A stretch of DNA of 64,000 bases, taken from IMG/VR virus record IMGVR_UViG_3300010389_000001, positions 124,001 to 188,000 of that record, one strand, 5' to 3'. Made by a program: the position numbers and the translations under genes. A model generated the notes under the pieces. It had not been told where the DNA came from. It saw only the letters and a list, made by a program, of their open reading frames with translations, and ran no database searches. Positions 1 through 64,000 of this stretch are shown here, piece by piece. How positions within the stretch are numbered: position 1 is the first letter of the stretch; each line of letters starts with the position of its first letter.

Positions 1-7
1 GGGGATA

Positions 8-196
8 ATGCCGCCGGTTGATAAGGGCATAAATGTAATGGTTATTTATTTCGTTTTAAACGTTATGATAAATCAAAGAATAAGGATTTTAGAATCCTCT
101 ATTAAAAAAGTCGAAAGTTTCGTAGACCAGATCGGCGCGCTGCCTAATATAATTGAGAGGCTGGAACGGCTCGAAAGAAAGGAGGAGGAAAAATGA
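8..196 (+). CDS. hypothetical protein (short coiled coil)
   Basis: 62-aa ORF overlapping the next start (ATGA); true start may be a later ATG. Confidence 0.5.
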   Translation: MPPVDKGINVMVIYFVLNVMINQRIRILESSIKKVESFVDQIGALPNIIERLERLERKEEEK

Positions 197-747
197 CGCT
201 ACTGCACAAGGTTGCATTCAGCAATAATTTTTCACTGGACAATATTGACATTCAGCCAATTCGTGATATTATCGATATGCTGCCAAAGAATGGTGTTGTT
301 GATCTAAACATCGCCGAAAGAGGTCTTCTGCTAACTCTTGAGGCCCAGAACCTCTGTCAGGAGCGAATTATTGAAATTGATCGACTAATTGGTTCTTTGG
401 AGTCTGACAAAAATCGAGCATGGTCTAATGCGGCCCTAAGCAAAGCGAAGGAAGCTGGTTACAAAACTGCCAAAGATAAAGAGTGGTTTGCCCAAGCAGA
501 TGACGAATACATTAAGGCTTGCAACAACTTGACTATGGCAAAGGCCTGCAAGAAGTGGCTTGAAAATAAGGCTAGCTATTTCTCTGGATGGCACTATTCT
601 CTAAAGACATTTTTAAAGAGAGATTATTCTATTGAAATGTCTAGTAATATTCCATATAATGGAGTAGATGCATCTTCTGGAACACTCCCTTCCCGAAGAG
701 AAGAAGATGATATCATCGTAGATGATAGCGACAGTCCCTGGGAGTAA
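193..747 (+). CDS. hypothetical helical protein, possibly UvsY-like recombination mediator
   Basis: Helical 184 aa with acidic tail; segment FAQADDEYIKACNNL...WLENKASYF...SLKTFL resembles the UvsY C-terminal helices; adjacent to SSB and RecA. Confidence 0.35.
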   Translation: MTLLHKVAFSNNFSLDNIDIQPIRDIIDMLPKNGVVDLNIAERGLLLTLEAQNLCQERIIEIDRLIGSLESDKNRAWSNAALSKAKEAGYKTAKDKEWFAQADDEYIKACNNLTMAKACKKWLENKASYFSGWHYSLKTFLKRDYSIEMSSNIPYNGVDASSGTLPSRREEDDIIVDDSDSPWE

Positions 748-817
748 ATCCTCAAAAAAACAATGGCGCTAATTTGCAATAATGCAATAATTGCCTAAAA
801 ACAAATAGGAGTAAGAA

Positions 818-1438
818 ATGTCAAACATGGTATTTGGTGAAGTAGATTGGAATGCAGCAGACTCAGGTTCAGGCGGAAAGTCTGACTTCATGAGGCTCGA
901 AGAGGGCGAGAACACCGTTCGAGTTATGGGTAACCCCGTTCAGTTTTACATCCACTGGATCGTAGGCTCAGACGGCAAGAAGGGTAAGATCAACTCTCCC
1001 GTCAACAATCCCGAGCTTGTCTCTAGGCTTGAGGACTCTGGTTTTAAGCGCCAGGCCCGATGGCTAATCAAGGTTCTTGATCGTAGTGACGATTGCTTCC
1101 GTCTTCTTGAGGTTGGCCCTCAGATTTACAACGGAATCAAGGCTCTTTACAACAACAGCCGGTGGGGAAAGGTAACTCAGTATGATATCACCATTCTCCG
1201 TGGAGCACCTGGGCAGCAGCCGCTTTACAGCGTGCAGCCAAACCCGAAGGAAAGTCTATCATCTGACTTTAAGGCTAAGTTTATGGAGTTTAACGACAGA
1301 GTTAATGTTGAAAAGGCAATTTCCCCTTCAACGGCTGAGGCTGTATGTGAGCGAATGGGCTGGTCAAGCAGCGATGCGTCCAGCTCAACGACTGACACGA
1401 CCGCAGCGGATGATGATTTTGACTTTGATTTTGAGTAG
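818..1438 (+). CDS. ssb: phage single-stranded DNA-binding protein
   Basis: DFMRLEEGENTVRVM...FYIHW N-terminus and acidic/aromatic tail DDDFDFDFE; AGGAG RBS. Confidence 0.7.
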   Translation: MSNMVFGEVDWNAADSGSGGKSDFMRLEEGENTVRVMGNPVQFYIHWIVGSDGKKGKINSPVNNPELVSRLEDSGFKRQARWLIKVLDRSDDCFRLLEVGPQIYNGIKALYNNSRWGKVTQYDITILRGAPGQQPLYSVQPNPKESLSSDFKAKFMEFNDRVNVEKAISPSTAEAVCERMGWSSSDASSSTTDTTAADDDFDFDFE

Positions 1439-1466
1439 TTTTTAGAAAAATAAAATTACTTTTCAG

Positions 1467-1499
1467 AGGCGCGTAAAGTATAATCTTTACGCGCCTTTT
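1467..1499 (+). terminator. perfect 12-bp hairpin with TATAAT loop and short T tract
   Basis: AGGCGCGTAAAG-TATAAT-CTTTACGCGCCT-TTT after the ssb stop. Confidence 0.7.
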
Positions 1500-1502
1500 G
1501 TT

Positions 1503-2072
1503 ATGAAGAAAGTAATTGGATTAGACATATCATCATCGACTGTCGGCTGGGCCGTTATGTCTTACGATAAAGATGGCTGCACCTTAGAAGAGTACGGTCA
1601 TATTAAGCCAATGAAGTCGGCAAAAGGATCCCTATCTGTTAGGTCGGCAGATTATCTCGATAAGATAATGAATTTCTTATCTGATAAATCTCCAGATTCT
1701 GTTGCCATAGAAGCTTATGCGAATAAGTTCTCAAGAGGAAGGAGTACTGCCAGGACAATTATTGTCTTATCAGTTTTTAATGAAGTAACGTCTATAGGCT
1801 CAATAAAGTCAGTTGGAATTGAGCCAAGCAGATATGCCGTTGTTTCAATTAGGTCTGTTTTATCTAAAATTGCAGGTAAGAAGATATCCTCTAAAGAGGA
1901 AGCCTTTGATTTTATTGTAGAAAAATTTAAAGGATTTGAGATAAGAAAGAAAAAAACAGGCTCTATAAAAGACGAGTGTTTCGACGAAGCTGACGCTATA
2001 GCCGTAGCGTTAACGCATATTTACAAGGAGTTAGATAATGGCAAAGGATTTAACTTACAGCGGATCGGCTAG
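1503..2072 (+). CDS. ruvC: RuvC-like Holliday junction resolvase
   Basis: VIGLDISSSTVGWAV, VAIEAY and DEADAIAVA acidic catalytic motifs of the RNase H/RuvC fold. Confidence 0.85.
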   Translation: MKKVIGLDISSSTVGWAVMSYDKDGCTLEEYGHIKPMKSAKGSLSVRSADYLDKIMNFLSDKSPDSVAIEAYANKFSRGRSTARTIIVLSVFNEVTSIGSIKSVGIEPSRYAVVSIRSVLSKIAGKKISSKEEAFDFIVEKFKGFEIRKKKTGSIKDECFDEADAIAVALTHIYKELDNGKGFNLQRIG

Positions 2073-3675
2073 AGAGAAGATCTTGGCTGGGTCACAAAAG
2101 CTATCCAAGACGGTGGCTGTAACCATGGGGCCTCAGGGGAAAAATGTTATCCTAGGCAAGTTTGTTGGTGCGCCAGTCCTAACCAAGGATGGCGTCTCTG
2201 TTGCAAGAGAGGTAGTGCTAGAGGATCCTGTTGAGGACTTGTCGTGTCAGTTAATCAAGGAGGCGGCAGGAAGGACTGCCGCGATAGCTGGCGACGGAAC
2301 TACCACTGCAACTGTATTGGCCGACGAAATTCTTAAGAACGGGTGCGAGTTACTTGAGACCGGATACTCTCCACTTAATTTGAAGAGGGGCGTCGAGGCT
2401 GCAAAGCAAGCTATTTTCAAAAAGCTCGATGAAATGAAGAATGATGCAAAAACCATTGAGGTTTTAAGGAATATTGCCACTATATCCGCAAACAATGATG
2501 AAGATCTCGGCTCCAGCATAGCTGAGGCATTCTTTTCTGTTGACATGGAAGGCACCGTTATAGCCAAAGCCTCTCCGGGAATAGGAAATAGCGTGAATAT
2601 AGTCGACGGCATAGAGCTTGATAGCGGCTGGATTTCTCCCGCATTTGCCCTGGACGGAGCAACGGAAGTTGTTCTTGAAAAATGCAAAGTTCTTATATGC
2701 AACGAAGAAATGTCAAACCTAAATCTTTACCTAAAGCTTCTGCACACCTTATCCGAATCAAATACTCCAATCTTGATTCTTGCAAAAGATGTAAACAGAG
2801 AGGTTCTTCAGACCCTTGTTACGAACAATAAGCTGGGAAGGCTCAAGGCAGTTGCGGTTAAGATGCCCGTTTTAGGCGTTGCCCAAGACGAGTGGGTTAG
2901 CGCACTCTCTGCTCTAGTCGGAACCCGTGTTGCCGGAACCGATTGTTCTGTTTCCGACCTGGAAGTATCAGACCTAGGCTTCGCAAATAGGGTAATTGTA
3001 AATCAGTACTCAACTAGGATCGTAGAAGGAAGGAAGGACGAAGCACGGGTCGCAGAAAAGATTTCGATCTATGAGTCTGATACAGAAAAGCTTATATCCG
3101 AGCAGATGCTGATCGATGCTAAAAATAGAATATCCTTCCTTAGAAGTAAGGCTGCGGTCATATCTGTAGGTTATTCTACTGAGCTTGAGCTAAGAGAAAA
3201 GGGCGACCGGGTTGAAGACGCCATTTGCGCAACTAAGGCTGCGATAGAAGAGGGATACGTACCAGGCGGGGGTACGGCGCTCTTAAGGGCTTCGAGTATG
3301 GTCGACACCTCCTTGTTCCCGGATGATATTCTTCCTGCAGTTAGAGTTATTTTGAACGCATGCAGAAGGCCGATCACCCAAATCATAATGAATGCTGATT
3401 TAGATCCAAAAGATATAATCAATACGGTACTTGCATCTGATGATGTTAACTTCGGATACAATGCTGCTACAAATACTTTCGAGAATCTTGTTACAGCGGG
3501 GGTCATTGATCCAAAAAAAGTTACTAGAACAGCACTAGAAAATGCTGCTAGCATATCTATGCTGCTTATAAATACTGGAGCGGTAGTTTCCGAGCAGCCG
3601 AATAATCCATCTAGCTGGCAGCCTCCAGCTGGATGGCGCCCTCCAGAAGAGGGAAAGCTATCACACAAATACTAG
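2038..3675 (+). CDS. groEL: group I chaperonin GroEL (phage-encoded)
   Basis: VTMGPQGKNV, LTKDGVSVARE, AGDGTTTATVLA, RVEDA, GGGTALLRA, GVIDPKKVTRTALENAASI; no GGM tail. Confidence 0.97.
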   Translation: MAKDLTYSGSAREKILAGSQKLSKTVAVTMGPQGKNVILGKFVGAPVLTKDGVSVAREVVLEDPVEDLSCQLIKEAAGRTAAIAGDGTTTATVLADEILKNGCELLETGYSPLNLKRGVEAAKQAIFKKLDEMKNDAKTIEVLRNIATISANNDEDLGSSIAEAFFSVDMEGTVIAKASPGIGNSVNIVDGIELDSGWISPAFALDGATEVVLEKCKVLICNEEMSNLNLYLKLLHTLSESNTPILILAKDVNREVLQTLVTNNKLGRLKAVAVKMPVLGVAQDEWVSALSALVGTRVAGTDCSVSDLEVSDLGFANRVIVNQYSTRIVEGRKDEARVAEKISIYESDTEKLISEQMLIDAKNRISFLRSKAAVISVGYSTELELREKGDRVEDAICATKAAIEEGYVPGGGTALLRASSMVDTSLFPDDILPAVRVILNACRRPITQIIMNADLDPKDIINTVLASDDVNFGYNAATNTFENLVTAGVIDPKKVTRTALENAASISMLLINTGAVVSEQPNNPSSWQPPAGWRPPEEGKLSHKY

Positions 3676-3685
3676 AGGAGTTGTA

Positions 3686-5245
3686 ATGACAAAGAAGGTA
3701 ACCCAATCTGAAGCAGAAAAAGAAATTCTAAAGTTTTTTGGCGAAGATACGGTATTTTTCGATGGCAATATCGCCACGAAATATGAAGCAATCAGCACTG
3801 GAAGCCCCAATCTCGATGAAGCAATCGGCATTGGAGGAATCCCCATGGGCAGAATAACGCAACTCGCTGGCCAAGAAAGCTCTGGAAAAACGATGCTGGC
3901 TCTATCCTGCATTAGAGAGTACCTGAATAAGAATCCGGAAAACACTGCTTTGTTTATCGATGCAGAGTATACCTATGATCCTGTATGGGCGGAGAAGCAA
4001 GGAGTAGATACCTCTCGCGTGATGGTTATCAAGACGAATGATGCAAAAGCAATTTTCGAAGGCCTTATTGGAAAAACAAAAGTTAATTCTGTTACGAAAA
4101 AAGTTTCAAAGTCCATGAAGGGTATTTTGGACTATGTTATTGAAGGCACTGATCCAAAGTTCGCAAAGCTTGGAATAATTATCCTTGACTCTATAGCAGT
4201 GCTAAACACTCCTCTCGAAGTGGCGGCAGAAGTTGGTAAGGCAAACATGGCACCGATTCCAAGATTTCTATCTACTGAGCTTAAAAAGCTAACTCCTGTG
4301 GTAGCTCAGGCGAACGTAGCATTCATTGGAATTAATCAAGTTAGAGTAAACCTGGGGCAGATGTTTGGGGATCCGTCCTGTGTTGATCCATTTTCGACTA
4401 AGATCAAAATAAGATACGCCAAAGAATTTGGGTCTCCACCTGTAACTGAGGGGCTAACATTTTTTGAGTTCGCCAGCAGGTTCTTGCTTCTGACGGATAT
4501 GGAAACTCCAAACACCTTTGATATTTCAGACTTAAACATTGAAATTGAGACCCAGAAAGATGATGGGACAATAGGCTTTGCAAAGCTAGATAAGTTTGTT
4601 ATAAAGCAAAAAGTTGATAAACATTATAAGCTCGGTGATCTGAGAGGCTCCTCTGTACATAGAGTCCTACTGGATGGGGAGTATGTTACGCTAGAGGACC
4701 ATCCTCAAGCAGAGCTGGTGGACGAAGAGCTGCTCATTGTCGACGTAAGTGTGCCCGAAACAGAGAATTACATAGCCAATGGTCAGGTTAATCACAATAC
4801 CTCGCCCGGAGGAAAGGCTCTAAAGCATGCTTGCAGCCTAATGATAAATATGGCTCCTGTATTTTCGGCTGACTCAGTCATAAAAGATGAATCTGGCAGT
4901 AAGATAGGTCATACGGTAAGGGCCAAGATTCAGAAGAACAAAGTTGGCGCTCCATTCCGTCAGGCAGAATACAAGATTAAATATGAGCAAGGCATCGTGG
5001 AGACTGCAAACGAAGTCTTTGATCTGGCGATCAAGTACAACTTAGTGGAGAGGCCAAACAATCAATCCTATATCATAGGTGATGAAAAGATAAGGGGCAG
5101 AGATGCTGCCGTTACTTATTTTGTGGATAACGGTCTTGCTGATGACTACCTTGCTAGGGTCAAGGAAATTTATATTAATGGTGAACCGGAGGTTTCGGCA
5201 GAGCCAGAAGAGTTAGAGGATAATCCTCTTTTAGGAATGGTGTAA
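3686..5245 (+). CDS. recA: RecA recombinase, intein-containing
   Basis: Walker A GQESSGKT, FIDAE, Walker B IIILDSIA, FIGINQVR, PGGKALKH, KNKVGAPFR. Confidence 0.95.
   Translation: MTKKVTQSEAEKEILKFFGEDTVFFDGNIATKYEAISTGSPNLDEAIGIGGIPMGRITQLAGQESSGKTMLALSCIREYLNKNPENTALFIDAEYTYDPVWAEKQGVDTSRVMVIKTNDAKAIFEGLIGKTKVNSVTKKVSKSMKGILDYVIEGTDPKFAKLGIIILDSIAVLNTPLEVAAEVGKANMAPIPRFLSTELKKLTPVVAQANVAFIGINQVRVNLGQMFGDPSCVDPFSTKIKIRYAKEFGSPPVTEGLTFFEFASRFLLLTDMETPNTFDISDLNIEIETQKDDGTIGFAKLDKFVIKQKVDKHYKLGDLRGSSVHRVLLDGEYVTLEDHPQAELVDEELLIVDVSVPETENYIANGQVNHNTSPGGKALKHACSLMINMAPVFSADSVIKDESGSKIGHTVRAKIQKNKVGAPFRQAEYKIKYEQGIVETANEVFDLAIKYNLVERPNNQSYIIGDEKIRGRDAAVTYFVDNGLADDYLARVKEIYINGEPEVSAEPEELEDNPLLGMV
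4379..4798 (+). mobile_element. mini-intein (140 aa) in RecA, no homing endonuclease
   Basis: Starts with Cys (MFGDPS|CVDPF), block B SSVHRV, block F/G IVDVSVPETENYIANGQVNHN, then Thr (TSPGG); removal restores MFGDPS-TSPGG. Confidence 0.92.
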
Positions 5246-5246
5246 T

Positions 5247-5582
5247 ATGTTAGTTAGATGTAATCCAAGATGTAAAGAAAGCAACGGACAAACTGATTGC
5301 TCACTAGACGTTGAGACAAACAATGCTATTTGCAATACTTGCGGAGACGTTCTGTCAGATATTTCTGAATTTAGCAAGCTTTCCATGAAGACGACTGGCG
5401 ACATTATTCGAAACACAAAGAAGAAGGCGTTTACTTTTCCGTGCAACACTTGCGAAAAAGAAGTGCAAACAGCACTGGTCAACGGCGTCTTGGTAGGAAG
5501 AAACTGCCCAAATGATCAGAAGGGCTGTCAAGTAAACATAACAGAAACGATGGTTGCCGCAATCAAAGAATACGGGGAATGA
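5247..5582 (+). CDS. Cys-rich, probable zinc-binding protein
   Basis: 9 Cys including CxxxC and two CxxC in 111 aa. Confidence 0.7.
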   Translation: MLVRCNPRCKESNGQTDCSLDVETNNAICNTCGDVLSDISEFSKLSMKTTGDIIRNTKKKAFTFPCNTCEKEVQTALVNGVLVGRNCPNDQKGCQVNITETMVAAIKEYGE

Positions 5583-5585
5583 TTA

Positions 5586-6344
5586 ATGAACAATCACCAA
5601 GAATTTGATAAGCTTGTTAAAATTTGTCAATCAAATTTGAAAAATTCTAGAGATTGTATTAATTATCTTGTAAGAGAAAGGGGCTTGGATAAGAAAACTA
5701 TTATTCAAAATAAAATAGGTTTCTTTCCCCAAAATATCGCAATGCTGAAGAAGTATGTATCAGAAGAATTCTTGGCACGAACGAACATCACAAATTTTTC
5801 TGGCGGTAGCGATTTTTCTAATTATTTTTATTTAGTATTTCCCATATATTCTGAATACGGCGATCTAGTTGGGATAAGTGGGCGCACGCTATTAGGGCAG
5901 GAGGAGAGAAAGCTTGTTGGAATTCCAAAGTACAAAAACTCCTCTTATAAAAAGGCCGATATACTTTATGGGCTAAATGAATCTAAATGGCATATACTGA
6001 ATAAGAATAATGTGTTTGTTACAGAGGGTTACTTTGATCATATTTCAATGTCAAAGAATGGTTTAAAAAATTCTGTTGCTATTTGTGGCACGGCTTTTTC
6101 TAAAAAGCACTTTATTAAGCTTGCTAGATATGCTGATAAAATAACTTTTATCCTAGATTCTGATGATGCGGGCCAAAAATCAGCCGAAAGAATTTATAAC
6201 AAATTTATTAACAAAGGAATTCGCCTTAGATTCTTAAAGTTGCCGAGCAACTTCAAAGATGTAGATGAGTATTTTTCAAACCAGGAAAACTCCGTCGAAT
6301 CTTTCTTCAAGGATTTTAAGCAAATAATTCCAGAAGCATGGTAG
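5586..6344 (+). CDS. dnaG: DnaG-type DNA primase catalytic core (TOPRIM), lacking N-terminal CHC2 zinc domain
   Basis: YLVRERG, KYKNS, LYGL, VFVTEGYFD, GTAF, LDSDDAGQKSA, KDVDE. Confidence 0.9.
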   Translation: MNNHQEFDKLVKICQSNLKNSRDCINYLVRERGLDKKTIIQNKIGFFPQNIAMLKKYVSEEFLARTNITNFSGGSDFSNYFYLVFPIYSEYGDLVGISGRTLLGQEERKLVGIPKYKNSSYKKADILYGLNESKWHILNKNNVFVTEGYFDHISMSKNGLKNSVAICGTAFSKKHFIKLARYADKITFILDSDDAGQKSAERIYNKFINKGIRLRFLKLPSNFKDVDEYFSNQENSVESFFKDFKQIIPEAW

Positions 6345-6348
6345 TAAA

Positions 6349-6798
6349 ATGGGAAAAAGCAAGTCTTATCAATATAAAATAGTTGAGGTATCTTTCGATG
6401 CCTCAAAATTAAACAACTTCTCTAATGAGAATGGAATAAGCAATATGCTTGAAACAAACGCTTTAGATGATAGGCTTGTTGAACTCAAATCTGAATTATT
6501 AGGCGAAATTTACGATATAATTAATGGCGACTATTTAACGGAGCATCAAAAGAAGATCTTGTTTATGAGACTTATGGGTAAGACGCAGAACGAAATAGCT
6601 GATCACCTAGGAATAACTCAGTCCGCAGTACACAAGGCGATGCACGGAAATATAGATTACAGAAATCAGAAAAAAAGATACGGCGGTATAGTTAAAAAGC
6701 TTCAAAAGCTATGCAAGAATAATGATAAGGTTAAGGATATTCTGCTAAGAATATCCGACATTAAAAAGGAAAGTTCGGAAGAAGAAGGCTACTACTAA
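6349..6798 (+). CDS. sigma-70 region 4-like helix-turn-helix protein
   Basis: LTEHQKKILFMRLMGKTQNEIADHLGITQSAVHKAM. Confidence 0.7.
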   Translation: MGKSKSYQYKIVEVSFDASKLNNFSNENGISNMLETNALDDRLVELKSELLGEIYDIINGDYLTEHQKKILFMRLMGKTQNEIADHLGITQSAVHKAMHGNIDYRNQKKRYGGIVKKLQKLCKNNDKVKDILLRISDIKKESSEEEGYY

Positions 6799-6800
6799 TA
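6792..6800 (+). promoter_or_regulatory. candidate late-promoter motif CTACTAATA (variant CTATTAATA at 6837-6845)
   Basis: First copy lies at the boundary between the replication and head blocks. Confidence 0.4.
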
Positions 6801-6873
6801 ATATCTATTTTTAAGCACGCTATAGATATTTTATTTCTATTAATAAGACAAAATTACATTAGGAGCCTCTTAG

Positions 6874-7350
6874 ATGTCTGAACTAGATGATATTTTATTA
6901 AAACTTTCTCAGAAGCAAGAAACGAATCCAACTTACAAAGATCGAATAGAGCTTACCGAAGAAGTTAAGATCAAAAAGGTTGCATTCGATATGGTTAAGG
7001 TTTTCGGAGATAACTATGACGATCTCTGGAGAGTAGAGAAAGAAGGTGAGTCAACGTTCCTAGTTAGAAGCTCACACCCTAGATACGGCGTCGAAGAGGC
7101 TGGAGACTGGTCTGCTCAAAGCAATCATGCATCTAGTGCTGTAACGCTTGCATACAGGGGCGTCCCGATTTGTTCGTTTTCCTCTGATGAATATGGCTTT
7201 TCTAAAGATGATGTTTTTACCTTTAAGACTGCGCTGCTAGATTTGGCGAAAAATGATCCGCTCTTTGTTAACAAGGTTGTTGATGCCCAGCTGGAGGCGA
7301 AGGCAAGCGCTATAAAGCAAGTATTTCCAGATTTATTTAAAAAGAACTAA
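6874..7350 (+). CDS. hypothetical head-module protein
   Basis: 158-aa ORF with AGGAG RBS; IKKVAF motif. Confidence 0.75.
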   Translation: MSELDDILLKLSQKQETNPTYKDRIELTEEVKIKKVAFDMVKVFGDNYDDLWRVEKEGESTFLVRSSHPRYGVEEAGDWSAQSNHASSAVTLAYRGVPICSFSSDEYGFSKDDVFTFKTALLDLAKNDPLFVNKVVDAQLEAKASAIKQVFPDLFKKN

Positions 7351-7365
7351 TTAAGGATAAATAAG

Positions 7366-8925
7366 ATGAATGAAATAAAAAAGATAGCAAGAGAAGCTCA
7401 GAAGGCATTAGACAAGATTGCTAATGGCAAAAAGTATTCTGCAAGCTATGTTTGCGAAAGAGTGGAGCTTGCAAAAGCTAGCAACCCCGGCGACGTAGCC
7501 ATTGGCTATGCAAGAGATATCTTTACGAAAAGGGCATCCACGCAAGAGTTCTTTACCGAAAAAGAAATTTCAGATGTATATAATGCTATATCCGGACTTT
7601 CCGCCGGAAAAAGTGCATTCAGAGAAGTCTTAGGGGATCTAATGACCGATAGCCCGGTTGATTCTGTGAGACAGAAAACCGCAAGCCTAAGCTCAAGAAT
7701 TGCCTATGAAAATGAGCTAAAGCCACTATATGGAGATTCGGAGCTATCTAGGGAGCTGGCAGGAATATTTTCACTAGATAAGAAGGCCTCCTTCTCAGCC
7801 TTGTCCGACAACACTTTGACGAAGGCTGCAAAGTTTGCAAAAGTTCAGCTAACATCACTTGGCTGCCCTCCGAGCAACGTTTCTGTCGTAAAGTCTAATG
7901 AGCATTTCATCCTATGCAATGCCTCCATTGACACTTCGGACTTCACACAGGTAAATGTGCCCATCCCCGTTCAGGTAACGAACGGCATTCCCGAGCTTCC
8001 AAATACATTTATCCAGGATAATGATATTGTAAAGCTTAATAAAGAAAACCTTTATGTTTTTATCAAGGATAAGAATAACCACAAGAAGAAGGCTGCAAGA
8101 GATGGCTTTGTAGGCCAGCGTGCCGCAGGAAGCGTCAGAGTCGATACTCCGGATGTTCCTAAGGAGCTGGAGAGATATGCTGATCTAGACAACAATTTAA
8201 TCGCCGCAGCATCGACGTTCTCTACAAGAGAGGTGTCTAGGGCTACAGCGATTGTTTCCTCCGAGCTTTCTGCCCTTGGCCTAAAGAATGCCCAGGTCAA
8301 GCTGGCCGGCTGTGACGAAAGAAGCCTGCATTATCAGGCGAGCATTCCTTCTCCGAATGGCCAGATGCACGCAGACGTTTGCGTCGATATGCCTAACGGC
8401 TCAGCTGTAATTCCAACCACCTTTAAAGCTGCTGGCGAAACCTATAAGCTAAATAGAGCCGGCCTAAGGTCTGCGATAAGAAACACAGAGGCGGCAGGCC
8501 TGCACAACAAAGTGTCAAGAGAAATTGAGAGCATGGAGAGACTCAACTATTCTCAGCTAATTGGCGAGATGGAGTCAGGAATTGCTAACTCTGATTATAA
8601 GCGAGCAGAAAATGCTCTCTCTGCAATTCAGACTAGATTTGATCCAACCCAGCACCTTGCCGCTCTGGATCATTACTCAAAGCTTCTAAAGCATTCCTCC
8701 ACCGGATCAGACAGAGATGCTCTAATTAAGGCTGCCGTTGAGAGAGGAGATCTCATAAGCCTGCCAACGTCTGTGCAGCTTTATTGTCCAAAACTAGGTC
8801 TGCCGCTCAGCAAGATCGCCTTTGACGAAAAGGGCCGCCCCATCCCCGCTATGAGAGCATTCTCTGCTGGTGATCTAAGTGAGACGGGAGCTATGATCTC
8901 AACTTCGAAGATTTCATTATCATAG
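7366..8925 (+). CDS. hypothetical head-module protein
   Basis: 519-aa ORF; several K-x-A motifs. Confidence 0.8.
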   Translation: MNEIKKIAREAQKALDKIANGKKYSASYVCERVELAKASNPGDVAIGYARDIFTKRASTQEFFTEKEISDVYNAISGLSAGKSAFREVLGDLMTDSPVDSVRQKTASLSSRIAYENELKPLYGDSELSRELAGIFSLDKKASFSALSDNTLTKAAKFAKVQLTSLGCPPSNVSVVKSNEHFILCNASIDTSDFTQVNVPIPVQVTNGIPELPNTFIQDNDIVKLNKENLYVFIKDKNNHKKKAARDGFVGQRAAGSVRVDTPDVPKELERYADLDNNLIAAASTFSTREVSRATAIVSSELSALGLKNAQVKLAGCDERSLHYQASIPSPNGQMHADVCVDMPNGSAVIPTTFKAAGETYKLNRAGLRSAIRNTEAAGLHNKVSREIESMERLNYSQLIGEMESGIANSDYKRAENALSAIQTRFDPTQHLAALDHYSKLLKHSSTGSDRDALIKAAVERGDLISLPTSVQLYCPKLGLPLSKIAFDEKGRPIPAMRAFSAGDLSETGAMISTSKISLS

Positions 8926-8932
8926 GTGCATC

Positions 8933-9421
8933 ATGGCTATAAATAGACTGAGAAAATTAAAATTATATAATAGAATAACAAAGATCGCCGAAGCAGATCA
9001 GCACGGCATCTTCGAAAGCTTTCAGGGCGCTTCCATAGAGGAAAATACCAGAGACAAGTATCTTAGCGAGAAGCATAATACGCCAGTCGACAGAACGACC
9101 GAAGCTCTCTACAACCTTGCTCCCGAGCATGCTGACAGCAATCCCAATACCACTGCCGCACCCAGCGCTCCCCTTTCCACTAGGTATGTACCAGGCCTCG
9201 CAGGAGTTCAATCAAGAAGAATAGGGGATGGGGTCGTCGAGGACCCTCTGACGGGCAAGAAGTTTGATTATAATGAGGGCTTTAAGATTGGGGATCAGGT
9301 ATACAATCCTGGCGACGTTTCCCTTCAGACTAGCTTAACTCATTTTGCAAATCACCTAGATAATATCGGACTTATAAAAGAAGCTGACCTAGTTGATGAA
9401 ATTATCTCTAGCATCAAATAA
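8933..9421 (+). CDS. hypothetical head-module protein with C-terminal helical-hairpin module
   Basis: 162-aa ORF ending ANHLDNIGLIKEADLV. Confidence 0.75.
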   Translation: MAINRLRKLKLYNRITKIAEADQHGIFESFQGASIEENTRDKYLSEKHNTPVDRTTEALYNLAPEHADSNPNTTAAPSAPLSTRYVPGLAGVQSRRIGDGVVEDPLTGKKFDYNEGFKIGDQVYNPGDVSLQTSLTHFANHLDNIGLIKEADLVDEIISSIK

Positions 9422-9444
9422 TATTCTGATTATTAAATTATAAT

Positions 9445-9482
9445 AATATCTCGGCATAGTAATATATAGCCGAGATATTTTT
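9445..9482 (+). terminator. 11-bp hairpin plus T tract
   Basis: AATATCTCGGC(9445-9455)...GCCGAGATATT(9469-9479), then T run; loop contains TAGTAAT. Confidence 0.6.
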
Positions 9483-10179
9483 GTATGGAGATAAGGTGAG
9501 CAAGAAAGTTTTAAATCATCCAGATAAGGAGGAGCTTATAAAAAGACTCCTGGAAGGGGAATCTGTAAAAGGCGTAGAGTCTTGGCTGAAAGATAAATAT
9601 CCTAGAAAGAAAAGAATGCATATATCTTACATGACTCTGCAAAAGTTTAGAACAGAACACCTAAATCTAAAGGGAGAAGTTCTTGAGGATATTAAGAACA
9701 GAAGAGTTGAGGTATCAAAAGAGGCTTCAGAAGCTGAAGCAAGAATGATCGTAAAAAACTCTTCTGCATACCAGCAGAAGATTGACGAAATTGTATCTGA
9801 AGAGCTGGATGCGACCAAACGCCTCCTCGAAATGGACGCTCTGATAAATTCCCGTATCGAATATTATTACAATCTTCTTCAGAATGGCGGCTCTATCAAG
9901 GAGGATAAGGTATTCCTGGATTACATTAACACAATGCGAGCCCTAATGCAAGACTGGAAGAAATACGTAGAGGGCTTTGCTGACCAGAAAATCGAGCATA
10001 ATATTAATATTAATGTTATTAACGAGCAGGCTAGGGTTCTTAGAGAATCTGTAATGGAGATATTGCATAAAATGGATCCAGATCTTATCCCCGTATTTGT
10101 GGACGCACTGAACAGAAGAATGGAAGATGGAGATAGAGAGGCGCCGAGGCTTATTAACCCTAATGTTATTGACGCTTAA
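9481..10179 (+). CDS. hypothetical protein, candidate terminase small subunit
   Basis: Helical N-terminus, coiled-coil core, late KIEHNININV strand; real start probably GTG at 9496; function is a guess. Confidence 0.35.
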   Translation: MYGDKVSKKVLNHPDKEELIKRLLEGESVKGVESWLKDKYPRKKRMHISYMTLQKFRTEHLNLKGEVLEDIKNRRVEVSKEASEAEARMIVKNSSAYQQKIDEIVSEELDATKRLLEMDALINSRIEYYYNLLQNGGSIKEDKVFLDYINTMRALMQDWKKYVEGFADQKIEHNININVINEQARVLRESVMEILHKMDPDLIPVFVDALNRRMEDGDREAPRLINPNVIDA

Positions 10180-10197
10180 AGCTCAACAGGAATTATA

Positions 10198-10458
10198 ATG
10201 CGAGTAAGAATAAACCCAAAACAAAATCTAAAAGAAAAAGCTAATTTGGAAAAAGAGCACATAAACTCTCTGACTTCTTTTAGAGGCTGGATAAGAGAAG
10301 TGACTGGCGACTATGAAGAGCGAGCGATTCCGAATGGCGAATTGGAGAAATACCTAGGGTACATAAGAACCGTCTTGGACAAGACGGTTGGATCAAATAA
10401 ATGGAAGTGGATAAAGGCAATAGAAAAACTCCAAGAAAAACTAAAGGAAGAGTCATAA
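10198..10458 (+). CDS. hypothetical protein
   Basis: 86-aa ORF tightly packed in operon. Confidence 0.7.
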   Translation: MRVRINPKQNLKEKANLEKEHINSLTSFRGWIREVTGDYEERAIPNGELEKYLGYIRTVLDKTVGSNKWKWIKAIEKLQEKLKEES

Positions 10459-10459
10459 T

Positions 10460-11953
10460 ATGCCTAGAATAAATGATTATTTTAAAAACAAAATAATAAA
10501 CATGAACGAAGAAAGCAAGGACGCACTACTTCCGGTGGCGAAGAGGGCTGCTCACTTAACGGAAATAGGTATATCAAATGATGATGAGCTGGTAAAGTAT
10601 CTTTTCCTAGAGAGAGAGGCTGGTAAAATGAATGTTACTATTACCGACCGCATCGCTTCTGAGATAATAAAAAACTCAAGCGATACTGGAGACATACTTT
10701 ATGGGCTGCTAAAAAGAAAGATTTCAGATAGACAGCTAAAAAAAATCGCTTATCCAAATCCGGGACTTTCCGTTGATAGCCTCAACAAAGAAGTTGACCT
10801 CAACGAGTGGCTTGAGCTGGTCCACAAAATATACAAGGCATGCAAGCGTGGAGAGATGACAAAGCAAAAAGCTTTGGATTTTTATAGTAATAATTTGGAT
10901 AATGAAGAGAAGCAAAGATTTTTAAGATGGTTCGAATATTATAGCTCTGGTCAGCACCTTCAGTATCCAGCCATCAAACACTCAGATTATAAAGGAAAAG
11001 AGATGAAGAAAGAATCTGTATTTCAGTCAGGCTTAATCGGTTCCGGATTTTATGATCAGGATAACAACAGGCCTGGCAGCAGCTTTGGTGGCGGTGAGCC
11101 AAGCGCTAATGGTGGCAGTGCAGATCTAAGCGCCAAAGAAAAGCTCACTGCCTGGAAAAAGGCCATAAACAGAGCATGCAAGAGAATCGATACACTTCTT
11201 AGGGAGGGTGATATACCGTATGACTCTTACTCCCAGATGGCAAAGCACCTATTCGATCTAAGCTCTTTAATCAAGCAGGTTAAGATGGCAAGCACAATGA
11301 GCGATGTTACGCACAGAACTGCAAATATACTTAAGCAAGCTGGGCATCAGGAGCCCGCAAACATTTTGATAAAAATTGCTCAAGAAATATCCGAAGAAAA
11401 TGCCGTTCCGGCAGAGGGCCAGCCGGCAGCGGCAGAAGTTCCGGAGTCCACTCAGCCCGAAGCAGCACCTGTCGAAACTGGGCCAAGTCAGCAGGAGCAG
11501 AAATCTGGAGTAGAGGTGCCGGAACCGGACGCCGTAGAGCCTACAAAGCTTAGAGATATAGAGCCTATTCCCGGTCCGCAACCGGGTGAGTATGAGGCTC
11601 TGGCCGGAAATATAAACCTTGAAGATGCAGCCAAAAAGCTTGACGATGTCGCCGGCATGCTGGCAGATAGAAGAATCATTAGGCAGCTTGCAGAGTTTGA
11701 TATTATGCTTGATAAAATCGGCATCGCATCAATGTTCCCTGAGCTAGCAGAGTCTCAGAGTAAGCTTATTGACGCATTCTCCTATGCCCTTACTCGTGTC
11801 ACCAAGATGATGGGTCAGCTATCCAATGCAAAGACTCTTCTTGAGGCTGGAGGTCCGCTACCCGGCACTGGGGCCTCTGCTGCAATTGAAGCCCCAGAGG
11901 CAGCTCCAGAGGCAGCCCCTGAAGAGGTGGCAGGACAGCCTCCCACTGAGTAA
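10460..11953 (+). CDS. hypothetical head-module protein
   Basis: 497-aa ORF with several K-x-A/S motifs, Pro/Glu linkers and a helical-hairpin module. Confidence 0.8.
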   Translation: MPRINDYFKNKIINMNEESKDALLPVAKRAAHLTEIGISNDDELVKYLFLEREAGKMNVTITDRIASEIIKNSSDTGDILYGLLKRKISDRQLKKIAYPNPGLSVDSLNKEVDLNEWLELVHKIYKACKRGEMTKQKALDFYSNNLDNEEKQRFLRWFEYYSSGQHLQYPAIKHSDYKGKEMKKESVFQSGLIGSGFYDQDNNRPGSSFGGGEPSANGGSADLSAKEKLTAWKKAINRACKRIDTLLREGDIPYDSYSQMAKHLFDLSSLIKQVKMASTMSDVTHRTANILKQAGHQEPANILIKIAQEISEENAVPAEGQPAAAEVPESTQPEAAPVETGPSQQEQKSGVEVPEPDAVEPTKLRDIEPIPGPQPGEYEALAGNINLEDAAKKLDDVAGMLADRRIIRQLAEFDIMLDKIGIASMFPELAESQSKLIDAFSYALTRVTKMMGQLSNAKTLLEAGGPLPGTGASAAIEAPEAAPEAAPEEVAGQPPTE

Positions 11954-12714
11954 TGATTATGAAAGATATTCTTGAAAAAATCTCTGAAATATCAGAGGCC
12001 AATAAAATATCTAAACCATTTGTCGTTGGCGGCATACCTAGGTCTATATACCTTGGCCTGGATTACGATAATTCAGATATAGACATAACTACAAATTCAT
12101 CAGATATAACAAGATTATCTTTGTTGACTTGTGATTATTTTAAAGAATATTTTAAAGTATTTGACGATGGACATATAAGCTTATACCTAGAAGGCTACAC
12201 TCTTGATTTCTCAAGTAATTTTGTATCTTCAGATGCATTAGAGTATGTAGGCGATCTAGAGGATGACAGCCTAAAGGAAGTATATAGCAGAGATTTTACT
12301 ATGAATACTCTGCATATGGATCTGAAAACGTATGAGATTATTGACCCCACGGGGGCCGCAAAGCAGGATATTGATAACAAGATAATAAAGACAGTAGTTC
12401 CCCCAGAGATCGCTATGGCAGATGATCCCAACAGGCTCTGGAGGGCAATTAACTTTGCTTCAAGATTAAACTTTGAAATAAGCGAAGATATTGTTGATTT
12501 TGTATTGAGCAATAAAGAATTTTTCTCAGATCATCCCGAAATAAAGACTGCCTATGTAGAAAAGATTATAGGCGAGACTGTAAAGATCAACCCCACACTA
12601 ACTATTGAGAATCTTCTAAAGATGGATATACTTAGCCTTGTGCCTCTTTCTGGAGAATTTAAGAGAGAGATTATAAGCCGCAGAATGGTAAAAGAATATT
12701 TAGATTCAATATAG
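11953..12714 (+). CDS. CCA-adding/poly(A) polymerase family nucleotidyltransferase (short form)
   Basis: VVGGIPR...SDIDIT, SRDFTMN, IDPTG, DDPNRLWRAINF correspond to class II motifs A-D. Confidence 0.85.
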   Translation: MIMKDILEKISEISEANKISKPFVVGGIPRSIYLGLDYDNSDIDITTNSSDITRLSLLTCDYFKEYFKVFDDGHISLYLEGYTLDFSSNFVSSDALEYVGDLEDDSLKEVYSRDFTMNTLHMDLKTYEIIDPTGAAKQDIDNKIIKTVVPPEIAMADDPNRLWRAINFASRLNFEISEDIVDFVLSNKEFFSDHPEIKTAYVEKIIGETVKINPTLTIENLLKMDILSLVPLSGEFKREIISRRMVKEYLDSI

Positions 12715-12752
12715 TTTTGTAGTTTACTAATATTTTATAATTAAAAGAAGTC

Positions 12753-13190
12753 ATGATTAGAGGCAAATTACATAAATGCCCATTTGGGCTAAAAGTACCA
12801 TTTGGATGCAAGAACGCCGGAGGCTGTCCAGAGGACAGCAATTCTAAGGCAGCTGATCTAATGATACCACTTCACGATCTAGAGGGTGATGAGCTAGAAC
12901 GAGCTGCGCAGTACAACTTAGATTTATTGTTTCTAGTAGATGAGCCTAAAAAATGCCCGTATGCAGATAAGATAATGGATGATCGCAAGTCTGTTGACTG
13001 CAAGTATGACAAAGAAGGAAAAGAAACTGCAGTCGGCATTGACGGCATTAATAGCGGCAAAGATTATCCGCACATCATGGTTGGTCAAAGCGCAAAAACG
13101 CAATATGGTCAACCAAAAGAATATAATGATTATTACTCTGATGATAATAATACTAATATATATTATGGTATATATAGCCTAATAGGATAA
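12753..13190 (+). CDS. hypothetical Cys-containing protein
   Basis: KCPFGLKVPFGC...KCPY...VDCKY; TACTAAT upstream at 12725. Confidence 0.7.
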   Translation: MIRGKLHKCPFGLKVPFGCKNAGGCPEDSNSKAADLMIPLHDLEGDELERAAQYNLDLLFLVDEPKKCPYADKIMDDRKSVDCKYDKEGKETAVGIDGINSGKDYPHIMVGQSAKTQYGQPKEYNDYYSDDNNTNIYYGIYSLIG

Positions 13191-13194
13191 AGTT

Positions 13195-14265
13195 ATGTCT
13201 AAAAAATATCTGAGACCAAAAACCAAGAGCATGGGAGAAGAAATGAGAAAACAAGCCTACTATCAGGAGTCTTCTTACGCAGAAGATTTTGTTATGGACC
13301 CTGTAAGCTATGCCGAAGATGAGGAGGCTGAGTTCAGCATTCTTGAGGAGGCAATGAGGCAGTTCGGCCAAAAGGATGAAGAAGTTTCTGGCGACGTATT
13401 TCCCACCGGAGATTTTTCTGAAAGTGATTTTTCCGAAGAAGTTGGCGATATGACATTAGGAGAGGCACTCAAGTCATTGACGGACGGCCCAAATGATCTT
13501 GGTGATTTGGCAGAGGAGTTAGAGGATCTCGAAGAGTCTGTGGATGAATTAGTTAAAGAGCATGGAGACGTGCCGATGAAAGAGCTAATTCCTGGATCAG
13601 ATATTTCTGCAGAAGACCTAGAGGATAAAGCAGAGGATGTTGAGACTGACTATGCAAACGATGGTGATCTAACCAAATTTATGGATTATATACAGAGCGA
13701 GTATCCTGCGAATATCCCAGCTCATGATGGCAGAAGTACTACTGGATGCGAGAATGCAATCTATTTCTTAAGCAGGCTAAATTCTGAAATATCTAAGGCG
13801 ATCAAGGCCGATGTTGATAAGGTCCTAGACCTAGCTGGTCTTGAGGAAATCAGAAGCAATATAATGAGAGATGTCATTACTCTTAAGGATCATCTAAAGA
13901 AGCTGGAGAAAAAACTAAAGGATCAGCACTCAAAGACAGCTGACCACGCCGCTCCCCTGTGGACCACGGCAAATGGCGACAGCGTTGATCTGGTAAAGGA
14001 AGCTACGACGCCAAATAATATGGTCATTTGCATTACACCATTTATGCGAGCAATTACTGGAATGATGATTAACGCCCATGTTTCTTCCGGCAAGCCGATG
14101 GAAGAAGTTTATGAAGCTCTAAAAGAGAAGTACGACATAACCGACAGAGAGGAGCTTTCAATTATTCAAATTTGCATGGACAGCGGATTCCCCCTCTTCA
14201 AAGATAGAGGCACTGTTTCCGATGAAAAGCTAAGTGTCGATTTTCTCAGGAATTACCTAGCCTAA
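13195..14265 (+). CDS. acidic hypothetical head-module protein
   Basis: 356 aa, Asp/Glu-rich N-terminal half; TACTAAT upstream at 13151. Confidence 0.8.
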   Translation: MSKKYLRPKTKSMGEEMRKQAYYQESSYAEDFVMDPVSYAEDEEAEFSILEEAMRQFGQKDEEVSGDVFPTGDFSESDFSEEVGDMTLGEALKSLTDGPNDLGDLAEELEDLEESVDELVKEHGDVPMKELIPGSDISAEDLEDKAEDVETDYANDGDLTKFMDYIQSEYPANIPAHDGRSTTGCENAIYFLSRLNSEISKAIKADVDKVLDLAGLEEIRSNIMRDVITLKDHLKKLEKKLKDQHSKTADHAAPLWTTANGDSVDLVKEATTPNNMVICITPFMRAITGMMINAHVSSGKPMEEVYEALKEKYDITDREELSIIQICMDSGFPLFKDRGTVSDEKLSVDFLRNYLA

Positions 14266-14274
14266 GGAGGGGTT

Positions 14275-14901
14275 GTGAAAGTTAACAGACAGGGGTTGAG
14301 CGAGAGCTACAAAACTACAGCTGATTGGATATCCGATTTCGAGAAAGGCTTGAGCAAAGAAGGCAATTATCTTGAAAACCTCAAGACTATCATGAGAAAA
14401 AGAACCGACTTCTCGACAATCGAGGAGAAGATGGCTGATATTAGGGACAGAGCTGGCTTTGAGCTTCTTAAAGACGTAGGTAACACGGCTATATCAAAGA
14501 AGGCCTCAGAGTGCAACGCTTGTGACGGCGCCTGTTCGTGCAGAGGTTGTTCGTGTAACCGCTTTAACTGCAAGAGCTGCAACTCAGATTTTATAGACAA
14601 AGTAAAGGTCGTAATAAAATATATAGATGATATGATAAATAACAAGGTAGTTTCAAACAAGGAGCCGCTATCTATCCATGCTATAATTGACGATTGCAGG
14701 CAAAATAAGGATCTCGGCTTTCAGCAGATTGAAAATAATCTTAATTCAACAAAGTTTAGAGCCTTCCTGGAAGATATGCTCAATAAGGTCAAAGACTCCG
14801 AAGAAGATTCTTTAAAAAAAGTAAAATATACACCAGAAGATGGAGCTGTAGACACAGAGTCTGATATGGCAGACTACTATAGTCACTCCCTGCCTGGTTA
14901 A
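14275..14901 (+). CDS. hypothetical protein with Cys cluster
   Basis: GTG start after GGAGG; 8 Cys in 23 aa at 14512-14580. Confidence 0.75.
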   Translation: MKVNRQGLSESYKTTADWISDFEKGLSKEGNYLENLKTIMRKRTDFSTIEEKMADIRDRAGFELLKDVGNTAISKKASECNACDGACSCRGCSCNRFNCKSCNSDFIDKVKVVIKYIDDMINNKVVSNKEPLSIHAIIDDCRQNKDLGFQQIENNLNSTKFRAFLEDMLNKVKDSEEDSLKKVKYTPEDGAVDTESDMADYYSHSLPG

Positions 14902-14902
14902 T

Positions 14903-16675
14903 ATGTCTAAAGCTAGAAAAGAAAAAGAATTAATAGAGCAATTTAATAATAGCTTTCTAGACTTTGATCCCGCACATTTTTGCAAGAACAATCTAACTCT
15001 CGATGGATCTGAGTTTAATATAGTAGATTCTGGCTGGAAGTTTATGTCTGATGTGTACAGATATATAGCCTTAAATGCCACGAGAAAAGATGGTAAGCCA
15101 GTCGTCATCAAGAAGGGTCGTCAGGTTGGCGCTACGGTTATGGCTGCAGCGCTAGATCTCTTTTTTACGAATAGCGGCCTTTTTACCGAGCCAAATATAA
15201 GAGTTATACATCTATTCCCAGCATTAGGCCAGGTAAAGAAATTTTCTCAAGATAAGCTAGAAACGCTAATACGAACCGCAAAAGATAATTTTATAGAAAA
15301 GAATAAGCTAAATAGCGCCAATGCCGTTGACAACTTAACTATGAAGCAGTTTGAGACAGGCACCCTATGGATAGACAGCCTTGGCACGGATGGTGATAGA
15401 ATTCGTGGTATGACAGTTGATGTTGCGATGTATGATGAGGTTCAAGATATGCTTGGACACGCAATAGGTAACGCCACAAAAATTCTAACTGCCGCAAAAT
15501 ATGGTCCCGTCGGTCAGGGCGTGCAAGTTTACTTTGGAACTCCAAAAAGCAAAAATAGTCACTTCGCTACGATCTGGGACATGTCAGATCAGCGCTATTA
15601 TCACCTTGGATGTGTCAATTGCAGAAAGACTTACCCTTTCTATCTTCCTGATGATGACAGATGGAAATCTATTTGGCTCTATGAAAATATAGTTCAGTGT
15701 CCACTGTGCGGTACAAAGCAAACAAAGGTAGAGGCTATAGGGCGCGGGAAATGGGTCGGAACCAGGGATCCTGATAATTGCGACTTTGTAGGCTTTCATA
15801 TAAATCAACTTTATATCCCTTACTTTACAAAAGAAAATATAGAAAAGTTGATGCCTGAGAATAACCCGGCGCAGACAGAGAGAATCTGGAAGAACGAGGT
15901 CGTTGGGGAGTTTTACTCTGGCGCAGGCTCTCCTCTGACTAAATCGGAAATTTATAATTTATGCAGAGATCCGGATAGGCATTTTTCCAAAAGCATTCAG
16001 GGTAACACCAAGCCTGTATACTTGGGTGTAGACTGGGGCGGCAAAGATGATGATCCGGACTCTAGTGGCGGTCAGTCATTCTCCTGTGTTGTAATTTTGT
16101 CCGCTCAGCCAGATGGTACGCTGCTTGTTGAGCATGCTCATAAGCTAAGACAAAATACTTATGATTATAAAAAGAGCACAATAAAAGAAATGTACAGAAG
16201 GTTCTCTGTAACAAGAGGGGTTTCTGACTGGTTCTTCGGTCAAGATGTTGTGCATGATATACAGATGTTATACCGAGATAGATTTATTGGAGCGCAAGGA
16301 AGTGGAAGTCTAGCAAATCCCATGAAGTATAGAGAGGACGAGCTGATTATTTCTTATAATAAGGATTTATTAATTGACGAACTTATAGATCTGTTTAGAA
16401 AAGGAAAGATAAGATTTCCATGGAAAAGCTATGAATATCTTGAGTGGTTAATAGATCACTGCACATCGATGGAGTCAAAAATTAAGATCGTAGGCGGACA
16501 ACCTGTAAAGACATTTGTAAAAGGACCAGTTCCAAACGACGGCTTTATGGCTCTAATGTACGCCTACATGGCTTATAAGTTTGACCTAACAAAAGGCTTC
16601 AGTGTTAAGCCCGGATTTGAAAAAAGAGTAGAAATGCCAAGGGCAAGCATAGCCAATGTTAAGAGGAGAATTTAA
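14903..16675 (+). CDS. terL: terminase large subunit (GpA-like, with zinc finger)
   Basis: VIKKGRQVGAT Walker A, MYDEVQD Walker B, FGTP, CVNC...CPLC, GFHINQLY, LGVDWG nuclease motif. Confidence 0.92.
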   Translation: MSKARKEKELIEQFNNSFLDFDPAHFCKNNLTLDGSEFNIVDSGWKFMSDVYRYIALNATRKDGKPVVIKKGRQVGATVMAAALDLFFTNSGLFTEPNIRVIHLFPALGQVKKFSQDKLETLIRTAKDNFIEKNKLNSANAVDNLTMKQFETGTLWIDSLGTDGDRIRGMTVDVAMYDEVQDMLGHAIGNATKILTAAKYGPVGQGVQVYFGTPKSKNSHFATIWDMSDQRYYHLGCVNCRKTYPFYLPDDDRWKSIWLYENIVQCPLCGTKQTKVEAIGRGKWVGTRDPDNCDFVGFHINQLYIPYFTKENIEKLMPENNPAQTERIWKNEVVGEFYSGAGSPLTKSEIYNLCRDPDRHFSKSIQGNTKPVYLGVDWGGKDDDPDSSGGQSFSCVVILSAQPDGTLLVEHAHKLRQNTYDYKKSTIKEMYRRFSVTRGVSDWFFGQDVVHDIQMLYRDRFIGAQGSGSLANPMKYREDELIISYNKDLLIDELIDLFRKGKIRFPWKSYEYLEWLIDHCTSMESKIKIVGGQPVKTFVKGPVPNDGFMALMYAYMAYKFDLTKGFSVKPGFEKRVEMPRASIANVKRRI

Positions 16676-16677
16676 AG

Positions 16678-18360
16678 ATGACTAGAAGAACCAGCAGGCC
16701 TCCAATGGATATAACTAAAAAGACAGCAGATTCTCTATCTGAGTACCGGAGGGCGGAAATCTCCAACTCAGAAAATAGGCGTCTAGATGAGCAGGAAAAC
16801 TCTGGCTTGCAAGCTGCGGTAGCTCACAGTCATACCTTTAAAAAGAACAGCCTAAATATGATCAAGAGCGCATCGATAGTCTCTCCAATGATCGGCCCGA
16901 CTACTACTTCGACCACAGATCGCATGTCTCCGGAAATCTACTCCCCCCTATTCCAGCTGGCTAACTTAAATCTGCCGAGAGACCGCGTAACGATGAATGC
17001 CTGGAATAGGGTTTTCTACGATACGCACCCCATCGTAAGAAATGCCATTAACCTTCATGCATCATTTCCTATTAGCAAGATTAACATCACATGCAAAAAT
17101 AAGAAAGTTCAGCAATTCTTTATGGAGATGGCAGAAAGAATAGATCTGTACTCCGTTGTATATGGTGCTGCATTAGAATTCTGGAAGATGGGAGAGGCAT
17201 TTCCCTATGCAGAGCTTGATGAAAGCATGGGGGTCTGGAGTAGGGTTACGATTTTAAATCCAGACTATGTTCATGTAAAGAAATCTGTTATAGGAAATCA
17301 TACCCTTGTTTCTTTGAGGCCTGATGCGAATCTTATTAGAATAGTTAACTCGACTTCTCCATCCGATATAAATATGAAGAAGCATATACCAAAACATATT
17401 CTTTCTTACGTAAAGAAGGGGCACAATATTCCGCTTGATGCATTCAATGTTTCCCACCTAAAGCTGCTTAGTTCACCATACGATATTAGAGGCACATCTA
17501 TAATTGTATCAGTTTATAAAGATCTCATGCTATACGACAAGCTGAGAGAATCAAAATTTGCCCAGGCAGATGGTATGGTTAACCCACTGACCCTAGTTAA
17601 GCTTGGTGGCGAGGGAGACTATAGGCCGACCCAATCTGACATTGAAGCTTTTAAAAATGTGCTAGAAGAAGCTCAGTACGACAAAGACTTTAAGATTGTA
17701 ACGCATGCCGGAGTAAATATCGAAAGAGCAGGATTTTCTGGAGCAACGCTTGATATAGGTTCGGATATAGAGCATATACTTACCAATCTTTACGCCGGAC
17801 TTATGACTCCAAAGGCGATTATGGACTCGGAAGGTTCTACGTATGCCAGCTCATCCGTTGGCCTTGAAGTGCTGCGTCAACGATATGACATCTTTAGGAA
17901 TATGGTAAAAAAATGGCTGGAAAGAAAGATATTCGCGCCAATATGTGAGATTCAGGATTTCTTTGAATATAAAGATGGAGAAAAGAGACTTCTTGTTCCC
18001 TCTATTGACTTTAACCATATGAACCTATATGATATGGCCGACTTTATTCAGTCAGTAGGCCAGTTTGTCGGAAACAAGCAGGTATCTCTTCAAACTCTGC
18101 ACAGGAGCTTGGGATTAAGCTACGAAGAAGAGCGCAGGAGAATCAGGGAAGAGATGATCGACGAGCAGGTATTCGCGAAAGAGCAGCAGGTTCTTGGAAA
18201 TATGAAGCTTTCAGAGCTGATTGGAATAGACTCCTCCAAGGCTATTATAGAGCCTCCGGGAGAAGAGGCGGCGCCCGGGGCGCCTGCTGCAGAAGGCGGT
18301 GGCCTACCTGGAGTTGGAGGACCAGAGGGCGGCATGGGAGAAGGCCCTCCCGGCATCTAA
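16678..18360 (+). CDS. portal protein
   Basis: 560 aa directly after terL; helical with clip-like region (VTILNPDYVHV, YDIRGTSII), Gly/Pro-rich C-tail. Confidence 0.8.
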   Translation: MTRRTSRPPMDITKKTADSLSEYRRAEISNSENRRLDEQENSGLQAAVAHSHTFKKNSLNMIKSASIVSPMIGPTTTSTTDRMSPEIYSPLFQLANLNLPRDRVTMNAWNRVFYDTHPIVRNAINLHASFPISKINITCKNKKVQQFFMEMAERIDLYSVVYGAALEFWKMGEAFPYAELDESMGVWSRVTILNPDYVHVKKSVIGNHTLVSLRPDANLIRIVNSTSPSDINMKKHIPKHILSYVKKGHNIPLDAFNVSHLKLLSSPYDIRGTSIIVSVYKDLMLYDKLRESKFAQADGMVNPLTLVKLGGEGDYRPTQSDIEAFKNVLEEAQYDKDFKIVTHAGVNIERAGFSGATLDIGSDIEHILTNLYAGLMTPKAIMDSEGSTYASSSVGLEVLRQRYDIFRNMVKKWLERKIFAPICEIQDFFEYKDGEKRLLVPSIDFNHMNLYDMADFIQSVGQFVGNKQVSLQTLHRSLGLSYEEERRRIREEMIDEQVFAKEQQVLGNMKLSELIGIDSSKAIIEPPGEEAAPGAPAAEGGGLPGVGGPEGGMGEGPPGI

Positions 18361-18380
18361 TAATATAAGGGGCATTTATT

Positions 18381-19892
18381 ATGAGCGAAGAAATATTTGA
18401 AAATGATTCAGCCGAATCTTCTGGAGACGAATCTTCTGGAGGAAAAGAGGGTGTCTACCGGCAGCTTGGCTCAGAAATGGGCGAAGCTATCAAAAATCTT
18501 GAGGCAGGAATCAGCAATATAAATAGAAGAAGAAGTAAAAATTTTTACCAGAAGTTTATGTCTGTACTCAACGCACTGGCCGGCGGCAACTTACCATCAT
18601 TAGATCCAGACACTGCAGATCTTAAGTCTATAGATAATCCTTATAGCGGCGCAGAAGCGATGAACTTGAGGGCTCGCGAATTTCTCAGAAACAGAGCCGG
18701 CGTTTACAAGAGAGATTATGATAGGCTTATTGGGGAGTTCGTCGACAAATCTGCAACGCTTCTTCAGATAAAGCATGAGGATGGAGCTTACCTGAATAAT
18801 ATAATGGAAGCAGACGATAGGCTAAATATCATAAATGATCTTTATAATAGACTTCGAAGAGCATATGATGAGGAGGGCAAAATATATAAAGATGCCCCAA
18901 GAAATATTGTTCTAGAGATACTTGGAGAAATATCTAAAAGAATAGAAACATTAAGCTCTGTATTCGATAAAAATAAATCAAATATAAAAGCTTTGCCCAA
19001 TAGTCTGGCTAATGGCGAATTGCCAGATGATAAAGAAGCTTCTATAATCGAGGTCTGCAAGGAAGCATATGTTTTAAACAAAGCCTTAAGCGTCTTTACT
19101 TCTAGACAGGATTACAGAAAGCAGTTAAACAAATCCCGTGTGCTAGAAAGGCCCTACGGAGCAGCCAGGCCGCCTGAAACAGATAGCACAGAAGATGGCG
19201 CAAGAGAGGGGGGTCCAAGAACAACAGAGGTTAGGCCGGAAGTAACAAATTACCGCATTGATGGCTTTATTTCGAATCGCGACTCAGCAATTGAGAGGCG
19301 CGAAGACTCAAGCTGGAAGTTAACGGGAGGGGGGAAAGAGCTTATTGTTGACATCAAAGTTGTTCCGAGATCTCCGGAAAGCTACTCCTCAAGTGAGGTC
19401 GCAGCTATAAAGAGCAATCCCAGAGATTTCTTTTCTCAGTTATACGATAATGAAGATATTTCTATACCAAATGATGATGTTTTGTTATTTATTTTGAGAA
19501 ATTCAAAAATAGAAGCCCTTGATCTTCCAGGAGATGAAAAGGGGCTTGCGCTTAGAATAAAGATTAATAGTGGAATAAAAAGAATAGTAGAAGGATTGCC
19601 TGAAGGCGAAGGGGTTTTGGTCTTATCAGACAGTGGCGTCAGAGGCGACTCTATTATTAAACAAGCATTTAATAAGGTTATGATAAAAAAATCAGAAACA
19701 GCTACAACGCCTCTTTACAAGACTGTATCCCCTAGCGGAAAGAGTGTTGAGTTTACTGCGTCAGATCTTGTGCGCGGCATGGGTAAGATCAAAGATCCAA
19801 AGACTGGCAAGATGTTTAAGCCCAAAAAGCCAAAGCCTGCTTCGCTTGCAGACAGGGTCAACTCAAAAGAATTTGGTAAAGTCAGAAAATGA
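18381..19892 (+). CDS. hypothetical head-module protein
   Basis: 503-aa ORF. Confidence 0.75.
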   Translation: MSEEIFENDSAESSGDESSGGKEGVYRQLGSEMGEAIKNLEAGISNINRRRSKNFYQKFMSVLNALAGGNLPSLDPDTADLKSIDNPYSGAEAMNLRAREFLRNRAGVYKRDYDRLIGEFVDKSATLLQIKHEDGAYLNNIMEADDRLNIINDLYNRLRRAYDEEGKIYKDAPRNIVLEILGEISKRIETLSSVFDKNKSNIKALPNSLANGELPDDKEASIIEVCKEAYVLNKALSVFTSRQDYRKQLNKSRVLERPYGAARPPETDSTEDGAREGGPRTTEVRPEVTNYRIDGFISNRDSAIERREDSSWKLTGGGKELIVDIKVVPRSPESYSSSEVAAIKSNPRDFFSQLYDNEDISIPNDDVLLFILRNSKIEALDLPGDEKGLALRIKINSGIKRIVEGLPEGEGVLVLSDSGVRGDSIIKQAFNKVMIKKSETATTPLYKTVSPSGKSVEFTASDLVRGMGKIKDPKTGKMFKPKKPKPASLADRVNSKEFGKVRK

Positions 19893-20428
19893 AAAAGATT
19901 TCGTACAAGAATAAGGAGTACAAATCGAAAGCTCCGGTATCCGGCCCTCTGCCATCTGATATAGGCTCTGACGAGGATTATTCTGCTAATGCTCCAGGGA
20001 TTGGAAGAGGTTTGTCCATGCCGGGTGAAAAGGCTATACCGCTAAAGGATACGGATGAAAGCCGTGTCTTTTTAAAGAAAAAGGAACCGGAAGTTCCGCC
20101 TCCAGATCATAAGCGCATGCTGGATGTGTTTGTTGATCTTGCAGATAATCTGGATAAAAGTGGAGAATATGAGCTTGCTTCATTTGCGGATTTTCTTATA
20201 AGCAAAATAGCGCAGCAGAGGGACGCAGATTATGAGGCTTTGCTAAAAGACCTTATCGTAAAAATATCAAATTCTGATTTATTAAAGAAAAATAATTTAA
20301 TGATTAAAGTCGGAAGGTTATATAATGAAAAATTCTTAAGCCTTTATGATGAGCTTGGAGAGCAGGCCGCGCACAGAGAGGCTTATCAGTCGGCATTCAA
20401 ATTGGTTGAGCAGGAACTTGGAGTTTAA
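19889..20428 (+). CDS. hypothetical head-module protein with helical-hairpin module
   Basis: 179 aa; MKKISY start; ADNLDKSGEYELASFA. Confidence 0.75.
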   Translation: MKKISYKNKEYKSKAPVSGPLPSDIGSDEDYSANAPGIGRGLSMPGEKAIPLKDTDESRVFLKKKEPEVPPPDHKRMLDVFVDLADNLDKSGEYELASFADFLISKIAQQRDADYEALLKDLIVKISNSDLLKKNNLMIKVGRLYNEKFLSLYDELGEQAAHREAYQSAFKLVEQELGV

Positions 20429-20429
20429 G

Positions 20430-20729
20430 GTGAATAATAAACTAAAAAAAGAAGCTCAAATATTAGAAACAAATCCAGTTTATGTTGCCGAACAAATTGC
20501 AAGTATAATAAGAATTATGATCAACAATATGTCCCCAGATGTTAGGCAAAGATCTTTTTCGAATGTTAAAAATAAAATAAACGAATTTAATGTTTTGGAA
20601 ATCTCTAATAAGCGCGCACCAGGTGGGGCGGCCATAGGGGTTAGCCTTGGACTTATTAAGAATATCTTAAACGGAAAAGACCCTTACTTTATTAATACAG
20701 TTATTAGCGAACTATCGATTAGATTATAA
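20430..20729 (+). CDS. hypothetical head-module protein
   Basis: In-frame GTG at 20430 just after the upstream stop is preferred to ATG 20346. Confidence 0.65.
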   Translation: MNNKLKKEAQILETNPVYVAEQIASIIRIMINNMSPDVRQRSFSNVKNKINEFNVLEISNKRAPGGAAIGVSLGLIKNILNGKDPYFINTVISELSIRL

Positions 20730-20770
20730 TTTTTACTATTTTTTAGGTAAGTACTACATTTGGGGATGTT

Positions 20771-23029
20771 ATGAATAAAGTTTCTTGGCCATGGATCGGG
20801 ACAACAAAGCATGAGATGGGCTCTATGGCTCCTAAGGGTGACGCAGATAAGGATATTGCTCCGTTAAGTAACGATGGCTCTAGAGAGAATTCTTATGGCA
20901 CGCTAAATCCGTCCGTTAGTGCCCTAGGAGATGAGAACGCTGATGATGGTCATGAGTATGCCGGAGTATTCTTTCCATTGCATGATGATATTTTGGACCT
21001 GCAGGAGACAGAGTTTGAAGAACTTCAGTCCATCGCCTCGGAATTTATATCACATTTGCATAAGAATGCAACCATAATTGGCTGGGGACCCCAAGATGAT
21101 AAGCTGCTTTCTGCGGTAAAAAAGCAAGGCATAAATGTTATAGCCCTAAACAAGTCTGAGAAAGACGAGATAAACCTAAGTAGTTTCGCTGCAGTTAACT
21201 CAAGCATTATGTTCTATAAACATAGAAATAAATGTGATGGATTCTTTAACTCGAAACCATTTGAGACAAAAGAAGAAGCCAGAATATCTTTGGACAATAT
21301 ATACTCAAATCTTAAGCCCAAATCATATGCACTACTTTTATCTTCCTCTAATAATGATATTAATGATATTGTTAAAGAAGCTGGTTTTGAGATTTTAAGA
21401 AAATATAACGGAAAAATAAGCAAGCTGCTAGTAAAGAAAAATTCATTAAAAAATCGAGCGCTGATTAGGCATCATAATTCTGCTGATAACTCAGTTTCAT
21501 CCTTTTTGTGTGATATAGCAAAGTCAAATCAAGATAAGGTTACTGGTCTGCAGTCATACTCTGCCCTATCAAATGATTGCGGGCTCCTTTTTCCATATGA
21601 TAAGCCTGAAAACTTGACTTTCCATATGGGCTCCGTCAAGTTCCCTATCGACATAGCGTTTATTGATGAAGATAATGTTATTAAAAAAATATACTCTAAC
21701 ATCCAGCCTGGATCACTGGATCTGTTTACTTGCGCAGAAACAAAGAATGTTCTTGAAGTATGCGGCGGAATGACAGAGGCCCTGGGAATAAACGTTGGCG
21801 ATATGGTTTTTATAAATTATGACGAAGATTCAATGAATAAGCATGTATCTGTCGCCAATGACTTTACCACTAATTCTTGTGTTATAAAAACTTCATCAGC
21901 TTCTGATAGCAGCTTTAAAAAATTTGATAATTTCTCTCTAATAACAAGAGGTAATAACGATCGCTTTTTTAAGACAAATATACTAAAAACTGCATCAATA
22001 GAAGCTGAAAAAGAAGTCGCCGTATTTAGATTAAATGATTTTATATCAAAAGATAGCATTCCGTTTTATAGAAAAGTAAGCGATCTAGGTTCCGGAGCCC
22101 GTCTAGGACTCTCTTTATACTCAGAATCATTTCTTACATCTGGAGATCTAATAAAGGTTTCTGCAGAGGAATTTTACAGCAAAAGTTTTTATAAAAATAT
22201 AAGCAAAAATTACATGCCAAACTTGAGCGATATAATCTATGCTACCGGAAAAAATAACGGCAAACTGCTGAATAAAATGAGGAACTGCCTGGACGATGGG
22301 TATCAGCTGGCCTTTGTGTATTCCGGTGACTATGAGGCTGACCTCATAAAGGAAGCGATAGAAGTAGGCTTAAATTCAGGATATACGAGCAGTTGTACTT
22401 ACAATATATCAGACGCCGAATGTATGCGCATACCCTCAGGGTTTGGATACGAGAATATAGTCGACGCTGTTGGCGATAGATTTTTAAACAGGACCGCGCA
22501 TGTTATTTTGAATGATATAGAAAAGAGGGCCGGCATTCCTGTTGATAACGAAACTAAAGCCGCAGCAAAAGAGTGTATAGAAAAATTAGATATAGCTAAG
22601 AAATATGCCGCTAAGCTTCGAGACAATCTAGAGCAGAACCTTTCTGTTTACGAACGTCTTGTGCAAAAGCCGGACGTTATAAAAAATAGCGCAGGAGAAT
22701 ATAGCGAATCTTCTAAGCGTAACTCGGCTATTTGCAAAAAAGTACTGCTGAAAATAAAGGACTCAATAGGCATCCTAAACTCTATACAGGACATTTCCAC
22801 TACCGAAGAGGTAATCAGTTCTCTCGCGGACATATCCAAAGTATTCTCAGCTTCTGCGATTGAGGTGTTCGACTTGGTAGATTCTTTGGACTTAGATGAT
22901 TTCGTCACGAAACTTGGCGAGGCTACTGGCAAGTCTAGTGGGTCTACGGAAGATCTTCTTATTACTATAGATAGAGCAAAAGCTTATATAACAAAGGATA
23001 TATTGGGTATAATCATTCTTTCGGAGTAA
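20771..23029 (+). CDS. multidomain protein: degenerate SAM-methyltransferase-like region, DUF192 domain, helical C-terminus
   Basis: DUF192 signature DIA...GLQ...GLLF...FHMGSVKFPIDIAFID...VLEV...GINVGD (~21499-21815); upstream NLKPKSYALL/KEAGFEI. Confidence 0.75.
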   Translation: MNKVSWPWIGTTKHEMGSMAPKGDADKDIAPLSNDGSRENSYGTLNPSVSALGDENADDGHEYAGVFFPLHDDILDLQETEFEELQSIASEFISHLHKNATIIGWGPQDDKLLSAVKKQGINVIALNKSEKDEINLSSFAAVNSSIMFYKHRNKCDGFFNSKPFETKEEARISLDNIYSNLKPKSYALLLSSSNNDINDIVKEAGFEILRKYNGKISKLLVKKNSLKNRALIRHHNSADNSVSSFLCDIAKSNQDKVTGLQSYSALSNDCGLLFPYDKPENLTFHMGSVKFPIDIAFIDEDNVIKKIYSNIQPGSLDLFTCAETKNVLEVCGGMTEALGINVGDMVFINYDEDSMNKHVSVANDFTTNSCVIKTSSASDSSFKKFDNFSLITRGNNDRFFKTNILKTASIEAEKEVAVFRLNDFISKDSIPFYRKVSDLGSGARLGLSLYSESFLTSGDLIKVSAEEFYSKSFYKNISKNYMPNLSDIIYATGKNNGKLLNKMRNCLDDGYQLAFVYSGDYEADLIKEAIEVGLNSGYTSSCTYNISDAECMRIPSGFGYENIVDAVGDRFLNRTAHVILNDIEKRAGIPVDNETKAAAKECIEKLDIAKKYAAKLRDNLEQNLSVYERLVQKPDVIKNSAGEYSESSKRNSAICKKVLLKIKDSIGILNSIQDISTTEEVISSLADISKVFSASAIEVFDLVDSLDLDDFVTKLGEATGKSSGSTEDLLITIDRAKAYITKDILGIIILSE

Positions 23030-23033
23030 TAAA

Positions 23034-23249
23034 ATGTTTATAAAATTTAGCGATAAAACAAAGAATATCATGGTTAAAAGGGCATGTCCATCTCGCTCGG
23101 TTGCAAAGGGATCAGCCGAAGCTTGCAGGTGCAACCCTCCTTGTGGCGCAGAAAACGATGATGAGAACGCCATATATCTTGACGAAGAGGGCGAGGCTGC
23201 CGAAAAAGACATTCGTTTAAAAATATTAAAAGAATATGAAAATAAATAA
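23034..23249 (+). CDS. small hypothetical protein
   Basis: 71-aa ORF in operon. Confidence 0.6.
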   Translation: MFIKFSDKTKNIMVKRACPSRSVAKGSAEACRCNPPCGAENDDENAIYLDEEGEAAEKDIRLKILKEYENK

Positions 23250-23331
23250 TTTTTTTATATTTTTAACACAAAATTATTAAAAAACTAATTTTTATATAAT
23301 ATATGATTATATAATCAGAAGGTACCGTATT

Positions 23332-26300
23332 ATGTTTAAGAAAGTATGTTTTTCTCCCGGAAGCGATGTAAAAACGCATTCTAACGAGGAAATTAAGGCT
23401 AATCCAGAAATTGTAAGCAGATTTACAAAGCTTGCAAAAAATCTAAAAAGTATAGCCCCGAAGTCTGATGACTTTCTTTATTTCTCAATCATCTTCTTAA
23501 AGGCGGCAGAGTCTGCCCTGCTAGATGAAAAAGGAAGTATAAAGAAGGTTGGCAGCGAAGATGCGTGGGGATTCTTTGATGAAAACTGGAATTGGCACGG
23601 AAATGTTAAGCCTCATAGAAATAACAATAAAGATATTTTCCCGGAAGCACAGCTAAAGTTAGCCACGCCACTTTGGATTGGCAAACCACTGTGCAGGGAT
23701 CACGAGTCAAGCTCTGTTGATGGAATTCGCGGAATTATTCTAGACACTTATTACGACGAGAAGTACAAGCAGGTTGTGGGTCTTTGTGCCCTAGATAAGG
23801 TAAATTACCCTTCTCTTGCGGCCAAGGTGCAGTCTGGACTTGTTCGCTATGGATCTATGGGTACTGCCGTAGAAACATCAATATGTACTGAGTGTTATAA
23901 TCGTGCCAGAACTCAAGACGAATATTGTCAGCACGTCCTAACTCGCACCGCTCATGGCGAAATTAATGTTGGCCTAAAGCCAATAGAGTACAGCCTTGTT
24001 GTTACTCCTGCTGAGCCAGGTGCTGTTCTTCTAAAGTGTATAGCTTCACTAAATGAATATCGCCAAGAGTTTGTTAACTATGGCGTTGATGACGTGCCCG
24101 AGATGCTTGGAAAACTTTCTGAAAAACAAGCTCAACATCTAGAGGGAATAATGAAGACTGCCTGTGGCGATGATGGATGCTCAATAACTGATCGCAAAAG
24201 AATTGTCACAAGCTTTTTGAGTAACAATGGCTTGATGAAGTCAGCAGAGTTTACACCTGAAGAATTAAGAAATCTAGCTGAAACCGCACAAACAGCTTCT
24301 GAACTTCCTGATAACATCGGGGGCCCACTTTCCAAAAGCGTTCAGGATCTTATTTCAAATGATGAATCTCTTACTTCTGGTGAGCCGGCCGCTCCCCACT
24401 TAGATGCAGCGTCTACCAGCATAGGTCTCCTTGGTAATGCTGCTCCGTCCGAAGGGAATTCGGACTTTCAAACCGATGGAGACCTGTTAGCACAAACTCT
24501 TCCGCCCGAGCAAAATCTTGTGGCGGTAGAAGCAAATAACAAAAACGTTAATGTCAGAAATGGCTCTGACAATGACGTTGATTTTGATAATTTAACAATT
24601 AGTTCAATTTTGGAGGACATCATGAACGAATCAAGGTTAAAGAAGAGAGCTGAGCTTCGCCGCCGTATTGCTTACATGCAGGGTGGAGCCGAAGGCGCAG
24701 AGCCCAACACCTATAAGAGTGAGCCGTTTGCCTGGGACCACGACAAGCAGATGCATCAGGAGCATTCTGGAGACACCGGAATGATGGCTGACGATGCTGC
24801 AGTCAAGGAAAAGCTTAGCCGAGCAGAGCTAAATGAAAGAAGAATTAAGAGAATGGCTTACATGCAGGGTGGCTCAGAGGGAAGAGAGCCCAACACTTTT
24901 AAGAGCGAAGATTTCGATAGAAATCAGGACAAGCAGATGCATCAGGACGGCAATATGGGCGGCGACAAGGGAGCGTTCCCCGGTGATGTCGAGAAGAAAA
25001 CGATGATGAGCAGGGCTGATGACGCCGCACCAATGAGAAAGGCGGCTTATGATGGCCCGTCACTAAGCACACGCTTCCTAGTGAAGAGAAGCGGTGCCGG
25101 CTCTGTTGATAGAGCAAACTCTGTTTTTCAGGTATTTGCAGGAGACAAGAAGGTTATCCAGGCTAAGGCATCCGAGATTTTTGGTCCGGAGCTAAACGAC
25201 AACTGGGATTGGCTAAGAAGCCGTGAGTACGGCAAAGAGGTATGCAGCCAGATCAGAGAAGCTGGCCTTGCTACTGTAGCAAACCTTCTTAAGTCAGCCC
25301 AGGAGCTAGAGCTTGACGCTCCTGCTGGCGAGGCAGGCGCGGAGGCACCTCCCATGGAGATGGAGGCCCCTGAGCTTCCTCCGATGGATGATGCACCGAT
25401 GGACGACGCTCCGATGGACGACGGTGCAGGGGAAGAGGAAGAAAATCCTGCAGACGCCATTGATGGCAGACTTGCCACGATAGAGGACGCCATTGACGAG
25501 ATTAGAGATCTCGTAGATGAGCTTCAGAGTGAGACCGGAAATGTGGATGTAAACGTATTCACCGGGAAGGGCGGAGAGGATATGGTCGATACCGAGATGA
25601 CAGCCCTATCCAGAGAGCTTTTGAATGGCCTAAAGGTTGCGCAGGCAAAGCTTGACACATCCGCTGATGAGCTAGCCATGGTTGGCGAGACATACGAGAA
25701 TATATCCAAGCTCTCTTCCGCTCAGGTCAAGGAGTTTAGAAAGCTCGCAAATGAGGCAATCAGAGACGCAGATCAGCTCTCCGGTGAGGCAAGAGGCCTT
25801 GTAAGCCTTGCTACTGCAATGAAGGCGGATATGGCCCCCACGATGGAGGACGCCGCATCTTACGCTGAGGACATGGAGAACGAGGCTGATTGCGCCGCTG
25901 CTGACGACACCGAGGAAAGCATGGCAGACGACGGTGGAGTTGCAGAGCTTATCGCTGCAGCCATGGAGCTTCGCAAGGAAAGAAGAGAGGGCCTTCTAAA
26001 GCAGTCTGAGGACAGAGTTCTTTCGCAGCGCAAGCAGGCGAGAGAGGCAATTCTCAAGTCAGCAATGGAAGTGGTAAATGAGGATGAGGCAGAGGACAAG
26101 GTAATTGAAGAGGAGCCCACTCCAGATCCTAAGGCTGACGACGATGCCACGGCCGCCGACGCGCTTGAGAGTGTGGCATCAAACGATGGTGCTAGCGCGC
26201 TCAAAGAGGCTCTTGCTGCTAACATGAAGAAAGCAGAGGAGAGCGATGCAAGAGAAGCTTACAGAACCAAGCTAAGAAGAGCTTATGATGTTGGCCTAGA

Positions 26301-26544
26301 TATGCAGAGAAAGGGCCTTCTTCCCACGACGAAGACTGCTCTGGACCGCCAAGTTGATGAGATCATGGACTTCGACGACAAGGCTTTCGAGTCATTCAAG
26401 AGAAGCATTGCTAGCGCAAGACCCGTAAGAAACGTCAAGGTTGCATCAGACCTAGGCGGTGTAAACATTGGAGTTGAGAGCGATGCAGGCCAGCAGGCAT
26501 CATCACCCATGACCGCAGACGCCCTCTCATCTCTCTGGGAGTAA
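23332..26544 (+). CDS. prohead maturation protease (assemblin/HK97-type) fused to scaffold
   Basis: NNNKDIF...GKPLCRDH (H124)...GSMG (S175)...EYSLVVTPAEPGA, then long acidic coiled-coil region; upstream of the capsid genes. Confidence 0.8.
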   Translation: MFKKVCFSPGSDVKTHSNEEIKANPEIVSRFTKLAKNLKSIAPKSDDFLYFSIIFLKAAESALLDEKGSIKKVGSEDAWGFFDENWNWHGNVKPHRNNNKDIFPEAQLKLATPLWIGKPLCRDHESSSVDGIRGIILDTYYDEKYKQVVGLCALDKVNYPSLAAKVQSGLVRYGSMGTAVETSICTECYNRARTQDEYCQHVLTRTAHGEINVGLKPIEYSLVVTPAEPGAVLLKCIASLNEYRQEFVNYGVDDVPEMLGKLSEKQAQHLEGIMKTACGDDGCSITDRKRIVTSFLSNNGLMKSAEFTPEELRNLAETAQTASELPDNIGGPLSKSVQDLISNDESLTSGEPAAPHLDAASTSIGLLGNAAPSEGNSDFQTDGDLLAQTLPPEQNLVAVEANNKNVNVRNGSDNDVDFDNLTISSILEDIMNESRLKKRAELRRRIAYMQGGAEGAEPNTYKSEPFAWDHDKQMHQEHSGDTGMMADDAAVKEKLSRAELNERRIKRMAYMQGGSEGREPNTFKSEDFDRNQDKQMHQDGNMGGDKGAFPGDVEKKTMMSRADDAAPMRKAAYDGPSLSTRFLVKRSGAGSVDRANSVFQVFAGDKKVIQAKASEIFGPELNDNWDWLRSREYGKEVCSQIREAGLATVANLLKSAQELELDAPAGEAGAEAPPMEMEAPELPPMDDAPMDDAPMDDGAGEEEENPADAIDGRLATIEDAIDEIRDLVDELQSETGNVDVNVFTGKGGEDMVDTEMTALSRELLNGLKVAQAKLDTSADELAMVGETYENISKLSSAQVKEFRKLANEAIRDADQLSGEARGLVSLATAMKADMAPTMEDAASYAEDMENEADCAAADDTEESMADDGGVAELIAAAMELRKERREGLLKQSEDRVLSQRKQAREAILKSAMEVVNEDEAEDKVIEEEPTPDPKADDDATAADALESVASNDGASALKEALAANMKKAEESDAREAYRTKLRRAYDVGLDMQRKGLLPTTKTALDRQVDEIMDFDDKAFESFKRSIASARPVRNVKVASDLGGVNIGVESDAGQQASSPMTADALSSLWE
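24670..24946 (+). repeat. two ~30-aa coding repeats, 186 nt apart, in protease-scaffold
   Basis: AYMQGGAEGAEPNTYKSE...DKQMHQ and AYMQGGSEGREPNTFKSE...DKQMHQ. Confidence 0.9.
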
Positions 26545-26553
26545 GGAGATATC

Positions 26554-27093
26554 ATGCATAGTTTAAAATCAAATGGCGATTTCTTAGCGCAGGAATTTGC
26601 AAAAATTCTTGGAGTAAAGCAGGATGGCATTGAAAAGTCAGCAAGCCTAGAGGGCGCTCCTGTCGACGCAACCGTTGAAGCGGCAGCTGCTGATAGTGCT
26701 CTTGAGAACTCTGCGGAAGACAAAAGCCTTGAGGATGACATTGCTGATATGCTAATCGAGCCCACAGATGAAGGGGCAAATATGGCCTCTGACTCTCTCG
26801 ATGAAGCGGTAGATGAGCTTAATGCTTACGACGGGCTAGACGACAAGCATGCAAAGATTATGCTTGGCCTAAACAAGATCGCAACAAGTCTCCGAGGAAA
26901 GGACGAGTCATTTGCTGCTGATGTTGTCGAGGCAACAGCCCTTAGCATCATGGACGATCTAAAGAAGGAAGCTGCAAGAAGTAACTTTGTATGTGACCAG
27001 CTCAGCAAAATTGCTGCAGATCTAGATGCTTCTGGAGATGATTTTTCTGCTGATATGGTAAGAGTAACTTTGTCTAGAATAAAGAACTCATAA
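26554..27093 (+). CDS. acidic head-module protein with two helical-hairpin modules
   Basis: KIATSLRGKDESFAADVV and KIAADLDASGDDFSADMV. Confidence 0.8.
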   Translation: MHSLKSNGDFLAQEFAKILGVKQDGIEKSASLEGAPVDATVEAAAADSALENSAEDKSLEDDIADMLIEPTDEGANMASDSLDEAVDELNAYDGLDDKHAKIMLGLNKIATSLRGKDESFAADVVEATALSIMDDLKKEAARSNFVCDQLSKIAADLDASGDDFSADMVRVTLSRIKNS

Positions 27094-27133
27094 TAGGGTT
27101 ACTCTAGCTAGACTAGCTTGTTTTCAGTATAAT

Positions 27134-27164
27134 AAGGGGAGGGATTAAATTCCTCCCCTTTTTT
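27134..27164 (+). terminator. intrinsic terminator
   Basis: AAGGGGAGG...CCTCCCCTT followed by T run. Confidence 0.8.
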
Positions 27165-27216
27165 ATTAATAATATATAATGTAATGTGCATATGTTATAT
27201 AACTGGAGAATTTTAA

Positions 27217-27909
27217 ATGCTTAAGGTTATTCACACTGGAAACGCAATGCCTATGAGCTTGTCAGTTGATCCAACCGCAGAGTTTGAGCCAGGCATGTTT
27301 GCTCAACTGGGATTGATTGGAAATGATATCGTAGCAGGCATCAGTGATGGGACAGCACCCTTAGGAATAATTGATGATGTTAGAACAACAGCTTTTACAA
27401 AGCCCCAAGTAGATGAGGCCGTAATAGTTGACGCACAAGGTTCTACGATTGATTCAAATGGCAAAAGAGTCAGCGTTGTTGATGTTACAGGCGTTCTTGA
27501 ATATCCAAATATCATAGAGAACAGCTTTACCTCAACTATATCTGTTATTTTGAACGTCGTCAATGGCATTATAACGATACCTGCTGGCACCGAACTAAAC
27601 TATGATGCTGATGGCGATGGCGAGAATGATAGCTTCAGAATCATAACTAATTACATTTATAGAATTGCCGGAAAACCTGGCGATGACACTACAATCGGAA
27701 GCGGAAGAGTCACCATACACTATCAAAGAGGTATCTACGCGACCGACCAGTTTGATACCACTCAGGTTTATCCAATTAACTGCACCCTATTTGTTGGTCT
27801 AGACGGAAAGCTAACTTCCGCTCAGCCCACGGACACTCACCCTGGGGTCGCACTTTGCACCGGCCCTCCGTCTGCAGCGATTGGAACTCTTGAGTTTATG
27901 CTCTTGTAA
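27217..27909 (+). CDS. probable capsid decoration/cement-like protein (paralog 1)
   Basis: Beta-rich, Gly-rich; shares motifs with 30389-30997. Confidence 0.55.
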   Translation: MLKVIHTGNAMPMSLSVDPTAEFEPGMFAQLGLIGNDIVAGISDGTAPLGIIDDVRTTAFTKPQVDEAVIVDAQGSTIDSNGKRVSVVDVTGVLEYPNIIENSFTSTISVILNVVNGIITIPAGTELNYDADGDGENDSFRIITNYIYRIAGKPGDDTTIGSGRVTIHYQRGIYATDQFDTTQVYPINCTLFVGLDGKLTSAQPTDTHPGVALCTGPPSAAIGTLEFMLL

Positions 27910-27915
27910 ATTAAA

Positions 27916-27923
27916 CTACTAAT
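27916..27923 (+). promoter_or_regulatory. candidate late-promoter motif CTACTAAT
   Basis: Intergenic, ~30 nt before ATG 27953. Confidence 0.45.
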
Positions 27924-27952
27924 TATTGAAAAAATAAAAGAGAGATTATACA

Positions 27953-28345
27953 ATGAAAAATCTATGGAGCAAAGAGGATCTGGCTAACTTCAATAATAGC
28001 GAAGTTTTCTCTGAATTAGAGGCAAGAGTTTTAGATACAATAAAGCGAGCCGACATTCTTTCCGCAAAGATTGCGCAGGAGACTGCCCAGCAGAAGGCTG
28101 ACGCCTTTAAAAATCTGGCTAATTCTGCAGAATTAGCCGCTAGCTCCGTTGAAAAGCTTAACAAAGCTATTATGTCTGCTGATGACGAAGAGCTTGATGA
28201 TGAAGATGATGCGGCATTTGATGGCATTGTGGAAGAGCTAACTTCTATGGCAAAGCTTGCAATAGATCAGGGAGATTATAAGCTTGCCTACAGAATAGAG
28301 CGCACAATAGATGAGATCTTGGAGCCAGAAGTAAAATGCGAATAA
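27953..28345 (+). CDS. hypothetical head-module protein
   Basis: 130 aa, acidic linker, C-terminal helical hairpin. Confidence 0.75.
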   Translation: MKNLWSKEDLANFNNSEVFSELEARVLDTIKRADILSAKIAQETAQQKADAFKNLANSAELAASSVEKLNKAIMSADDEELDDEDDAAFDGIVEELTSMAKLAIDQGDYKLAYRIERTIDEILEPEVKCE

Positions 28346-30324
28346 ACAAGATTTCACAGTCTGATTCCTTTGATCTTTATGCAAAAACTCTTTCTTCTTT
28401 TTTGGCAAAGCAAGATAGCTCTGAAGATCTCGTTAAGACGGCCAGCCTTTTCGGCGAGGTGCTCGGACTAATCGGTTCAAGCGGAAAAAATGTTCTTAAA
28501 GCCCTCACTTCCGGTGAATCAGCAAAGGCCTTAAAGGCAGGAGGGGATGTAACTTTTGTCAAAGTTTTAGAAGATGCTGATATCGCGGCCGATGAAGCAG
28601 TCGCAGCAGCAAAAAGCGCATATCCAGATGAAGCTTTCGAACTTTTTTTCAAAGACGAAGAAACTCTTAAAAACTTATATAAATATGAATCATTATTAAA
28701 GGCAAGGGATGCTTATACCGATGAAGCAGTAATAAAAAGCATTAATGATCAGATTGAAGAGTTAAGCAGAGCATTAGAGGATAAACTACCGTTAAATAAT
28801 CCCGAATTGCTAGACCTTTTTAAAAAAGCAAGGCTAAAATATACTCCATCTGAAATGCCTGGAAATGTTGATGACTTGAGGAGGGGTCTCGGGCTGATGG
28901 AAGATAGCCCAGTCCCTACCCCCGGGGCAGGCAAAGCAATTGCCGAAGAAGCGTCTGAAGAAGCAGCGCAAAAAAGCATGAAGGCAGCAGTTGATGCGGG
29001 AGATCTTGAAGGAGCCAATAAGATTGGCGTAGAACTAGCCAAGGCCAAGGAAGCGCATCTAAAAAAGATAGATGAAGCACTTAAGGATCTAAAGAAAAAA
29101 TGGTGGAGAGGAGATCTGAAAACACCAGAGTATAACAAGCTGGCCGACATGTATAAGGCGCAAGCAAAAAATCTGCAAGGATCTACAGACTCCCTTCTGT
29201 CAACGCTCGGAGGTTGGGCGAAAAACCTAGCGGCTTTCAGCATTCTCAAAAATCTAGCTTTAGCCGCAGGACTGATCTTTGCTGGCAAGGCTGGCTACGA
29301 CTGGTATACCAGCGATGAAGAAGCAGATTTGGAAGAAAATCTGGAACAGAGATCAAAGCCGGAATTTGACGAAGAAGTCGTAACGATAGCTCCAGAAGAA
29401 TTTAAGGCAAAAAGAGCCTTTGATAAAGATGATAATCAGTTAATGCAAGAAGCTATAAGGGCTGCAGATGGAGAAACTCTTGAGTATATCAAAAATTTAT
29501 ACAAGAAAGAATTGGCCCTAGAGCTTCCGGAAGAATTCGAAGGTATGACTCACGTATTTATGACCCCCAAGGTGGGTGGCGCAAAAATTCAGGACCCAAG
29601 ATTTAGAGAGGGCTACCTGAGAGCCCTGATTGATTACCTAAAAACAAATGCAGGAGCAGAAACTTACGGTATTTATCTGAGCAGCGAGAGGTCCCCTCAG
29701 CATGCTCTAAATGCGGCTGCTGAAAAAGCAATTAATCTACAGCTTTGGAAAAAGAATTTATTCAGAAATCGCGGAAGGAGATGGCTGAAGGGCAAAAGGC
29801 TAAAAGGAGGTCCGGGAATGCTAGGTTCAGAGAGAGCAGACGTACCAAGAAAAGTCAGGAGGGCTCATGCTGATAATCCAGATAGACTTCAAAAACTATC
29901 TCATTTTAGAGATGTTTCACTAGAAACTACTAATAATCATTCAATTAATGATGTTAATCTGCTAAAAAAGGCAGATGAAATGTCAAAGTCTTACCACAAG
30001 GATGCCGTAAAGGATCTGGCCGGGGAAGACAAAGCACTCCGAGAATATTTTACAGGTCTAGGAAGACTGTATGATGCTGAATCGGAAAAAAGAAATCCAG
30101 ATTACGAGGAGCTAAACAAACTTCATGATGAAACAGGCCGAGATTTAACTCTTTCGGCGCATCCAAAAGCAATCAGAGTATCTGATGCAATGGGTAACGG
30201 CGGATTGGTTGAAAATGGTTTGGAGCAAAAAGAGAAGTTAGAGGAAGTGGCGCTAAGCGCACCGACTGGCAACTTTACATCTAGATACGCTAAGCTGAAA
30301 AACTTGTTGATTAAATCAAAGTAA
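28336..30324 (+). CDS. helical head-module protein, candidate internal/ejection protein
   Basis: 662 aa; hydrophobic stretch at ~29227-29286; K-x-A/S motifs. Confidence 0.7.
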   Translation: MRINKISQSDSFDLYAKTLSSFLAKQDSSEDLVKTASLFGEVLGLIGSSGKNVLKALTSGESAKALKAGGDVTFVKVLEDADIAADEAVAAAKSAYPDEAFELFFKDEETLKNLYKYESLLKARDAYTDEAVIKSINDQIEELSRALEDKLPLNNPELLDLFKKARLKYTPSEMPGNVDDLRRGLGLMEDSPVPTPGAGKAIAEEASEEAAQKSMKAAVDAGDLEGANKIGVELAKAKEAHLKKIDEALKDLKKKWWRGDLKTPEYNKLADMYKAQAKNLQGSTDSLLSTLGGWAKNLAAFSILKNLALAAGLIFAGKAGYDWYTSDEEADLEENLEQRSKPEFDEEVVTIAPEEFKAKRAFDKDDNQLMQEAIRAADGETLEYIKNLYKKELALELPEEFEGMTHVFMTPKVGGAKIQDPRFREGYLRALIDYLKTNAGAETYGIYLSSERSPQHALNAAAEKAINLQLWKKNLFRNRGRRWLKGKRLKGGPGMLGSERADVPRKVRRAHADNPDRLQKLSHFRDVSLETTNNHSINDVNLLKKADEMSKSYHKDAVKDLAGEDKALREYFTGLGRLYDAESEKRNPDYEELNKLHDETGRDLTLSAHPKAIRVSDAMGNGGLVENGLEQKEKLEEVALSAPTGNFTSRYAKLKNLLIKSK

Positions 30325-30388
30325 AACCTAGACAATATATTCAATGGTTGAATATATTAAACTTTAGAATAATTCAGGAGAATTAAAA

Positions 30389-30997
30389 ATGGCTTTAAAA
30401 CTATTAAATCCAGGCCTAAGACCCCTCGGCATGTTCGACCTCAATGATGACGACGCCGGCCAGCTAGTTGGCGGCGAGTATGTTGAGCTTCAGCAGGACG
30501 ATTTTGCCACGGAGGCTTATGCCGCAGATGTTGGCCAGCAGGCCGATGCCACTGGCATGGTTAACTTCACCAGAAAGGCGAGAGCTAGCGGTGGCGGAGT
30601 GCTTGGCGGACTCGCTGATGAGGGTGGCGATGAGTACGGCACGCTATTCGGCTCACTAATCGGCCAGAATGCTGGTCGCTCCACGCAGTACGGCCTAGTC
30701 AATGGCGCCGTCGTTCTTGGTCCAGAGACTGATCGCGCATCTGGCAAGGTAACAGTATGGGCAACTCCCGGTCTTTACGGTGTAACGGATCAGGATGCTA
30801 CCCTTGATGCTGCAAATGCAAACGCTGACCTCGCTGCAACGGGTGCCGGCCTACTAACCACCGCTGTTGGCGAAAAGGTCGCAACTTATGTAGCTGCAAT
30901 GTCAGACACATCACTCGTTTCCACCACGGCAACCGCCGCTGGTGAGACTGCAACCACTGAGTACCACGCGGTATTCTTTATGGCCAACGTAAACTAA
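30389..30997 (+). CDS. probable capsid decoration/minor capsid protein (paralog 2)
   Basis: Immediately upstream of MCP; AGGAG RBS; codon style like MCP. Confidence 0.6.
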   Translation: MALKLLNPGLRPLGMFDLNDDDAGQLVGGEYVELQQDDFATEAYAADVGQQADATGMVNFTRKARASGGGVLGGLADEGGDEYGTLFGSLIGQNAGRSTQYGLVNGAVVLGPETDRASGKVTVWATPGLYGVTDQDATLDAANANADLAATGAGLLTTAVGEKVATYVAAMSDTSLVSTTATAAGETATTEYHAVFFMANVN

Positions 30998-31013
30998 GGC
31001 ATAGGAGGATAAA

Positions 31014-32024
31014 ATGTCAAATCTATTCAATACACATGGTGAAATCAATGCCTCCAATGTCACCGAGGCACTATCACAGATTGTTAAGTACGCCTCCATC
31101 ATTGAGGATCTACAGCCCTCCAGCTCCGCTCAGGCTGCTGCTCCCTCACTAAATGATGGCCAGCGCGACGAGATGATCAAGCAGGCGCTTATGACCCAGG
31201 AGGGCAAGATTGCTCTCGGTCAGGCAATGGCTAACCCAATCCGTAGAAACCTTGACTACCAGGGCGTTGCTCGTAAGGCTCTCGTAGTTGACCCTCTACC
31301 CCAGGGCGCTCTACCCGTCTACGATCGTGATATCGACGTAGCTGCTGTTGTTGTTTCCAGCAACGGTGCTGCTCCCGAGTCACGCGTCTTCGGCGACAGA
31401 GTAACTGTTCCTGAGTTTGAGGTTGTTTCTAACCCGACCGTCCGTATCGCTGAGGTCAAGCGTCGTCGTTTCAACGTAATCGACCGTGCTCAGCAGAAGG
31501 CTCGTCAGGAGATCCAGGCGCAGGAGGATGCGAACGTATTCTCAGCTCTCACCTTCGCTGGCGACAGCACCCTTGGTGGCGAGAACGCAGCTGTAGCTCT
31601 TGATCCTGCCGCTGCCGGCTCCCTCAACAAGGACGGCCTCGTCAATCTCAAGAGACAGATTGATCGTTGGGACCTAGTTACTTCCAAGTACTTCATGAAC
31701 ATCAACGAGTTCACTGACATTCTCACCTGGGAATCTGCCGGTGGCACAAACTCACAGGTTGATCCCGTCACGCAGCGCGAGCTTCTACAGACCGGCCTAT
31801 ACGGCCACGTCTTTGGCGCCGATATCATCGTCTCCAAGGTCGTTCCTGTAAATCGTGCTTTCGCTACGGCCGACCCCGAGTTCGTAGGTGTCATGCCTGT
31901 ACGTCAGGACATCGAGGTTCTACCCGCCGACGAGCCCAAGCAGCTTAAGCTTGGTTGGGTTGTCAACGAGATCATCGGTGTTGGCATCGTCAACCCCCGT
32001 GGTGTTGCAACGGGTACCATCTAA
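31014..32024 (+). CDS. major capsid protein (HK97 fold)
   Basis: 336 aa, AGGAGG RBS, terminator downstream; PIRRNLDYQGVARK, RVTVPEFEVVSNP, GLYGHVFGADIIVS. Confidence 0.85.
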   Translation: MSNLFNTHGEINASNVTEALSQIVKYASIIEDLQPSSSAQAAAPSLNDGQRDEMIKQALMTQEGKIALGQAMANPIRRNLDYQGVARKALVVDPLPQGALPVYDRDIDVAAVVVSSNGAAPESRVFGDRVTVPEFEVVSNPTVRIAEVKRRRFNVIDRAQQKARQEIQAQEDANVFSALTFAGDSTLGGENAAVALDPAAAGSLNKDGLVNLKRQIDRWDLVTSKYFMNINEFTDILTWESAGGTNSQVDPVTQRELLQTGLYGHVFGADIIVSKVVPVNRAFATADPEFVGVMPVRQDIEVLPADEPKQLKLGWVVNEIIGVGIVNPRGVATGTI

Positions 32025-32051
32025 TCTTTAGATTTAATCTTTAGATTATCT

Positions 32052-32083
32052 AAAAGGCGTAGCATTTTTGCTGCGCCTTTTTT
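32052..32083 (+). terminator. intrinsic terminator after MCP
   Basis: AAAAGGCGTAGCA-TTTT-TGCTGCGCCTTTTTT. Confidence 0.85.
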
Positions 32084-32116
32084 ATATTAATATTTTGCAG
32101 TTATAATGAGATAACT

Positions 32117-32650
32117 ATGAATCCAAATAAACTTAAAAGTAGGATGAAATTTGTAAAGGGAAAGGCTCTACCAGACCGTGCTCAGGCTCTTACCACTTCT
32201 CGTCGAAGCGCCGGAAGCATAAGTCCAGAGACTAGCTCTGATCCAGAAGATAAATTTGAAACATTTTTCGATTACGAAGAAGAGCTTTCCGGGCTTAAGC
32301 CATCATCTGAACAGTTTAGTCAAATGATCGAAGAAGATACTTCCATGGTAATGGAAGAGATTGACTCTTTTGATGAACCCGAAGTAGTTCATGATTTTCA
32401 AAATAATGAAATTGATAATAATCCAGAAGATAAGTCTGGCTTTATTATTATGGAGGATGCAACTCCAATAATTTTAGAAAGTGATGATGATAAAAAAATA
32501 GATAATTCTAATAATAATAACGGTTTATTTGAATTCATTCGATGCGACTTCATCAAGGATGACGGAAATAGGTGCAAAAGGCAAGCTCCGAAGGGTTCAA
32601 CCATATGTTCTGTCCATAAGAAATATTTAAAAAAGAGGAATTTAAAATGA
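32117..32650 (+). CDS. hypothetical protein with C-terminal C3H zinc finger
   Basis: RCDFIKDDGNRCKRQAPKGSTICSVH. Confidence 0.7.
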   Translation: MNPNKLKSRMKFVKGKALPDRAQALTTSRRSAGSISPETSSDPEDKFETFFDYEEELSGLKPSSEQFSQMIEEDTSMVMEEIDSFDEPEVVHDFQNNEIDNNPEDKSGFIIMEDATPIILESDDDKKIDNSNNNNGLFEFIRCDFIKDDGNRCKRQAPKGSTICSVHKKYLKKRNLK

Positions 32651-32868
32651 ATCAATATGAAACTTCAGATCTAGCACTAGCAGCTTATCTGACCCTAAAA
32701 GGTCTAAAGCTCATTAGCGCCAAAAGATTGGAGTCCGGAAGATTTGAGTTTATTTTGGACGATTCAAATCGTACCGCAGATTCTCTATCCCTAGAGTTCT
32801 TTGGAAGCGATTTTTGTGAGTATGATAACAAAATAAGATCTTTAAAGAAGATTCTATACTCCAAGTAA
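32647..32868 (+). CDS. small protein, DUF5659-like
   Basis: YETSDLALAAYL...FEF...IRSLKKIL; family assignment from recall. Confidence 0.55.
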   Translation: MNQYETSDLALAAYLTLKGLKLISAKRLESGRFEFILDDSNRTADSLSLEFFGSDFCEYDNKIRSLKKILYSK

Positions 32869-32869
32869 T

Positions 32870-34123
32870 ATGATCGCGAACACCTTTGAAGATAAGCCTG
32901 AAACCGGTGTTATAAAAATGATGAGCCTCGCCAGAGGCTCTGGCTTTTATTATGGTAATGATGAATGGGCAAATCTTGGACAAGGTGCTCCGGAACTTGG
33001 AGTACTAGAGGGAGGAATAGAGAGGCTAAAAGAAATAAGCCTTGAAGGTAACATCTGTGAGTATGCGCCATCCGTTGGGCTGCCGGATTTAAGAAAAGCC
33101 GTTGCCGAGCTTTATAATGATCGGTACAGAGCCGGCATGCCTACGCAATACTCTGCTGAGAATGTATGCATTGTTGCTGGCGGAAGACTTGCTCTATCGA
33201 GAATATGCGCTGCAATGAAAAACATTCATCTTGGCCATGTTCTTCCTGACTATACTGCTTATAGTGAACTTCTAAGCTGCTTTGGAAACATATTCCCAAT
33301 CCCCATACCGCTGAGAGAAGTTGACGGGTTTCACCTTTCCCCCTCACGAATGAGATCTGAGATAGTTGACCGCGGCCTTGGCGCCTTTCTTCTTTCCAAT
33401 CCATGTAATCCTACCGGCCAGACTGGCTCTGGCAAAGACGTGCAAGCATGGGTAGATATTGCCAGATCAAACAATTGCACTTTAATCCTGGACGAATTTT
33501 ATTCTCATTATCTATATGGCGAATCAGCAAGAGCTGACGGACCCTCTCTTTCTGCCGCGCGATATATAGAGGATGTAAATAATGATCCGGTTATACTTAT
33601 AGATGGAATAACCAAAAACTGGAGATATCCTGGACTAAGGGTAGCTTGGATTGTTGGTCCCAAAAACTTAATTAAAAGAATGGCCTCTATAGGATCATTC
33701 TTGGATGGCGGCGCTCCCAAGCCAATACAAAGCGCAATCCTGCCTTTAATCAATAAAGAGCATGCAGATAAAGAGGCGCTTGCCATACAGGCTGCGTTCT
33801 CAAAGAAAAGAAACCTTCTTATTGATGGCTTTGAATCTTTAGGCTTAAAGCTTTACAACAAGCCATCCGGTGCTTTTTACTTCTTTGTATCCCTGGAAGA
33901 CCTGCCGGCGCCATTTTCAAATGGACTGACTTTTGCCGAAGAAGCTCTAAAGCACAAAACAATTGTAATTCCCGGAGAGTATTTTGACGTAAATCCGGGC
34001 AAAAGAAGATCTCATATCGATTCAAGATTAAAAAAGTATATACGAGTTAGTTTTGGCCCAAATATTTCCGAGATAAAAATGGGTCTCGCAAACTTTGGCT
34101 CTATACTTAATAATCTTAAATGA
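32870..34123 (+). CDS. PLP-dependent aminotransferase class I/II
   Basis: NLGQGAPE, EYAP..G..LRKAVA, SNPCNPTG, LILDEFY, DGITKNW (K249, PLP lysine), RVSFG. Confidence 0.95.
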   Translation: MIANTFEDKPETGVIKMMSLARGSGFYYGNDEWANLGQGAPELGVLEGGIERLKEISLEGNICEYAPSVGLPDLRKAVAELYNDRYRAGMPTQYSAENVCIVAGGRLALSRICAAMKNIHLGHVLPDYTAYSELLSCFGNIFPIPIPLREVDGFHLSPSRMRSEIVDRGLGAFLLSNPCNPTGQTGSGKDVQAWVDIARSNNCTLILDEFYSHYLYGESARADGPSLSAARYIEDVNNDPVILIDGITKNWRYPGLRVAWIVGPKNLIKRMASIGSFLDGGAPKPIQSAILPLINKEHADKEALAIQAAFSKKRNLLIDGFESLGLKLYNKPSGAFYFFVSLEDLPAPFSNGLTFAEEALKHKTIVIPGEYFDVNPGKRRSHIDSRLKKYIRVSFGPNISEIKMGLANFGSILNNLK

Positions 34124-34695
34124 AACTTAATAATTTAGATTTTAAGTCAATTTTTCTTAAAGCAGAATATTTATCTGCCGAATACGATTTAACTTCGGAA
34201 AAATTTGATTTATATAAAATGGAATTCATGAAGGAGCTTTCAAAGCAAGAAGGCTCGGAGGGGTTGTTTGGAGAGCAAGAGAGCACTCTCGAAGAATCTA
34301 TTGAAGAAATTATCAATGAGGGTTCCGAAGATAGCGTAGTAATCAGCAAGGAATTCAAAAATATCTATAAAAAAATAATGACGATAATCCATCCGGACAA
34401 GATTCTACTACTAAAAGATCAAAGATTGATCGAGCAGTATAACAAGTTGGCCATCGAGCTAAATAGCGCATACGAAGAGGGCGATTGGTTTGTTCTCTTA
34501 AACATTGCGGTTAAGTTGGACATTCCGGATTTAGATATTCCTGAAGATAAAGTTGAATGGCTAAAAGATTATTGTGAAAAAAAGGAGAATGAAATAAAGG
34601 GTCTAAAAAGCACATTTGCTTGGGTATGGTTTCATTCTCCCGAAAAAATGAAACAAATTTTAATAACTAATTTTATTAAAAATTTTTCTAAATAA
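34120..34695 (+). CDS. J-domain-like (HPD) protein
   Basis: YKKIMTIIHPDK...LNSAYE (H91-P92-D93). Confidence 0.65.
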   Translation: MKLNNLDFKSIFLKAEYLSAEYDLTSEKFDLYKMEFMKELSKQEGSEGLFGEQESTLEESIEEIINEGSEDSVVISKEFKNIYKKIMTIIHPDKILLLKDQRLIEQYNKLAIELNSAYEEGDWFVLLNIAVKLDIPDLDIPEDKVEWLKDYCEKKENEIKGLKSTFAWVWFHSPEKMKQILITNFIKNFSK

Positions 34696-34853
34696 TTTAA
34701 TTTTGATTTTTCTTGTCTTTTATTTAACGCTATTTTCTTCCTACTAATAATTTGAGCAAAATTGAAAATAGCAAATATGTCTTGTTTTGTTAAAGATGCC
34801 TTAAGTGTAATATAAAGGTTATGTTTTAAACCAAATAACAAAGGAGACATATA

Positions 34854-37298
34854 ATGTCTATGACAAATAACGGAGCGGTACTAGGACTTTCCGCTCGTCT
34901 AATGAGAGCTGTTGAGCTACACTTCGATGTCGATGCTTCAACTGGCGCTCTAAGACTAGATCCGACCATGCTAGGCCTCGTCGGCCTAGACGGCGATGGT
35001 GCTTGGGTCGGCGGTGCTGATCTTCTCAACGGCACCTCAAACTTCGCAGATTTCGCAGCAGCAGTTAAGACTGCTCTTGATGCGGAAGAGTCTGCAAGAT
35101 CTGCGGCAGATGTAACCCTACAGGGCAACATCGACGCAGAGGAAGCAGCAAGAATTGCTGGCGATGCAGCTGTAACGGCAGCATTCCAGGCAGCTGATTC
35201 TTCCATTCAGGCAGAGCTTGATGCATCACAGGTTGGCGCAGGTCTCGCTGCTGACGGCTCTTTCGTCGTAAACGCAGACGGACTCTTCGTAGATACTGCG
35301 GTTTCACTCTCTGACGCCATCAACAAGCTTGATGCTGGCGTAGAAGCAGAGTTTGATGCTATTGCTGTAGCTCAGGCAGACCAGGATCTCGCTCTAATGA
35401 ATGAGATTACTGCAAGAACTGGTGCTGATGCAACTCTGCAGAGCAACATCGACGCAGAGGCAACTGCAAGAGCAGCTGGCGATTCAGCGCTCCAGTCAAA
35501 CATTGACGATGAGGCTGCAGCAAGAGCTGCTGCTGACACAACCCTACAGGGCAACATCGACGCAGAAGAGGCGAGAGCACTCGCCGCTGAGGGTGTTCTG
35601 CAGGGCAACATCGACTCTGAGGCTGCCGCAAGAGTTGCTGGTGATGCCGCTCTACAGAGCGAGCTTGACGCAACGCAGGCAGGCGCAGGCCTTGGCGCCG
35701 ACGGTTCTTACACCGCAGACGCTTCCTCAAACTACATGGCAAGCGCAACGTCACTCTTTGAGGCTGACGTAGCTCTCGATGCAAGCGTAAAGGTTGTCGC
35801 TGACGGCCTAGCTGCAGAGATCGTAAATAGAACTGCCGATGTTGATGCAGAAGAGGCGAGAGCACTCGCTGCTGAGGGCGTTCTACAGGGCAACATCGAC
35901 GCAGAGGAGTCAGCAAGAATCGCTGGCGATGCAGCTCTACAGACTGCTGTTGATGCCGAGAAGGCTAGAATTGATGCAATCCTAGCAGCTTCAACTGCTG
36001 ACGCAGATTCATTCGCAGAGATCGTAACTCTAATCAACTCTGTTGACACCGAGAACGATGCGGCATTCGCTGCGCACGTACTTACGTACAACGATCGCGT
36101 AACTGCTGTCGATGCTGCACTAGCAGCAGAAGAGGCGGCAAGAATTGCTGGTGATGCGGCGGTTCAGACCAACCTCGACGCCGAGGAAGCAGCAAGAATT
36201 GCTGGTGATGCAGCTGTAACGGCAGCATTCGAGGCTGCTGACGCAACTGTACAGGCAGAGCTTGACGCAACGCAGCTAGGCGCTGGCCTAGCTGTTGACG
36301 GATCTTACGTCGCAAATGCAAATGGTCTCTTCATTGATACTGCGGTATCAATCGTTGATTCCATCAACAAGCTTGATGCAGGCGTAGAGGCAGAGTTTGA
36401 TGCTATTGCTGTAGCTCAGGCAGACCAGGATCTCGCTCTAGCGAACGAGATTACTGCAAGAACTGCTGCTGACGCAACTCTACAGGGCAACATTGATGCA
36501 GAAGAGGCGAGAGCACTCGCCGCTGAGGGCGTCCTACAGGGCAACATCGATGCAGAGGCTTCCGCAAGAGCTGCTGCTGACACCGCTGAGGCAAACGCAA
36601 GAGCTGCTGCTGATACGACTCTACAGAGCAACATCGATGCAGAGGCTTCCGCAAGAGCTGCTGCCGATACGACCCTACAGGGCAATATCGACACAGAGGA
36701 GGCGGCAAGAATCGCTGGTGATGCAGCCCTACAGAGCAACCTTGACACTGAGGAAGCAGCAAGAATTGCTGGTGATGCAGCTGTTCAGGCAAACCTCGAT
36801 GCAGAAGCTGCAACGAGAGCTGCAAACGACGGTGATCTCACCACTCTCAGCACGACTGAGAAGGGCTCACTCGTTGGCGCAATCAACGAGCTATACGCAC
36901 AGAGCGGAAGCGACGTTGCTCTCCTCACTACAAAGTCCAAGTTCATGGAGCCGAAGAGATACACCTTCAGCCATGTTGCAGGTGTTGACGCCATGTCCTT
37001 CGACAGCGTAGCCTTCATTCCGGGCGAGCTAACCCTGATGCATGTCCTCACGGGCGATGCGCAGGTTGAGGTCTACCAGTCTGATATGACTGCAGCAGAG
37101 GTCAAGGCTCTCGTCAAGCCGAGCGTCAAGCTCTTCGTCAACGGTATGCAGGTACCGCTTCTAGTTGTCGGCGGCGAGTACGTCTTCAGCAATGACATGA
37201 ACTCAAGTGGCTACTGGCAGTTCTCTGCCGATGGCAGCAAGATCATGTCACCGATCGCTGTTGATGCAGACGACATGTACTTCATGTTCGTTGGCTAA
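34854..37298 (+). CDS. Ala-rich coiled-coil virion fibre protein
   Basis: 814 aa; ~18-aa repeats LQxNIDxExxRxxxD and GAGLxxDGSY motifs; own terminator. Confidence 0.75.
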   Translation: MSMTNNGAVLGLSARLMRAVELHFDVDASTGALRLDPTMLGLVGLDGDGAWVGGADLLNGTSNFADFAAAVKTALDAEESARSAADVTLQGNIDAEEAARIAGDAAVTAAFQAADSSIQAELDASQVGAGLAADGSFVVNADGLFVDTAVSLSDAINKLDAGVEAEFDAIAVAQADQDLALMNEITARTGADATLQSNIDAEATARAAGDSALQSNIDDEAAARAAADTTLQGNIDAEEARALAAEGVLQGNIDSEAAARVAGDAALQSELDATQAGAGLGADGSYTADASSNYMASATSLFEADVALDASVKVVADGLAAEIVNRTADVDAEEARALAAEGVLQGNIDAEESARIAGDAALQTAVDAEKARIDAILAASTADADSFAEIVTLINSVDTENDAAFAAHVLTYNDRVTAVDAALAAEEAARIAGDAAVQTNLDAEEAARIAGDAAVTAAFEAADATVQAELDATQLGAGLAVDGSYVANANGLFIDTAVSIVDSINKLDAGVEAEFDAIAVAQADQDLALANEITARTAADATLQGNIDAEEARALAAEGVLQGNIDAEASARAAADTAEANARAAADTTLQSNIDAEASARAAADTTLQGNIDTEEAARIAGDAALQSNLDTEEAARIAGDAAVQANLDAEAATRAANDGDLTTLSTTEKGSLVGAINELYAQSGSDVALLTTKSKFMEPKRYTFSHVAGVDAMSFDSVAFIPGELTLMHVLTGDAQVEVYQSDMTAAEVKALVKPSVKLFVNGMQVPLLVVGGEYVFSNDMNSSGYWQFSADGSKIMSPIAVDADDMYFMFVG
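35139..36510 (+). repeat. internal duplication (~110 aa units, 1044-nt offset) in fibre gene
   Basis: EEAARIAGDAAVTAAF...INKLDAGVEAEFDAIAVAQADQDLAL at ~35139 and ~36183. Confidence 0.9.
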
Positions 37299-37325
37299 TT
37301 GCTAGCTAAAAGCTGATTTATCTGT

Positions 37326-37359
37326 GGGCGGGGAGGGAAACTTCCCCGCCCTTTCTTTT
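37326..37359 (+). terminator. intrinsic terminator
   Basis: GGGCGGGGAG...CTTCCCCGCCC-TTTCTTTT. Confidence 0.85.
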
Positions 37360-37405
37360 GCAAAAATTATACTAATTTTTTAAACTCTAATGAGTCGGAG
37401 GAATC

Positions 37406-37693
37406 ATGGATTCAGAAGAGAAAGTAAATAAAGCAAAAAAAATAAATGACTTGCTCTCCAAGTTTGTGGAAAATTTAGGTTCAGAGCTTGGCAAAACAAA
37501 TCATTCTATGGAATACCTAAAGGGATATGAGCAGTGCGCTCAAGATATTCTTGCTGACCTAGATAATGATAGCCCTTCTTCTTTGACGATGCTTATAAGA
37601 GCGAGGGTTGAGCATAATGCAAAAATCCAGATTTATAGCGAGATTTTATCTGGGCTAAATGCAATAAATGATGGGTTCAAAAAGGTCCTATAA
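37406..37693 (+). CDS. hypothetical protein
   Basis: GGAGG RBS; TACTAAT at 37370. Confidence 0.7.
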   Translation: MDSEEKVNKAKKINDLLSKFVENLGSELGKTNHSMEYLKGYEQCAQDILADLDNDSPSSLTMLIRARVEHNAKIQIYSEILSGLNAINDGFKKVL

Positions 37694-38008
37694 ATGAATA
37701 AGCAATCGTTCGTTCTTGTTAAAGACAAAAAGAAAGTCTGCAGAGAAAGGGCAAAGCTTGTTGTAGAAGAGGAGTTTGCTCCGCTTTTGGAAGCTCAAAG
37801 AGAAAAGTGGAAGCAAACAAAGAATCCGAAACATTATCAGGCTCTCGTTATGCTGAATAGAAAGAAGCTTAGAAAAGAAGAAGAATATTACGAAAAATTT
37901 TTAGACAACTTCTTTATGTCAAAAGATTCTTACTCAGGATATGAGGGCGCTCCAGAGGGGCTTAGCGCTTTTAATGAATTTTTAATCGAACAACTTAAAA
38001 ATATATAG
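37694..38008 (+). CDS. hypothetical protein
   Basis: 104-aa ORF abutting the previous stop. Confidence 0.7.
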   Translation: MNKQSFVLVKDKKKVCRERAKLVVEEEFAPLLEAQREKWKQTKNPKHYQALVMLNRKKLRKEEEYYEKFLDNFFMSKDSYSGYEGAPEGLSAFNEFLIEQLKNI

Positions 38009-38017
38009 GAATTTATT

Positions 38018-38407
38018 ATGGCGATAGGCTACATAAATCGTATTCCATTTAGACAGGGCGACGCGATTGTATGCCCAAGGCTAATAATTGATAAAAATGG
38101 AAAAGCGACCTACATAATGGAAGAGATTATGGAGTTAGGGAAAAAACGAAACTCCGACGGAAAAGTCTCTCACATAGTAGATATATCTGATCAGCTTGAG
38201 GTGGGCAAATATACCTATAATTTTGTTGACTCAAACGGCAATGCGATCGAATCTTCAAACATATTTAGAGTATTTCTTTCCGGGATGAATATAACATCTA
38301 GTGTAACGATATCTAGTGATGGCTTAAGCTTTTCTTTTTCAGAGACTTTTAGCCCAGATCTTTTTAGCAAAAATGAAGTTCTAGTCATAGACTTTGAGGA
38401 GAAATAG
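38018..38407 (+). CDS. hypothetical beta-rich protein
   Basis: 129-aa ORF in operon. Confidence 0.7.
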   Translation: MAIGYINRIPFRQGDAIVCPRLIIDKNGKATYIMEEIMELGKKRNSDGKVSHIVDISDQLEVGKYTYNFVDSNGNAIESSNIFRVFLSGMNITSSVTISSDGLSFSFSETFSPDLFSKNEVLVIDFEEK

Positions 38408-38409
38408 CG

Positions 38410-38736
38410 ATGGCAATGGGAAGCTATAAATTGGGAGCGTCAGTAAGGATTCCTCTAATAGTTATTGACAATGGTGTTGCTTTTACTGAAGAAATTAATC
38501 CAATTATAAAAGAGATAATAAAGCCAAATAATACTGTTGCCTCAGGATTTCCTAGGACAATGACTCTTGCAAATGAGGAGTATGGAACTTATTATTATGA
38601 GTATACCCCTGACATACCGGGTGACTATATTGTTATTCTATGCTATGAAGCCTTTTCTCAAGAGTATACTTTAATCGAAAATTTCACAGTTAACCCAGAA
38701 GTTATTGGGCAAATACCAAGGGCGGAGGCTAGATAA
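38410..38736 (+). CDS. Ig-like virion protein
   Basis: GTYYYEYTPDIPGDYIV beta-sandwich pattern. Confidence 0.55.
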   Translation: MAMGSYKLGASVRIPLIVIDNGVAFTEEINPIIKEIIKPNNTVASGFPRTMTLANEEYGTYYYEYTPDIPGDYIVILCYEAFSQEYTLIENFTVNPEVIGQIPRAEAR

Positions 38737-39644
38737 TGACGAACAACAGAAATAGAGCTATCAGAGGCGAGAACGTTGAGTTAAGTATCCAGTATTATGG
38801 TGTTGACGGACTTCCTGCTGACGCGGATTCGGCGCCTCAGATAAGAATAACGAATCCAGATGGCAATGTTGTTGTTGCCGCAACCTCTTCTGGCATAACA
38901 AGGGCAGATATTGGGTTGTACGTTTATACTTATCCGATAGGTTCATCTGTAGAAAAAGGACTATGGACAGATACGTGGATCGCGCAGATCGATGGAGCGA
39001 CCTTATCTAATGAGTTTAAGTTTCTTGTCGTCGATGAGGCATCGGCGACCGCCGGAGCTATAAGGCTCGGCGATGAAGTGGAGTTTGATTTCTCAGAAGC
39101 AGAATTAGTCGGCTTAAATATTCTCTTAAAATACCTCAAGGCAAGAGTTAGGTCTGATGGTCAAAAGCCATCAAGAGATGAGTACGGAGCCTTTATTTAC
39201 GATGGTTATGGCGAAGTCGTTATGGAAGAGTGTAATGTTTTTTCCGATGAGATTCTGGCTTGCTTTTTATGCTCTGCATTATCAGAATTTAATATGGTCC
39301 CATTCTTTACCTCATATTCTTTCGCTGATGAAATTATATATAAAACATTCTCTCATGCAATTGTTGAGGGAGCGACAATCTTGGCTCTATCATCTCAGGC
39401 TCTAGTGGAAAAAGGAAGAGACTTCACCATATCCGATGGAGGTATATCTTATCAGCCTCCTGCCCTGGGGGACTTCCTCGCCTCAACTTACAACAACTTT
39501 TTGACATCATACAGGGAGAGGTTGAAGTTTATAAAGAATTCAATTAGACCTGGACCACAATCATTTGGAACTTATACGAATTTAAGCTCCGGAGCCCCAG
39601 CATTTACAAGACTAAGGCACCAGAGGTCTCGCAAAATCATCTAG
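38736..39644 (+). CDS. Ig-like domain plus probable head-tail adaptor (neck) domain
   Basis: N-terminal ITNPDG...GLYVYTY...GLWTDTW; helical C-terminal domain with DGGISY strand. Confidence 0.55.
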   Translation: MTNNRNRAIRGENVELSIQYYGVDGLPADADSAPQIRITNPDGNVVVAATSSGITRADIGLYVYTYPIGSSVEKGLWTDTWIAQIDGATLSNEFKFLVVDEASATAGAIRLGDEVEFDFSEAELVGLNILLKYLKARVRSDGQKPSRDEYGAFIYDGYGEVVMEECNVFSDEILACFLCSALSEFNMVPFFTSYSFADEIIYKTFSHAIVEGATILALSSQALVEKGRDFTISDGGISYQPPALGDFLASTYNNFLTSYRERLKFIKNSIRPGPQSFGTYTNLSSGAPAFTRLRHQRSRKII

Positions 39645-39703
39645 GGGCTAAATTAATAACTAATATTATTATATCTGCTGCTAATATTCTGCAATTAAAT
39701 ATA

Positions 39704-41032
39704 ATGAATAGTAGAATAAAAAAAATAGCTTTTTTTAATAAAATAGCCGCATCAATTCAGAGTATAGTTAATCTAGGCTATCCCGAAATAATTGCTAAAA
39801 TATTTATAGATCGCTTTGGCGAAAATGCTCATGTTATAGCTAGATGGATGAACGATTATCACACTGAAGGTCTTAGGCATAATTCTCCTAAGGACTGGCT
39901 GATGAGCCTTACTTTTATTGGCGGGGACAGGATGAGGATAGCTCTTCAGAGGTATCTTGCGGCTATTGCTGGAGAAGAAGAATATGATAAATGGGCCGAA
40001 GAATTTGGGTACCTTCCACTAAGTGAATGTGGTTATAGCTTTGCCACGGGGGAATCATACCCAATGGATATAAAAGATATGATTAAATTTTCGAAAGAAG
40101 AACTGGAAGAACGGTTTAATAAAGATATATTTTTTGACCGAGATTTAATAAGAGATATAGTTTCTGGTGCGCTAAAAGATGTTAAGCCATATAAAAAATT
40201 AAGTTATTATGATGCTAGAGATAAATATTTGAAGAAAAAAATACTATTTGATTATCCGGAGATTATGGCATTTGAAGACGGATATCGCTGGGTTGATGTC
40301 GGAAGAAAGTGTGATGTAATTGGAAAAAAAATGAAAAATTGCGGATCAACTGGTGTTATGGGCATGGATAAAGATAGAGTAATGTTAACGCTTTTGGATA
40401 AGTCCAATAATCCCCATATTGTCGCTACCCTTCATCCAAATGAGAAAAGAATAAGTGGATTTGAAGGTGCCGCGAGTTCTGCTCCAAAACAGAAGTATCA
40501 CAAATATATTTTAAATTTGATCGATCACCTAGGAGTAAGGTTTGAAGAAAAAAGTGGTTACTCAAAATCTGCAATACTAGACTTTAAATATCTCCTGCGA
40601 GATCTAAGCCCTAAAATTGAAAAGATTAATTCTAGCGACTCCTCTGACGAATATTTTAAAATAAATATAAATGATACAATATGGTTTGCTAGTCCGCATT
40701 TTTTTGTATCTGAAGAGGATGCTTTAAAGATATTTGAATATTTAAAAAATAATAAAGAATATATGGAAAATAAAAGAAAATTTAGCGGCAAAGAAGAGGG
40801 TTATGACTTTTCATATGAAGATATGATGCCGGGAATTATACCAGGAAGGTCAGATCATAGGGAAAAATATGAAAAAGATCTTGGAGTTAAATTCCATGGA
40901 AAACATTCGAAAAATCTTTTGAATATATTATCTGGCGAAACTAATATTGATAAAAAAATAGCCGCACTTTCGAGATGGCTAATAGCAGGCGGTTATGCCT
41001 ACGAAGCCAAGAGGCTCTATTCCTCTTCTTGA
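39704..41032 (+). CDS. hypothetical protein with PcfJ-like domain
   Basis: MKNCG...MLTLLDKSNNPHIVATL...ISGFEG; KIA motifs at both ends. Confidence 0.55.
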   Translation: MNSRIKKIAFFNKIAASIQSIVNLGYPEIIAKIFIDRFGENAHVIARWMNDYHTEGLRHNSPKDWLMSLTFIGGDRMRIALQRYLAAIAGEEEYDKWAEEFGYLPLSECGYSFATGESYPMDIKDMIKFSKEELEERFNKDIFFDRDLIRDIVSGALKDVKPYKKLSYYDARDKYLKKKILFDYPEIMAFEDGYRWVDVGRKCDVIGKKMKNCGSTGVMGMDKDRVMLTLLDKSNNPHIVATLHPNEKRISGFEGAASSAPKQKYHKYILNLIDHLGVRFEEKSGYSKSAILDFKYLLRDLSPKIEKINSSDSSDEYFKININDTIWFASPHFFVSEEDALKIFEYLKNNKEYMENKRKFSGKEEGYDFSYEDMMPGIIPGRSDHREKYEKDLGVKFHGKHSKNLLNILSGETNIDKKIAALSRWLIAGGYAYEAKRLYSSS

Positions 41033-41664
41033 ATATCCATCATTATGTCATGATATAAGTTCAGCTTAAATCTTCTTAGATCTTTTTCGCTAAATTCGCC
41101 AAGGGCCTTATGTTTATTAGGAAGCCTGTCTATCTCGCCACTCCTAAGCATTTCAAGCAGCTGTTCAGGGGTATATTTGTATCTTAGAATTTCCGACATC
41201 TCTGTTGACAGGGCATCAATTTCATGTGGCCTCTTATAATATTCATTATCCATTCCTATATTTAGCTCTTCTCTATATAGCTTTGGATCAATAATATGAA
41301 CTAATTCATGTAATATTGTAAACTCCAAAGCCTTATCTGATGAGTGAAGTAATTTATCAGCATTCAAATATATGGAGTTAATAGCTGCATCTGCCCAGGC
41401 AGCATAAACCCCATCCTCATCCAGCCAATTATTTGCATAGAAAAGAGCTTCCGGAGAGATCTTAAAGACAACTCGCACCCTTTGGTCATCATGCTCTCTG
41501 GTTATTTCGAGCCTTTCGGGTAAAATTATATTGTCCAGTATGCCTAGCTCGCTTGATTCCTTTGCCTTAGTTTTTATTAATCTTTTTATGACCGGGATCT
41601 TGTCTGCTACCCATTGCTTTGCTGCATTTGGTAATCTTATATTTTTTGAAATTTTAATCATCAT
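41017..41664 (-). CDS. HExxH zinc-metallopeptidase-like protein
   Basis: ILHELVHIID...YYKRPHEIDA; fills an otherwise empty gap. Confidence 0.7.
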   Translation of the reverse strand: MMIKISKNIRLPNAAKQWVADKIPVIKRLIKTKAKESSELGILDNIILPERLEITREHDDQRVRVVFKISPEALFYANNWLDEDGVYAAWADAAINSIYLNADKLLHSSDKALEFTILHELVHIIDPKLYREELNIGMDNEYYKRPHEIDALSTEMSEILRYKYTPEQLLEMLRSGEIDRLPNKHKALGEFSEKDLRRFKLNLYHDIMMDIQEEE

Positions 41665-41722
41665 AAATCTTTTATTATTAATATAATTTATTAATGGTAA
41701 GAGTGTAATCCTGGAGACCTAA

Positions 41723-41932
41723 GTGAGAGAGCCCGAAAACTGCAAAATAATATATTGCGGATATTCAAAGCCATTAACTTCTGAGGAAGTTTCTTTTGAA
41801 ATTATGGGGCTGCAAGCTCTAATTAAAAAAGCAGAATACAGAATTGCTGAATTAAAGCAAACAGAATATTTGGCAAAAATTGCAATAGAAAATAATGTTG
41901 AAAATATATCAGATTTATTTGGAGATAAATAG
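41723..41932 (+). CDS. small hypothetical protein
   Basis: GTG start after GGAG; overlaps the next start. Confidence 0.55.
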   Translation: MREPENCKIIYCGYSKPLTSEEVSFEIMGLQALIKKAEYRIAELKQTEYLAKIAIENNVENISDLFGDK

Positions 41933-42435
41933 TGTTTATCGTAACTGCAAAAAAGAAAGAAGAAAATTTGCTAAATAACATAATGCTTTTATCAAAGATA
42001 AGAACTGAATTAATGAATGATAAAATTGCAAAAGATATTTGCAAAGAAAATGAAGTTGATGATGATTTTCTAAAAGGCGTTCCGATAAGATTCGATGATT
42101 TAGACGTTTCTGCTAAGACTGTCAACTCTAATATTATCTTAAATAAAAAGCTGATAGAGAAATCCTTCCATATGATTATGAGATATGTTATACACGAATT
42201 GGTGCATGCGATACAGCATTGTGACTCTCACAAAAAAGAAGATAAAAATGATAAAGCTGTGGACTATCTAGATAATAAAGATGAGGTGGATGCCTTTCAG
42301 AAGCAGATTCTATACGATTCAGTAGTAAGTGGAAAGGGAGCTGCGGAAGACTACGTAGACGGGCTGCTAGACTACCACGACATCGATGGCGATGAGGCTG
42401 AAGAGAAAAAAGAAGAGCTTATGGAACTCGTTTAG
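41932..42435 (+). CDS. HExxH zinc-metallopeptidase-like protein
   Basis: VIHELVHAIQH...YLDNKDEVDA. Confidence 0.7.
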   Translation: MFIVTAKKKEENLLNNIMLLSKIRTELMNDKIAKDICKENEVDDDFLKGVPIRFDDLDVSAKTVNSNIILNKKLIEKSFHMIMRYVIHELVHAIQHCDSHKKEDKNDKAVDYLDNKDEVDAFQKQILYDSVVSGKGAAEDYVDGLLDYHDIDGDEAEEKKEELMELV

Positions 42436-42495
42436 TTAACTATAATAACAAGAATAAAGCTCTACTAATAGGCGAAGATAATAAGGAGACATCTT

Positions 42496-44487
42496 ATGCT
42501 ATCGCTATCTGGCCAATCGCCTGCCGAAGGTGAGAAGAGAGCTGATATAGAATCGCTTATCGAGTTTAGCATTATTGATGATGGAAGCGGTATAGATCTA
42601 ACATCGCTGGTAGTTGAGCTAAGCGGATCAAGGGCTATTGATGGAGTCGAATTCAAAGAAGGATTCGATGGCCCTTATTCAAGCATATCATTAGATGGAT
42701 CAATACTTTCGGTAATAATAGATAAGGAGTCTCCGTTTAATCAAGGGCAGACCGTTCTTGTGAAGATTCAGGTTAAAAACCTAGATGGTAAATTCTCCAA
42801 TCTAGAGTATGTTTTCAAAACAACGACGCCGGAGCCTTACCTTGACCTGATCTCTCCAGAGAATGGATCTTTGGTGAAATCTGACCAGGTCGTTTTCTTG
42901 CAGTTCTCAGATGAGATCGATGATATAAATCTTTCTTCTATTAACGTAGAGATAAATGACCTTCCTGCGGTTACCTCCGGAGTATTCGATGAAAAATACT
43001 CTGGAACTTCATCATCCCTTGCAAAGATTCAGAATGGGGCTAATGTAAGAATTGAGCCGACGGAGTCATTTAGGGACGGCTTCTATAAAGTATTCTACTC
43101 CGTAAGTGATTTAAATGGAAATACGCTTACCGGAACATCGCTTTTTACAGTAGATTTACCGCAGGTAATCTTGCCATCAACTTTCCCTCAAGTAGACTTT
43201 GAAGGATTCGCGCAAGGGATACAGCGAGTAGCCAATGTTGGAAACGGAAGCTCGCTCGCCATAACTTGGCATAAGCCGATATCTAGGTCCTATAAGGGTG
43301 ACTCTTACGCCTTAATATATGAAAATGAATCAAGACTGAATATATTTGATAGCCAAGCAAAGTATATAGCAACAAGCAACACTACCTCGTTTCTCGCAAC
43401 AGGGTTGGAGACGGGAAAAACAATGTGTTATGCAGTCCGTGGACTTGAGACATTCAAAGAAACGGTAGATTTATCTGGCATGCAGGAGGCGGACGATGGA
43501 GTTTACATAATTCCAAGCCCTACGGCTATCACTTCGCAGGTGCTAGAAAACGATACAATTATTGATGTAGAGTCAACTGAAGGATTTCCGTCTGCAGGCA
43601 TCCTTATCTTAAATTCAAATGAAGTTATAAAGTATACGGCAAAGACGGCCACCTCCTTTCTTGTCCCAACCAATGGCAGGGGGCTAAATGGCACAACTCA
43701 GGGAATCTATTTATCCGGAGATCCAGTTGAAATATTCTTTGGGTGCCAGGATCAAAACACTGTAATAGCAATGTCGACTCCAACTTACTCTGATGGCTAT
43801 CAGAGTGACAGGCAAATTCAGGGAGTTGGCCTTGTAGTTACTGATTACGAAGATAACGACAAAAAGTTTTTCCAGGGGTTTGATTTCTGCGGATATCATC
43901 AGGCTATACCGCAAGATATATTTCAGGGCAAGAACGATTGCGGGAGCTATTTGGGCGGAGAGTTTAACAAGTCCAGGGGCATGAATCTTTTCGATAGAAT
44001 GCTAAACAGGGAGGAGGTACTCCTTGATCAAGTTGGCGAGCCAGTAATCCTTCTTCGAAGAATATGGAATGGACAAACCTGTAGTTGCGCAGACTCAAGA
44101 AGAATGCACCCGAAAGTAAGATCATGCAAGAAGTGCTTTGGAACCGGCTACGTTGGAGGATATGAGCAGTACGATTATAGAAGAAGAGTTGACGGAAGAA
44201 TTATGGTCATGTTTGGAGATACAACAGAAGATCTAAAGCTTTCATCTCAGGCTCATCTAGAGCAAGATTATAAGCCCAATTGTTGGACGCTCCCAAATCC
44301 CGCTATACGCGATCGTGATTTGTTGATTAGGTTTGATTTTAATAATGATATAGAGTTTATATATGAAGTTCTAAATATAACTAAAGATAAACTGTTTTAT
44401 AGGCACTACACCAGACAGCGCCTTAGCTTGCAAAGAATGGATAAAACAGATATCATTTATACCATTGGGTATAACAAAAAATTCTAG
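42496..44487 (+). CDS. Ig/FN3-like domains fused to probable head-closure (neck) domain
   Basis: N-terminal beta-sandwich repeats; C-terminal CSC...CKKCFGTG, WTLPNPAIRDRD; CTACTAAT at 42462. Confidence 0.6.
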   Translation: MLSLSGQSPAEGEKRADIESLIEFSIIDDGSGIDLTSLVVELSGSRAIDGVEFKEGFDGPYSSISLDGSILSVIIDKESPFNQGQTVLVKIQVKNLDGKFSNLEYVFKTTTPEPYLDLISPENGSLVKSDQVVFLQFSDEIDDINLSSINVEINDLPAVTSGVFDEKYSGTSSSLAKIQNGANVRIEPTESFRDGFYKVFYSVSDLNGNTLTGTSLFTVDLPQVILPSTFPQVDFEGFAQGIQRVANVGNGSSLAITWHKPISRSYKGDSYALIYENESRLNIFDSQAKYIATSNTTSFLATGLETGKTMCYAVRGLETFKETVDLSGMQEADDGVYIIPSPTAITSQVLENDTIIDVESTEGFPSAGILILNSNEVIKYTAKTATSFLVPTNGRGLNGTTQGIYLSGDPVEIFFGCQDQNTVIAMSTPTYSDGYQSDRQIQGVGLVVTDYEDNDKKFFQGFDFCGYHQAIPQDIFQGKNDCGSYLGGEFNKSRGMNLFDRMLNREEVLLDQVGEPVILLRRIWNGQTCSCADSRRMHPKVRSCKKCFGTGYVGGYEQYDYRRRVDGRIMVMFGDTTEDLKLSSQAHLEQDYKPNCWTLPNPAIRDRDLLIRFDFNNDIEFIYEVLNITKDKLFYRHYTRQRLSLQRMDKTDIIYTIGYNKKF

Positions 44488-44495
44488 GAGATACA

Positions 44496-44753
44496 ATGTT
44501 CTGGATTAAAAATACCTCTGGCAAGCCTGATGCAATGTTGACTTTTGCTTTTATGTCTTTTTCTGTTGTAACAATAAATATACTTCTTTCTACATTTGGA
44601 AGAATTGCTTTTAATGGATTTGAGATAGGCTTTGCCTCCATGGAAGCTTCCGCTATGACAGCTTACCTTGGCGCTACATTTACAGCTTATGTAACACGAA
44701 GGTGGACTGATGCGAAGCACAACCCGCTCGAAGAAGAGGGCAAAGAGGAGTAG
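44496..44753 (+). CDS. small membrane protein, holin-like
   Basis: Two hydrophobic segments and charged C-terminus in 85 aa. Confidence 0.5.
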   Translation: MFWIKNTSGKPDAMLTFAFMSFSVVTINILLSTFGRIAFNGFEIGFASMEASAMTAYLGATFTAYVTRRWTDAKHNPLEEEGKEE

Positions 44754-44755
44754 GC

Positions 44756-45094
44756 ATGCTTGAATGGATAAAAGAAACTTGGAAAAATTTTAGCTTAAAA
44801 ATTAAGTTTATTTTTGCCGCAGCACTTGGGCTATTTGGATTTTTTACCTTTATATTTGTAAGCAAAAAAGTTAATGCAAAACAAATACTAACTTTAGAGC
44901 TAAAGAATTTGGAAGAAAGAATAAATATAAAAAAGACTGAAGGGGATATAGCCGAAAACAATAAAGAGTTAATCGAGCTAGAGAAAAAAGCCAGTATAAT
45001 AAAGGAACAAATAGAAAATATTGATGCTGGAAAAAGCTCTGAACTTGTTACAAAAGAAGAGCTATTTAATTTTTTTGATAGCAGAGGATTTTAA
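44756..45094 (+). CDS. N-terminal TM plus coiled coil (i-spanin-like architecture)
   Basis: FIFAAALGLFGFFTFIFV then heptads. Confidence 0.45.
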   Translation: MLEWIKETWKNFSLKIKFIFAAALGLFGFFTFIFVSKKVNAKQILTLELKNLEERINIKKTEGDIAENNKELIELEKKASIIKEQIENIDAGKSSELVTKEELFNFFDSRGF

Positions 45095-45297
45095 TGTTAG
45101 ATAAAATAAATAATTTAATTAATTATATCGATAATGAAGATTCTGTTTTTCATAAAAAACTTATTGTAATTGCAAAAAGATTATCAGATCCAATTCATCA
45201 TATTGAGATTGACGTTAAAACTCTTAGGTCAATGGTAAAGCCGGAATTGGCAGATACAGATATAGAGATCCCAAGAGTAGAGATTCCAATAGGGTAG
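45094..45297 (+). CDS. small hypothetical protein
   Basis: TAATG coupling. Confidence 0.6.
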   Translation: MLDKINNLINYIDNEDSVFHKKLIVIAKRLSDPIHHIEIDVKTLRSMVKPELADTDIEIPRVEIPIG

Positions 45298-45305
45298 GCC
45301 GATAT

Positions 45306-45740
45306 ATGATTTGCTTTTTTAAACACCTTTTTTCTTCTCTCATCTGTTTAAACCTATTGATAGCTCCAACTGCATATGCCGGAAAAATTTTGCCAGCAGG
45401 CAGTAAGCTTTCTGAAGAATCTTATGTTTTTACTATTGACGAGGCGACTTCTTTAATGGAAAGGCTAAAAGAGCTTGAAGAAAAAGAAAAAGAACTTGTA
45501 AAGCTTAGGGAGCTTGAGCAAATTAGAATAAAGCAAATTGACTTATTTAAATTAAACGAAGAATATTATAGCCTTCAAATTGACAGGTATAAGGAATTAG
45601 ATTTAAATAATCAAAAGATTATAAATAAGTATCAAAAAAGAAATCAGTTTAGCGAACTTGAAAGGGCTGGAACTTTTATTCTGGGCTTTGGCCTTGCCTT
45701 TGGGTCCATATATGCCGCAGATAAGCTTAACTCAAATTAA
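45306..45740 (+). CDS. exported coiled-coil protein with C-terminal TM
   Basis: Signal-like ...LLIAPTAYA|G, coiled coil, AGTFILGFGLAFGSIYA. Confidence 0.55.
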   Translation: MICFFKHLFSSLICLNLLIAPTAYAGKILPAGSKLSEESYVFTIDEATSLMERLKELEEKEKELVKLRELEQIRIKQIDLFKLNEEYYSLQIDRYKELDLNNQKIINKYQKRNQFSELERAGTFILGFGLAFGSIYAADKLNSN

Positions 45741-45790
45741 AATTAATCTTTTGCTAATTTTTAGTTATAGTTAAATAATTGGAATTTTAA

Positions 45791-48700
45791 ATGGCTAAGT
45801 CAAATTACCCGGATAAGTTAGATACATCGATTGAGATACCAGCAGTTAGAGACAACATAGTTGAGGTAGGTTCTGATGTTATCAATAGCTTAAGGGCTGC
45901 AATATTTCAAATAGAAAGAACTCTAGGAATAAATCCGCAGGGTGCCACTGGTAATACTGTAGCCAGCCGTATCGGAAAATCATTAGATTCTAATGGAAAT
46001 ATATTAAAAGAGGCGCTAGACTCTGCCGGCTTGCTATCCGGTCCCGTATCAGACAAGGATATATCAAAAACTGCTGCAATCAATGAATCAAAGCTAAATC
46101 TTGATTACCCAACAACTCTGCTTCAGGACGAAATTTCACAAATAACAAGTCAGCTCGATCTTATCGAGTCTGCCGTAAACGACCTTTCGACGACTTTGGC
46201 CATCCATATCAATCCTCTTGCTACAGGAAGGCATAGTGGTATTGCGATTAATATAGATGCTATATCCAGCACCGGCTCTGGGGACGGAATTACCTCATTG
46301 GAAGCAACGACTTCTCAGGGCGCCTTTGAAAGCTTGTTCTCATCTCATATCAATTATGATGGAACTAATATATCTGCAGATAATCGCTCGCATTTATCTA
46401 GCCAGATCTTCTTTGATAACAACAATGTATCAACTTACATTCCCTCATCAGACACCCAAGGCGCAATAGAGGACCTCGTAGACACCATAATTGGTCAGGC
46501 AGATGTTCATCAGAACTTATTCCATTCAAATTCAATTGAAAGATCATCACTTTTGGTTGATCCCAATAATCCAGCTCGCGGAACTCAAATTATATCTAAT
46601 GAAGCAGCAACTTATCCTGCATCTGTAGCCTCTTCTGATCTAGGAGTTTCTAGGATTTTTCTCACGGACACCCCGAGCAGCCCTGAAGAAGCGATTGATA
46701 TATCCGATATACTTGTAGTAACAAACATTGATGAAGAAACTGAATATCAGGTATTTCAGGCAAATTATTCTTCAGACGGGTTAAAGCTAGAATCGCTAGA
46801 TGTTTATGGAAGATTTCCCGAGGCATCGCCAGCGGGAATAACCGTAAGTTTATATCGCAACAAAAATAGAGAATCAAGTAGCGCTGGCTTGCTTATTGGT
46901 GTTAGAGAATATGATTCATTAGATGGAACATCTTATACAAATGCTGATATTATTCAGATTTCAAACCCGAGTGCTACGAATATAGTTACAAAAAAAATAA
47001 AGCCTCAGGAAATTACAGATCTAAATAGATACATAGAAATTTCAATTGATGACACTCCGCCTGTTGAGCTAGATCTATACGATCCTTCTCTGTCACTGAC
47101 CGGGATTAGTCAAAATATAAACTCTATTGTAAAAAGATTAAATGAGCAATTTACTGCGAATAGGCTAAGCGCATCTGCCTATAGAGTTGACTATGATGAT
47201 TCTAACTCTAGCGAGATTGCAATTGTTCACTCCATAGGCAATTCAACCACCTCAGAGCATACGATTAAGATCTCAAGGGGCTCGGATGATGCAATTGACT
47301 CACTTGGCCTATCTGAGATAGATGACAAAACTATTGTTGGAACAGTAGGTAATAGCTTTTATATTCAAGGAAAGGGATATAATGATCTTGCTATTCTTCT
47401 TGATGAAACCGGATTAATTCTAACGGGCGGTACATCCGAGATATTCTTGGGCAACATTAATCCAATTGAGTTGGGCGTAAAGGTTGGGGATGTTATTTCC
47501 ATTTTTGGCTCAACTGCCGATGATGGAACTTATGTAATTACGTCTATTTCAAGCAATACCATTATTGTAAATCGGGAGCAGCTGCCCGGCAGACAGTGGG
47601 CCTCCCTGGCCGGAGAAGATGCAAGATTTGTCGTATACTCTAGAGCCGCGTCCCTTAATGGAATGGCTTTCAAAGGCACACTTGGCGGATCCTCTATTTT
47701 ATCTATAATTGAATTATTTTTAGATAAGAATAGAATATTAAACTATAATGAACTGCTAACTTATGGGCAGGAGTCATACCTTGGTTCGGAAAATTTAGTT
47801 TCTCCATGTAATGTATTTGGAAAAACGGAGAATTATACCGAAGATAATCCTGGAACTTTGCTAATAGAAAAAGCTTTGCCGGATCCGGCTAACGAAGAAG
47901 TTTTGATATCACTAGATGGCGGAGAAAAAGTTAGTATCTATAAAGCCAAGAGCAATTATGTTACGGTATACTCTGGAAAATATGATTTATCTTTAACCCT
48001 ATTTATTGCAGATTCAGGACTAATTAATACAAAGCTGGTTGCAGATGGAAGTTCATTTGAGATTAGCTTATTTGGCTATAAGTCTGTAAATAAAGAAGAA
48101 AATATTATTCTAGGAAAAGTCCTTTACGAATCAGGTGTATCTAGGATATCAGGATTTGGCAGAAGCTACCCAAGAGTCTTCAGGGATCTGAGAAAAGGCG
48201 TGACTGGAACAAAAGATCTTGGAAGCGATGTAAGAAAAGATATTTTAATACAGCCTCATTTAGATAAGCGATCAAATGGAGTAGTAAGAGGTCTGGAAGT
48301 CTTTGATGTTGTTGATAACGGAGATACTTATACTCTTAGTATTGCTTCCGGAACTTGCTATGTAAGGGGCAAGAGGTTTGAAGTAAGCGAGTACGAAGGA
48401 TATATAACGGACATAGTAACGGCAGGCTCACCACCGTCTGTCGATAAATTCTTTGTTGCTATAGACGAATGGGGGCAGATCGTATTTTCTCCGGCAGACC
48501 CAGTAAGTTGCGGCTGCATGCTTGATCCAGCTTATTACTGTATACTAGCATCTGTAGAAAATAACCTTAGCACAATCAATGCTATAGATCTCAGGTTGTT
48601 TATTGACGATCTTGATCTTAAGATTCTAAACTCCATAACCGTCAGTCCGCAGGATGGAATGGCACATTTTTCAGAAATCCCAAAGGCTCTAAGGTACGCC

Positions 48701-50350
48701 AAAAGATTCTCTGAAATCTTCCCTAACGCTGGCACTCCAACTATACATCTGAAGTCTGGCACTCACAGGGTCGTTGTTGATCACGGCGTAGATCTAGCGG
48801 ATGCCGACGCAAGCATAAAAGCTCAAGAAAGATATAACCAAGGAATGTGGATTAACTTCCCCGTAAACATAATTGGTGAAGGCGAGTCGACCATTCTGGA
48901 CATGATATATGCATACAACGACCTGCCGGAAGGTTCGGATAACAGAACCTCTCCTGGCACAGATATGCTTGGAGAAATCACAATAGCAGGACCCGGCTTT
49001 ACAGAAACTCCGTCTGGAGCATCCGATGTAGTCAATTCCGGATATGTAAGCCTATCCAATTTTAAAGTCAGACTTGGTTCAATAAAAGTATTTGATGCTT
49101 TAATATCTGATGCAGGTCCTATCGATTTCGGCGTTAATATGAGCGAAGTAATATTCGATTTCTCAGAAAAAGAAAGCTTTGAATTTCAGAATGCCGGTGT
49201 GATAATAAGAAATCAAAGCCTAACTGCGACCGACCCCGCTGGAAATATAAATATTAATGACTGCATTTTTATAAATAGCAATATAACAATAGGCGGAATT
49301 CAAACAGAATATTTCTTTAACTCAATTATATCTAATAATGTATTTAAATCTCAAGAAACTCCTCCGACCGAAGGCGCTACAAACTACGCTATACGCTGCA
49401 CGGCATCTGGAAATATATTTAGCTTTGATGATTGTCCTTCAGAAAATAATGTAAACATTATTGGAAATATTATCGGAGACAACTTTATCCCCAATAGGGA
49501 TAGTGGTGGACCTACGATTGATCATGACGGAGATTATCCCTGGGGAGAAAGATTCAGCAGAGATGTCAATATTGGTTCCAAGCTAAGCGTTGTAAAGAAT
49601 GCGGTAATTGACGGATCTACATCAGTCGGTGTTGACTTAGAGGTAGGTAATGACGCCTCAATTGCAGGAGCGCTTTCTGTAGGCACCACTATAGAGGCTG
49701 CGTCATCTGTGACTGCGCAAGAATACCTATACGGAGTTACCACAAAGAAGATTAACACCAAGTTCTTTGCGGAGGATATCGGGTGGACCGCTGTTAATGA
49801 TCAGTACAGAGCTTATTATGAGCCTGGAAGCTCTTTCACAGGATCTACTACAGTCTTCTGCAGAGAGGCTGAAATATATCGCACCACTGGTGCAGCACCA
49901 GAAGAATTCGGCTTACCTGTTCGATATTTTGAAATACCTGATAATTCATTTAGAACTTCATTTAGAATAAAACTTACTCCTGGCTCAAAAATAGAGCGCA
50001 TCGGAATTGGAGCCCTTGTCAATAAGGGCGGCGGACCAACGGCCCCAAGCACACTGACTCCGGGAACGGAAGTAACACTAAGCTTGTATAAGCTAGATGC
50101 AGATGGAGATCTTTTATCAAATCCGTTAATACTTGTTGGATCAGAAATTTTTGAAACAAGCCTAAATTTAACTGACTTTTTTGAAGAATATACTTTTAAC
50201 TTTTCTTCGTATAATGAAACTGTTGATATAACAGATAATCATTATCTAGTATCCATAAGCCATGATGATCCGTCTAATGATCTAAGCGTTGCATACCTAA
50301 GGGTCAGGACTGAAATAAGCTCGGTAGAAGAAGGAATTGGAGCCTCGTAA
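45791..50350 (+). CDS. large tail fibre/tailspike-like protein (paralog A)
   Basis: 1519 aa, beta-rich; PTIHLKSGTH followed by Asn/Ile-rich beta-helix-like region. Confidence 0.7.
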   Translation: MAKSNYPDKLDTSIEIPAVRDNIVEVGSDVINSLRAAIFQIERTLGINPQGATGNTVASRIGKSLDSNGNILKEALDSAGLLSGPVSDKDISKTAAINESKLNLDYPTTLLQDEISQITSQLDLIESAVNDLSTTLAIHINPLATGRHSGIAINIDAISSTGSGDGITSLEATTSQGAFESLFSSHINYDGTNISADNRSHLSSQIFFDNNNVSTYIPSSDTQGAIEDLVDTIIGQADVHQNLFHSNSIERSSLLVDPNNPARGTQIISNEAATYPASVASSDLGVSRIFLTDTPSSPEEAIDISDILVVTNIDEETEYQVFQANYSSDGLKLESLDVYGRFPEASPAGITVSLYRNKNRESSSAGLLIGVREYDSLDGTSYTNADIIQISNPSATNIVTKKIKPQEITDLNRYIEISIDDTPPVELDLYDPSLSLTGISQNINSIVKRLNEQFTANRLSASAYRVDYDDSNSSEIAIVHSIGNSTTSEHTIKISRGSDDAIDSLGLSEIDDKTIVGTVGNSFYIQGKGYNDLAILLDETGLILTGGTSEIFLGNINPIELGVKVGDVISIFGSTADDGTYVITSISSNTIIVNREQLPGRQWASLAGEDARFVVYSRAASLNGMAFKGTLGGSSILSIIELFLDKNRILNYNELLTYGQESYLGSENLVSPCNVFGKTENYTEDNPGTLLIEKALPDPANEEVLISLDGGEKVSIYKAKSNYVTVYSGKYDLSLTLFIADSGLINTKLVADGSSFEISLFGYKSVNKEENIILGKVLYESGVSRISGFGRSYPRVFRDLRKGVTGTKDLGSDVRKDILIQPHLDKRSNGVVRGLEVFDVVDNGDTYTLSIASGTCYVRGKRFEVSEYEGYITDIVTAGSPPSVDKFFVAIDEWGQIVFSPADPVSCGCMLDPAYYCILASVENNLSTINAIDLRLFIDDLDLKILNSITVSPQDGMAHFSEIPKALRYAKRFSEIFPNAGTPTIHLKSGTHRVVVDHGVDLADADASIKAQERYNQGMWINFPVNIIGEGESTILDMIYAYNDLPEGSDNRTSPGTDMLGEITIAGPGFTETPSGASDVVNSGYVSLSNFKVRLGSIKVFDALISDAGPIDFGVNMSEVIFDFSEKESFEFQNAGVIIRNQSLTATDPAGNININDCIFINSNITIGGIQTEYFFNSIISNNVFKSQETPPTEGATNYAIRCTASGNIFSFDDCPSENNVNIIGNIIGDNFIPNRDSGGPTIDHDGDYPWGERFSRDVNIGSKLSVVKNAVIDGSTSVGVDLEVGNDASIAGALSVGTTIEAASSVTAQEYLYGVTTKKINTKFFAEDIGWTAVNDQYRAYYEPGSSFTGSTTVFCREAEIYRTTGAAPEEFGLPVRYFEIPDNSFRTSFRIKLTPGSKIERIGIGALVNKGGGPTAPSTLTPGTEVTLSLYKLDADGDLLSNPLILVGSEIFETSLNLTDFFEEYTFNFSSYNETVDITDNHYLVSISHDDPSNDLSVAYLRVRTEISSVEEGIGAS

Positions 50351-53300
50351 TGTCTAAGTCAAATTATCCGGAAAAATTAGACACATCTGTTGAGATTCCT
50401 GCCGTAAGAGACAATGTTACGGAAATTGGATCGGATGTTCTCAACAGCCTTCGTTCGGCCATATTTAATATCGAAAGAACACTTGGCATCAATCCCCAGG
50501 GAGTTGCCGGAAATACTCTGGCCTCTAGGCTGGCAAACTTAATAGATGAAAATGGAAATCTAAAAGACGAAGCCCTAGTTAAAGCTGGCATTTTATCTGG
50601 CCCAATATCTGATAAAGATGTTTCAAAGACTGCTGCAATAAAAGAATTTAAGTTAGATTTGGATTATCCTACGACTCTTCTTCAGGATGAGATATCTATT
50701 TTAGATTCAAAAATCCAGCAATTTGTCGAAGCAATAAATGAATTAAATGCAATTGTTTCAACACATGTTAACCAAAATGCAATAAATCGCCATCTTGCAA
50801 AAGCCATAACTGTAGAAGAAGCTGATATTGTGCCATCTGATGTAGGATTGAATTCAATAGAAGCGCAGGGCCTGCAGGAGTTTATTCAAGCTCTTTTTAA
50901 CTCCCACATATCATACACTGGCACTAATATATCAGAGGCCAATAATTCTCATAAAGCTGACCAGATTTTTTACGATAACTCAGAGAATAGCGATATCATA
51001 TTATCCAATAGCGTTCAGGGCGCAATAGACGATCTTGCGGATATCGAAGGAGTTGGACTAAGGAGTTCCATATTACAGCTAAACTCTAACGGAAGAATAA
51101 GAACTGGCTCCCAAATAGATGCATTTGAGGGGAATGATTCTGGAAGCCTTATAGTCGATCTAACGGAAATTACTTATGCAGATTACTCCGGCGCATCAAC
51201 GACTGAGATTTCTTTCAGCGAATCTCCAAGCCTCCTGCTTGATATAAATAAATTTGATATTCTAGAAATCTCAGAATCTTTAAATGAAGATGATAATGGC
51301 GAATATGTAATAGCCTCTTTTCAGACCAATGTAGATGATACCTTGAGTTCTGTAACTATATTCGGTGGACCAAAGAGCAGCTTTACTAGCGGCACTCTTG
51401 CTAGAGTTAAGAAGAATACTTATCAGGTCCATAACAGGAACGGCCTAAATTGCTCCGTCAGGCCCAGGGCAGGCTTCACAAATACTCCGTCGATTCAGGC
51501 GGCTATGCCAAACTCCGCAACAGTTATATCTTCTAGAGCTGACTTTTCAAGGCTAGAGAGTGGTGTTTACGAAAATCTATCATTAGAAATAGATGGAGGC
51601 GCTGCTATAGACATTCCTGTGTATAGCTCTGATTATTCAATCCATAATGTAGATATTGCGGTTTCTAATATAAACAGATATTGTGTTCAAAATAATCTGA
51701 ATATATTTGCTTATAAACTAAGAACAAATAGCTGCTATGAACTTGCTATATCGCATAACATTCCAAATCACTCTGCGGATACAAAGGTTAGATCATTAAA
51801 AGTTGTTCAATCTGGCTCCTTGGATGCATCAGGCATTCTTGGTTTTGAAGATTTAGTAGACAAAGAGATTCGAGGATCATTTGGAAACTCCTTCCACATC
51901 AACGGGCTAATACTAAATGAATTCGGCTCGGTAAAAACTTATACAGGGTCAACAATTACAATTGGGTCTGGAACAACAACTCTTGAAACATTAGAGTTAA
52001 ACTTCCTGGAGCTTGGAATAAGGGTTGGCGATCTTTGCGTAATAGATGGATCATCTGTAGATTCAGATAATGGTACTTACACAGTAAATGCTGTTGAAAG
52101 CGATAGAGTAACGCTAGACTACACAACAAGCTTGTTTAGCGGCGAAGCAGATGAAAGTTCTTTATTTACATTTATAAGATGCACTGCACCCATATCTGAG
52201 CTAAACTTTATTGATATTAATGGATCGATGCTTCTTGATATTTTTGCCGATGAGAATCTTAATATTCATCATAACAGAAGAGCAGATATAGTAGGCTCCT
52301 TTAACTCGTCGAATTTCTTCTTGGTTGTAACAGACATATCTAAAAACTTTATAACCGAAGAAGATCAGTATACGTTAAGGGTTAAAAATGATGGCTTGGC
52401 GTCGATCAAGCTTTCTTCTGGCGGCAGCTATGGCGAAGAGGTGTTCGTAGGAAGCACTGGAGACTACATAATTCCTTTCTCGGACGGTATGGAGTTTATC
52501 AAGGTAAAGGTATTCGTTCCGAATGAGGCCTCTCCAATATTTGTGCCATCATCTTTAACAATAGATATAATTGGATATTCAGAAATACCAGATAGCGTTC
52601 TTCATCTTTCTCGCTGTCTTTTCTCCCCAGAATTTGGCACAGTAATAGAGGATATAAACGCTGGGCTTGGAGAGACGGGTGCTGTAGGTCTAATTGACAA
52701 AAGAATTTCAGGAACAGTCGATGATACCATTATATCCGAACCATTTTTAGAGAGATATATTCAGGGGCCAAGAAATGAGCTTAGATCAAATGGAATCATA
52801 AGAGGTCTTGAGATTTTAAATCTAAGCTTATCTTCCGGAGTTGCTACGTTCGATGTAACACCAGGAATAGTCGTTGTTAATGGTCTAAGAGTCGAATTCT
52901 TAGGAAAAGAAGGATTTACATTTGACTATTCAACGGGGGCAACTGACAGCTTTTACATAGCCATAGACAACGAGGGGTGCATAAAAGCTTTAAGCGAAGT
53001 AGATAAAACTGGAGGAACAGATTATAGTTCTGCATTTTCTCCAGAGACAAATTTACACATAGCATATTATGATTCTAATTTATCTGAGCTATATGATTTA
53101 AGATTCTTTATAGACAGAATTGATTACAAGATACTAAACCAGTTAATTGTTTCTCCCGAAAAACACTTTGGACAATTTAGTAGTTTGGATAGCGCTGTAA
53201 AATATTGCAGAGTTTTTTCAAAAATATTTAAAGACCAAAGCAAGCCAAAGATCACTCTTGCTCCGGGTACACACATTGTTAATAATGAAATTTTTATAGA

Positions 53301-53973
53301 CTTTGACTTAGAGATAGAGGGAGCGGGACCAGAGAGTATTATTCAAAGAGGCCCGGATTACCTGCTACAGTTCCTCGGACCGCTCGATAATAATAGACCT
53401 GTTTTTCAGATTGGCACACAAGGCGTCGACAAAGATAATCGTGGAGTAAATAATTTTACGTATGGTGTTAAGCTATCTAACTTTACTTATAAAGGTGTTG
53501 ATGGAAGCGAGGCGCTAGGAAATATAAAGCCAGAGTGCTTTATAATATTTAGCCATGATGTTGCAGAGCCACTAAATTCCAAGTCTGCGTCATTTCATAT
53601 GAATAACATAATATTATCGACGGAGAACTATGGCCCAGGCCAAGGAAATGATTGGAGAGAGATCATAGCTATAGGCGCACCAGCAAGCGCATCCTTGATC
53701 GAGGGAGCGGAATTTCAAAATGTTTTAATTACAAACTGCTTCTTTAGAAGCTTTGGGACTTACCAGAACCCTACAGCAAGTGGAGTTGTAACTCTAACAA
53801 ACTCGTACGGGCTAGGTGATAACCCAGTATACTCTAACATCGTCCTAACAAACTGTATTAGAGACCTTACGGCTTACGACTCGTTAGCGTTCACTCCAGC
53901 TTTTATTGCCGCTCCTAGCACAAATGTAGATACGGTTAACGTTATAGAGGTAAATAATGTCTCAATTGAGTGA
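50350..53973 (+). CDS. large tail fibre/tailspike-like protein (paralog B)
   Basis: 1207 aa; N-terminus very similar to paralog A; PKITLAPGTH then beta-helix-like region. Confidence 0.7.
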   Translation: MSKSNYPEKLDTSVEIPAVRDNVTEIGSDVLNSLRSAIFNIERTLGINPQGVAGNTLASRLANLIDENGNLKDEALVKAGILSGPISDKDVSKTAAIKEFKLDLDYPTTLLQDEISILDSKIQQFVEAINELNAIVSTHVNQNAINRHLAKAITVEEADIVPSDVGLNSIEAQGLQEFIQALFNSHISYTGTNISEANNSHKADQIFYDNSENSDIILSNSVQGAIDDLADIEGVGLRSSILQLNSNGRIRTGSQIDAFEGNDSGSLIVDLTEITYADYSGASTTEISFSESPSLLLDINKFDILEISESLNEDDNGEYVIASFQTNVDDTLSSVTIFGGPKSSFTSGTLARVKKNTYQVHNRNGLNCSVRPRAGFTNTPSIQAAMPNSATVISSRADFSRLESGVYENLSLEIDGGAAIDIPVYSSDYSIHNVDIAVSNINRYCVQNNLNIFAYKLRTNSCYELAISHNIPNHSADTKVRSLKVVQSGSLDASGILGFEDLVDKEIRGSFGNSFHINGLILNEFGSVKTYTGSTITIGSGTTTLETLELNFLELGIRVGDLCVIDGSSVDSDNGTYTVNAVESDRVTLDYTTSLFSGEADESSLFTFIRCTAPISELNFIDINGSMLLDIFADENLNIHHNRRADIVGSFNSSNFFLVVTDISKNFITEEDQYTLRVKNDGLASIKLSSGGSYGEEVFVGSTGDYIIPFSDGMEFIKVKVFVPNEASPIFVPSSLTIDIIGYSEIPDSVLHLSRCLFSPEFGTVIEDINAGLGETGAVGLIDKRISGTVDDTIISEPFLERYIQGPRNELRSNGIIRGLEILNLSLSSGVATFDVTPGIVVVNGLRVEFLGKEGFTFDYSTGATDSFYIAIDNEGCIKALSEVDKTGGTDYSSAFSPETNLHIAYYDSNLSELYDLRFFIDRIDYKILNQLIVSPEKHFGQFSSLDSAVKYCRVFSKIFKDQSKPKITLAPGTHIVNNEIFIDFDLEIEGAGPESIIQRGPDYLLQFLGPLDNNRPVFQIGTQGVDKDNRGVNNFTYGVKLSNFTYKGVDGSEALGNIKPECFIIFSHDVAEPLNSKSASFHMNNIILSTENYGPGQGNDWREIIAIGAPASASLIEGAEFQNVLITNCFFRSFGTYQNPTASGVVTLTNSYGLGDNPVYSNIVLTNCIRDLTAYDSLAFTPAFIAAPSTNVDTVNVIEVNNVSIE

Positions 53974-54415
53974 TAGAGAAAAGTCTGCCATAGACGCTAT
54001 ATACGATATGGAGAACAGGCTGAAGGAAATGGAGAAAAAGCTTAAAGCCAGTGAAGGAAAGCTTGACCTAGTTCTTGCTAAGCTTGATAAACTTAGTAAG
54101 CAATCCCCTGTTGTTAAGATAAATAGCCCGCCCAAATCTGTTAGTCAACAAAAAGTTGAAAAATTATTATTGGGAGCAGTTAAAGTCTTTGGACACATAG
54201 TTAATAAATCACAGACACCATTGGTTGGCGTTCAAGTAAAGATCTATGATGACAAGAATGAACTTGTTAAAGATTTAAAAACAGATGACAATGGCTATTG
54301 GGAGGCTAGACTGCCTGGTGGCAGGTACGGCGTAGAATATCTGCACAAAAATTTTAAGCCAGTAAATAAGACTATAGAATTTAAGAAGGAAGACAAGTCT
54401 TATGAAGTGAGGTAG
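53957..54415 (+). CDS. coiled coil plus carboxypeptidase-regulatory-like beta-sandwich
   Basis: VFGHIVN...PLVGVQVKIY...TDDNGYW...LPGGRYGV. Confidence 0.65.
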   Translation: MSQLSDREKSAIDAIYDMENRLKEMEKKLKASEGKLDLVLAKLDKLSKQSPVVKINSPPKSVSQQKVEKLLLGAVKVFGHIVNKSQTPLVGVQVKIYDDKNELVKDLKTDDNGYWEARLPGGRYGVEYLHKNFKPVNKTIEFKKEDKSYEVR

Positions 54416-54418
54416 AGG

Positions 54419-54781
54419 TTGTTCGTAGTAAGGTTTTATAACAGAAATTTTAAAGATAATGAAGTCCTAAATAAGACTATAGCAAAATTATCATCTTTAG
54501 TAAAAAGCAAAAGAAAGTCAAAAACTAGAATAATAAAAGATTCAAGTTGTGTCGAAATTATTTCTGGTAATTTAAATGCTTCTAATATAGAAGATGAAGT
54601 TATAGTTGAGCTTACTACGAAAAAGATTTTGAGGATCTCAAAAGAGCAGCTACAATCAAAGCATGAGTTAGACAGGTTTATTAGAGAGATCGAAAGCTTT
54701 TGCAATCAAGCGTCAGAAAGTGAAGAAGTTAAGTATTTGCCCTTAAACTTTAGGGAATTCAGGGATAAAAAAACAGATTAA
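54419..54781 (+). CDS. hypothetical protein
   Basis: TTG start after GAGG. Confidence 0.55.
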   Translation: MFVVRFYNRNFKDNEVLNKTIAKLSSLVKSKRKSKTRIIKDSSCVEIISGNLNASNIEDEVIVELTTKKILRISKEQLQSKHELDRFIREIESFCNQASESEEVKYLPLNFREFRDKKTD

Positions 54782-54798
54782 AGTAATCAGGGCTTGAA

Positions 54799-55605
54799 AT
54801 GATAGACGAACAAAATCTGCCGGGAACAGCGCTCAACGGCGATCACATTGTTTATTCAAGCTTTTTTGCTGATAATTTCGTAGTACAGCAGAGCGCAATA
54901 GTTCATCCAAAGGCGCTACTCATCGACGGTCTGAGAAAGATATTCCAAAATGACTCTGTCTTTACCTATCGCGATGACGAATTCGGGTATCCGCTAACGC
55001 CCGATCTAACTGGCCTGGATGTCGACTCAGAGCTAACAACAAAGATCCTCATATCTGATACGTTCAGGTATGAGGTAAAGTTTTTTCCTGCGATCCTGGT
55101 AAAGTCAAATGGCGGATCTTATAAGCCGCTCTCTTTCAATCAAAATATGACTTATAAGTATAGGACCGATGTGATAGAGAATGAGTATGGTGCCAGAAAA
55201 GTTTTCAGCACTCCAACTCATAGGGTCTATGCGGGAAGATGGGAGATGAGATTTGATGTTCAGATCTACTCCGAAAGTCAGGCCGAGCTTCAAGAGTTGA
55301 CAGACATAGTTTCTCTCGCCTTGCAGTACTCTCTTTGGAATGAGCTTAGAGCAAATGGCCTTTTCATAAGCAGTCTATCAATCGGCGGCGAATCTGCCGA
55401 GCCATATGCTAATGATTATGTTTATAACAACACAATATCATTGACGACATTATCCGAATGGAGAGTCGAAATTCCAATAGAAAATATTGTTGAAAAAATA
55501 GCATTTACACTAGAGCCAACCTGGACTCCAATACCGGGCGTAAAAACGAATGGCGACTCATTATCGAGAAGGTTTAGTGAAATAGTTGATTTGACCGAAA
55601 TTTAA
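54799..55605 (+). CDS. probable tail terminator/completion protein
   Basis: FPAILV...WEMRFDVQIYSES..ELQELTDIV; directly upstream of sheath. Confidence 0.55.
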   Translation: MIDEQNLPGTALNGDHIVYSSFFADNFVVQQSAIVHPKALLIDGLRKIFQNDSVFTYRDDEFGYPLTPDLTGLDVDSELTTKILISDTFRYEVKFFPAILVKSNGGSYKPLSFNQNMTYKYRTDVIENEYGARKVFSTPTHRVYAGRWEMRFDVQIYSESQAELQELTDIVSLALQYSLWNELRANGLFISSLSIGGESAEPYANDYVYNNTISLTTLSEWRVEIPIENIVEKIAFTLEPTWTPIPGVKTNGDSLSRRFSEIVDLTEI

Positions 55606-55612
55606 AATGAAA

Positions 55613-55620
55613 CTACTAAT
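55613..55620 (+). promoter_or_regulatory. candidate late-promoter motif CTACTAAT
   Basis: Intergenic, ~44 nt before the sheath ATG. Confidence 0.45.
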
Positions 55621-55663
55621 AATAAACAATTTGATGACATATAATATATGCGGAGGATTTTAA

Positions 55664-58600
55664 ATGGCTAACATACCTGGAGTATCAGGATTTATACAGC
55701 CCGGAGCTTTTGCCAGAGATAGAGTTATCTCCAGGGGCGTGTCTATTCCTGGTGGAATTAGAATAGTTTGTATTATGGGTGAAGGCCTTAGAGAAGAGAC
55801 CATCATTGAGTCAGCCGCTGGCTTGGGTCAGGATGGAAGCGCTGATTGCAGCCCTACCGGCTCCGCTGATGGAAGGTTCTTTAGACTCCAGAATTGGCCG
55901 GTTGTAAGCGGCAGAACAGAGCTTAGGCTAAATGGAACTCTTCTTTTTGGAAAAGAGGAGGAGATCGATGCCTCTGGTTTAGCTTCTCCGTTTGACTTTA
56001 GACTTGATCCAGAGACTGGCTGCATAGAGCTTAGAGGAGCTTCTATAGGCGACCAGGATGGAAAGGGCTTCTCTGCTTCCTCTTCAAATATCGGAACAGG
56101 AATTATCGTTGAGAATGATGACTGTGATCCGCTTGTTACACTCGATATCTTGGATGACTCCGCGCCAAGTGAGAGATGGACAATCAAGTGCGTATCTGTA
56201 GTCAGAGATTCTAACGGCGACCCCATTCCTGGCCTGTCAACTTTCACGGCAACGGGCTCTGTCTCCGGCCAGATCTACGACGACTCAGGCGCTCCAATAA
56301 CATTCACGAGCGGTTACTTCACTAGTAACGCTGGTGCGGTATCTGGAAATGTATCAGAGTGCGATGACGGCTTTACGGTCGCCTATGGTGACATCTCAGG
56401 CTCAGCCTTCCCACAGGGCCTCGTCAAGATTAGAGAGGGCGATACCTCTCTTGATACATCAAATACATTTATTGTCCCTGGAGCAGATCTTGTTTCACAG
56501 GGTCAGGCTCTTCCTGGCGATTTCCTTTGTCTCGATGGCTATGCGGGTCATGAGATCGAGTCAATTGACTATGACGGCAGCGACACCACTATCACGGTTA
56601 TAAGCGACAGCCTTGGTCCTGCAGATCCTGCATGGGGTGAGGAGCCTGACGACGCTCTCGATTGGACGATTAAGGCTACAAACATCTTAATCGATGACGA
56701 CTCAGTAGCTCATGATGAGATTACTGGCGAGCCTGCATCAGAGGGAAGCTTCTCTTCCGGCGATATCGGCAAGACGGTTCTAATTTGCCCCGGCGGAGCT
56801 TTCGGCGGTGGCAGATTTGTTATAACGGATGTAACTTCAACAAGAAGAGTTCGCTTAGTATCACTAGAGGATGATAGCGTATCATTTGAAGACCTAGAGG
56901 GTCTGGGCGCTACCGGCCTTGGTGCTACTGGCCTTACATTCCATCTGCTTCAGAACAACGGCCTGCTTCTTCTTGGAATTCAAGAGGGCGGAACAGCCTT
57001 TGAGGTTGGCGATAAGTTCTTTGTTGATGTAAGCTCAAGAGCATTAGCTCAGGGCGACAATCTGGTTGCCAAGTATATCTACGAGTTGGACCTAAATGAT
57101 CCTCAGTTCTTTACTGAGGCAAACGATCTATTCCTAAAGCACGGACTTGTATCAGAGGAGAACACACTATCCCTGGGTGCTCAGCTGGCGCTTGAGAACG
57201 GAGCGCCTGGCGTGCTAGCAGTACAGTGTAAGCCGGCCGTTCCAAGAAGAACGTCCGTAACCCTCCTAGAAGAAAGAGATTCTCTCGGAAATGGTGGATT
57301 CTCTGCATGTTATGATGCCGGCACTGAGTCAGCAGATGCATGTGAGGTCGATGATCTCAGATTCGTTATCCCGAGACCAACGGAGGGCCTTAGAAACGGC
57401 CGTCCCGATCCGGATTCCAGAGTCAACATTTTTGTTGTAAGAGATGGAGCAGAAACTCAGGTATTCCCTAACAAGGTTGCTTTCTATAACTCCCAGCTTG
57501 AGACAGATATCCAGCAGGGTCAGTGGATTGCAAGCTCTGACAATGCATTCTCTTACACAATTGTAAATTCAGAGACAGATATTCTTGCGAGCGGCGATAA
57601 CGGAACACTCGATGTCGAGTCTGGCAGAGAATACTTTACAACTCCAGAGATTGATTTCGACGGAGCAAATGTCGGCGACGTAATTGTCATAACGAGCATG
57701 GAAGATGCCTCTGGAACAGTATACACTTCAGTCGAAGAAATATCTGAGCAGCTATTCGGAGTAGCTCTCCTAGTGCCTTCAGTCGAGCTTCTGATTGATT
57801 CAGTTCAGGATGACTCATTGGTTTACGTTTCAGCAGAGAATGGCGAAACGCTAAATCTATTAAGCTCTTACTCAGACATCCAGTTCTTTGTAAAGGACCC
57901 TGCAAATACCAACGCAGACGATGCCTCACTCCTTCTGCACCGCGACCTAGTATCCAGCGGAGTAATCAGAGAGGGTGATGGAATCAGAATCTCCTATGTA
58001 GATGAGAACGATGCAGACTTCTTCGATACAAATTGGTTTGAGGCACTTGAAGCACTTGAGGCTTCAGAGGCACAGATTGTTGTACCGCTTCCGAACCAGG
58101 CTATTTCATCAATCTTTAGAGCTACTGTAAACCACTGTGAAAACATGAGTTCTATTGTAAATAGAAAGGAAAGAGTTGCATTTATTGGAGCCCAGAGAGG
58201 AGTTACTCCGGCCGCATTGATTGGAACTGAAGAAGTTGCTGTTGAAGATATCGGTATAATTGAGGGAATTCAGGGAGATGATCCGGAAGAGGTTCTCGCA
58301 GGAAATACCGAAGACCTAGTCAACTTTAAGTTAAGCGATAATTACACCAGCAACAGATGCGTCTATCTCTACCCAGATGAGATCGTAAGAAATGTAAATG
58401 GAACAAATGTTTCTCTGCATGGATTCTACGCAGCTGCAGCTGCCGCAGGATATCTTTCTGCAAGACAGAATGTTGCAATACCTCTGACGAACAAGGTTCT
58501 TTCTGGATTCTCACTAACCAGAGATAAGATCTTTAGACCGATTATACAGAATCAGCTTGGCGCCGTTGGAGCTACCCTGCTTCAGCCTGTAGCGGGCGGC

Positions 58601-58939
58601 GGAAGAGTTCTCGCAGGAAGAACTACCAGCCAGTCAGGGTTCGTAGAGGACGAGGAGATCTCAATTATATTCATCAGGGATTTCGTAAAGAGAGCGTTGA
58701 GAAACTCTCTTGCAGGCTTTATCGGCGGAGTCCAGAACCCCGACGTAAATCTTCTTATATCACAGAGAACAAGATCAATTATGTCAGGGCTGGTAAGCCA
58801 GGGCCTCGTAACCGTCTTTGACAACATTAAGGTTGAGCAAGATAAGGTTGACCCAAGGCAGATAAATGTGTTCCTCCGATTTACACCGGCGTACCCCATT
58901 AACTACGTATTCATCGACATTGAGGTCGGCATAATCTAA
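55664..58939 (+). CDS. tail sheath protein with large insertions
   Basis: C-terminal sheath core ERVAFIG, PLTNK, GRTT, EISIIFIRDFV, PAYPINYVFI. Confidence 0.88.
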   Translation: MANIPGVSGFIQPGAFARDRVISRGVSIPGGIRIVCIMGEGLREETIIESAAGLGQDGSADCSPTGSADGRFFRLQNWPVVSGRTELRLNGTLLFGKEEEIDASGLASPFDFRLDPETGCIELRGASIGDQDGKGFSASSSNIGTGIIVENDDCDPLVTLDILDDSAPSERWTIKCVSVVRDSNGDPIPGLSTFTATGSVSGQIYDDSGAPITFTSGYFTSNAGAVSGNVSECDDGFTVAYGDISGSAFPQGLVKIREGDTSLDTSNTFIVPGADLVSQGQALPGDFLCLDGYAGHEIESIDYDGSDTTITVISDSLGPADPAWGEEPDDALDWTIKATNILIDDDSVAHDEITGEPASEGSFSSGDIGKTVLICPGGAFGGGRFVITDVTSTRRVRLVSLEDDSVSFEDLEGLGATGLGATGLTFHLLQNNGLLLLGIQEGGTAFEVGDKFFVDVSSRALAQGDNLVAKYIYELDLNDPQFFTEANDLFLKHGLVSEENTLSLGAQLALENGAPGVLAVQCKPAVPRRTSVTLLEERDSLGNGGFSACYDAGTESADACEVDDLRFVIPRPTEGLRNGRPDPDSRVNIFVVRDGAETQVFPNKVAFYNSQLETDIQQGQWIASSDNAFSYTIVNSETDILASGDNGTLDVESGREYFTTPEIDFDGANVGDVIVITSMEDASGTVYTSVEEISEQLFGVALLVPSVELLIDSVQDDSLVYVSAENGETLNLLSSYSDIQFFVKDPANTNADDASLLLHRDLVSSGVIREGDGIRISYVDENDADFFDTNWFEALEALEASEAQIVVPLPNQAISSIFRATVNHCENMSSIVNRKERVAFIGAQRGVTPAALIGTEEVAVEDIGIIEGIQGDDPEEVLAGNTEDLVNFKLSDNYTSNRCVYLYPDEIVRNVNGTNVSLHGFYAAAAAAGYLSARQNVAIPLTNKVLSGFSLTRDKIFRPIIQNQLGAVGATLLQPVAGGGRVLAGRTTSQSGFVEDEEISIIFIRDFVKRALRNSLAGFIGGVQNPDVNLLISQRTRSIMSGLVSQGLVTVFDNIKVEQDKVDPRQINVFLRFTPAYPINYVFIDIEVGII

Positions 58940-58962
58940 AAAAACATTCCATATTTTTGGAT

Positions 58963-58995
58963 CCCCCCGGTACAATAGTGCCAGGGGGTTTTTTT
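58963..58995 (+). terminator. hairpin plus T7 tract after sheath, with TACAAT at stem top/loop
   Basis: CCCCCCGGTAC-AATA-GTGCCAGGGGG-TTTTTTT. Confidence 0.7.
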
Positions 58996-60739
58996 GTTTT
59001 ACGCAAAATGTTACGAATGCAATTCCAAGATGGAATATGCAAGAAAAAACGCTGCAGCTAGAGCTGAAAAAAACAAGATAGTATGCAAGACCTGTAAGAA
59101 AAGAAAAAAGGAAGCAAGAGAGAGGGCTTGCCCATCTTGTAGTTGCCCTATAATATACAAGACATATGCCGGCTTTAAAAAGGGCGAGGAAAGTGATGCG
59201 CTATGCCCTTCTTGTGCAAAGCTTACACAATATGAAGCTAGGCATTCAATTAAATGCTCAGAGTGTTCGGGGACACACTTTGTAAAGAGAGAAGAAACTT
59301 TAAAGAAAATGAGCAAAATGAGTCAGCCTTTTATCTGCGGAAGCTGCAAGAAAAAGGCCAGACTAAGCATTGTTTACTCTAGAGATTGCGTAACTTGCGG
59401 TAAAAGCATAACTTATAAGAACAAATATAATTATAATGCATCAATTAAAAGAAGCAAAAAAGCAAGGTGCGCTTCCTGCGCTCGCACGAATGGCTTCGTA
59501 CTTCCCATGGAAAGGCCATGTCCAAAATGTAATAAGATTATTCATTATAAAACAAAAGATAGCTGCGCGAGAGCCAATAAGCATGACTCGTTCTGCAAGT
59601 CCTGCGCACTGTCCGGAAGAATGCCTTCCGATCGAGCAATTGAGGCTGCGAGAAAAGCAAGGATCGGCAGAGTTGCCTCTCCTGAGGAGCTTAAAAGAAA
59701 GGAGGCAACTCTTCTTGAGAAATATGGGGCAAAAAGCTACCTTGGAACTGACGCTCACAGAAGGATGATGGTTGATTCTGGAGCGTGGAAAGACTATGAC
59801 GGAAAAACAATAAAGCAAATAGCTAATGAAAATGGTCTTCCAGAAAGCGTTCATTCTTCTCTATACAAATGGGTTGCAAGCTCTGATGAAATAAGCTATG
59901 ATGATATAGCAGAATATTGCAGCAGTTATGAGAAGAAAATAAGCAACCTAGAAAATCTGGCGTCATTAGCCCTTGGCATCGATCATTTTAATAAAAAAAT
60001 AAGTGAAGAATTGCCCTATAGGCCAGACTTTAAGATAAGTGATAAAATATTTTTAAATGTCGATGGCCTTTACTGGCATTCGGAACTTCACTCCGATAGG
60101 AAATATCATTTTGATATGAGGAAGAGTTATGAGGAAGCTGGCCTTAGGATAATTCAGTTCAGAGAAGACGAAGTTAATAAAAAAATGCATATTATCAAAT
60201 CTATGATAGATAATGCTAGCGGACTTATTAAGAGTAAGATAGGCGCCAGAAAGTGTAAGATCGCCAAGCCTACGACCGATGAGGCAGAGTCTTTTCTGAG
60301 AGAGAACCACATCAAGGGCTACATTACATCGAGGCATTTGGGCTTATATTATAATGATCAGCTTGTTTCGCTAATGTCGTATAAGCTAAGAAAATCATAT
60401 GTAAAAATAGACAGATTCTGCTCTAAGGCCGGCTGGTCTGTGCAGGGAGGGTTCTCTAGATTATTCAAAGAGGTTGAGAGGCAAAATGATCAAGATCTGC
60501 CGATTCATTATTGGGTTGATCTCAGATATGGCACTGGAGACTTTCTTTTAAGCCAAGGCTTTAAACTTGAAAAAGAAACCCTTGGATGGGAATGGACCGA
60601 CTTTAAAAAGACTCATAATAGGCTTAAGTGCAGGGCAAATATGGATGATAGATGCCTCTCTCAGTCGGAGCATGCAAAAGAGCTGGGATTATTTAAAATA
60701 TATGATGCAGGCCAAAGACTTTACATCAAAAATAAATAA
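58994..60739 (+). mobile_element. free-standing Hef-like homing endonuclease with five zinc ribbons
   Basis: 10 CxxC; RPDF...NVDGLYWH...IIQFREDE nuclease motif; ARKCKI..FLRENH..G, GGFSRLF, DLRYGTG, KIYDAG Hef-type C-terminus. Confidence 0.8.
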
Positions 60740-60840
60740 TTTATATGAATATATTTTTGATGTAACAAATATCATTTTCTATTTATAATTATTTTATAGT
60801 AGATAAGCCTAGTTTCATCAACCTTAATTAGGAGAATATA

Positions 60841-61470
60841 ATGGCCGAATATCCAAATACAGGCACCATTTTTGATAATCCAGATAATGGCAGTAAAACA
60901 AGAACTGGCCTATCTACTCAGATTGTCGTCTATGTAGAGGGCGAGCCGGTTGGTGCGATACAGTCCTTTAACGAAAGTCAGAACCGAAGCGTAAAGCCTA
61001 TTTCTGAGGTCGGAACGGATGGCGTTATTGAGCTGGTGCCTAACCAGCCTGCAAAGATATCGCTTACCATCAACCGAATCGTGTTCGATGGCCTTTCTCT
61101 TCCGGAGGCTTTCTCAAGAGGATATCGCAACATCCACGCTCAGAGAATACCTTTTGACATCGTTGTAATAGATAAATTTACTGGAGACGGAGATAACGCC
61201 GTAGTTACAACTTACCATAACTGCTTCTTTACGCAGCTTGGAAAGAACTACACTGTAAATGATTATACGATTCAAGAGAACGCAAGCGTTACAGCAGAGT
61301 TTATGTCATCCACGAGAGCTGGGGGCCCCGTTGCCGATAGCCAGGGCGTATCTGGCGCCAGAGAGATTCCTGGAAGACAGACAGATTCAGTGGAGCAGTC
61401 TGCAGATACCGGCGTAAGACGCGGCCCGCTTGACTTCTCAGGGCTAATCTCCGCTGCATACGGCAGCTAA
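60841..61470 (+). CDS. tail tube protein
   Basis: TQIVVYVEGEPVGAIQSF..SQNR...EVG.DG.IE.VP; follows sheath; AGGAG RBS. Confidence 0.82.
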   Translation: MAEYPNTGTIFDNPDNGSKTRTGLSTQIVVYVEGEPVGAIQSFNESQNRSVKPISEVGTDGVIELVPNQPAKISLTINRIVFDGLSLPEAFSRGYRNIHAQRIPFDIVVIDKFTGDGDNAVVTTYHNCFFTQLGKNYTVNDYTIQENASVTAEFMSSTRAGGPVADSQGVSGAREIPGRQTDSVEQSADTGVRRGPLDFSGLISAAYGS

Positions 61471-61492
61471 TTTTAGCAATAAATATTTACTG

Positions 61493-61524
61493 AAAAGCAC
61501 CATCTTAGCATGGTGCTTTTTCTT
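61493..61524 (+). terminator. intrinsic terminator
   Basis: AAAAGCACCAT-CTTAGC-ATGGTGCTTTTT. Confidence 0.85.
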
Positions 61525-61556
61525 TATGCGGTATAATATCCTAAATAGGAGTAACT

Positions 61557-62042
61557 ATGCCAAAGGTTAGAGCCAGTTTGTCTGATGGTAACCGCATGGA
61601 AGAAATGCAGGAGCTTTTATCACCAGAGGCTAACGCCGAAGAGGATAGCGGTGATGTGGATCCCGCCAAAATTTCTGACCTAAAGAACCTGATTCTTCTA
61701 GGCAAATTAACAGAGACTGTAAGGATTGGTGGGTTTAGCTTTGAGCTATCAACTTTATCTGCAAATGAGCAAGCAGAAGTAATGAAGACTCTAATGAAGG
61801 CAGAAGAAATGGATAGGGTTCTGCATTCAAAGTCTATTGCAATCTCCTATTGTATAAAGAAAATAAACTCTGTACCCCTCTCTGAGCTTGCCGCTGAGCA
61901 CCCCGGCGATAGCGAGGATGAAAGAAGAGTTGCCTTTGTACTGGATATGCAGACCACTTTGGTTGAGAAGATATTTACAGAGTATGAAGCTCTAGTCGCA
62001 AGGTCAGGACAAGAAGTAGGTTTTGATTCTGTAAAAAAATAG
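61557..62042 (+). CDS. tail assembly chaperone (G-like)
   Basis: Between tube and tape measure; ends in a slippery sequence. Confidence 0.8.
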   Translation: MPKVRASLSDGNRMEEMQELLSPEANAEEDSGDVDPAKISDLKNLILLGKLTETVRIGGFSFELSTLSANEQAEVMKTLMKAEEMDRVLHSKSIAISYCIKKINSVPLSELAAEHPGDSEDERRVAFVLDMQTTLVEKIFTEYEALVARSGQEVGFDSVKK

Positions 62043-62070
62043 CAGCGGAGCCATACCACAGGCTCCGCTG
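62033..62070 (+). other. programmed -1 frameshift site: A AAA AAA plus 10-bp hairpin
   Basis: GTA AAA AAA TAG; -1 frame open from 62039 to stop 62476; stem CAGCGGAGCC/GGCTCCGCTG. Confidence 0.85.
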
Positions 62071-62476
62071 GAAGTTATGCAAAATATGGGGCTGCAAAGT
62101 TGATGATCCAATCTTTAATGATATCAACAATGCCCAGTGGGCTTGGTACGCAAGCATGGTTGCTGCAGATCAGAAGGAAACTTATGATCTTTATCTAGAC
62201 TTCTCTGAATATTTGGCTTCTTTCTGGAATGCAGAGGCTGTGCAAAAGATTAAGAGTTCAAGAGTAAGGCCCGAAGATCAAGGGTTCGCATCCGATGAGG
62301 AATTCGAAGAACAGGTGCTAACAGGAGCATTTAAGGAAAATGATATTGTTAAGGCTATAAAAGATAAGTATAAAAATACTAATTTAGCTGATAATAATAT
62401 GGGCTCCAAGGAAAGAACGAGAAGACTGCCGAAGGACCTATCTGGGATCAGGGATTTATTCGGAGATAGCGACTAA
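62039..62476 (+). CDS. T-like frameshift extension of tail assembly chaperone (GT about 306 aa)
   Basis: IAAEPYHRLRWKLCKIWGCKVDDP...WAWYASM continues into ORF 62156-62476. Confidence 0.8.
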   Translation: MAAEPYHRLRWKLCKIWGCKVDDPIFNDINNAQWAWYASMVAADQKETYDLYLDFSEYLASFWNAEAVQKIKSSRVRPEDQGFASDEEFEEQVLTGAFKENDIVKAIKDKYKNTNLADNNMGSKERTRRLPKDLSGIRDLFGDSD

Positions 62477-64000
62477 TGGCATTGGATAAAGAAAATCTGA
62501 AAGCATTAGGCCAAGGGTTAGATGCATTTACAAATTCTGTAAAAACTGCCGAAAAAGCTTTGGGGGATTTTTTCGCCCTAGGCTCCAGAACCCCCAACAG
62601 CCTTGGGCCTGCGACTCCTGCTTTAAATGATCTGAAAAAAGCAATTCAGGGTGTGGGGCAAATCGCAACCGGTACTGCCGGCGCCATCGACGCAATGATT
62701 GACGGGCTGGGTTCTGGAGGCTCTGCTATTGGAGGCTTTTCTGGTGCCCTAGTCGACCTTACGTCGGGACTGGTAAATACGCTTCCTGAGGCTATAGTCG
62801 GTATGGCGGAGGTTGTCGCCGGAGCGTTTGATGGCCCAACGAAAGATCTAAGAGCTTTTGATGCGAGCATATTCGAGGTGGGCAAGAGATTCGGTGATCC
62901 AATTCAGTCATCAAAAGATTTTGCTGATGCAATAAAAGCTATACCGGCGTCGGAATTTGGGCAGGCACTGTCATTAACAAGAGATGAGTTAAGTAAATTT
63001 TATAGCAGAGCGGCTCAATATAATTTGACTCAGGAGATGTTAAACGAAACTGTGTCAACAGGCATTGGGGAAACAAACCTTCTTGCTGCGGCTTATGCTT
63101 TTGGAGAGTCTGCAGCGATGGGTGCCGGTGAAACAATGCGCCTGTTAGATACAATCATAAATAAACAGGGTGTATCGGCTGGTGAGGCGGCAGAGATGCT
63201 TGGCGTTTACTCAGGAGTCGCAAAAGAAGTTGGCATAGCGATAGACGATGTTGCTTCAACGCTTAATTCGGCAGTATCCCAGTTCTCTAAGCTTGGAATA
63301 TCTGCAGATTTTGGTGCGCCAATCCTAGAGGGGTTCGGAAGAGTCGTCAAAGATATGGGGCTTGGTATAGATGAGGCAACCTCCTTGACCCAGGGGCTTG
63401 CCAGCGCACTTGGAGGGCTCACAACTGATTATGCGAATGCTTATGTCATGTTTCAAAGGGGAGGGCTAGATATCGGAGCGGGTGGGGGCGCCCTTGGGGC
63501 TTCTATAGGGCTTCAGGCAGAGCTGCTTAGGGCTGAGCAGACCGGTGATCAGGCGGCGATAGGTGCTCAGCTCGTCGGAGCGATGAAGGATACTCTGGCA
63601 TCGTTTGGCGGAGGAAACATAGTTACTGTTTCTGAGGCCGCAGAGAGCCCGGAGCTACAAACTCAATTTTATACCCAGCAGCAGCTTCTTATGAATCAGT
63701 TTGGGATAAGGGATCAAGCTTCTGCGACGAGAACTCTCGAACTCTTGGCCGAGATTGATGATGCAACACGATCAGGCAATATGGAGGCCAAAGAAGAGCT
63801 TCAGAAACAACTTGAAAATGAGGTAGAAGGAAGAGATAAGACTCTGGATGTTTTGGAGCAAATAAACAGAGAGATTGCGGCTCAAAGTAATCTGCTGGCT
63901 ATTGCTGCCAGAGAGGACCTTGAAGCCTTATCAAATCTTGGTTTTGATATAGCAAAAGAATTTGCTTCGCCAAAAATTGCGGAGGCCGGATCGGCTGGAG
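62476..64000 (+). CDS. tape measure protein (5' part, runs off window)
   Basis: TAATG-coupled ATG; MALDKENLKALGQGLDAF..., Ala/Gly-rich helical; no stop seen in the frame (not exhaustively checked). Confidence 0.8.
   Translation, partial: MALDKENLKALGQGLDAFTNSVKTAEKALGDFFALGSRTPNSLGPATPALNDLKKAIQGVGQIATGTAGAIDAMIDGLGSGGSAIGGFSGALVDLTSGLVNTLPEAIVGMAEVVAGAFDGPTKDLRAFDASIFEVGKRFGDPIQSSKDFADAIKAIPASEFGQALSLTRDELSKFYSRAAQYNLTQEMLNETVSTGIGETNLLAAAYAFGESAAMGAGETMRLLDTIINKQGVSAGEAAEMLGVYSGVAKEVGIAIDDVASTLNSAVSQFSKLGISADFGAPILEGFGRVVKDMGLGIDEATSLTQGLASALGGLTTDYANAYVMFQRGGLDIGAGGGALGASIGLQAELLRAEQTGDQAAIGAQLVGAMKDTLASFGGGNIVTVSEAAESPELQTQFYTQQQLLMNQFGIRDQASATRTLELLAEIDDATRSGNMEAKEELQKQLENEVEGRDKTLDVLEQINREIAAQSNLLAIAAREDLEALSNLGFDIAKEFASPKIAEAGSAG

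What the first reader, a model, noticed from the sequence alone, without database searches (positions are those of the whole stretch)
6874..32024. Shared hydrophobic-x-K-x-A/S motif across the head module: candidate maturation cleavage code
Seen: dozens of copies in unrelated proteins, often at domain edges: portal MIKSA-S (A65), MCP IVKYA-S (A27), protease-scaffold (IMKTA, LMKSA, MRKAA, LLKSA, ILKSA, NVKVA-S), IEKSA-S, LVKTA-S, ILKTA-S, ISKKA-S, QVKMA-S, LIKIA-Q, LKKEA-Q, MRKQA-Y, LVKEA-T, IIKQA-F. It looks much rarer in sheath, tube and fibre. Known: T4 gp21 and phiKZ gp175 cut many head proteins at short Glu motifs; herpes assemblin, which shares the fold inferred here, cuts at Ala-Ser. Inference: a P3-Lys/P1-Ala specificity that processes capsid, portal and many internal proteins; I do not know it to be described.
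Basis: partly seen in the sequence, partly recalled or inferred. Interest (0 to 1): 0.7.

Follow-up and report, generated by a model that had tools for sequence, protein, structure and literature searches.

The report
Predicted capsid-protease cutting motif, jumbo phage
The head genes of this giant marine phage, a distant relative of Bacillus phage G, are peppered with a conserved short motif (hydrophobic-x-Lys-x-Ala) that is most likely the cutting signal of the phage's own capsid-maturation protease, a specificity I could not find described, although no cut has been observed.

Summary
In the 23 head-module ORFs, [ILMV]xKxA occurs 45 times against 12.1 expected from within-protein shuffles (0 of 500 shuffles reach it). 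K-x-A is the most over-represented gapped residue pair. Control patterns, the tail module, the upstream genes and the rest of the 232-kb genome show no K-x-A excess.

About half of the copies are conserved across up to 65 distinct orthologues per gene (160 related IMG/VR loci). At these sites only P5, P3 and P1 are kept, while P4, P2 and the surroundings drift.

ORF 23332-26544 is an N-terminal protease with the T4 gp21 / herpes assemblin fold (Z 10.0 and 7.5-8.5; H124 and S175 invariant), fused to about 800 aa of scaffold. Conserved sites follow the protease domain, and one lies 32 aa from the C-terminus, as in herpesvirus UL26.

In an AlphaFold model of ORF 20771-23029, the two conserved sites fall in the two sharpest internal confidence dips, at domain borders. 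The three non-conserved copies lie in well-folded parts.

Phage G, which can be grown in culture, shows the same enrichment. So do 112 distant protease-scaffold fusions (1090 copies against 342 expected).

Cleavage itself, and whether the cut follows Ala or Lys, remain inferred. I rate it a new variant of a known kind.

The parts
23332..26544 (+). Protease-scaffold fusion gene (1070 aa). Residues ~36-262 form the prohead serine protease; residues ~280-1070 are the scaffold.
   Evidence: phrog_18299 head maturation protease, E 6e-11. 33% identity to phage G gp19. The C-terminal part matches phage G gp21. AF2 model pLDDT 81, with T4 gp21 5jbl at Z 10.0 and herpes proteases at Z 7.5-8.5. H124, S175, C185, C188 and C199 are invariant in 36 sequences.
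23422..23439 (+). FTKLA|K (aa 31-36), candidate N-terminal self-processing site of the protease
   Evidence: Full motif kept in 98% of 41 orthologues. Aligned with LVKTA|A of phage G gp19. A35 is nearly invariant in distant homologues.
24148..24165 (+). IMKTA|C (aa 273-278), candidate release site just after the protease domain (analogue of the herpes R site)
   Evidence: Kept in 80% of orthologues. Lies in a lower-confidence stretch after the fold. Phage G gp19 has LEKVA|S and LLKIA|S at the same place.
24232..24249 (+). LMKSA|E (aa 301-306), second site after the protease domain
   Evidence: P5 95%, K 83%, A 51% with A/S exchange.
24637..24654 (+). LKKRA|E (aa 436-441), scaffold-internal site
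   Evidence: Kept in 93% of orthologues.
25285..25302 (+). LLKSA|Q (aa 652-657), scaffold-internal site
   Evidence: Kept in 88%; local identity 0.41; P1' Gln 100%.
25735..25752 (+). FRKLA|N (aa 802-807), scaffold-internal site
   Evidence: Kept in 76%.
26431..26448 (+). NVKVA|S (aa 1034-1039), site 32 aa before the scaffold C-terminus (analogue of the herpes M site)
   Evidence: K and A are invariant in all aligned orthologues and are followed by DLGG. 108 of 112 distant fusions have K-x-[AS] in the last 70 aa. Phage G gp21 has IKKTA|KSAPRSLGG.
31014..32024 (+). Major capsid protein (336 aa, HK97 fold)
   Evidence: phrog_2522, E 2e-73. Residues 46-332 align to the solved phage G gp27, PDB 6wkk, E 7.5e-92.
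31080..31097 (+). IVKYA|S (aa 23-28), candidate removal site of a 27-aa N-terminal peptide of the MCP
   Evidence: Kept in 98% of 58 distinct orthologues; one clade has IVRYA|S. The N-terminal ~43 aa have no counterpart in phage G gp27.
16678..18360 (+). Portal protein (560 aa)
   Evidence: phrog_16240, E 2e-47. 32% identity to phage G gp14.
16858..16875 (+). MIKSA|S (aa 61-66), candidate portal N-terminal processing site
   Evidence: K 83%; P1 A/G; P1' Ser 83% in 65 orthologues. By eye, phage G portal NIQRKMA|SPSV matches NMIKSA|SIVSP.
20771..23029 (+). 752-aa head-module protein with a DUF192 domain (aa 248-346); candidate multi-domain internal head protein
   Evidence: Pfam PF02643, E 3e-21. 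AF2 model pLDDT 78.
21980..21997 (+). ILKTA|S (aa 404-409), interdomain site
   Evidence: P5 98%, K 91%, A 93%, with local identity only 0.19. Lies in the one internal segment longer than four residues with pLDDT below 50 (403-411). K406 and A408 are nearly invariant.
22517..22534 (+). IEKRA|G (aa 583-588), interdomain site before the C-terminal helical bundle
   Evidence: P5 100%, K 98%, A 87%, local identity 0.26. pLDDT dips to 58 in block 581-590.
13990..14007 (+). LVKEA|T (aa 266-271) in ORF 13195-14265
   Evidence: Kept in 98% of 50 orthologues; local identity 0.37; P4 14%.
10736..10753 (+). LKKIA|Y (aa 93-98) in ORF 10460-11953
   Evidence: Kept in 95% of 42 orthologues; local identity 0.30.
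11366..11383 (+). LIKIA|Q (aa 303-308) in ORF 10460-11953
   Evidence: Kept in 86% with A/S exchange; local identity 0.32; P1' Gln 100%.
20198..20215 (+). ISKIA|Q (aa 104-109) in ORF 19889-20428
   Evidence: Kept in 92% of 38 orthologues.
26629..26646 (+). IEKSA|S (aa 26-31), N-terminal site of ORF 26554-27093
   Evidence: Kept in 72%; local identity 0.22; variants IVKTA|Q, ITKKA|S, LNKTA|S.
26869..27018 (+). Three further copies in ORF 26554-27093: LNKIA|T, LKKEA|A and LSKIA|A (aa 106-155)
   Evidence: Kept in 68%, 88% and 96% of 25 orthologues.
8975..8992 (+). ITKIA|E (aa 15-20), N-terminal site of ORF 8933-9421
   Evidence: Kept in 77% of 31 orthologues; local identity 0.31; P4 6%, P2 16%.
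9371..9421 (+). C-terminal copy of the ~30-aa leader-like module (…HLDNIGLIKEADLVDEIISSIK), containing LIKEA|D
   Evidence: Matches the HMM of the paralogue leaders, E 6.6e-9. Motif kept in 68%.
8722..8739 (+). LIKAA|V (aa 453-458) in ORF 7366-8925
   Evidence: Kept in 96% of 25 orthologues.
6970..6987 (+). IKKVA|F (aa 33-38) in ORF 6874-7350
   Evidence: Kept in all 12 orthologues under the search pattern. Two of the variants printed carry Arg at the preceding residue, and the alignment there has a gap.
28429..28446 (+). LVKTA|S (aa 32-37), N-terminal copy in ORF 28336-30324
   Evidence: Present. Only 7 distinct orthologues were recovered, so conservation was not assessed.

Best explanation
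The motif is the recognition and cutting signal of the phage's own prohead protease.

The enzyme. It is the N-terminal ~260 residues of ORF 23332-26544. This part is a serine protease of the T4 gp21 / herpes assemblin fold (His124, Ser175), made as one polypeptide with about 800 residues of scaffold.

Proposed sequence of events inside the assembled prohead:
- The protease cuts itself free, at FTKLA|K, IMKTA|C and LMKSA|E.
- It cuts the scaffold into fragments, at LKKRA|E, LLKSA|Q and FRKLA|N.
- It clips the scaffold's last 32 residues, at NVKVA|S.
- It removes a 27-residue N-terminal peptide from the capsid protein and about 65 residues from the portal.
- It cuts at least eight other head-module proteins, after short N-terminal peptides or in linkers between domains.

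How the site is read. The substrate is read as an extended strand, so alternate side chains face the enzyme: P5 Leu/Ile/Phe/Met, P3 Lys, P1 Ala (rarely Ser or Gly). P1' is preferably Ser, Gln or Tyr.

Shown here: enrichment, head specificity, position-specific conservation, the protease fold with its invariant His and Ser, and the location of two conserved sites at domain borders.

Inferred: that the bonds are cut, which bond is cut, and the order of events.
For: 1. Enrichment only in head genes. There are 45 copies against 12.1 expected, and K-x-A is the top gapped pair. Most control patterns, the tail genes and the upstream genes are flat.

2. Behaviour of a short linear motif in orthologues from 160 IMG/VR loci. 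K in the motif is kept at a median of 0.80 against 0.42 for other Lys in the same proteins (p = 3e-4). For Ala it is 0.79 against 0.29 (p = 9e-6). P4, P2 and the surroundings vary. In contexts below 40% local identity the whole pattern is retained 0.48 of the time, against 0.00-0.23 for 13 control patterns.

3. Substitutions at the 24 conserved sites are what a shallow S1 pocket would allow: P1 is A 88%, S 5%, G 3%; P3 is K 94%.

4. The conserved positions are i, i+2, i+4, which is strand periodicity and the same P3-x-P1 layout as the known motifs. Given K-x-A, information content peaks at P5 and P1'.

5. Protease identity. AF2 model with Z 10.0 to T4 gp21 and 7.5-8.5 to herpes proteases; H124 and S175 invariant.

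6. Polyprotein logic. Conserved sites lie right after the protease domain and 32 aa from the C-terminus. The latter recurs in 108 of 112 distant homologues and in phage G gp21.

7. In 112 distant fusions there are 1090 copies against 342 expected, about 10 per protein. This fits a scaffold that must be broken up.

8. In the AF2 model of ORF 20771-23029, the two conserved sites fall at 403-411 (pLDDT below 50) and 581-590 (pLDDT 58), the two sharpest internal confidence dips. The three non-conserved copies are in well-folded parts.

9. The MCP's N-terminal ~43 residues, which hold the site at 27/28, have no counterpart in the solved phage G capsid protein.

10. Phage G head genes show the same excess: 24 copies against 7.4 expected, 0 of 500 shuffles. 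Bxz1-type mycobacteriophage head genes show a weaker [KR]-x-A excess: 71 against 46.1, 0 of 300.

11. TerL, which established knowledge of tailed-phage assembly places outside the prohead interior, has no K-x-A at all.
Against: - No proteomic or biochemical observation of any cut exists here, and none was found in the searchable literature.
- AF2 draws some candidate sites as helices (aa 25-37 and 264-275 of the protease protein), although at modest confidence.
- The motif is also part of a conserved ~30-aa helical module (LANxLDxxGLxKEAxxLD). There, Leu and Ala could simply be one face of a helix.
- About half of the copies in the window are not conserved.
- The letters do not fix the scissile bond.
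- Ralstonia phage RSL1, which has a related protease, shows no enrichment, so the specificity is not a property of the whole protease family.
- The counts in the 112 homologues are not independent events, because the proteins are related.
Confidence: 0.62

Rival explanations
1. Same protease and same signal, but read in a T4-like register. The hydrophobic residue is P3, Lys is P1, and the bond after Lys is cut (hydrophobic-x-Lys, then the cut, then x-Ala). Ala then sits at P2'.
For: T4 gp21 is the best structural match (Z 10.0). From established knowledge, it cuts after [Leu/Ile]-x-Glu; a charge-reversed P1 would give exactly hydrophobic-x-Lys. Many acidic residues are invariant in the protease domain (D101, E105, D123, D138, D142, D155, E210, E219), so an acidic S1 pocket is possible.
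Against: The Ala position tolerates only Ser and Gly. That is typical of a P1 pocket and unusual for P2'. The residue after Ala carries clear preferences (Ser, Gln, Tyr), while the residue right after Lys is variable. Ala followed by Ser matches assemblin sites. Arg rarely replaces Lys in this clade (1%).
Confidence: 0.15
2. The motif is a docking or targeting signal that is not cut. It would be a short peptide by which head proteins bind the scaffold, the inner capsid wall or the protease, so that they are taken into the prohead.
For: The motif sits in a ~30-aa module found at N-termini, at C-termini or as internal repeats of many otherwise unrelated proteins. This includes a paralogue family elsewhere in the genome, which looks like a portable targeting tag. 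AF2 predicts helices at some copies.
Against: - A pure docking role does not explain the copies after the protease domain and near the scaffold C-terminus, which mirror known self-cleavage sites.
- It does not explain the site 27 residues into the capsid protein, nor about 10 copies per scaffold.
- It does not explain the placement of two conserved sites in unstructured linkers.
- The i, i+2, i+4 conservation is strand-like rather than helix-like.
- In T4 and the phiKZ group, targeting peptides are themselves removed at the protease motif, so the two roles are not exclusive.
Confidence: 0.13
3. The excess is a by-product of composition or structure. On this view, amphipathic helices rich in Leu, Lys and Ala in scaffold-like proteins, together with duplication of one helical module, produce the excess without any specific function for the five-residue pattern.
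For: L-x-K is mildly enriched genome-wide. Head-module proteins are helix-rich. One clear module copy lies in the window.
Against: - Within-protein shuffles control for composition.
- Seven sibling patterns with the same helical logic (hxRxA, hxExA, hxKxL, hxKxG, hxKxE, hxxKA, hKxxA) are flat. The reversed pattern and hxKxS show only smaller excesses.
- Only one window copy is a confident module hit. Removing all weak module hits still leaves about 45 copies against 13.8 expected.
- The pattern is retained where the surrounding sequence has diverged below 40% identity.
Confidence: 0.05

Closest known systems
Bacteriophage T4 prohead protease gp21 (MEROPS S77) and its [Leu/Ile]-x-Glu sites
   Same: Best structural match of the protease domain (5jbl, Z 10.0, 128 aligned residues). 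One enzyme processes the capsid protein, the portal-proximal and internal proteins and the scaffold at a short P3-x-P1 motif. N-terminal targeting peptides are removed, and the scaffold is broken into fragments (established knowledge; PMC9026906, PMC5694885).
   Different: T4 needs Glu at P1. Here the fixed residues are Lys and Ala, plus a hydrophobic P5. In T4 the scaffold (gp22) is a separate gene. Sequence identity is about 21% over the aligned core, and no Pfam protease family is matched.
phiKZ gp175 / SPN3US gp245 (MEROPS S80), with the Ser/Ala/Gly-x-Glu motif
   Same: Jumbo phages in which many head proteins are cut at a short motif. The cuts mostly release N-terminal propeptides, the propeptides carry several motif copies, and Ser is preferred at P1' (PMC10052503, PMC13282480).
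   Different: A different motif (Glu at P1), a different sequence family, and no fusion to the scaffold.
Herpesvirus assemblin (UL26-type protease-scaffold polyprotein, MEROPS S21)
   Same: Same fold (Z 7.5-8.5). Same gene layout: protease at the N-terminus and scaffold at the C-terminus of one polypeptide. One site releases the protease and one lies a few tens of residues from the C-terminus. Cleavage between Ala and Ser fits the commonest P1/P1' pair here (established knowledge for assemblin; for this phage).
   Different: Assemblin reads Val/Leu at P3, not Lys. This phage has many more sites and many more substrates. The phage enzyme carries a Cys-rich insert (C185, C188, C199). The third catalytic residue was not identified.
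Bacillus (Lysinibacillus) phage G: gp19 protease, gp21 scaffold, gp27 capsid protein
   Same: The nearest cultured relative found in the phage-record searches. MCP 53% identical, protease 33%, portal 32%. The same motif excess is present in its head genes, including after the protease domain, near the scaffold C-terminus and at the portal N-terminus.
   Different: In phage G the protease and the scaffold are separate genes, with gp20 between them. Its capsid protein lacks the N-terminal extension that carries the site here. No cleavage motif for phage G was found in the papers I could read.

Membership tests
Prohead serine proteases of the assemblin / T4 gp21 fold (MEROPS clan SH) | Characteristic beta-barrel fold shared by T4 gp21 and the herpesvirus proteases | tested here: met
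   AF2 model (pLDDT 81) against the PDB. 5jbl Z 10.0, rmsd 3.4 over 128 residues. VZV, PRV and HSV proteases Z 7.5-8.5. Foldseek probability 0.99 for 5jbl. MCE-domain proteins score 6-7, so the margin over background is moderate.
Prohead serine proteases of the assemblin / T4 gp21 fold (MEROPS clan SH) | Conserved catalytic His and Ser | tested here: inconclusive
   H124 (in D-H) and S175 (in S-M-G) are invariant in 36 homologues down to 40% identity, and also in phage G gp19. I did not obtain a residue-by-residue superposition on the catalytic residues of gp21, and I did not identify the third triad member.
Prohead serine proteases of the assemblin / T4 gp21 fold (MEROPS clan SH) | Match to a curated sequence family of prohead proteases | tested here: inconclusive
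   No Pfam-A family at E <= 0.01 and no PDB sequence hit with the profile. PHROG phrog_18299 'head maturation protease' matches at E 6e-11.
Prohead serine proteases of the assemblin / T4 gp21 fold (MEROPS clan SH) | Proteolytic activity on head proteins | not testable with these tools
   Needs enzyme assays or virion proteomics.
Motif-directed head maturation systems (T4 gp21; phiKZ gp175 / SPN3US gp245) | Short motif over-represented in head proteins and absent or at chance level elsewhere | tested here: met
   Head 45 vs 12.1 expected with [ILMV] at P5, or 49 vs 13.8 when Phe is also allowed. Tail 11 vs 9.7, upstream 4 vs 3.8. K-x-A in the rest of the genome is 274 vs 263.
Motif-directed head maturation systems (T4 gp21; phiKZ gp175 / SPN3US gp245) | Glu at P1 | tested here: not met
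   hxExA is not enriched (10 vs 12.8). The fixed residues are Lys and Ala. So this works like those systems but with a different specificity.
Motif-directed head maturation systems (T4 gp21; phiKZ gp175 / SPN3US gp245) | Mature virion proteins that begin after the motif | not testable with these tools
   No proteomic data for this clade were reachable. Gonzalez et al. 2020 is not held, and no supplement is held for the 2025 phage G paper.
Herpesvirus UL26-type protease-scaffold polyprotein | Protease and scaffold in one reading frame | tested here: met
   One 1070-aa ORF. The N-terminus matches phage G protease gp19 and the C-terminus matches phage G scaffold-region gp21. More than 100 homologues of 900-1600 aa have the same layout.
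Herpesvirus UL26-type protease-scaffold polyprotein | Release site after the protease domain and maturation site near the C-terminus | tested here: met
   Met at the level of conserved candidate sites only. IMKTA|C is kept in 80%. In NVKVA|S, K and A are invariant, 32 aa from the end. K-x-[AS] is present in the last 70 aa of 108 of 112 distant fusions. Cutting was not shown.
Herpesvirus UL26-type protease-scaffold polyprotein | Common descent with the herpesvirus gene (orthology) | not tested
   Only the fold and the layout were compared. Protease-scaffold fusions also occur in other phages (for example P2 gpO, from established knowledge), so the layout may be convergent.

The most novel reading that the evidence does not exclude
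The five-residue signal is half of a two-part address system. The other half is a portable ~30-residue helical tag (LANxLDxxGLxKEAxxLDxxIKKA). The tag is attached to the N- or C-terminus of otherwise unrelated proteins, including a family of at least eight paralogues elsewhere in this genome. It loads them into the prohead, and the embedded hydrophobic-x-Lys-x-Ala sites then let the protease cut the cargo free. If so, the motif and the tag together would identify the internal and ejected head proteins of phage G and of hundreds of uncultured jumbo phages from sequence alone. They would also give a T4-CTS-like handle for loading chosen proteins into very large capsids.
Probability: 0.3. Interest if true: 0.7.

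Novelty: new variant of a known kind. Interest (0 to 1): 0.6.

Why it matters
Maturation by one protease that reads a short motif is well known for T4 and for the phiKZ group, and in both the key residue is Glu. A Lys/Ala-based code in the phage G lineage would be a third specificity on the same fold. This protease family has more than 1,200 clusters at E <= 0.001 in public metagenomes.

Practical uses:
- It would let annotators mark propeptides, mature ends and likely internal or ejected head proteins in jumbo-phage genomes where most head genes have no known function.
- It would explain how an 800-residue scaffold fused to its protease is dismantled.
- It can be tested directly, because phage G is in culture and its virions have already been analysed by mass spectrometry.

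Tried and rejected
- A megablast of the head region against 50,697 phage records found nothing. Relatives were reached only at the protein level.
- Pfam found no family for the protease-scaffold or for most head proteins.
- A profile search of PDB sequences with the protease alignment gave only chance hits.
- A complex prediction of the protease domain (aa 36-262) with MCP residues 1-60 gave 'no answer' (score 0.02). This is neither for nor against binding.
- The phage G capsid paper that reports processing (Gonzalez et al. 2020, PMC7316594) is not held. The 2025 phage G multi-omics paper has no held supplement. The phage G tail paper and the 2017 jumbo-capsid paper give no cleavage data.
- Full-text searches for 'K-X-A' or 'KxA' together with prohead or protease terms, and for jumbo-phage cleavage motifs, returned only the Glu-type motifs.
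- I considered a general amphipathic-helix effect and rejected it on the control patterns.
- I considered that duplication of the leader-like module explains the excess, and rejected it. Only one confident module copy lies in the window.
- I judged the second MCP copy (MIKQA|L, aa 54-59) to be structural rather than a site. It lies in highly conserved sequence, and by eye it corresponds to LISKAL in phage G, which does not fit the motif.
- Ralstonia phage RSL1 shows no K-x-A or R-x-A excess, so the code is clade-specific.

Full report
**What the window is.** The window is bases 124001-188000 of a 232.5-kb IMG/VR virus record estimated to be 68% complete. Nearly all genes are on the + strand. 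PHROG profiles identify the following:
- the large terminase, 14903-16675;
- the portal, 16678-18360;
- a 1070-aa protein whose N-terminal part matches head-maturation proteases, 23332-26544;
- the major capsid protein, 31014-32024;
- the tail sheath, 55664-58939.

There is no nucleotide-level relative among 50,697 phage records. At the protein level the nearest cultured phage found is Bacillus (Lysinibacillus) phage G: MCP 53% identical, portal 32%, protease 33%. The clade is large. 409 capsid-protein and 309 portal relatives were found in IMG/VR, and 1,282 protease clusters at E <= 0.001 in the metagenome protein library.

- In the 23 ORFs between 6874 and 32024, [ILMV]xKxA occurs 45 times against 12.1 +/- 3.3 expected when each protein is shuffled on its own (z 9.9; 0 of 500 shuffles). 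With Ser at P1' the count is 8 against 1.0.
- Seven sibling patterns that would share any helical or compositional bias are at expectation: hxRxA, hxExA, hxKxL, hxKxG, hxKxE, hxxKA and hKxxA. The reversed pattern (22 vs 12.2) and hxKxS (24 vs 11.7) show smaller excesses.
- Without any prior, K-x-A is the most over-represented of all residue pairs at gaps 0-3 in the head set (94 vs 53.9). It is at expectation in the other 245 ORFs of the genome (274 vs 263).
- The tail module has 11 copies against 9.7 expected, and the upstream genes 4 against 3.8. The head still has 40 against 12.3 when the protease-scaffold is left out.
- TerL and the sheath have none.

**Is it functional?** I collected orthologues of each head gene from 160 related loci, with up to 65 distinct sequences per gene and identities down to about 30%. 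About half of the copies behave as a short linear motif: P5, P3 and P1 are kept at 0.8-1.0, while P4, P2 and the neighbourhood drift.
- ILKTA|S in ORF 20771: 0.98 / 0.91 / 0.93 at a local identity of 0.19.
- LVKEA|T in ORF 13195: 0.98 / 0.98 / 0.98 at a local identity of 0.37.
- LKKIA|Y and LIKIA|Q in ORF 10460, ISKIA|Q in ORF 19889, LSKIA|A in ORF 26554 and ITKIA|E in ORF 8933 behave the same way.
- Lys inside the motif is kept at a median of 0.80 against 0.42 for other Lys of the same proteins (Mann-Whitney p = 3e-4). For Ala it is 0.79 against 0.29 (p = 9e-6).
- Where local identity is below 0.4, the whole pattern is retained 0.48 of the time, against 0.00-0.23 for thirteen control patterns.
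- At the 24 best sites, P1 is Ala 88%, Ser 5%, Gly 3%. P3 is Lys 94%. P5 is Leu, Ile, Phe or Met, and almost never Val. P1' is Ser 31% and Gln 13%.

The other half of the copies are not conserved. Examples are MRKQA-Y, ISKKA-S, QVKMA-S, MRKAA and ILKSA. I take these as chance or structural.

**The enzyme.** Pfam does not recognise ORF 23332-26544.
- An AlphaFold model of residues 1-300, built on 36 homologues (pLDDT 81), matches T4 gp21 best (5jbl, Z 10.0, 128 residues). Herpesvirus proteases follow at Z 7.5-8.5.
So are Cys185, Cys188 and Cys199 of a Cys-rich insert.
- The rest of the protein is scaffold. Its C-terminal part matches phage G gp21, which is a separate gene there.

**The layout mirrors a protease-scaffold polyprotein that processes itself.**
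- Conserved sites lie before the fold (FTKLA|K, kept in 0.98; aligned with LVKTA|A in phage G).
- Two sites lie just after the fold (IMKTA|C, 0.80; LMKSA|E). Phage G gp19 has LEKVA|S and LLKIA|S at the same place.
- Several sites lie inside the scaffold.
- One site lies 32 residues before the C-terminus (NVKVA|S). Its Lys and Ala are invariant in all aligned orthologues, and it is followed by DLGG.
- A K-x-[AS] in the last 70 residues is present in 108 of 112 distant fusions. Phage G gp21 has IKKTA|KSAPRSLGG.
- Across those 112 fusions, which are below 58% identical to this protein in the protease domain, the motif occurs 1090 times against 342 expected. That is about ten per protein, with Gln, Ser and Tyr preferred after Ala. 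Given K-x-A, information content peaks at P5 and P1'.

This is what one expects of a scaffold that must be cut up to leave the shell, as in T4. The counts are not independent, since the proteins are related.

**Are the sites accessible?** In an AlphaFold model of the 752-aa ORF 20771-23029 (pLDDT 78), the two conserved sites coincide with the two sharpest internal confidence dips.
- Residues 403-411 (pLDDT below 50) lie between two domains.
- Residues 581-590 (pLDDT 58) lie just before the C-terminal helical bundle.
- The three non-conserved copies, at residues 96, 200 and 525, lie in well-folded parts.

In the capsid protein the site lies 27 residues from the start. The first ~43 residues have no counterpart in the solved phage G capsid protein: 6wkk, 280 residues, aligns to residues 46-332 here.

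**Breadth.**
- Phage G head genes (gp2-gp27) show the same excess: K-x-A 60 vs 33.0, and [ILMV]xKxA 24 vs 7.4, both 0 of 500 shuffles. Many copies lie near N-termini, in gp9, gp13, gp20, gp4 and the portal.
- Head genes of the Bxz1-type mycobacteriophage ScottMcG show a weaker [KR]-x-A excess (71 vs 46.1, 0 of 300). Rhodococcus phage E3 shows a hint of R-x-A.
- Ralstonia phage RSL1 shows nothing.

The code therefore belongs to a clade, not to the whole protease family.

**A related feature outside the window.** At least eight paralogues (genome 33283-42327 and 69333-70463) share a 36-residue N-terminal leader, M[LI]K[DE]L[IV][KR]LANxLDxxG[LF]xKEADxLDx[IV]IxKxA. The leader carries up to three motif copies and is followed by unrelated sequence.
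- The same ~30-residue module closes window ORF 8933-9421.
- It gives 76 hits in ORFs of the related loci: 22 N-terminal, 19 C-terminal and 35 internal, in some ORFs as two or three repeats.
- It looks like a portable targeting tag with built-in release sites, in the manner of the T4 capsid-targeting sequence.

It is also the main reason to keep a docking role in mind. In a helix, the Leu and Ala of L-x-K-x-A would lie on one face.

**Mechanism and its rivals.** My best reading (0.62) is that the motif is the cutting signal of the prohead protease, read on an extended strand with P5, P3 and P1 facing the enzyme, and cut after Ala. The rivals are:
- the same signal cut after Lys, in the T4 register with the charge reversed (0.15);
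- a docking signal that is not cut (0.13);
- a structural or compositional by-product (0.05).

The restriction of the Ala position to Ala, Ser and Gly, and the preferences right after it, favour a cut after Ala. Nothing in the sequence proves it. A complex prediction gave no verdict.

**Comparison with what is known, and novelty.** The system works like T4 gp21 ([Leu/Ile]-x-Glu) and like phiKZ gp175 / SPN3US gp245 (Ser/Ala/Gly-x-Glu; PMC10052503, PMC13282480). It is laid out like the herpesvirus UL26 protease-scaffold with its release and maturation sites. It fails the defining Glu-at-P1 feature of the phage systems and the Val/Leu-at-P3 feature of assemblin.

I found no description of a Lys/Ala motif for phage G or any relative in the searchable literature. 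The one paper likely to bear on it could not be read.

I rate it a new variant of a known kind, with interest 0.6. It is testable at once, because phage G is in culture.

Noticed in passing
G000:C1:33283-42327 and 69333-70463 (outside the window; fetched in part as L163 and L164); window 9371-9421: A family of at least eight paralogues shares a 36-aa N-terminal leader (LANxLDxxGLxKEAxxLDxxIxKxA) followed by unrelated sequence. The same ~30-aa module ends window ORF 8933-9421. It gives 76 hits (N-terminal, C-terminal or internal repeats) in ORFs of the related IMG/VR loci. It is a candidate capsid-targeting tag.
   Followed up: partly
protein P0005 (relative of window 23332-26544); also L136:5297-9550: In some relatives the protease gene carries an insertion of about 375 aa near residue 97-100 of the protease domain. 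In P0005 the insertion has Intein_splicing, Hint and LAGLIDADG matches, so it is an intein inside the prohead protease.
   Followed up: partly
window 23884-23940 (aa 185-203 of ORF 23332-26544): A Cys-rich insert (CxxC…CxH; C185, C188 and C199 invariant, also in phage G gp19) sits inside the protease fold between the catalytic Ser and the last strands. It may be a zinc-binding knuckle. I do not know of one in T4 gp21 or assemblin.
   Followed up: no
window 6349-6798: A small ORF with a sigma-70 region 4 match lies directly upstream of the head module. Phage G also has a sigma factor gene (gp3) next to its terminase gene, upstream of its head genes. It may be a late-gene regulator.
   Followed up: no
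window 11953-12714 and 20771-23029: Two enzyme-like domains lie inside the head module. One is a poly(A) polymerase/CCA-adding 'head' nucleotidyltransferase domain; that ORF has no motif copy. The other is a DUF192 domain inside the 752-aa protein that carries two conserved candidate cleavage sites.
   Followed up: no
window 58994-60739: A 581-aa HNH/homing-endonuclease-like ORF follows the tail sheath gene directly.
   Followed up: no
window 45791-50350 and 50350-53973: Two very large adjacent ORFs (1519 and 1207 aa) both carry [IV]SKTAA at residue 91. This suggests similar N-termini, so they may be paralogues. Neither has a PHROG match.
   Followed up: no
L152:10001-12136 and L154:7978-10113 (portal relatives): In two related contigs the portal match spans about 2.1 kb instead of 1.6-1.7 kb, which suggests an insertion in the portal gene. 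Pfam found no domain in the L152 stretch.
   Followed up: partly
L167 (Mycobacterium phage ScottMcG, record positions 35250-49926) and L165 (Rhodococcus phage E3): Head genes of these actinophages, which share the protease and capsid-protein families, show a weaker [Lys/Arg]-x-Ala excess. Both capsid proteins start with …GSGLGRFA|KAS at residues 11-16. The specificity may extend to cluster C mycobacteriophages, with Arg partly replacing Lys.
   Followed up: partly

What the first reader, a model, noticed from the sequence alone, without database searches (positions are those of the whole stretch)
9341..41017. Solitary 16-aa TPR-spaced helical hairpin shared by six unrelated proteins
Seen, with identical spacing A-x2-L-x3-G-x4-A-x2-hydrophobic: ANHLDNIGLIKEADLV (~9347), ANILKQAGHQEPANIL (~11321), ADNLDKSGEYELASFA (~20141), ATSLRGKDESFAADVV (~26881), AADLDASGDDFSADMV (~27013), AKLAIDQGDYKLAYRI (~28250), SRWLIAGGYAYEAKRL (~40970). 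Most abut or overlap a K-x-A motif. Known: the 3/4/5 spacing matches TPR positions 8/11/15/20, but TPRs normally occur in tandem arrays. Inference: a portable docking module that lets different cargo proteins co-assemble in trans into the prohead core and is then released by the protease. Together with the cleavage motif this would be a tag-and-release packaging system, the best candidate here for an undescribed system.
Basis: partly seen in the sequence, partly recalled or inferred. Interest (0 to 1): 0.72.

Follow-up and report, generated by a model that had tools for sequence, protein, structure and literature searches.

The report
Portable helical-hairpin tag in jumbo phage
An uncultivated marine jumbo phage carries a previously uncatalogued 33-residue two-helix module on at least 14 unrelated proteins, including a scaffold-like protein next to the capsid gene, so it looks like a portable docking tag, possibly for loading proteins into the capsid, though that role is untested.

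Summary
All seven peptides sit at the stated coordinates. The strict pattern occurs 13 times in the 232.5-kb genome, against 1.0 ± 0.9 in shuffled proteins.

**What the motif is.** The 16-residue motif is the core of a 33-34-residue helix-turn-helix module. Profile searches find 15 copies in 14 proteins of this genome.

**Where it occurs.**
- The carriers share nothing outside the module.
- Copies lie at N-termini, C-termini or internally.
- The module is gained and lost among orthologues, and selection acts on the protein rather than the DNA.
- It matches 2,772 protein clusters in metagenomes, almost all viral.
- Pfam, PHROGs and PDB sequences do not contain it. It is not a TPR by any test run here.

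**Link to the capsid.** A tandem pair forms the conserved C-terminal core of an acidic 179-residue protein between the prohead protease and the capsid gene. 67 of its 68 homologues carry the module. Other head-cluster proteins also end in it.

**Best reading.** It is a portable docking hairpin, most likely used in prohead assembly and cargo recruitment, like the T4 capsid-targeting sequence or the P22 scaffold hairpin. Confidence is about 0.4.

**Not supported.** Release by the protease has no evidence. Complex prediction gave no answer.

The parts
9323..9418 (+). Module copy at the C-terminus of the 162-aa protein 8933-9421
   Evidence: Profile hit E 1.4e-15. Among orthologues the module is present in G003 (two copies) and G004, absent in G001 and G005, and degenerate in G002.
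11297..11398 (+). Internal module copy (aa 280-313) of the 497-aa protein 10460-11953
   Evidence: Profile hit E 1.8e-14. The hairpin is conserved in all five orthologues examined.
20117..20218 (+). Internal module copy (aa 77-110) of the 179-aa protein 19889-20428, two genes downstream of the portal gene
   Evidence: Profile hit E 5.2e-15. Conserved in all five orthologues.
26857..26958 (+). First, degenerate module copy (aa 102-135) of the acidic 179-aa protein
   Evidence: Not found by the first profile. Orthologues have the canonical K-G here. It scores E 1.5e-13 with the broadened profile. AF2 gives helices 97-115 and 119-160 with pLDDT above 90.
26989..27090 (+). Second module copy, at the C-terminus (aa 146-179) of the acidic 179-aa protein
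   Evidence: Profile hit E 1.3e-13. In 57 of 68 homologues the last module ends within 8 residues of the C-terminus.
26554..27093 (+). Scaffold-like acidic protein: disordered acidic N-terminal part plus two hairpins
   Evidence: It lies directly after the protease-domain gene and 4 kb upstream of the capsid gene in every relative checked. The family's median pI is 4.4, and 67 of 68 homologues carry the module. AF2 model.
28226..28324 (+). Divergent module-like C-terminal hairpin of the 130-aa protein 27953-28345
   Evidence: HMM not significant (E about 1.3). The C-terminus is strongly conserved across the 17 aligned orthologues, of about 40 found in the loci. hhalign against the module gives probability 65%, P 5.9e-5, 33 gapless columns.
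40970..41017 (+).
   Evidence: No profile signal. The orthologue's C-terminus shows only a weak resemblance to the second half of the module.
28336..30324 (+). 662-aa head-cluster protein whose orthologues end in a module; this copy stops just before it
   Evidence: The 885-aa orthologue in G001 and two ORFs in L086 (1048 aa and 151 aa) end in the module.
23332..26544 (+). 1070-aa protein with a prohead-protease domain (aa 97-247) and a long acidic extension
   Evidence: phrog_18299 head maturation protease, E 6e-11. Sequence.
31014..32024 (+). Major capsid protein
   Evidence: phrog_2522, E 2.4e-73. 53% identical to Bacillus phage G gp27.
16678..18360 (+). Portal protein
   Evidence: phrog_16240, E 2e-47.
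14903..16675 (+). Large terminase subunit. In many relatives a variable gene with an N-terminal module sits just upstream, between the homologues of 13195-14265 and 14275-14901
   Evidence: phrog_675, E 3.9e-59. Insertion hot spot shown.

Best explanation
The motif is the core of a 33-34-residue helix-turn-helix module that is specific to one phage lineage and is not in the curated libraries. The first helix covers roughly residues 1-13, the turn sits at an invariant glycine (position 16), and the second helix covers roughly residues 18-32.

I read the module as a portable protein-protein docking unit. In the head gene cluster, two copies form the conserved C-terminal core of an acidic scaffold-like protein, and related head-cluster proteins also end in the module.

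The proposed mechanism is as follows. The hairpins expose a hydrophobic face. That face either pairs with another hairpin to form a four-helix unit or binds the inner surface of the capsid protein. The two-copy scaffold-like protein is thereby incorporated into the assembling prohead. Unrelated proteins carrying one copy, at either end, are recruited to the same place and packaged. This is functionally like the T4 capsid-targeting sequence.

Shown: the existence, extent, fold class, portability, conservation and genomic positions of the module. Inferred: the binding partner, packaging of the tagged proteins, and any later release.
For: **Statistics and extent:**
- 13 strict matches against 1.0 expected.
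- 15 profile-supported copies in 14 proteins.
- 2,772 protein clusters with E <= 1e-3 among 1.84 billion representatives, 306 of them with E <= 1e-10.

**Portability:**
- In the top 150 hits, 123 copies are N-terminal, 22 C-terminal and 72 internal.
- Carriers are unrelated once the module is masked.
- 105 module proteins from related contigs fall into 84 cargo families.
- The module is gained and lost in the 8933-9421 family.
- Codon positions 1+2 are 69% identical against 47% for position 3, and flanks are at random level.

**Fold:**
- AF2 models the scaffold-like protein as helices 97-115, 119-160 and 163-178 with pLDDT above 90.
- A natural 67-residue protein made of two modules is predicted as a compact four-helix fold, pLDDT 89.9 and pTM 0.76. 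Modules can therefore pack on each other.

**Head context:**
- The gene order is portal, protease-domain protein, acidic two-module protein, then the capsid gene, and it is conserved in relatives.
- 67 of 68 homologues of the acidic protein carry the module, 62 carry two, and 57 end with it.
- The 885-aa orthologue and the L086 ORFs directly upstream of the capsid gene end in the module.
- The 130-aa family has a divergent copy.
- Relatives carry variable module-tagged genes inside the late region, next to the terminase.

**Precedents:** T4 capsid-targeting sequence (PMC3012670) and the P22 and phi29 scaffold helix-loop-helix (PMC3185693).
Against: - Ten of the 15 copies in this genome lie in two loci (33-42 kb and 68-70 kb) with no recognisable structural genes.
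- Carriers on other contigs sit among nucleotide-metabolism, sigma-factor, ClpP and topoisomerase genes.
- The phage is uncultivated (an IMG/VR contig), so no virion proteome exists.
- The three-chain complex prediction (capsid protein, scaffold-like C-terminus, N-terminal module) scored 0.01. The tool states this is no evidence either way.
- No consistent protease-type site follows the module.
- The N-terminal type and the head type differ at most polar positions, so they may not share a partner.
- The scaffold assignment rests on position, acidity and architecture only. There are no family or fold matches.
- The promoter comparison was uninformative.
Confidence: 0.4

Rival explanations
1. 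The module is a general self-association or hetero-association hairpin. It makes its carriers dimerise or oligomerise through four-helix pairing and has no particular link to the capsid. Its presence in head-cluster proteins would reflect only that scaffold-like proteins also need to oligomerise.
For: - The natural two-module protein is predicted as a compact four-helix fold.
- Natural proteins made only of two or three modules exist.
- Most copies lie outside structural loci.
- Cargo domains seen among homologues are LysM, EF-hand, AP2 and zinc ribbon, which are not typical virion parts.
Against: - Polar surface positions are strongly conserved across hundreds of otherwise unrelated N-terminal copies. 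That suggests one common partner rather than many independent dimers.
- The tandem pair is conserved as the core of a protein placed between protease and capsid genes.
- Module loss from the 8933-9421 family leaves the core protein intact.
Confidence: 0.28
2. The module docks its carriers onto some other common hub. Candidates are a phage or host machine such as a chaperonin, RNA polymerase, a protease complex or the cell envelope. It would serve to localise or regulate early effector proteins.
For: - Hypervariable clusters of small module-tagged genes have separate terminator-like hairpins and show no cargo homology between close relatives.
- Two phage GroEL homologues lie within a few kb of four carriers.
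- Carrier contexts elsewhere include sigma-factor and ClpP genes.
Against: - No candidate hub was identified or tested.
- This reading does not explain why the conserved core of a head-cluster protein is two modules.
- The proximity to GroEL may be coincidence.
Confidence: 0.2
3. The motif is a solitary or degenerate TPR, or a chance pattern.
For: - The unit is 33-34 residues long and is a helix-turn-helix with small residues at the helix packing positions.
- The two-module model gives weak, non-significant Foldseek matches to designed TPR and helical-repeat proteins (TM 0.4-0.66, E > 0.6).
Against: - No TPR or any other Pfam family hits the modules at E <= 10, the carriers at E <= 1, or the 150 homologues at E <= 1e-3.
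- The conserved turn glycine and the K-E-A-D signature are not TPR consensus positions.
- Chance is excluded by the shuffle test and by the 2,772 database hits.
Confidence: 0.03

Closest known systems
T4 capsid-targeting sequence (CTS) of the internal proteins
   Same: A short conserved N-terminal tag on a highly diverse set of small proteins encoded in variable loci. The tag alone directs otherwise unrelated proteins into the scaffolding core of the prohead (PMC3012670). Here, eight tandemly encoded small proteins share only residues 1-34.
   Different: The T4 CTS is about 10 residues, strictly N-terminal and removed by the prohead protease. This module is a folded 33-34-residue hairpin. It is also found at C-termini and internally, no cleavage site could be shown, there is no sequence relationship, and packaging is untested.
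C-terminal helix-loop-helix coat-binding domain of P22 (and phi29) scaffolding proteins
   Same: A helix-loop-helix at the C-terminal end of an assembly protein encoded next to the capsid gene (PMC3185693). Here a tandem pair ends the acidic protein upstream of the capsid gene.
   Different: No detectable sequence or fold match to any solved structure. In P22 the hairpin is confined to the scaffolding protein, whereas here the same module is spread over dozens of unrelated proteins. Binding to the capsid protein is not shown.
Herpesvirus protease and scaffold proteins sharing a C-terminal capsid-binding tail; encapsulin cargo-loading peptides (both from general knowledge, not tested here)
   Same: Several different proteins carry the same terminal docking element that brings them inside an HK97-fold shell. 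In relatives of this phage a roughly 1050-residue ORF and a small ORF upstream of the capsid gene end in the same module.
   Different: Those tags are short linear peptides, not a folded hairpin, and there is no homology.
Tetratricopeptide repeat (TPR)
   Same: A unit of about 34 residues with helix-turn-helix architecture. Tandem copies are predicted to stack.
   Different: No TPR profile match. Different conserved positions. At most 2-3 copies, usually one. The fold matches are not significant.

Membership tests
TPR (Pfam TPR clan) | Significant match to a TPR profile | tested here: not met
   No TPR family hit for the 14 modules at E <= 10, for the carriers at E <= 1, or for 150 homologues at E <= 1e-3.
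TPR (Pfam TPR clan) | Tandem arrays of three or more contiguous repeats | tested here: not met
   93 of the top 150 homologues have one copy, 47 have two and 10 have three, usually separated by linkers. This genome has one two-copy protein.
TPR (Pfam TPR clan) | Antiparallel helix-turn-helix of about 34 residues | tested here: met
   AF2 models. This feature is generic and not sufficient for membership.
T4-type capsid-targeting sequence | Conserved terminal tag on diverse, otherwise unrelated small proteins in variable loci | tested here: met
T4-type capsid-targeting sequence | Prohead-protease cleavage site directly after the tag | tested here: inconclusive
   Positions 31-34 are hydrophobic, then A or S, then often E, Q or D. 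Glutamate reaches only about 30% at either position 33 or 34, and this genome's own copies lack a common motif. The protease's specificity is unknown.
T4-type capsid-targeting sequence | Carriers present inside proheads or virions; tag sufficient for packaging | not testable with these tools
   Uncultivated phage, so no proteome exists. Complex prediction gave no answer.
P22/phi29-type scaffolding protein coat-binding hairpin | C-terminal helix-loop-helix on an assembly protein encoded beside the capsid gene | tested here: met
P22/phi29-type scaffolding protein coat-binding hairpin | Sequence or fold homology to P22 gp8 or phi29 gp7 | tested here: not met
   No PDB sequence hit at E <= 10 apart from one chance-level match. 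No significant Foldseek match in PDB or BFVD.
P22/phi29-type scaffolding protein coat-binding hairpin | Binds the capsid protein | tested here: inconclusive
   Complex prediction score 0.01, which the tool declares to be no evidence for or against binding.
Helix-hairpin-helix (HhH), EF-hand and dockerin motifs | Profile match, or a G-h-G hairpin or calcium-binding loop | tested here: not met
   No such Pfam hit on the modules. Single Dockerin and EF-hand hits among the 150 homologues were not mapped to the module; the one such hit located in this genome, in the 188-aa protein at genome 68751, lies at residues 59-68, in the cargo.

The most novel reading that the evidence does not exclude
An abundant clade of uncultivated marine jumbo phages uses a folded 33-residue hairpin as a universal address label. 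The scaffold-like core protein carries two copies. Dozens of hypervariable effector proteins carry one copy at either end, pair with the scaffold's copies (or bind the same capsid site), and are thereby packaged and delivered into the host. This would be a structurally new, position-independent counterpart of the T4 capsid-targeting sequence. It would define the injected arsenal of these phages directly from sequence.
Probability: 0.3. Interest if true: 0.8.

Novelty: new variant of a known kind. Interest (0 to 1): 0.6.

Why it matters
If the module is a capsid-targeting or docking tag, three things follow.
- A simple profile search would list the packaged or co-assembled protein set of a widespread, uncultivated group of marine jumbo phages. 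That set runs to hundreds of cargo families, most of unknown function and likely involved in host takeover or counter-defence.
- It would be a second, structurally different example of tag-directed protein packaging in tailed phages.
- A compact tag that works at either end of a protein would be a useful tool for loading proteins into phage capsids.

Even if the capsid link fails, this is an uncatalogued, highly mobile protein-interaction domain with thousands of members.

Tried and rejected
- **Complex prediction.** Capsid protein plus scaffold-like C-terminus plus N-terminal module gave no answer. I do not use it as evidence.
- **Promoter comparison.** I compared upstream regions of carriers and structural genes to time their expression. 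An AT-rich TATAATATA-like element precedes the sheath and protease genes, with a shorter variant before 27217-27909. It is too rare to classify the carriers, and the sigma-70 scan was near background.
- **Cultured-phage searches.** tblastn of one module and of carrier 8933-9421 against 50,697 phage records found nothing, as did megablast of 22 kb of the window. The nearest cultured relative by capsid protein, Bacillus phage G, has no module.
- **Family and fold annotation.** PHROGs and Pfam on the carriers and their neighbours gave almost nothing. Foldseek against PDB and BFVD had no significant match. The ESM Atlas returned only unnamed viral clusters.
- **Literature.** Searches for DUF6847 and for module peptide strings found nothing relevant.
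- **RNA data.** Metatranscriptome contigs cover scattered parts of 26554-32024, mostly the capsid gene. They cannot show timing or even exclude DNA carry-over.
- **Rejected readings.**
  - Chance is excluded.
  - A DNA-level repeat is excluded.
  - TPR, HhH, EF-hand and dockerin membership found no support: the module matches no Pfam family.
  - K-x-A as an independent cleavage motif is rejected, because it is part of helix 2.
- **Bacterial genomes.** A degenerate DNA pattern found 26 stretches in 596 Gb. Only three short MAG contigs hold full modules, so the module is essentially viral.

Full report
**What the window is**

The window is bases 124,001-188,000 of a single 232,533-bp contig. The contig is an IMG/VR record of an uncultivated virus. 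It is linear, and CheckV estimates it at 68% complete.

Nearly all genes lie on the + strand. The recognisable genes, with their window coordinates, are:

| Gene | Coordinates |
|---|---|
| GroEL homologue | 2038-3675 |
| UvsX-like recombinase | 3686-5245 |
| tRNA nucleotidyltransferase | 11953-12714 |
| Large terminase | 14903-16675 |
| Portal | 16678-18360 |
| 1070-aa protein, prohead-protease domain at aa 97-247 | 23332-26544 |
| Major capsid protein | 31014-32024 |
| Tail sheath | 55664-58939 |

The capsid protein is 53% identical to gp27 of Bacillus phage G. More than 400 IMG/VR contigs encode capsid proteins 76-97% identical to it, among them a complete 335-kb genome with terminal repeats. 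The phage therefore belongs to a large, uncultivated clade of aquatic jumbo phages. Homologues come from Tara Oceans and other marine samples.

**Checking the observation**

The strict pattern occurs 13 times in the 308 proteins I called on the whole genome. Two hundred shuffles gave 1.0 ± 0.9, with a maximum of 3. Two of the 13 are ordinary chance hits in very large proteins. The other 11 belong together.

Extending the alignment showed that the 16 residues are the centre of a 33-34-residue unit:
- a first amphipathic helix
- a turn at an invariant glycine
- a second helix with a K-E-A-D signature, ending in I-I-x-K-hydrophobic-A

Iterated profile searches and a six-frame search of the genome agree on 14 proteins. 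Adding orthologous head-type copies to the profile gives 15 copies.

- 9347, 11321, 20141 and 27013 are strong hits, with E from 1e-13 to 1e-15.
- 26881 is the degenerate first copy of a tandem pair. Its orthologues are canonical.
- 28250 is not significant by HMM.
- 40970 has no support.

Ten more copies lie outside the window. Eight are at residues 1-34 of small proteins encoded in a row at genome 33-42 kb. The other two sit on adjacent genes at 68-70 kb: one at the C-terminus of a 188-aa protein with an HExxH motif, and one probably N-terminal, at residues 15-48 of the called ORF, starting at an internal ATG.

**Nature of the module**

The carriers really are unrelated. With the module masked, no pair reaches E < 0.3.

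Conservation is on the protein, not the DNA. Among eight copies, codon positions 1+2 are 69% identical and position 3 is 47% identical. The flanks are at random level, 25-33%.

AlphaFold2 models the C-terminal 80 residues of the two-copy protein with pLDDT above 90. The model has three helices, and two hairpins share one long central helix. A natural 67-residue protein that consists only of two modules is predicted as a compact four-helix fold, with pLDDT 89.9 and pTM 0.76. This suggests that modules can pack against each other.

A profile of the 14 copies finds 2,772 clusters with E ≤ 1e-3 among 1.84 billion representative proteins, 306 of them with E ≤ 1e-10. In the best 150:
- 123 copies are N-terminal, 22 C-terminal and 72 internal
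- 57 proteins have two or three copies
- almost none has any Pfam domain (LysM three times, otherwise single odd hits)

The module is essentially viral:
- A degenerate DNA pattern finds 86 stretches on about 55 IMG/VR contigs. Most loci with enough ORFs share homologues with this genome, or lie on contigs of this clade already found through the capsid-protein search; a minority have no detectable link.
- The same pattern finds only three full modules, on short MAG contigs, in 596 Gb of bacterial genomes.

The module is not in Pfam, PHROGs or any solved structure's sequence. Phage G lacks it.

**Portability**

The 105 distinct module proteins on the IMG/VR loci fall into 84 cargo families. Only 14 of them have a cargo homologue in this genome, and 12 of those belong to the 8933-9421 family.

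Within that family the conserved core protein carries the module in some relatives, twice in one of them, and lacks it in others. By contrast, the internal copies in 10460-11953 and 19889-20428 are conserved in every orthologue examined.

Close relatives carry between 2 and 15 copies, often in clusters whose cargo is not shared between genomes. Many relatives have a variable gene with an N-terminal module inserted just upstream of the terminase genes. This genome has none at that site.

**Link to head assembly**

The 179-aa protein 26554-27093 follows the protease-domain gene directly. It lies about 4 kb upstream of the capsid gene in every relative checked.
- Its N-terminal half is acidic and is predicted to be disordered.
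- Its conserved part is the two modules.
- Of 68 homologues, 67 carry the module, 62 carry two copies, and 57 end within 8 residues of the last copy. The family's median pI is 4.4.

Position, composition and architecture all resemble a scaffolding or core protein with a C-terminal helix-loop-helix, as in P22 and phi29 (PMC3185693).

Three further head-cluster families show the same ending:
- The 130-aa protein has the divergent copy.
- The 662-aa protein's orthologues end in a module: 885 aa in the complete genome G001, and two ORFs in L086 directly upstream of the capsid gene. The window's own copy stops just before it.
- The 179-aa protein near the portal gene has a conserved internal copy.

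Small, diverse proteins that share only an N-terminal tag and are encoded in variable loci match the pattern described for T4 internal proteins and their capsid-targeting sequence (PMC3012670).

**What is not shown**

No tool result places any carrier in a particle. The phage is uncultivated.

The single complex prediction scored 0.01. By the tool's own statement this is not evidence in either direction.

Most copies in this genome lie in loci without recognisable structural genes. Carriers on other contigs lie among metabolic and regulatory genes.

The N-terminal type and the head type differ at most polar positions, so they may not share a partner.

Nothing supports release by the protease.

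The TPR idea fails every sequence test. On structure it survives only as a generic helix-turn-helix resemblance.

**Verdict**

This is a real, uncatalogued, highly mobile 33-34-residue hairpin domain.

That it is a portable interaction or docking module is well supported, at about 0.75. That its role is recruitment into the prohead is the best single mechanism but remains an inference from gene context and analogy, at about 0.4. The rivals are a general oligomerisation domain, at about 0.28, and docking to another hub, at about 0.2.

The tag-and-release concept is a new variant of a known kind, not a new kind of system.

Noticed in passing
window 2038-3675 and genome 65172-66773 (L002 upstream part): The phage encodes two GroEL-like chaperonins. 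Each lies a few kb from module-bearing genes.
   Followed up: no
window 32870-34123: A class I/II aminotransferase (Pfam E 4.8e-33) is encoded about 850 bp downstream of the capsid gene, inside the structural region.
   Followed up: no
window 34854-37298: An 814-aa protein in the structural region carries a bactofilin domain (Pfam E 6e-14).
   Followed up: no
window 20771-23029: A 752-aa protein between the portal and protease genes contains a DUF192 domain (E 3.4e-21).
   Followed up: no
window 23332-26544: The protease-domain protein has a long acidic extension containing a duplicated roughly 40-residue segment (R-I/M-A-Y-M-Q-G-G...E-P-N-T-Y/F-K-S-E). Near its C-terminus there is a hairpin-like stretch with longer loops than the module.
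   Followed up: partly
window 28336-30324 versus L078:6645-9302 and L086: Orthologues of this 662-aa protein end in a module. The window's copy terminates about 20 residues into the equivalent region, so the module has been lost here.
   Followed up: yes
between window 13195-14265 and 14275-14901 (relatives: L094, L107, L110, L118, L124-L127, L137, L138, L143, L146, L159, L163): In relatives this is an insertion hot spot just upstream of the terminase genes. It holds one or two variable genes with an N-terminal module and differing cargo, one of them PilZ-like by eye. This genome's site is empty.
   Followed up: partly
P0121, P0094, P0039, P0004 (metagenomic proteins): Natural proteins that consist only of two or three modules joined by short linkers. 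They could act as multivalent adaptors.
   Followed up: partly
genome 73389-74222 (L002:7389-8000): An ORF matches phrog_1211, annotated as a 2-amino(oxy)adenylosuccinate synthetase-type enzyme, with E 1.4e-36. This is possibly a PurZ/PurA-like gene, which raises the question of modified adenine in the DNA.
   Followed up: no
genome 39725-40723 and 68751-69317 (L001:7725-8723, L002:2751-3317): Two carriers look enzyme-like by eye. One has a glycine-rich loop followed by a lysine, as in protein kinases. The other has an HExxH zinc-protease motif and an EF-hand-like loop. Neither reaches a Pfam threshold.
   Followed up: partly
window 58994-60739: An HNH-type homing endonuclease gene sits directly downstream of the tail sheath gene.
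   Followed up: no
window 26554-32024: Three aquatic metatranscriptome runs hold contigs 90-100% identical to parts of this stretch, mainly the capsid gene and its upstream neighbour. Close relatives are therefore present, and possibly transcribed, in those samples.
   Followed up: partly
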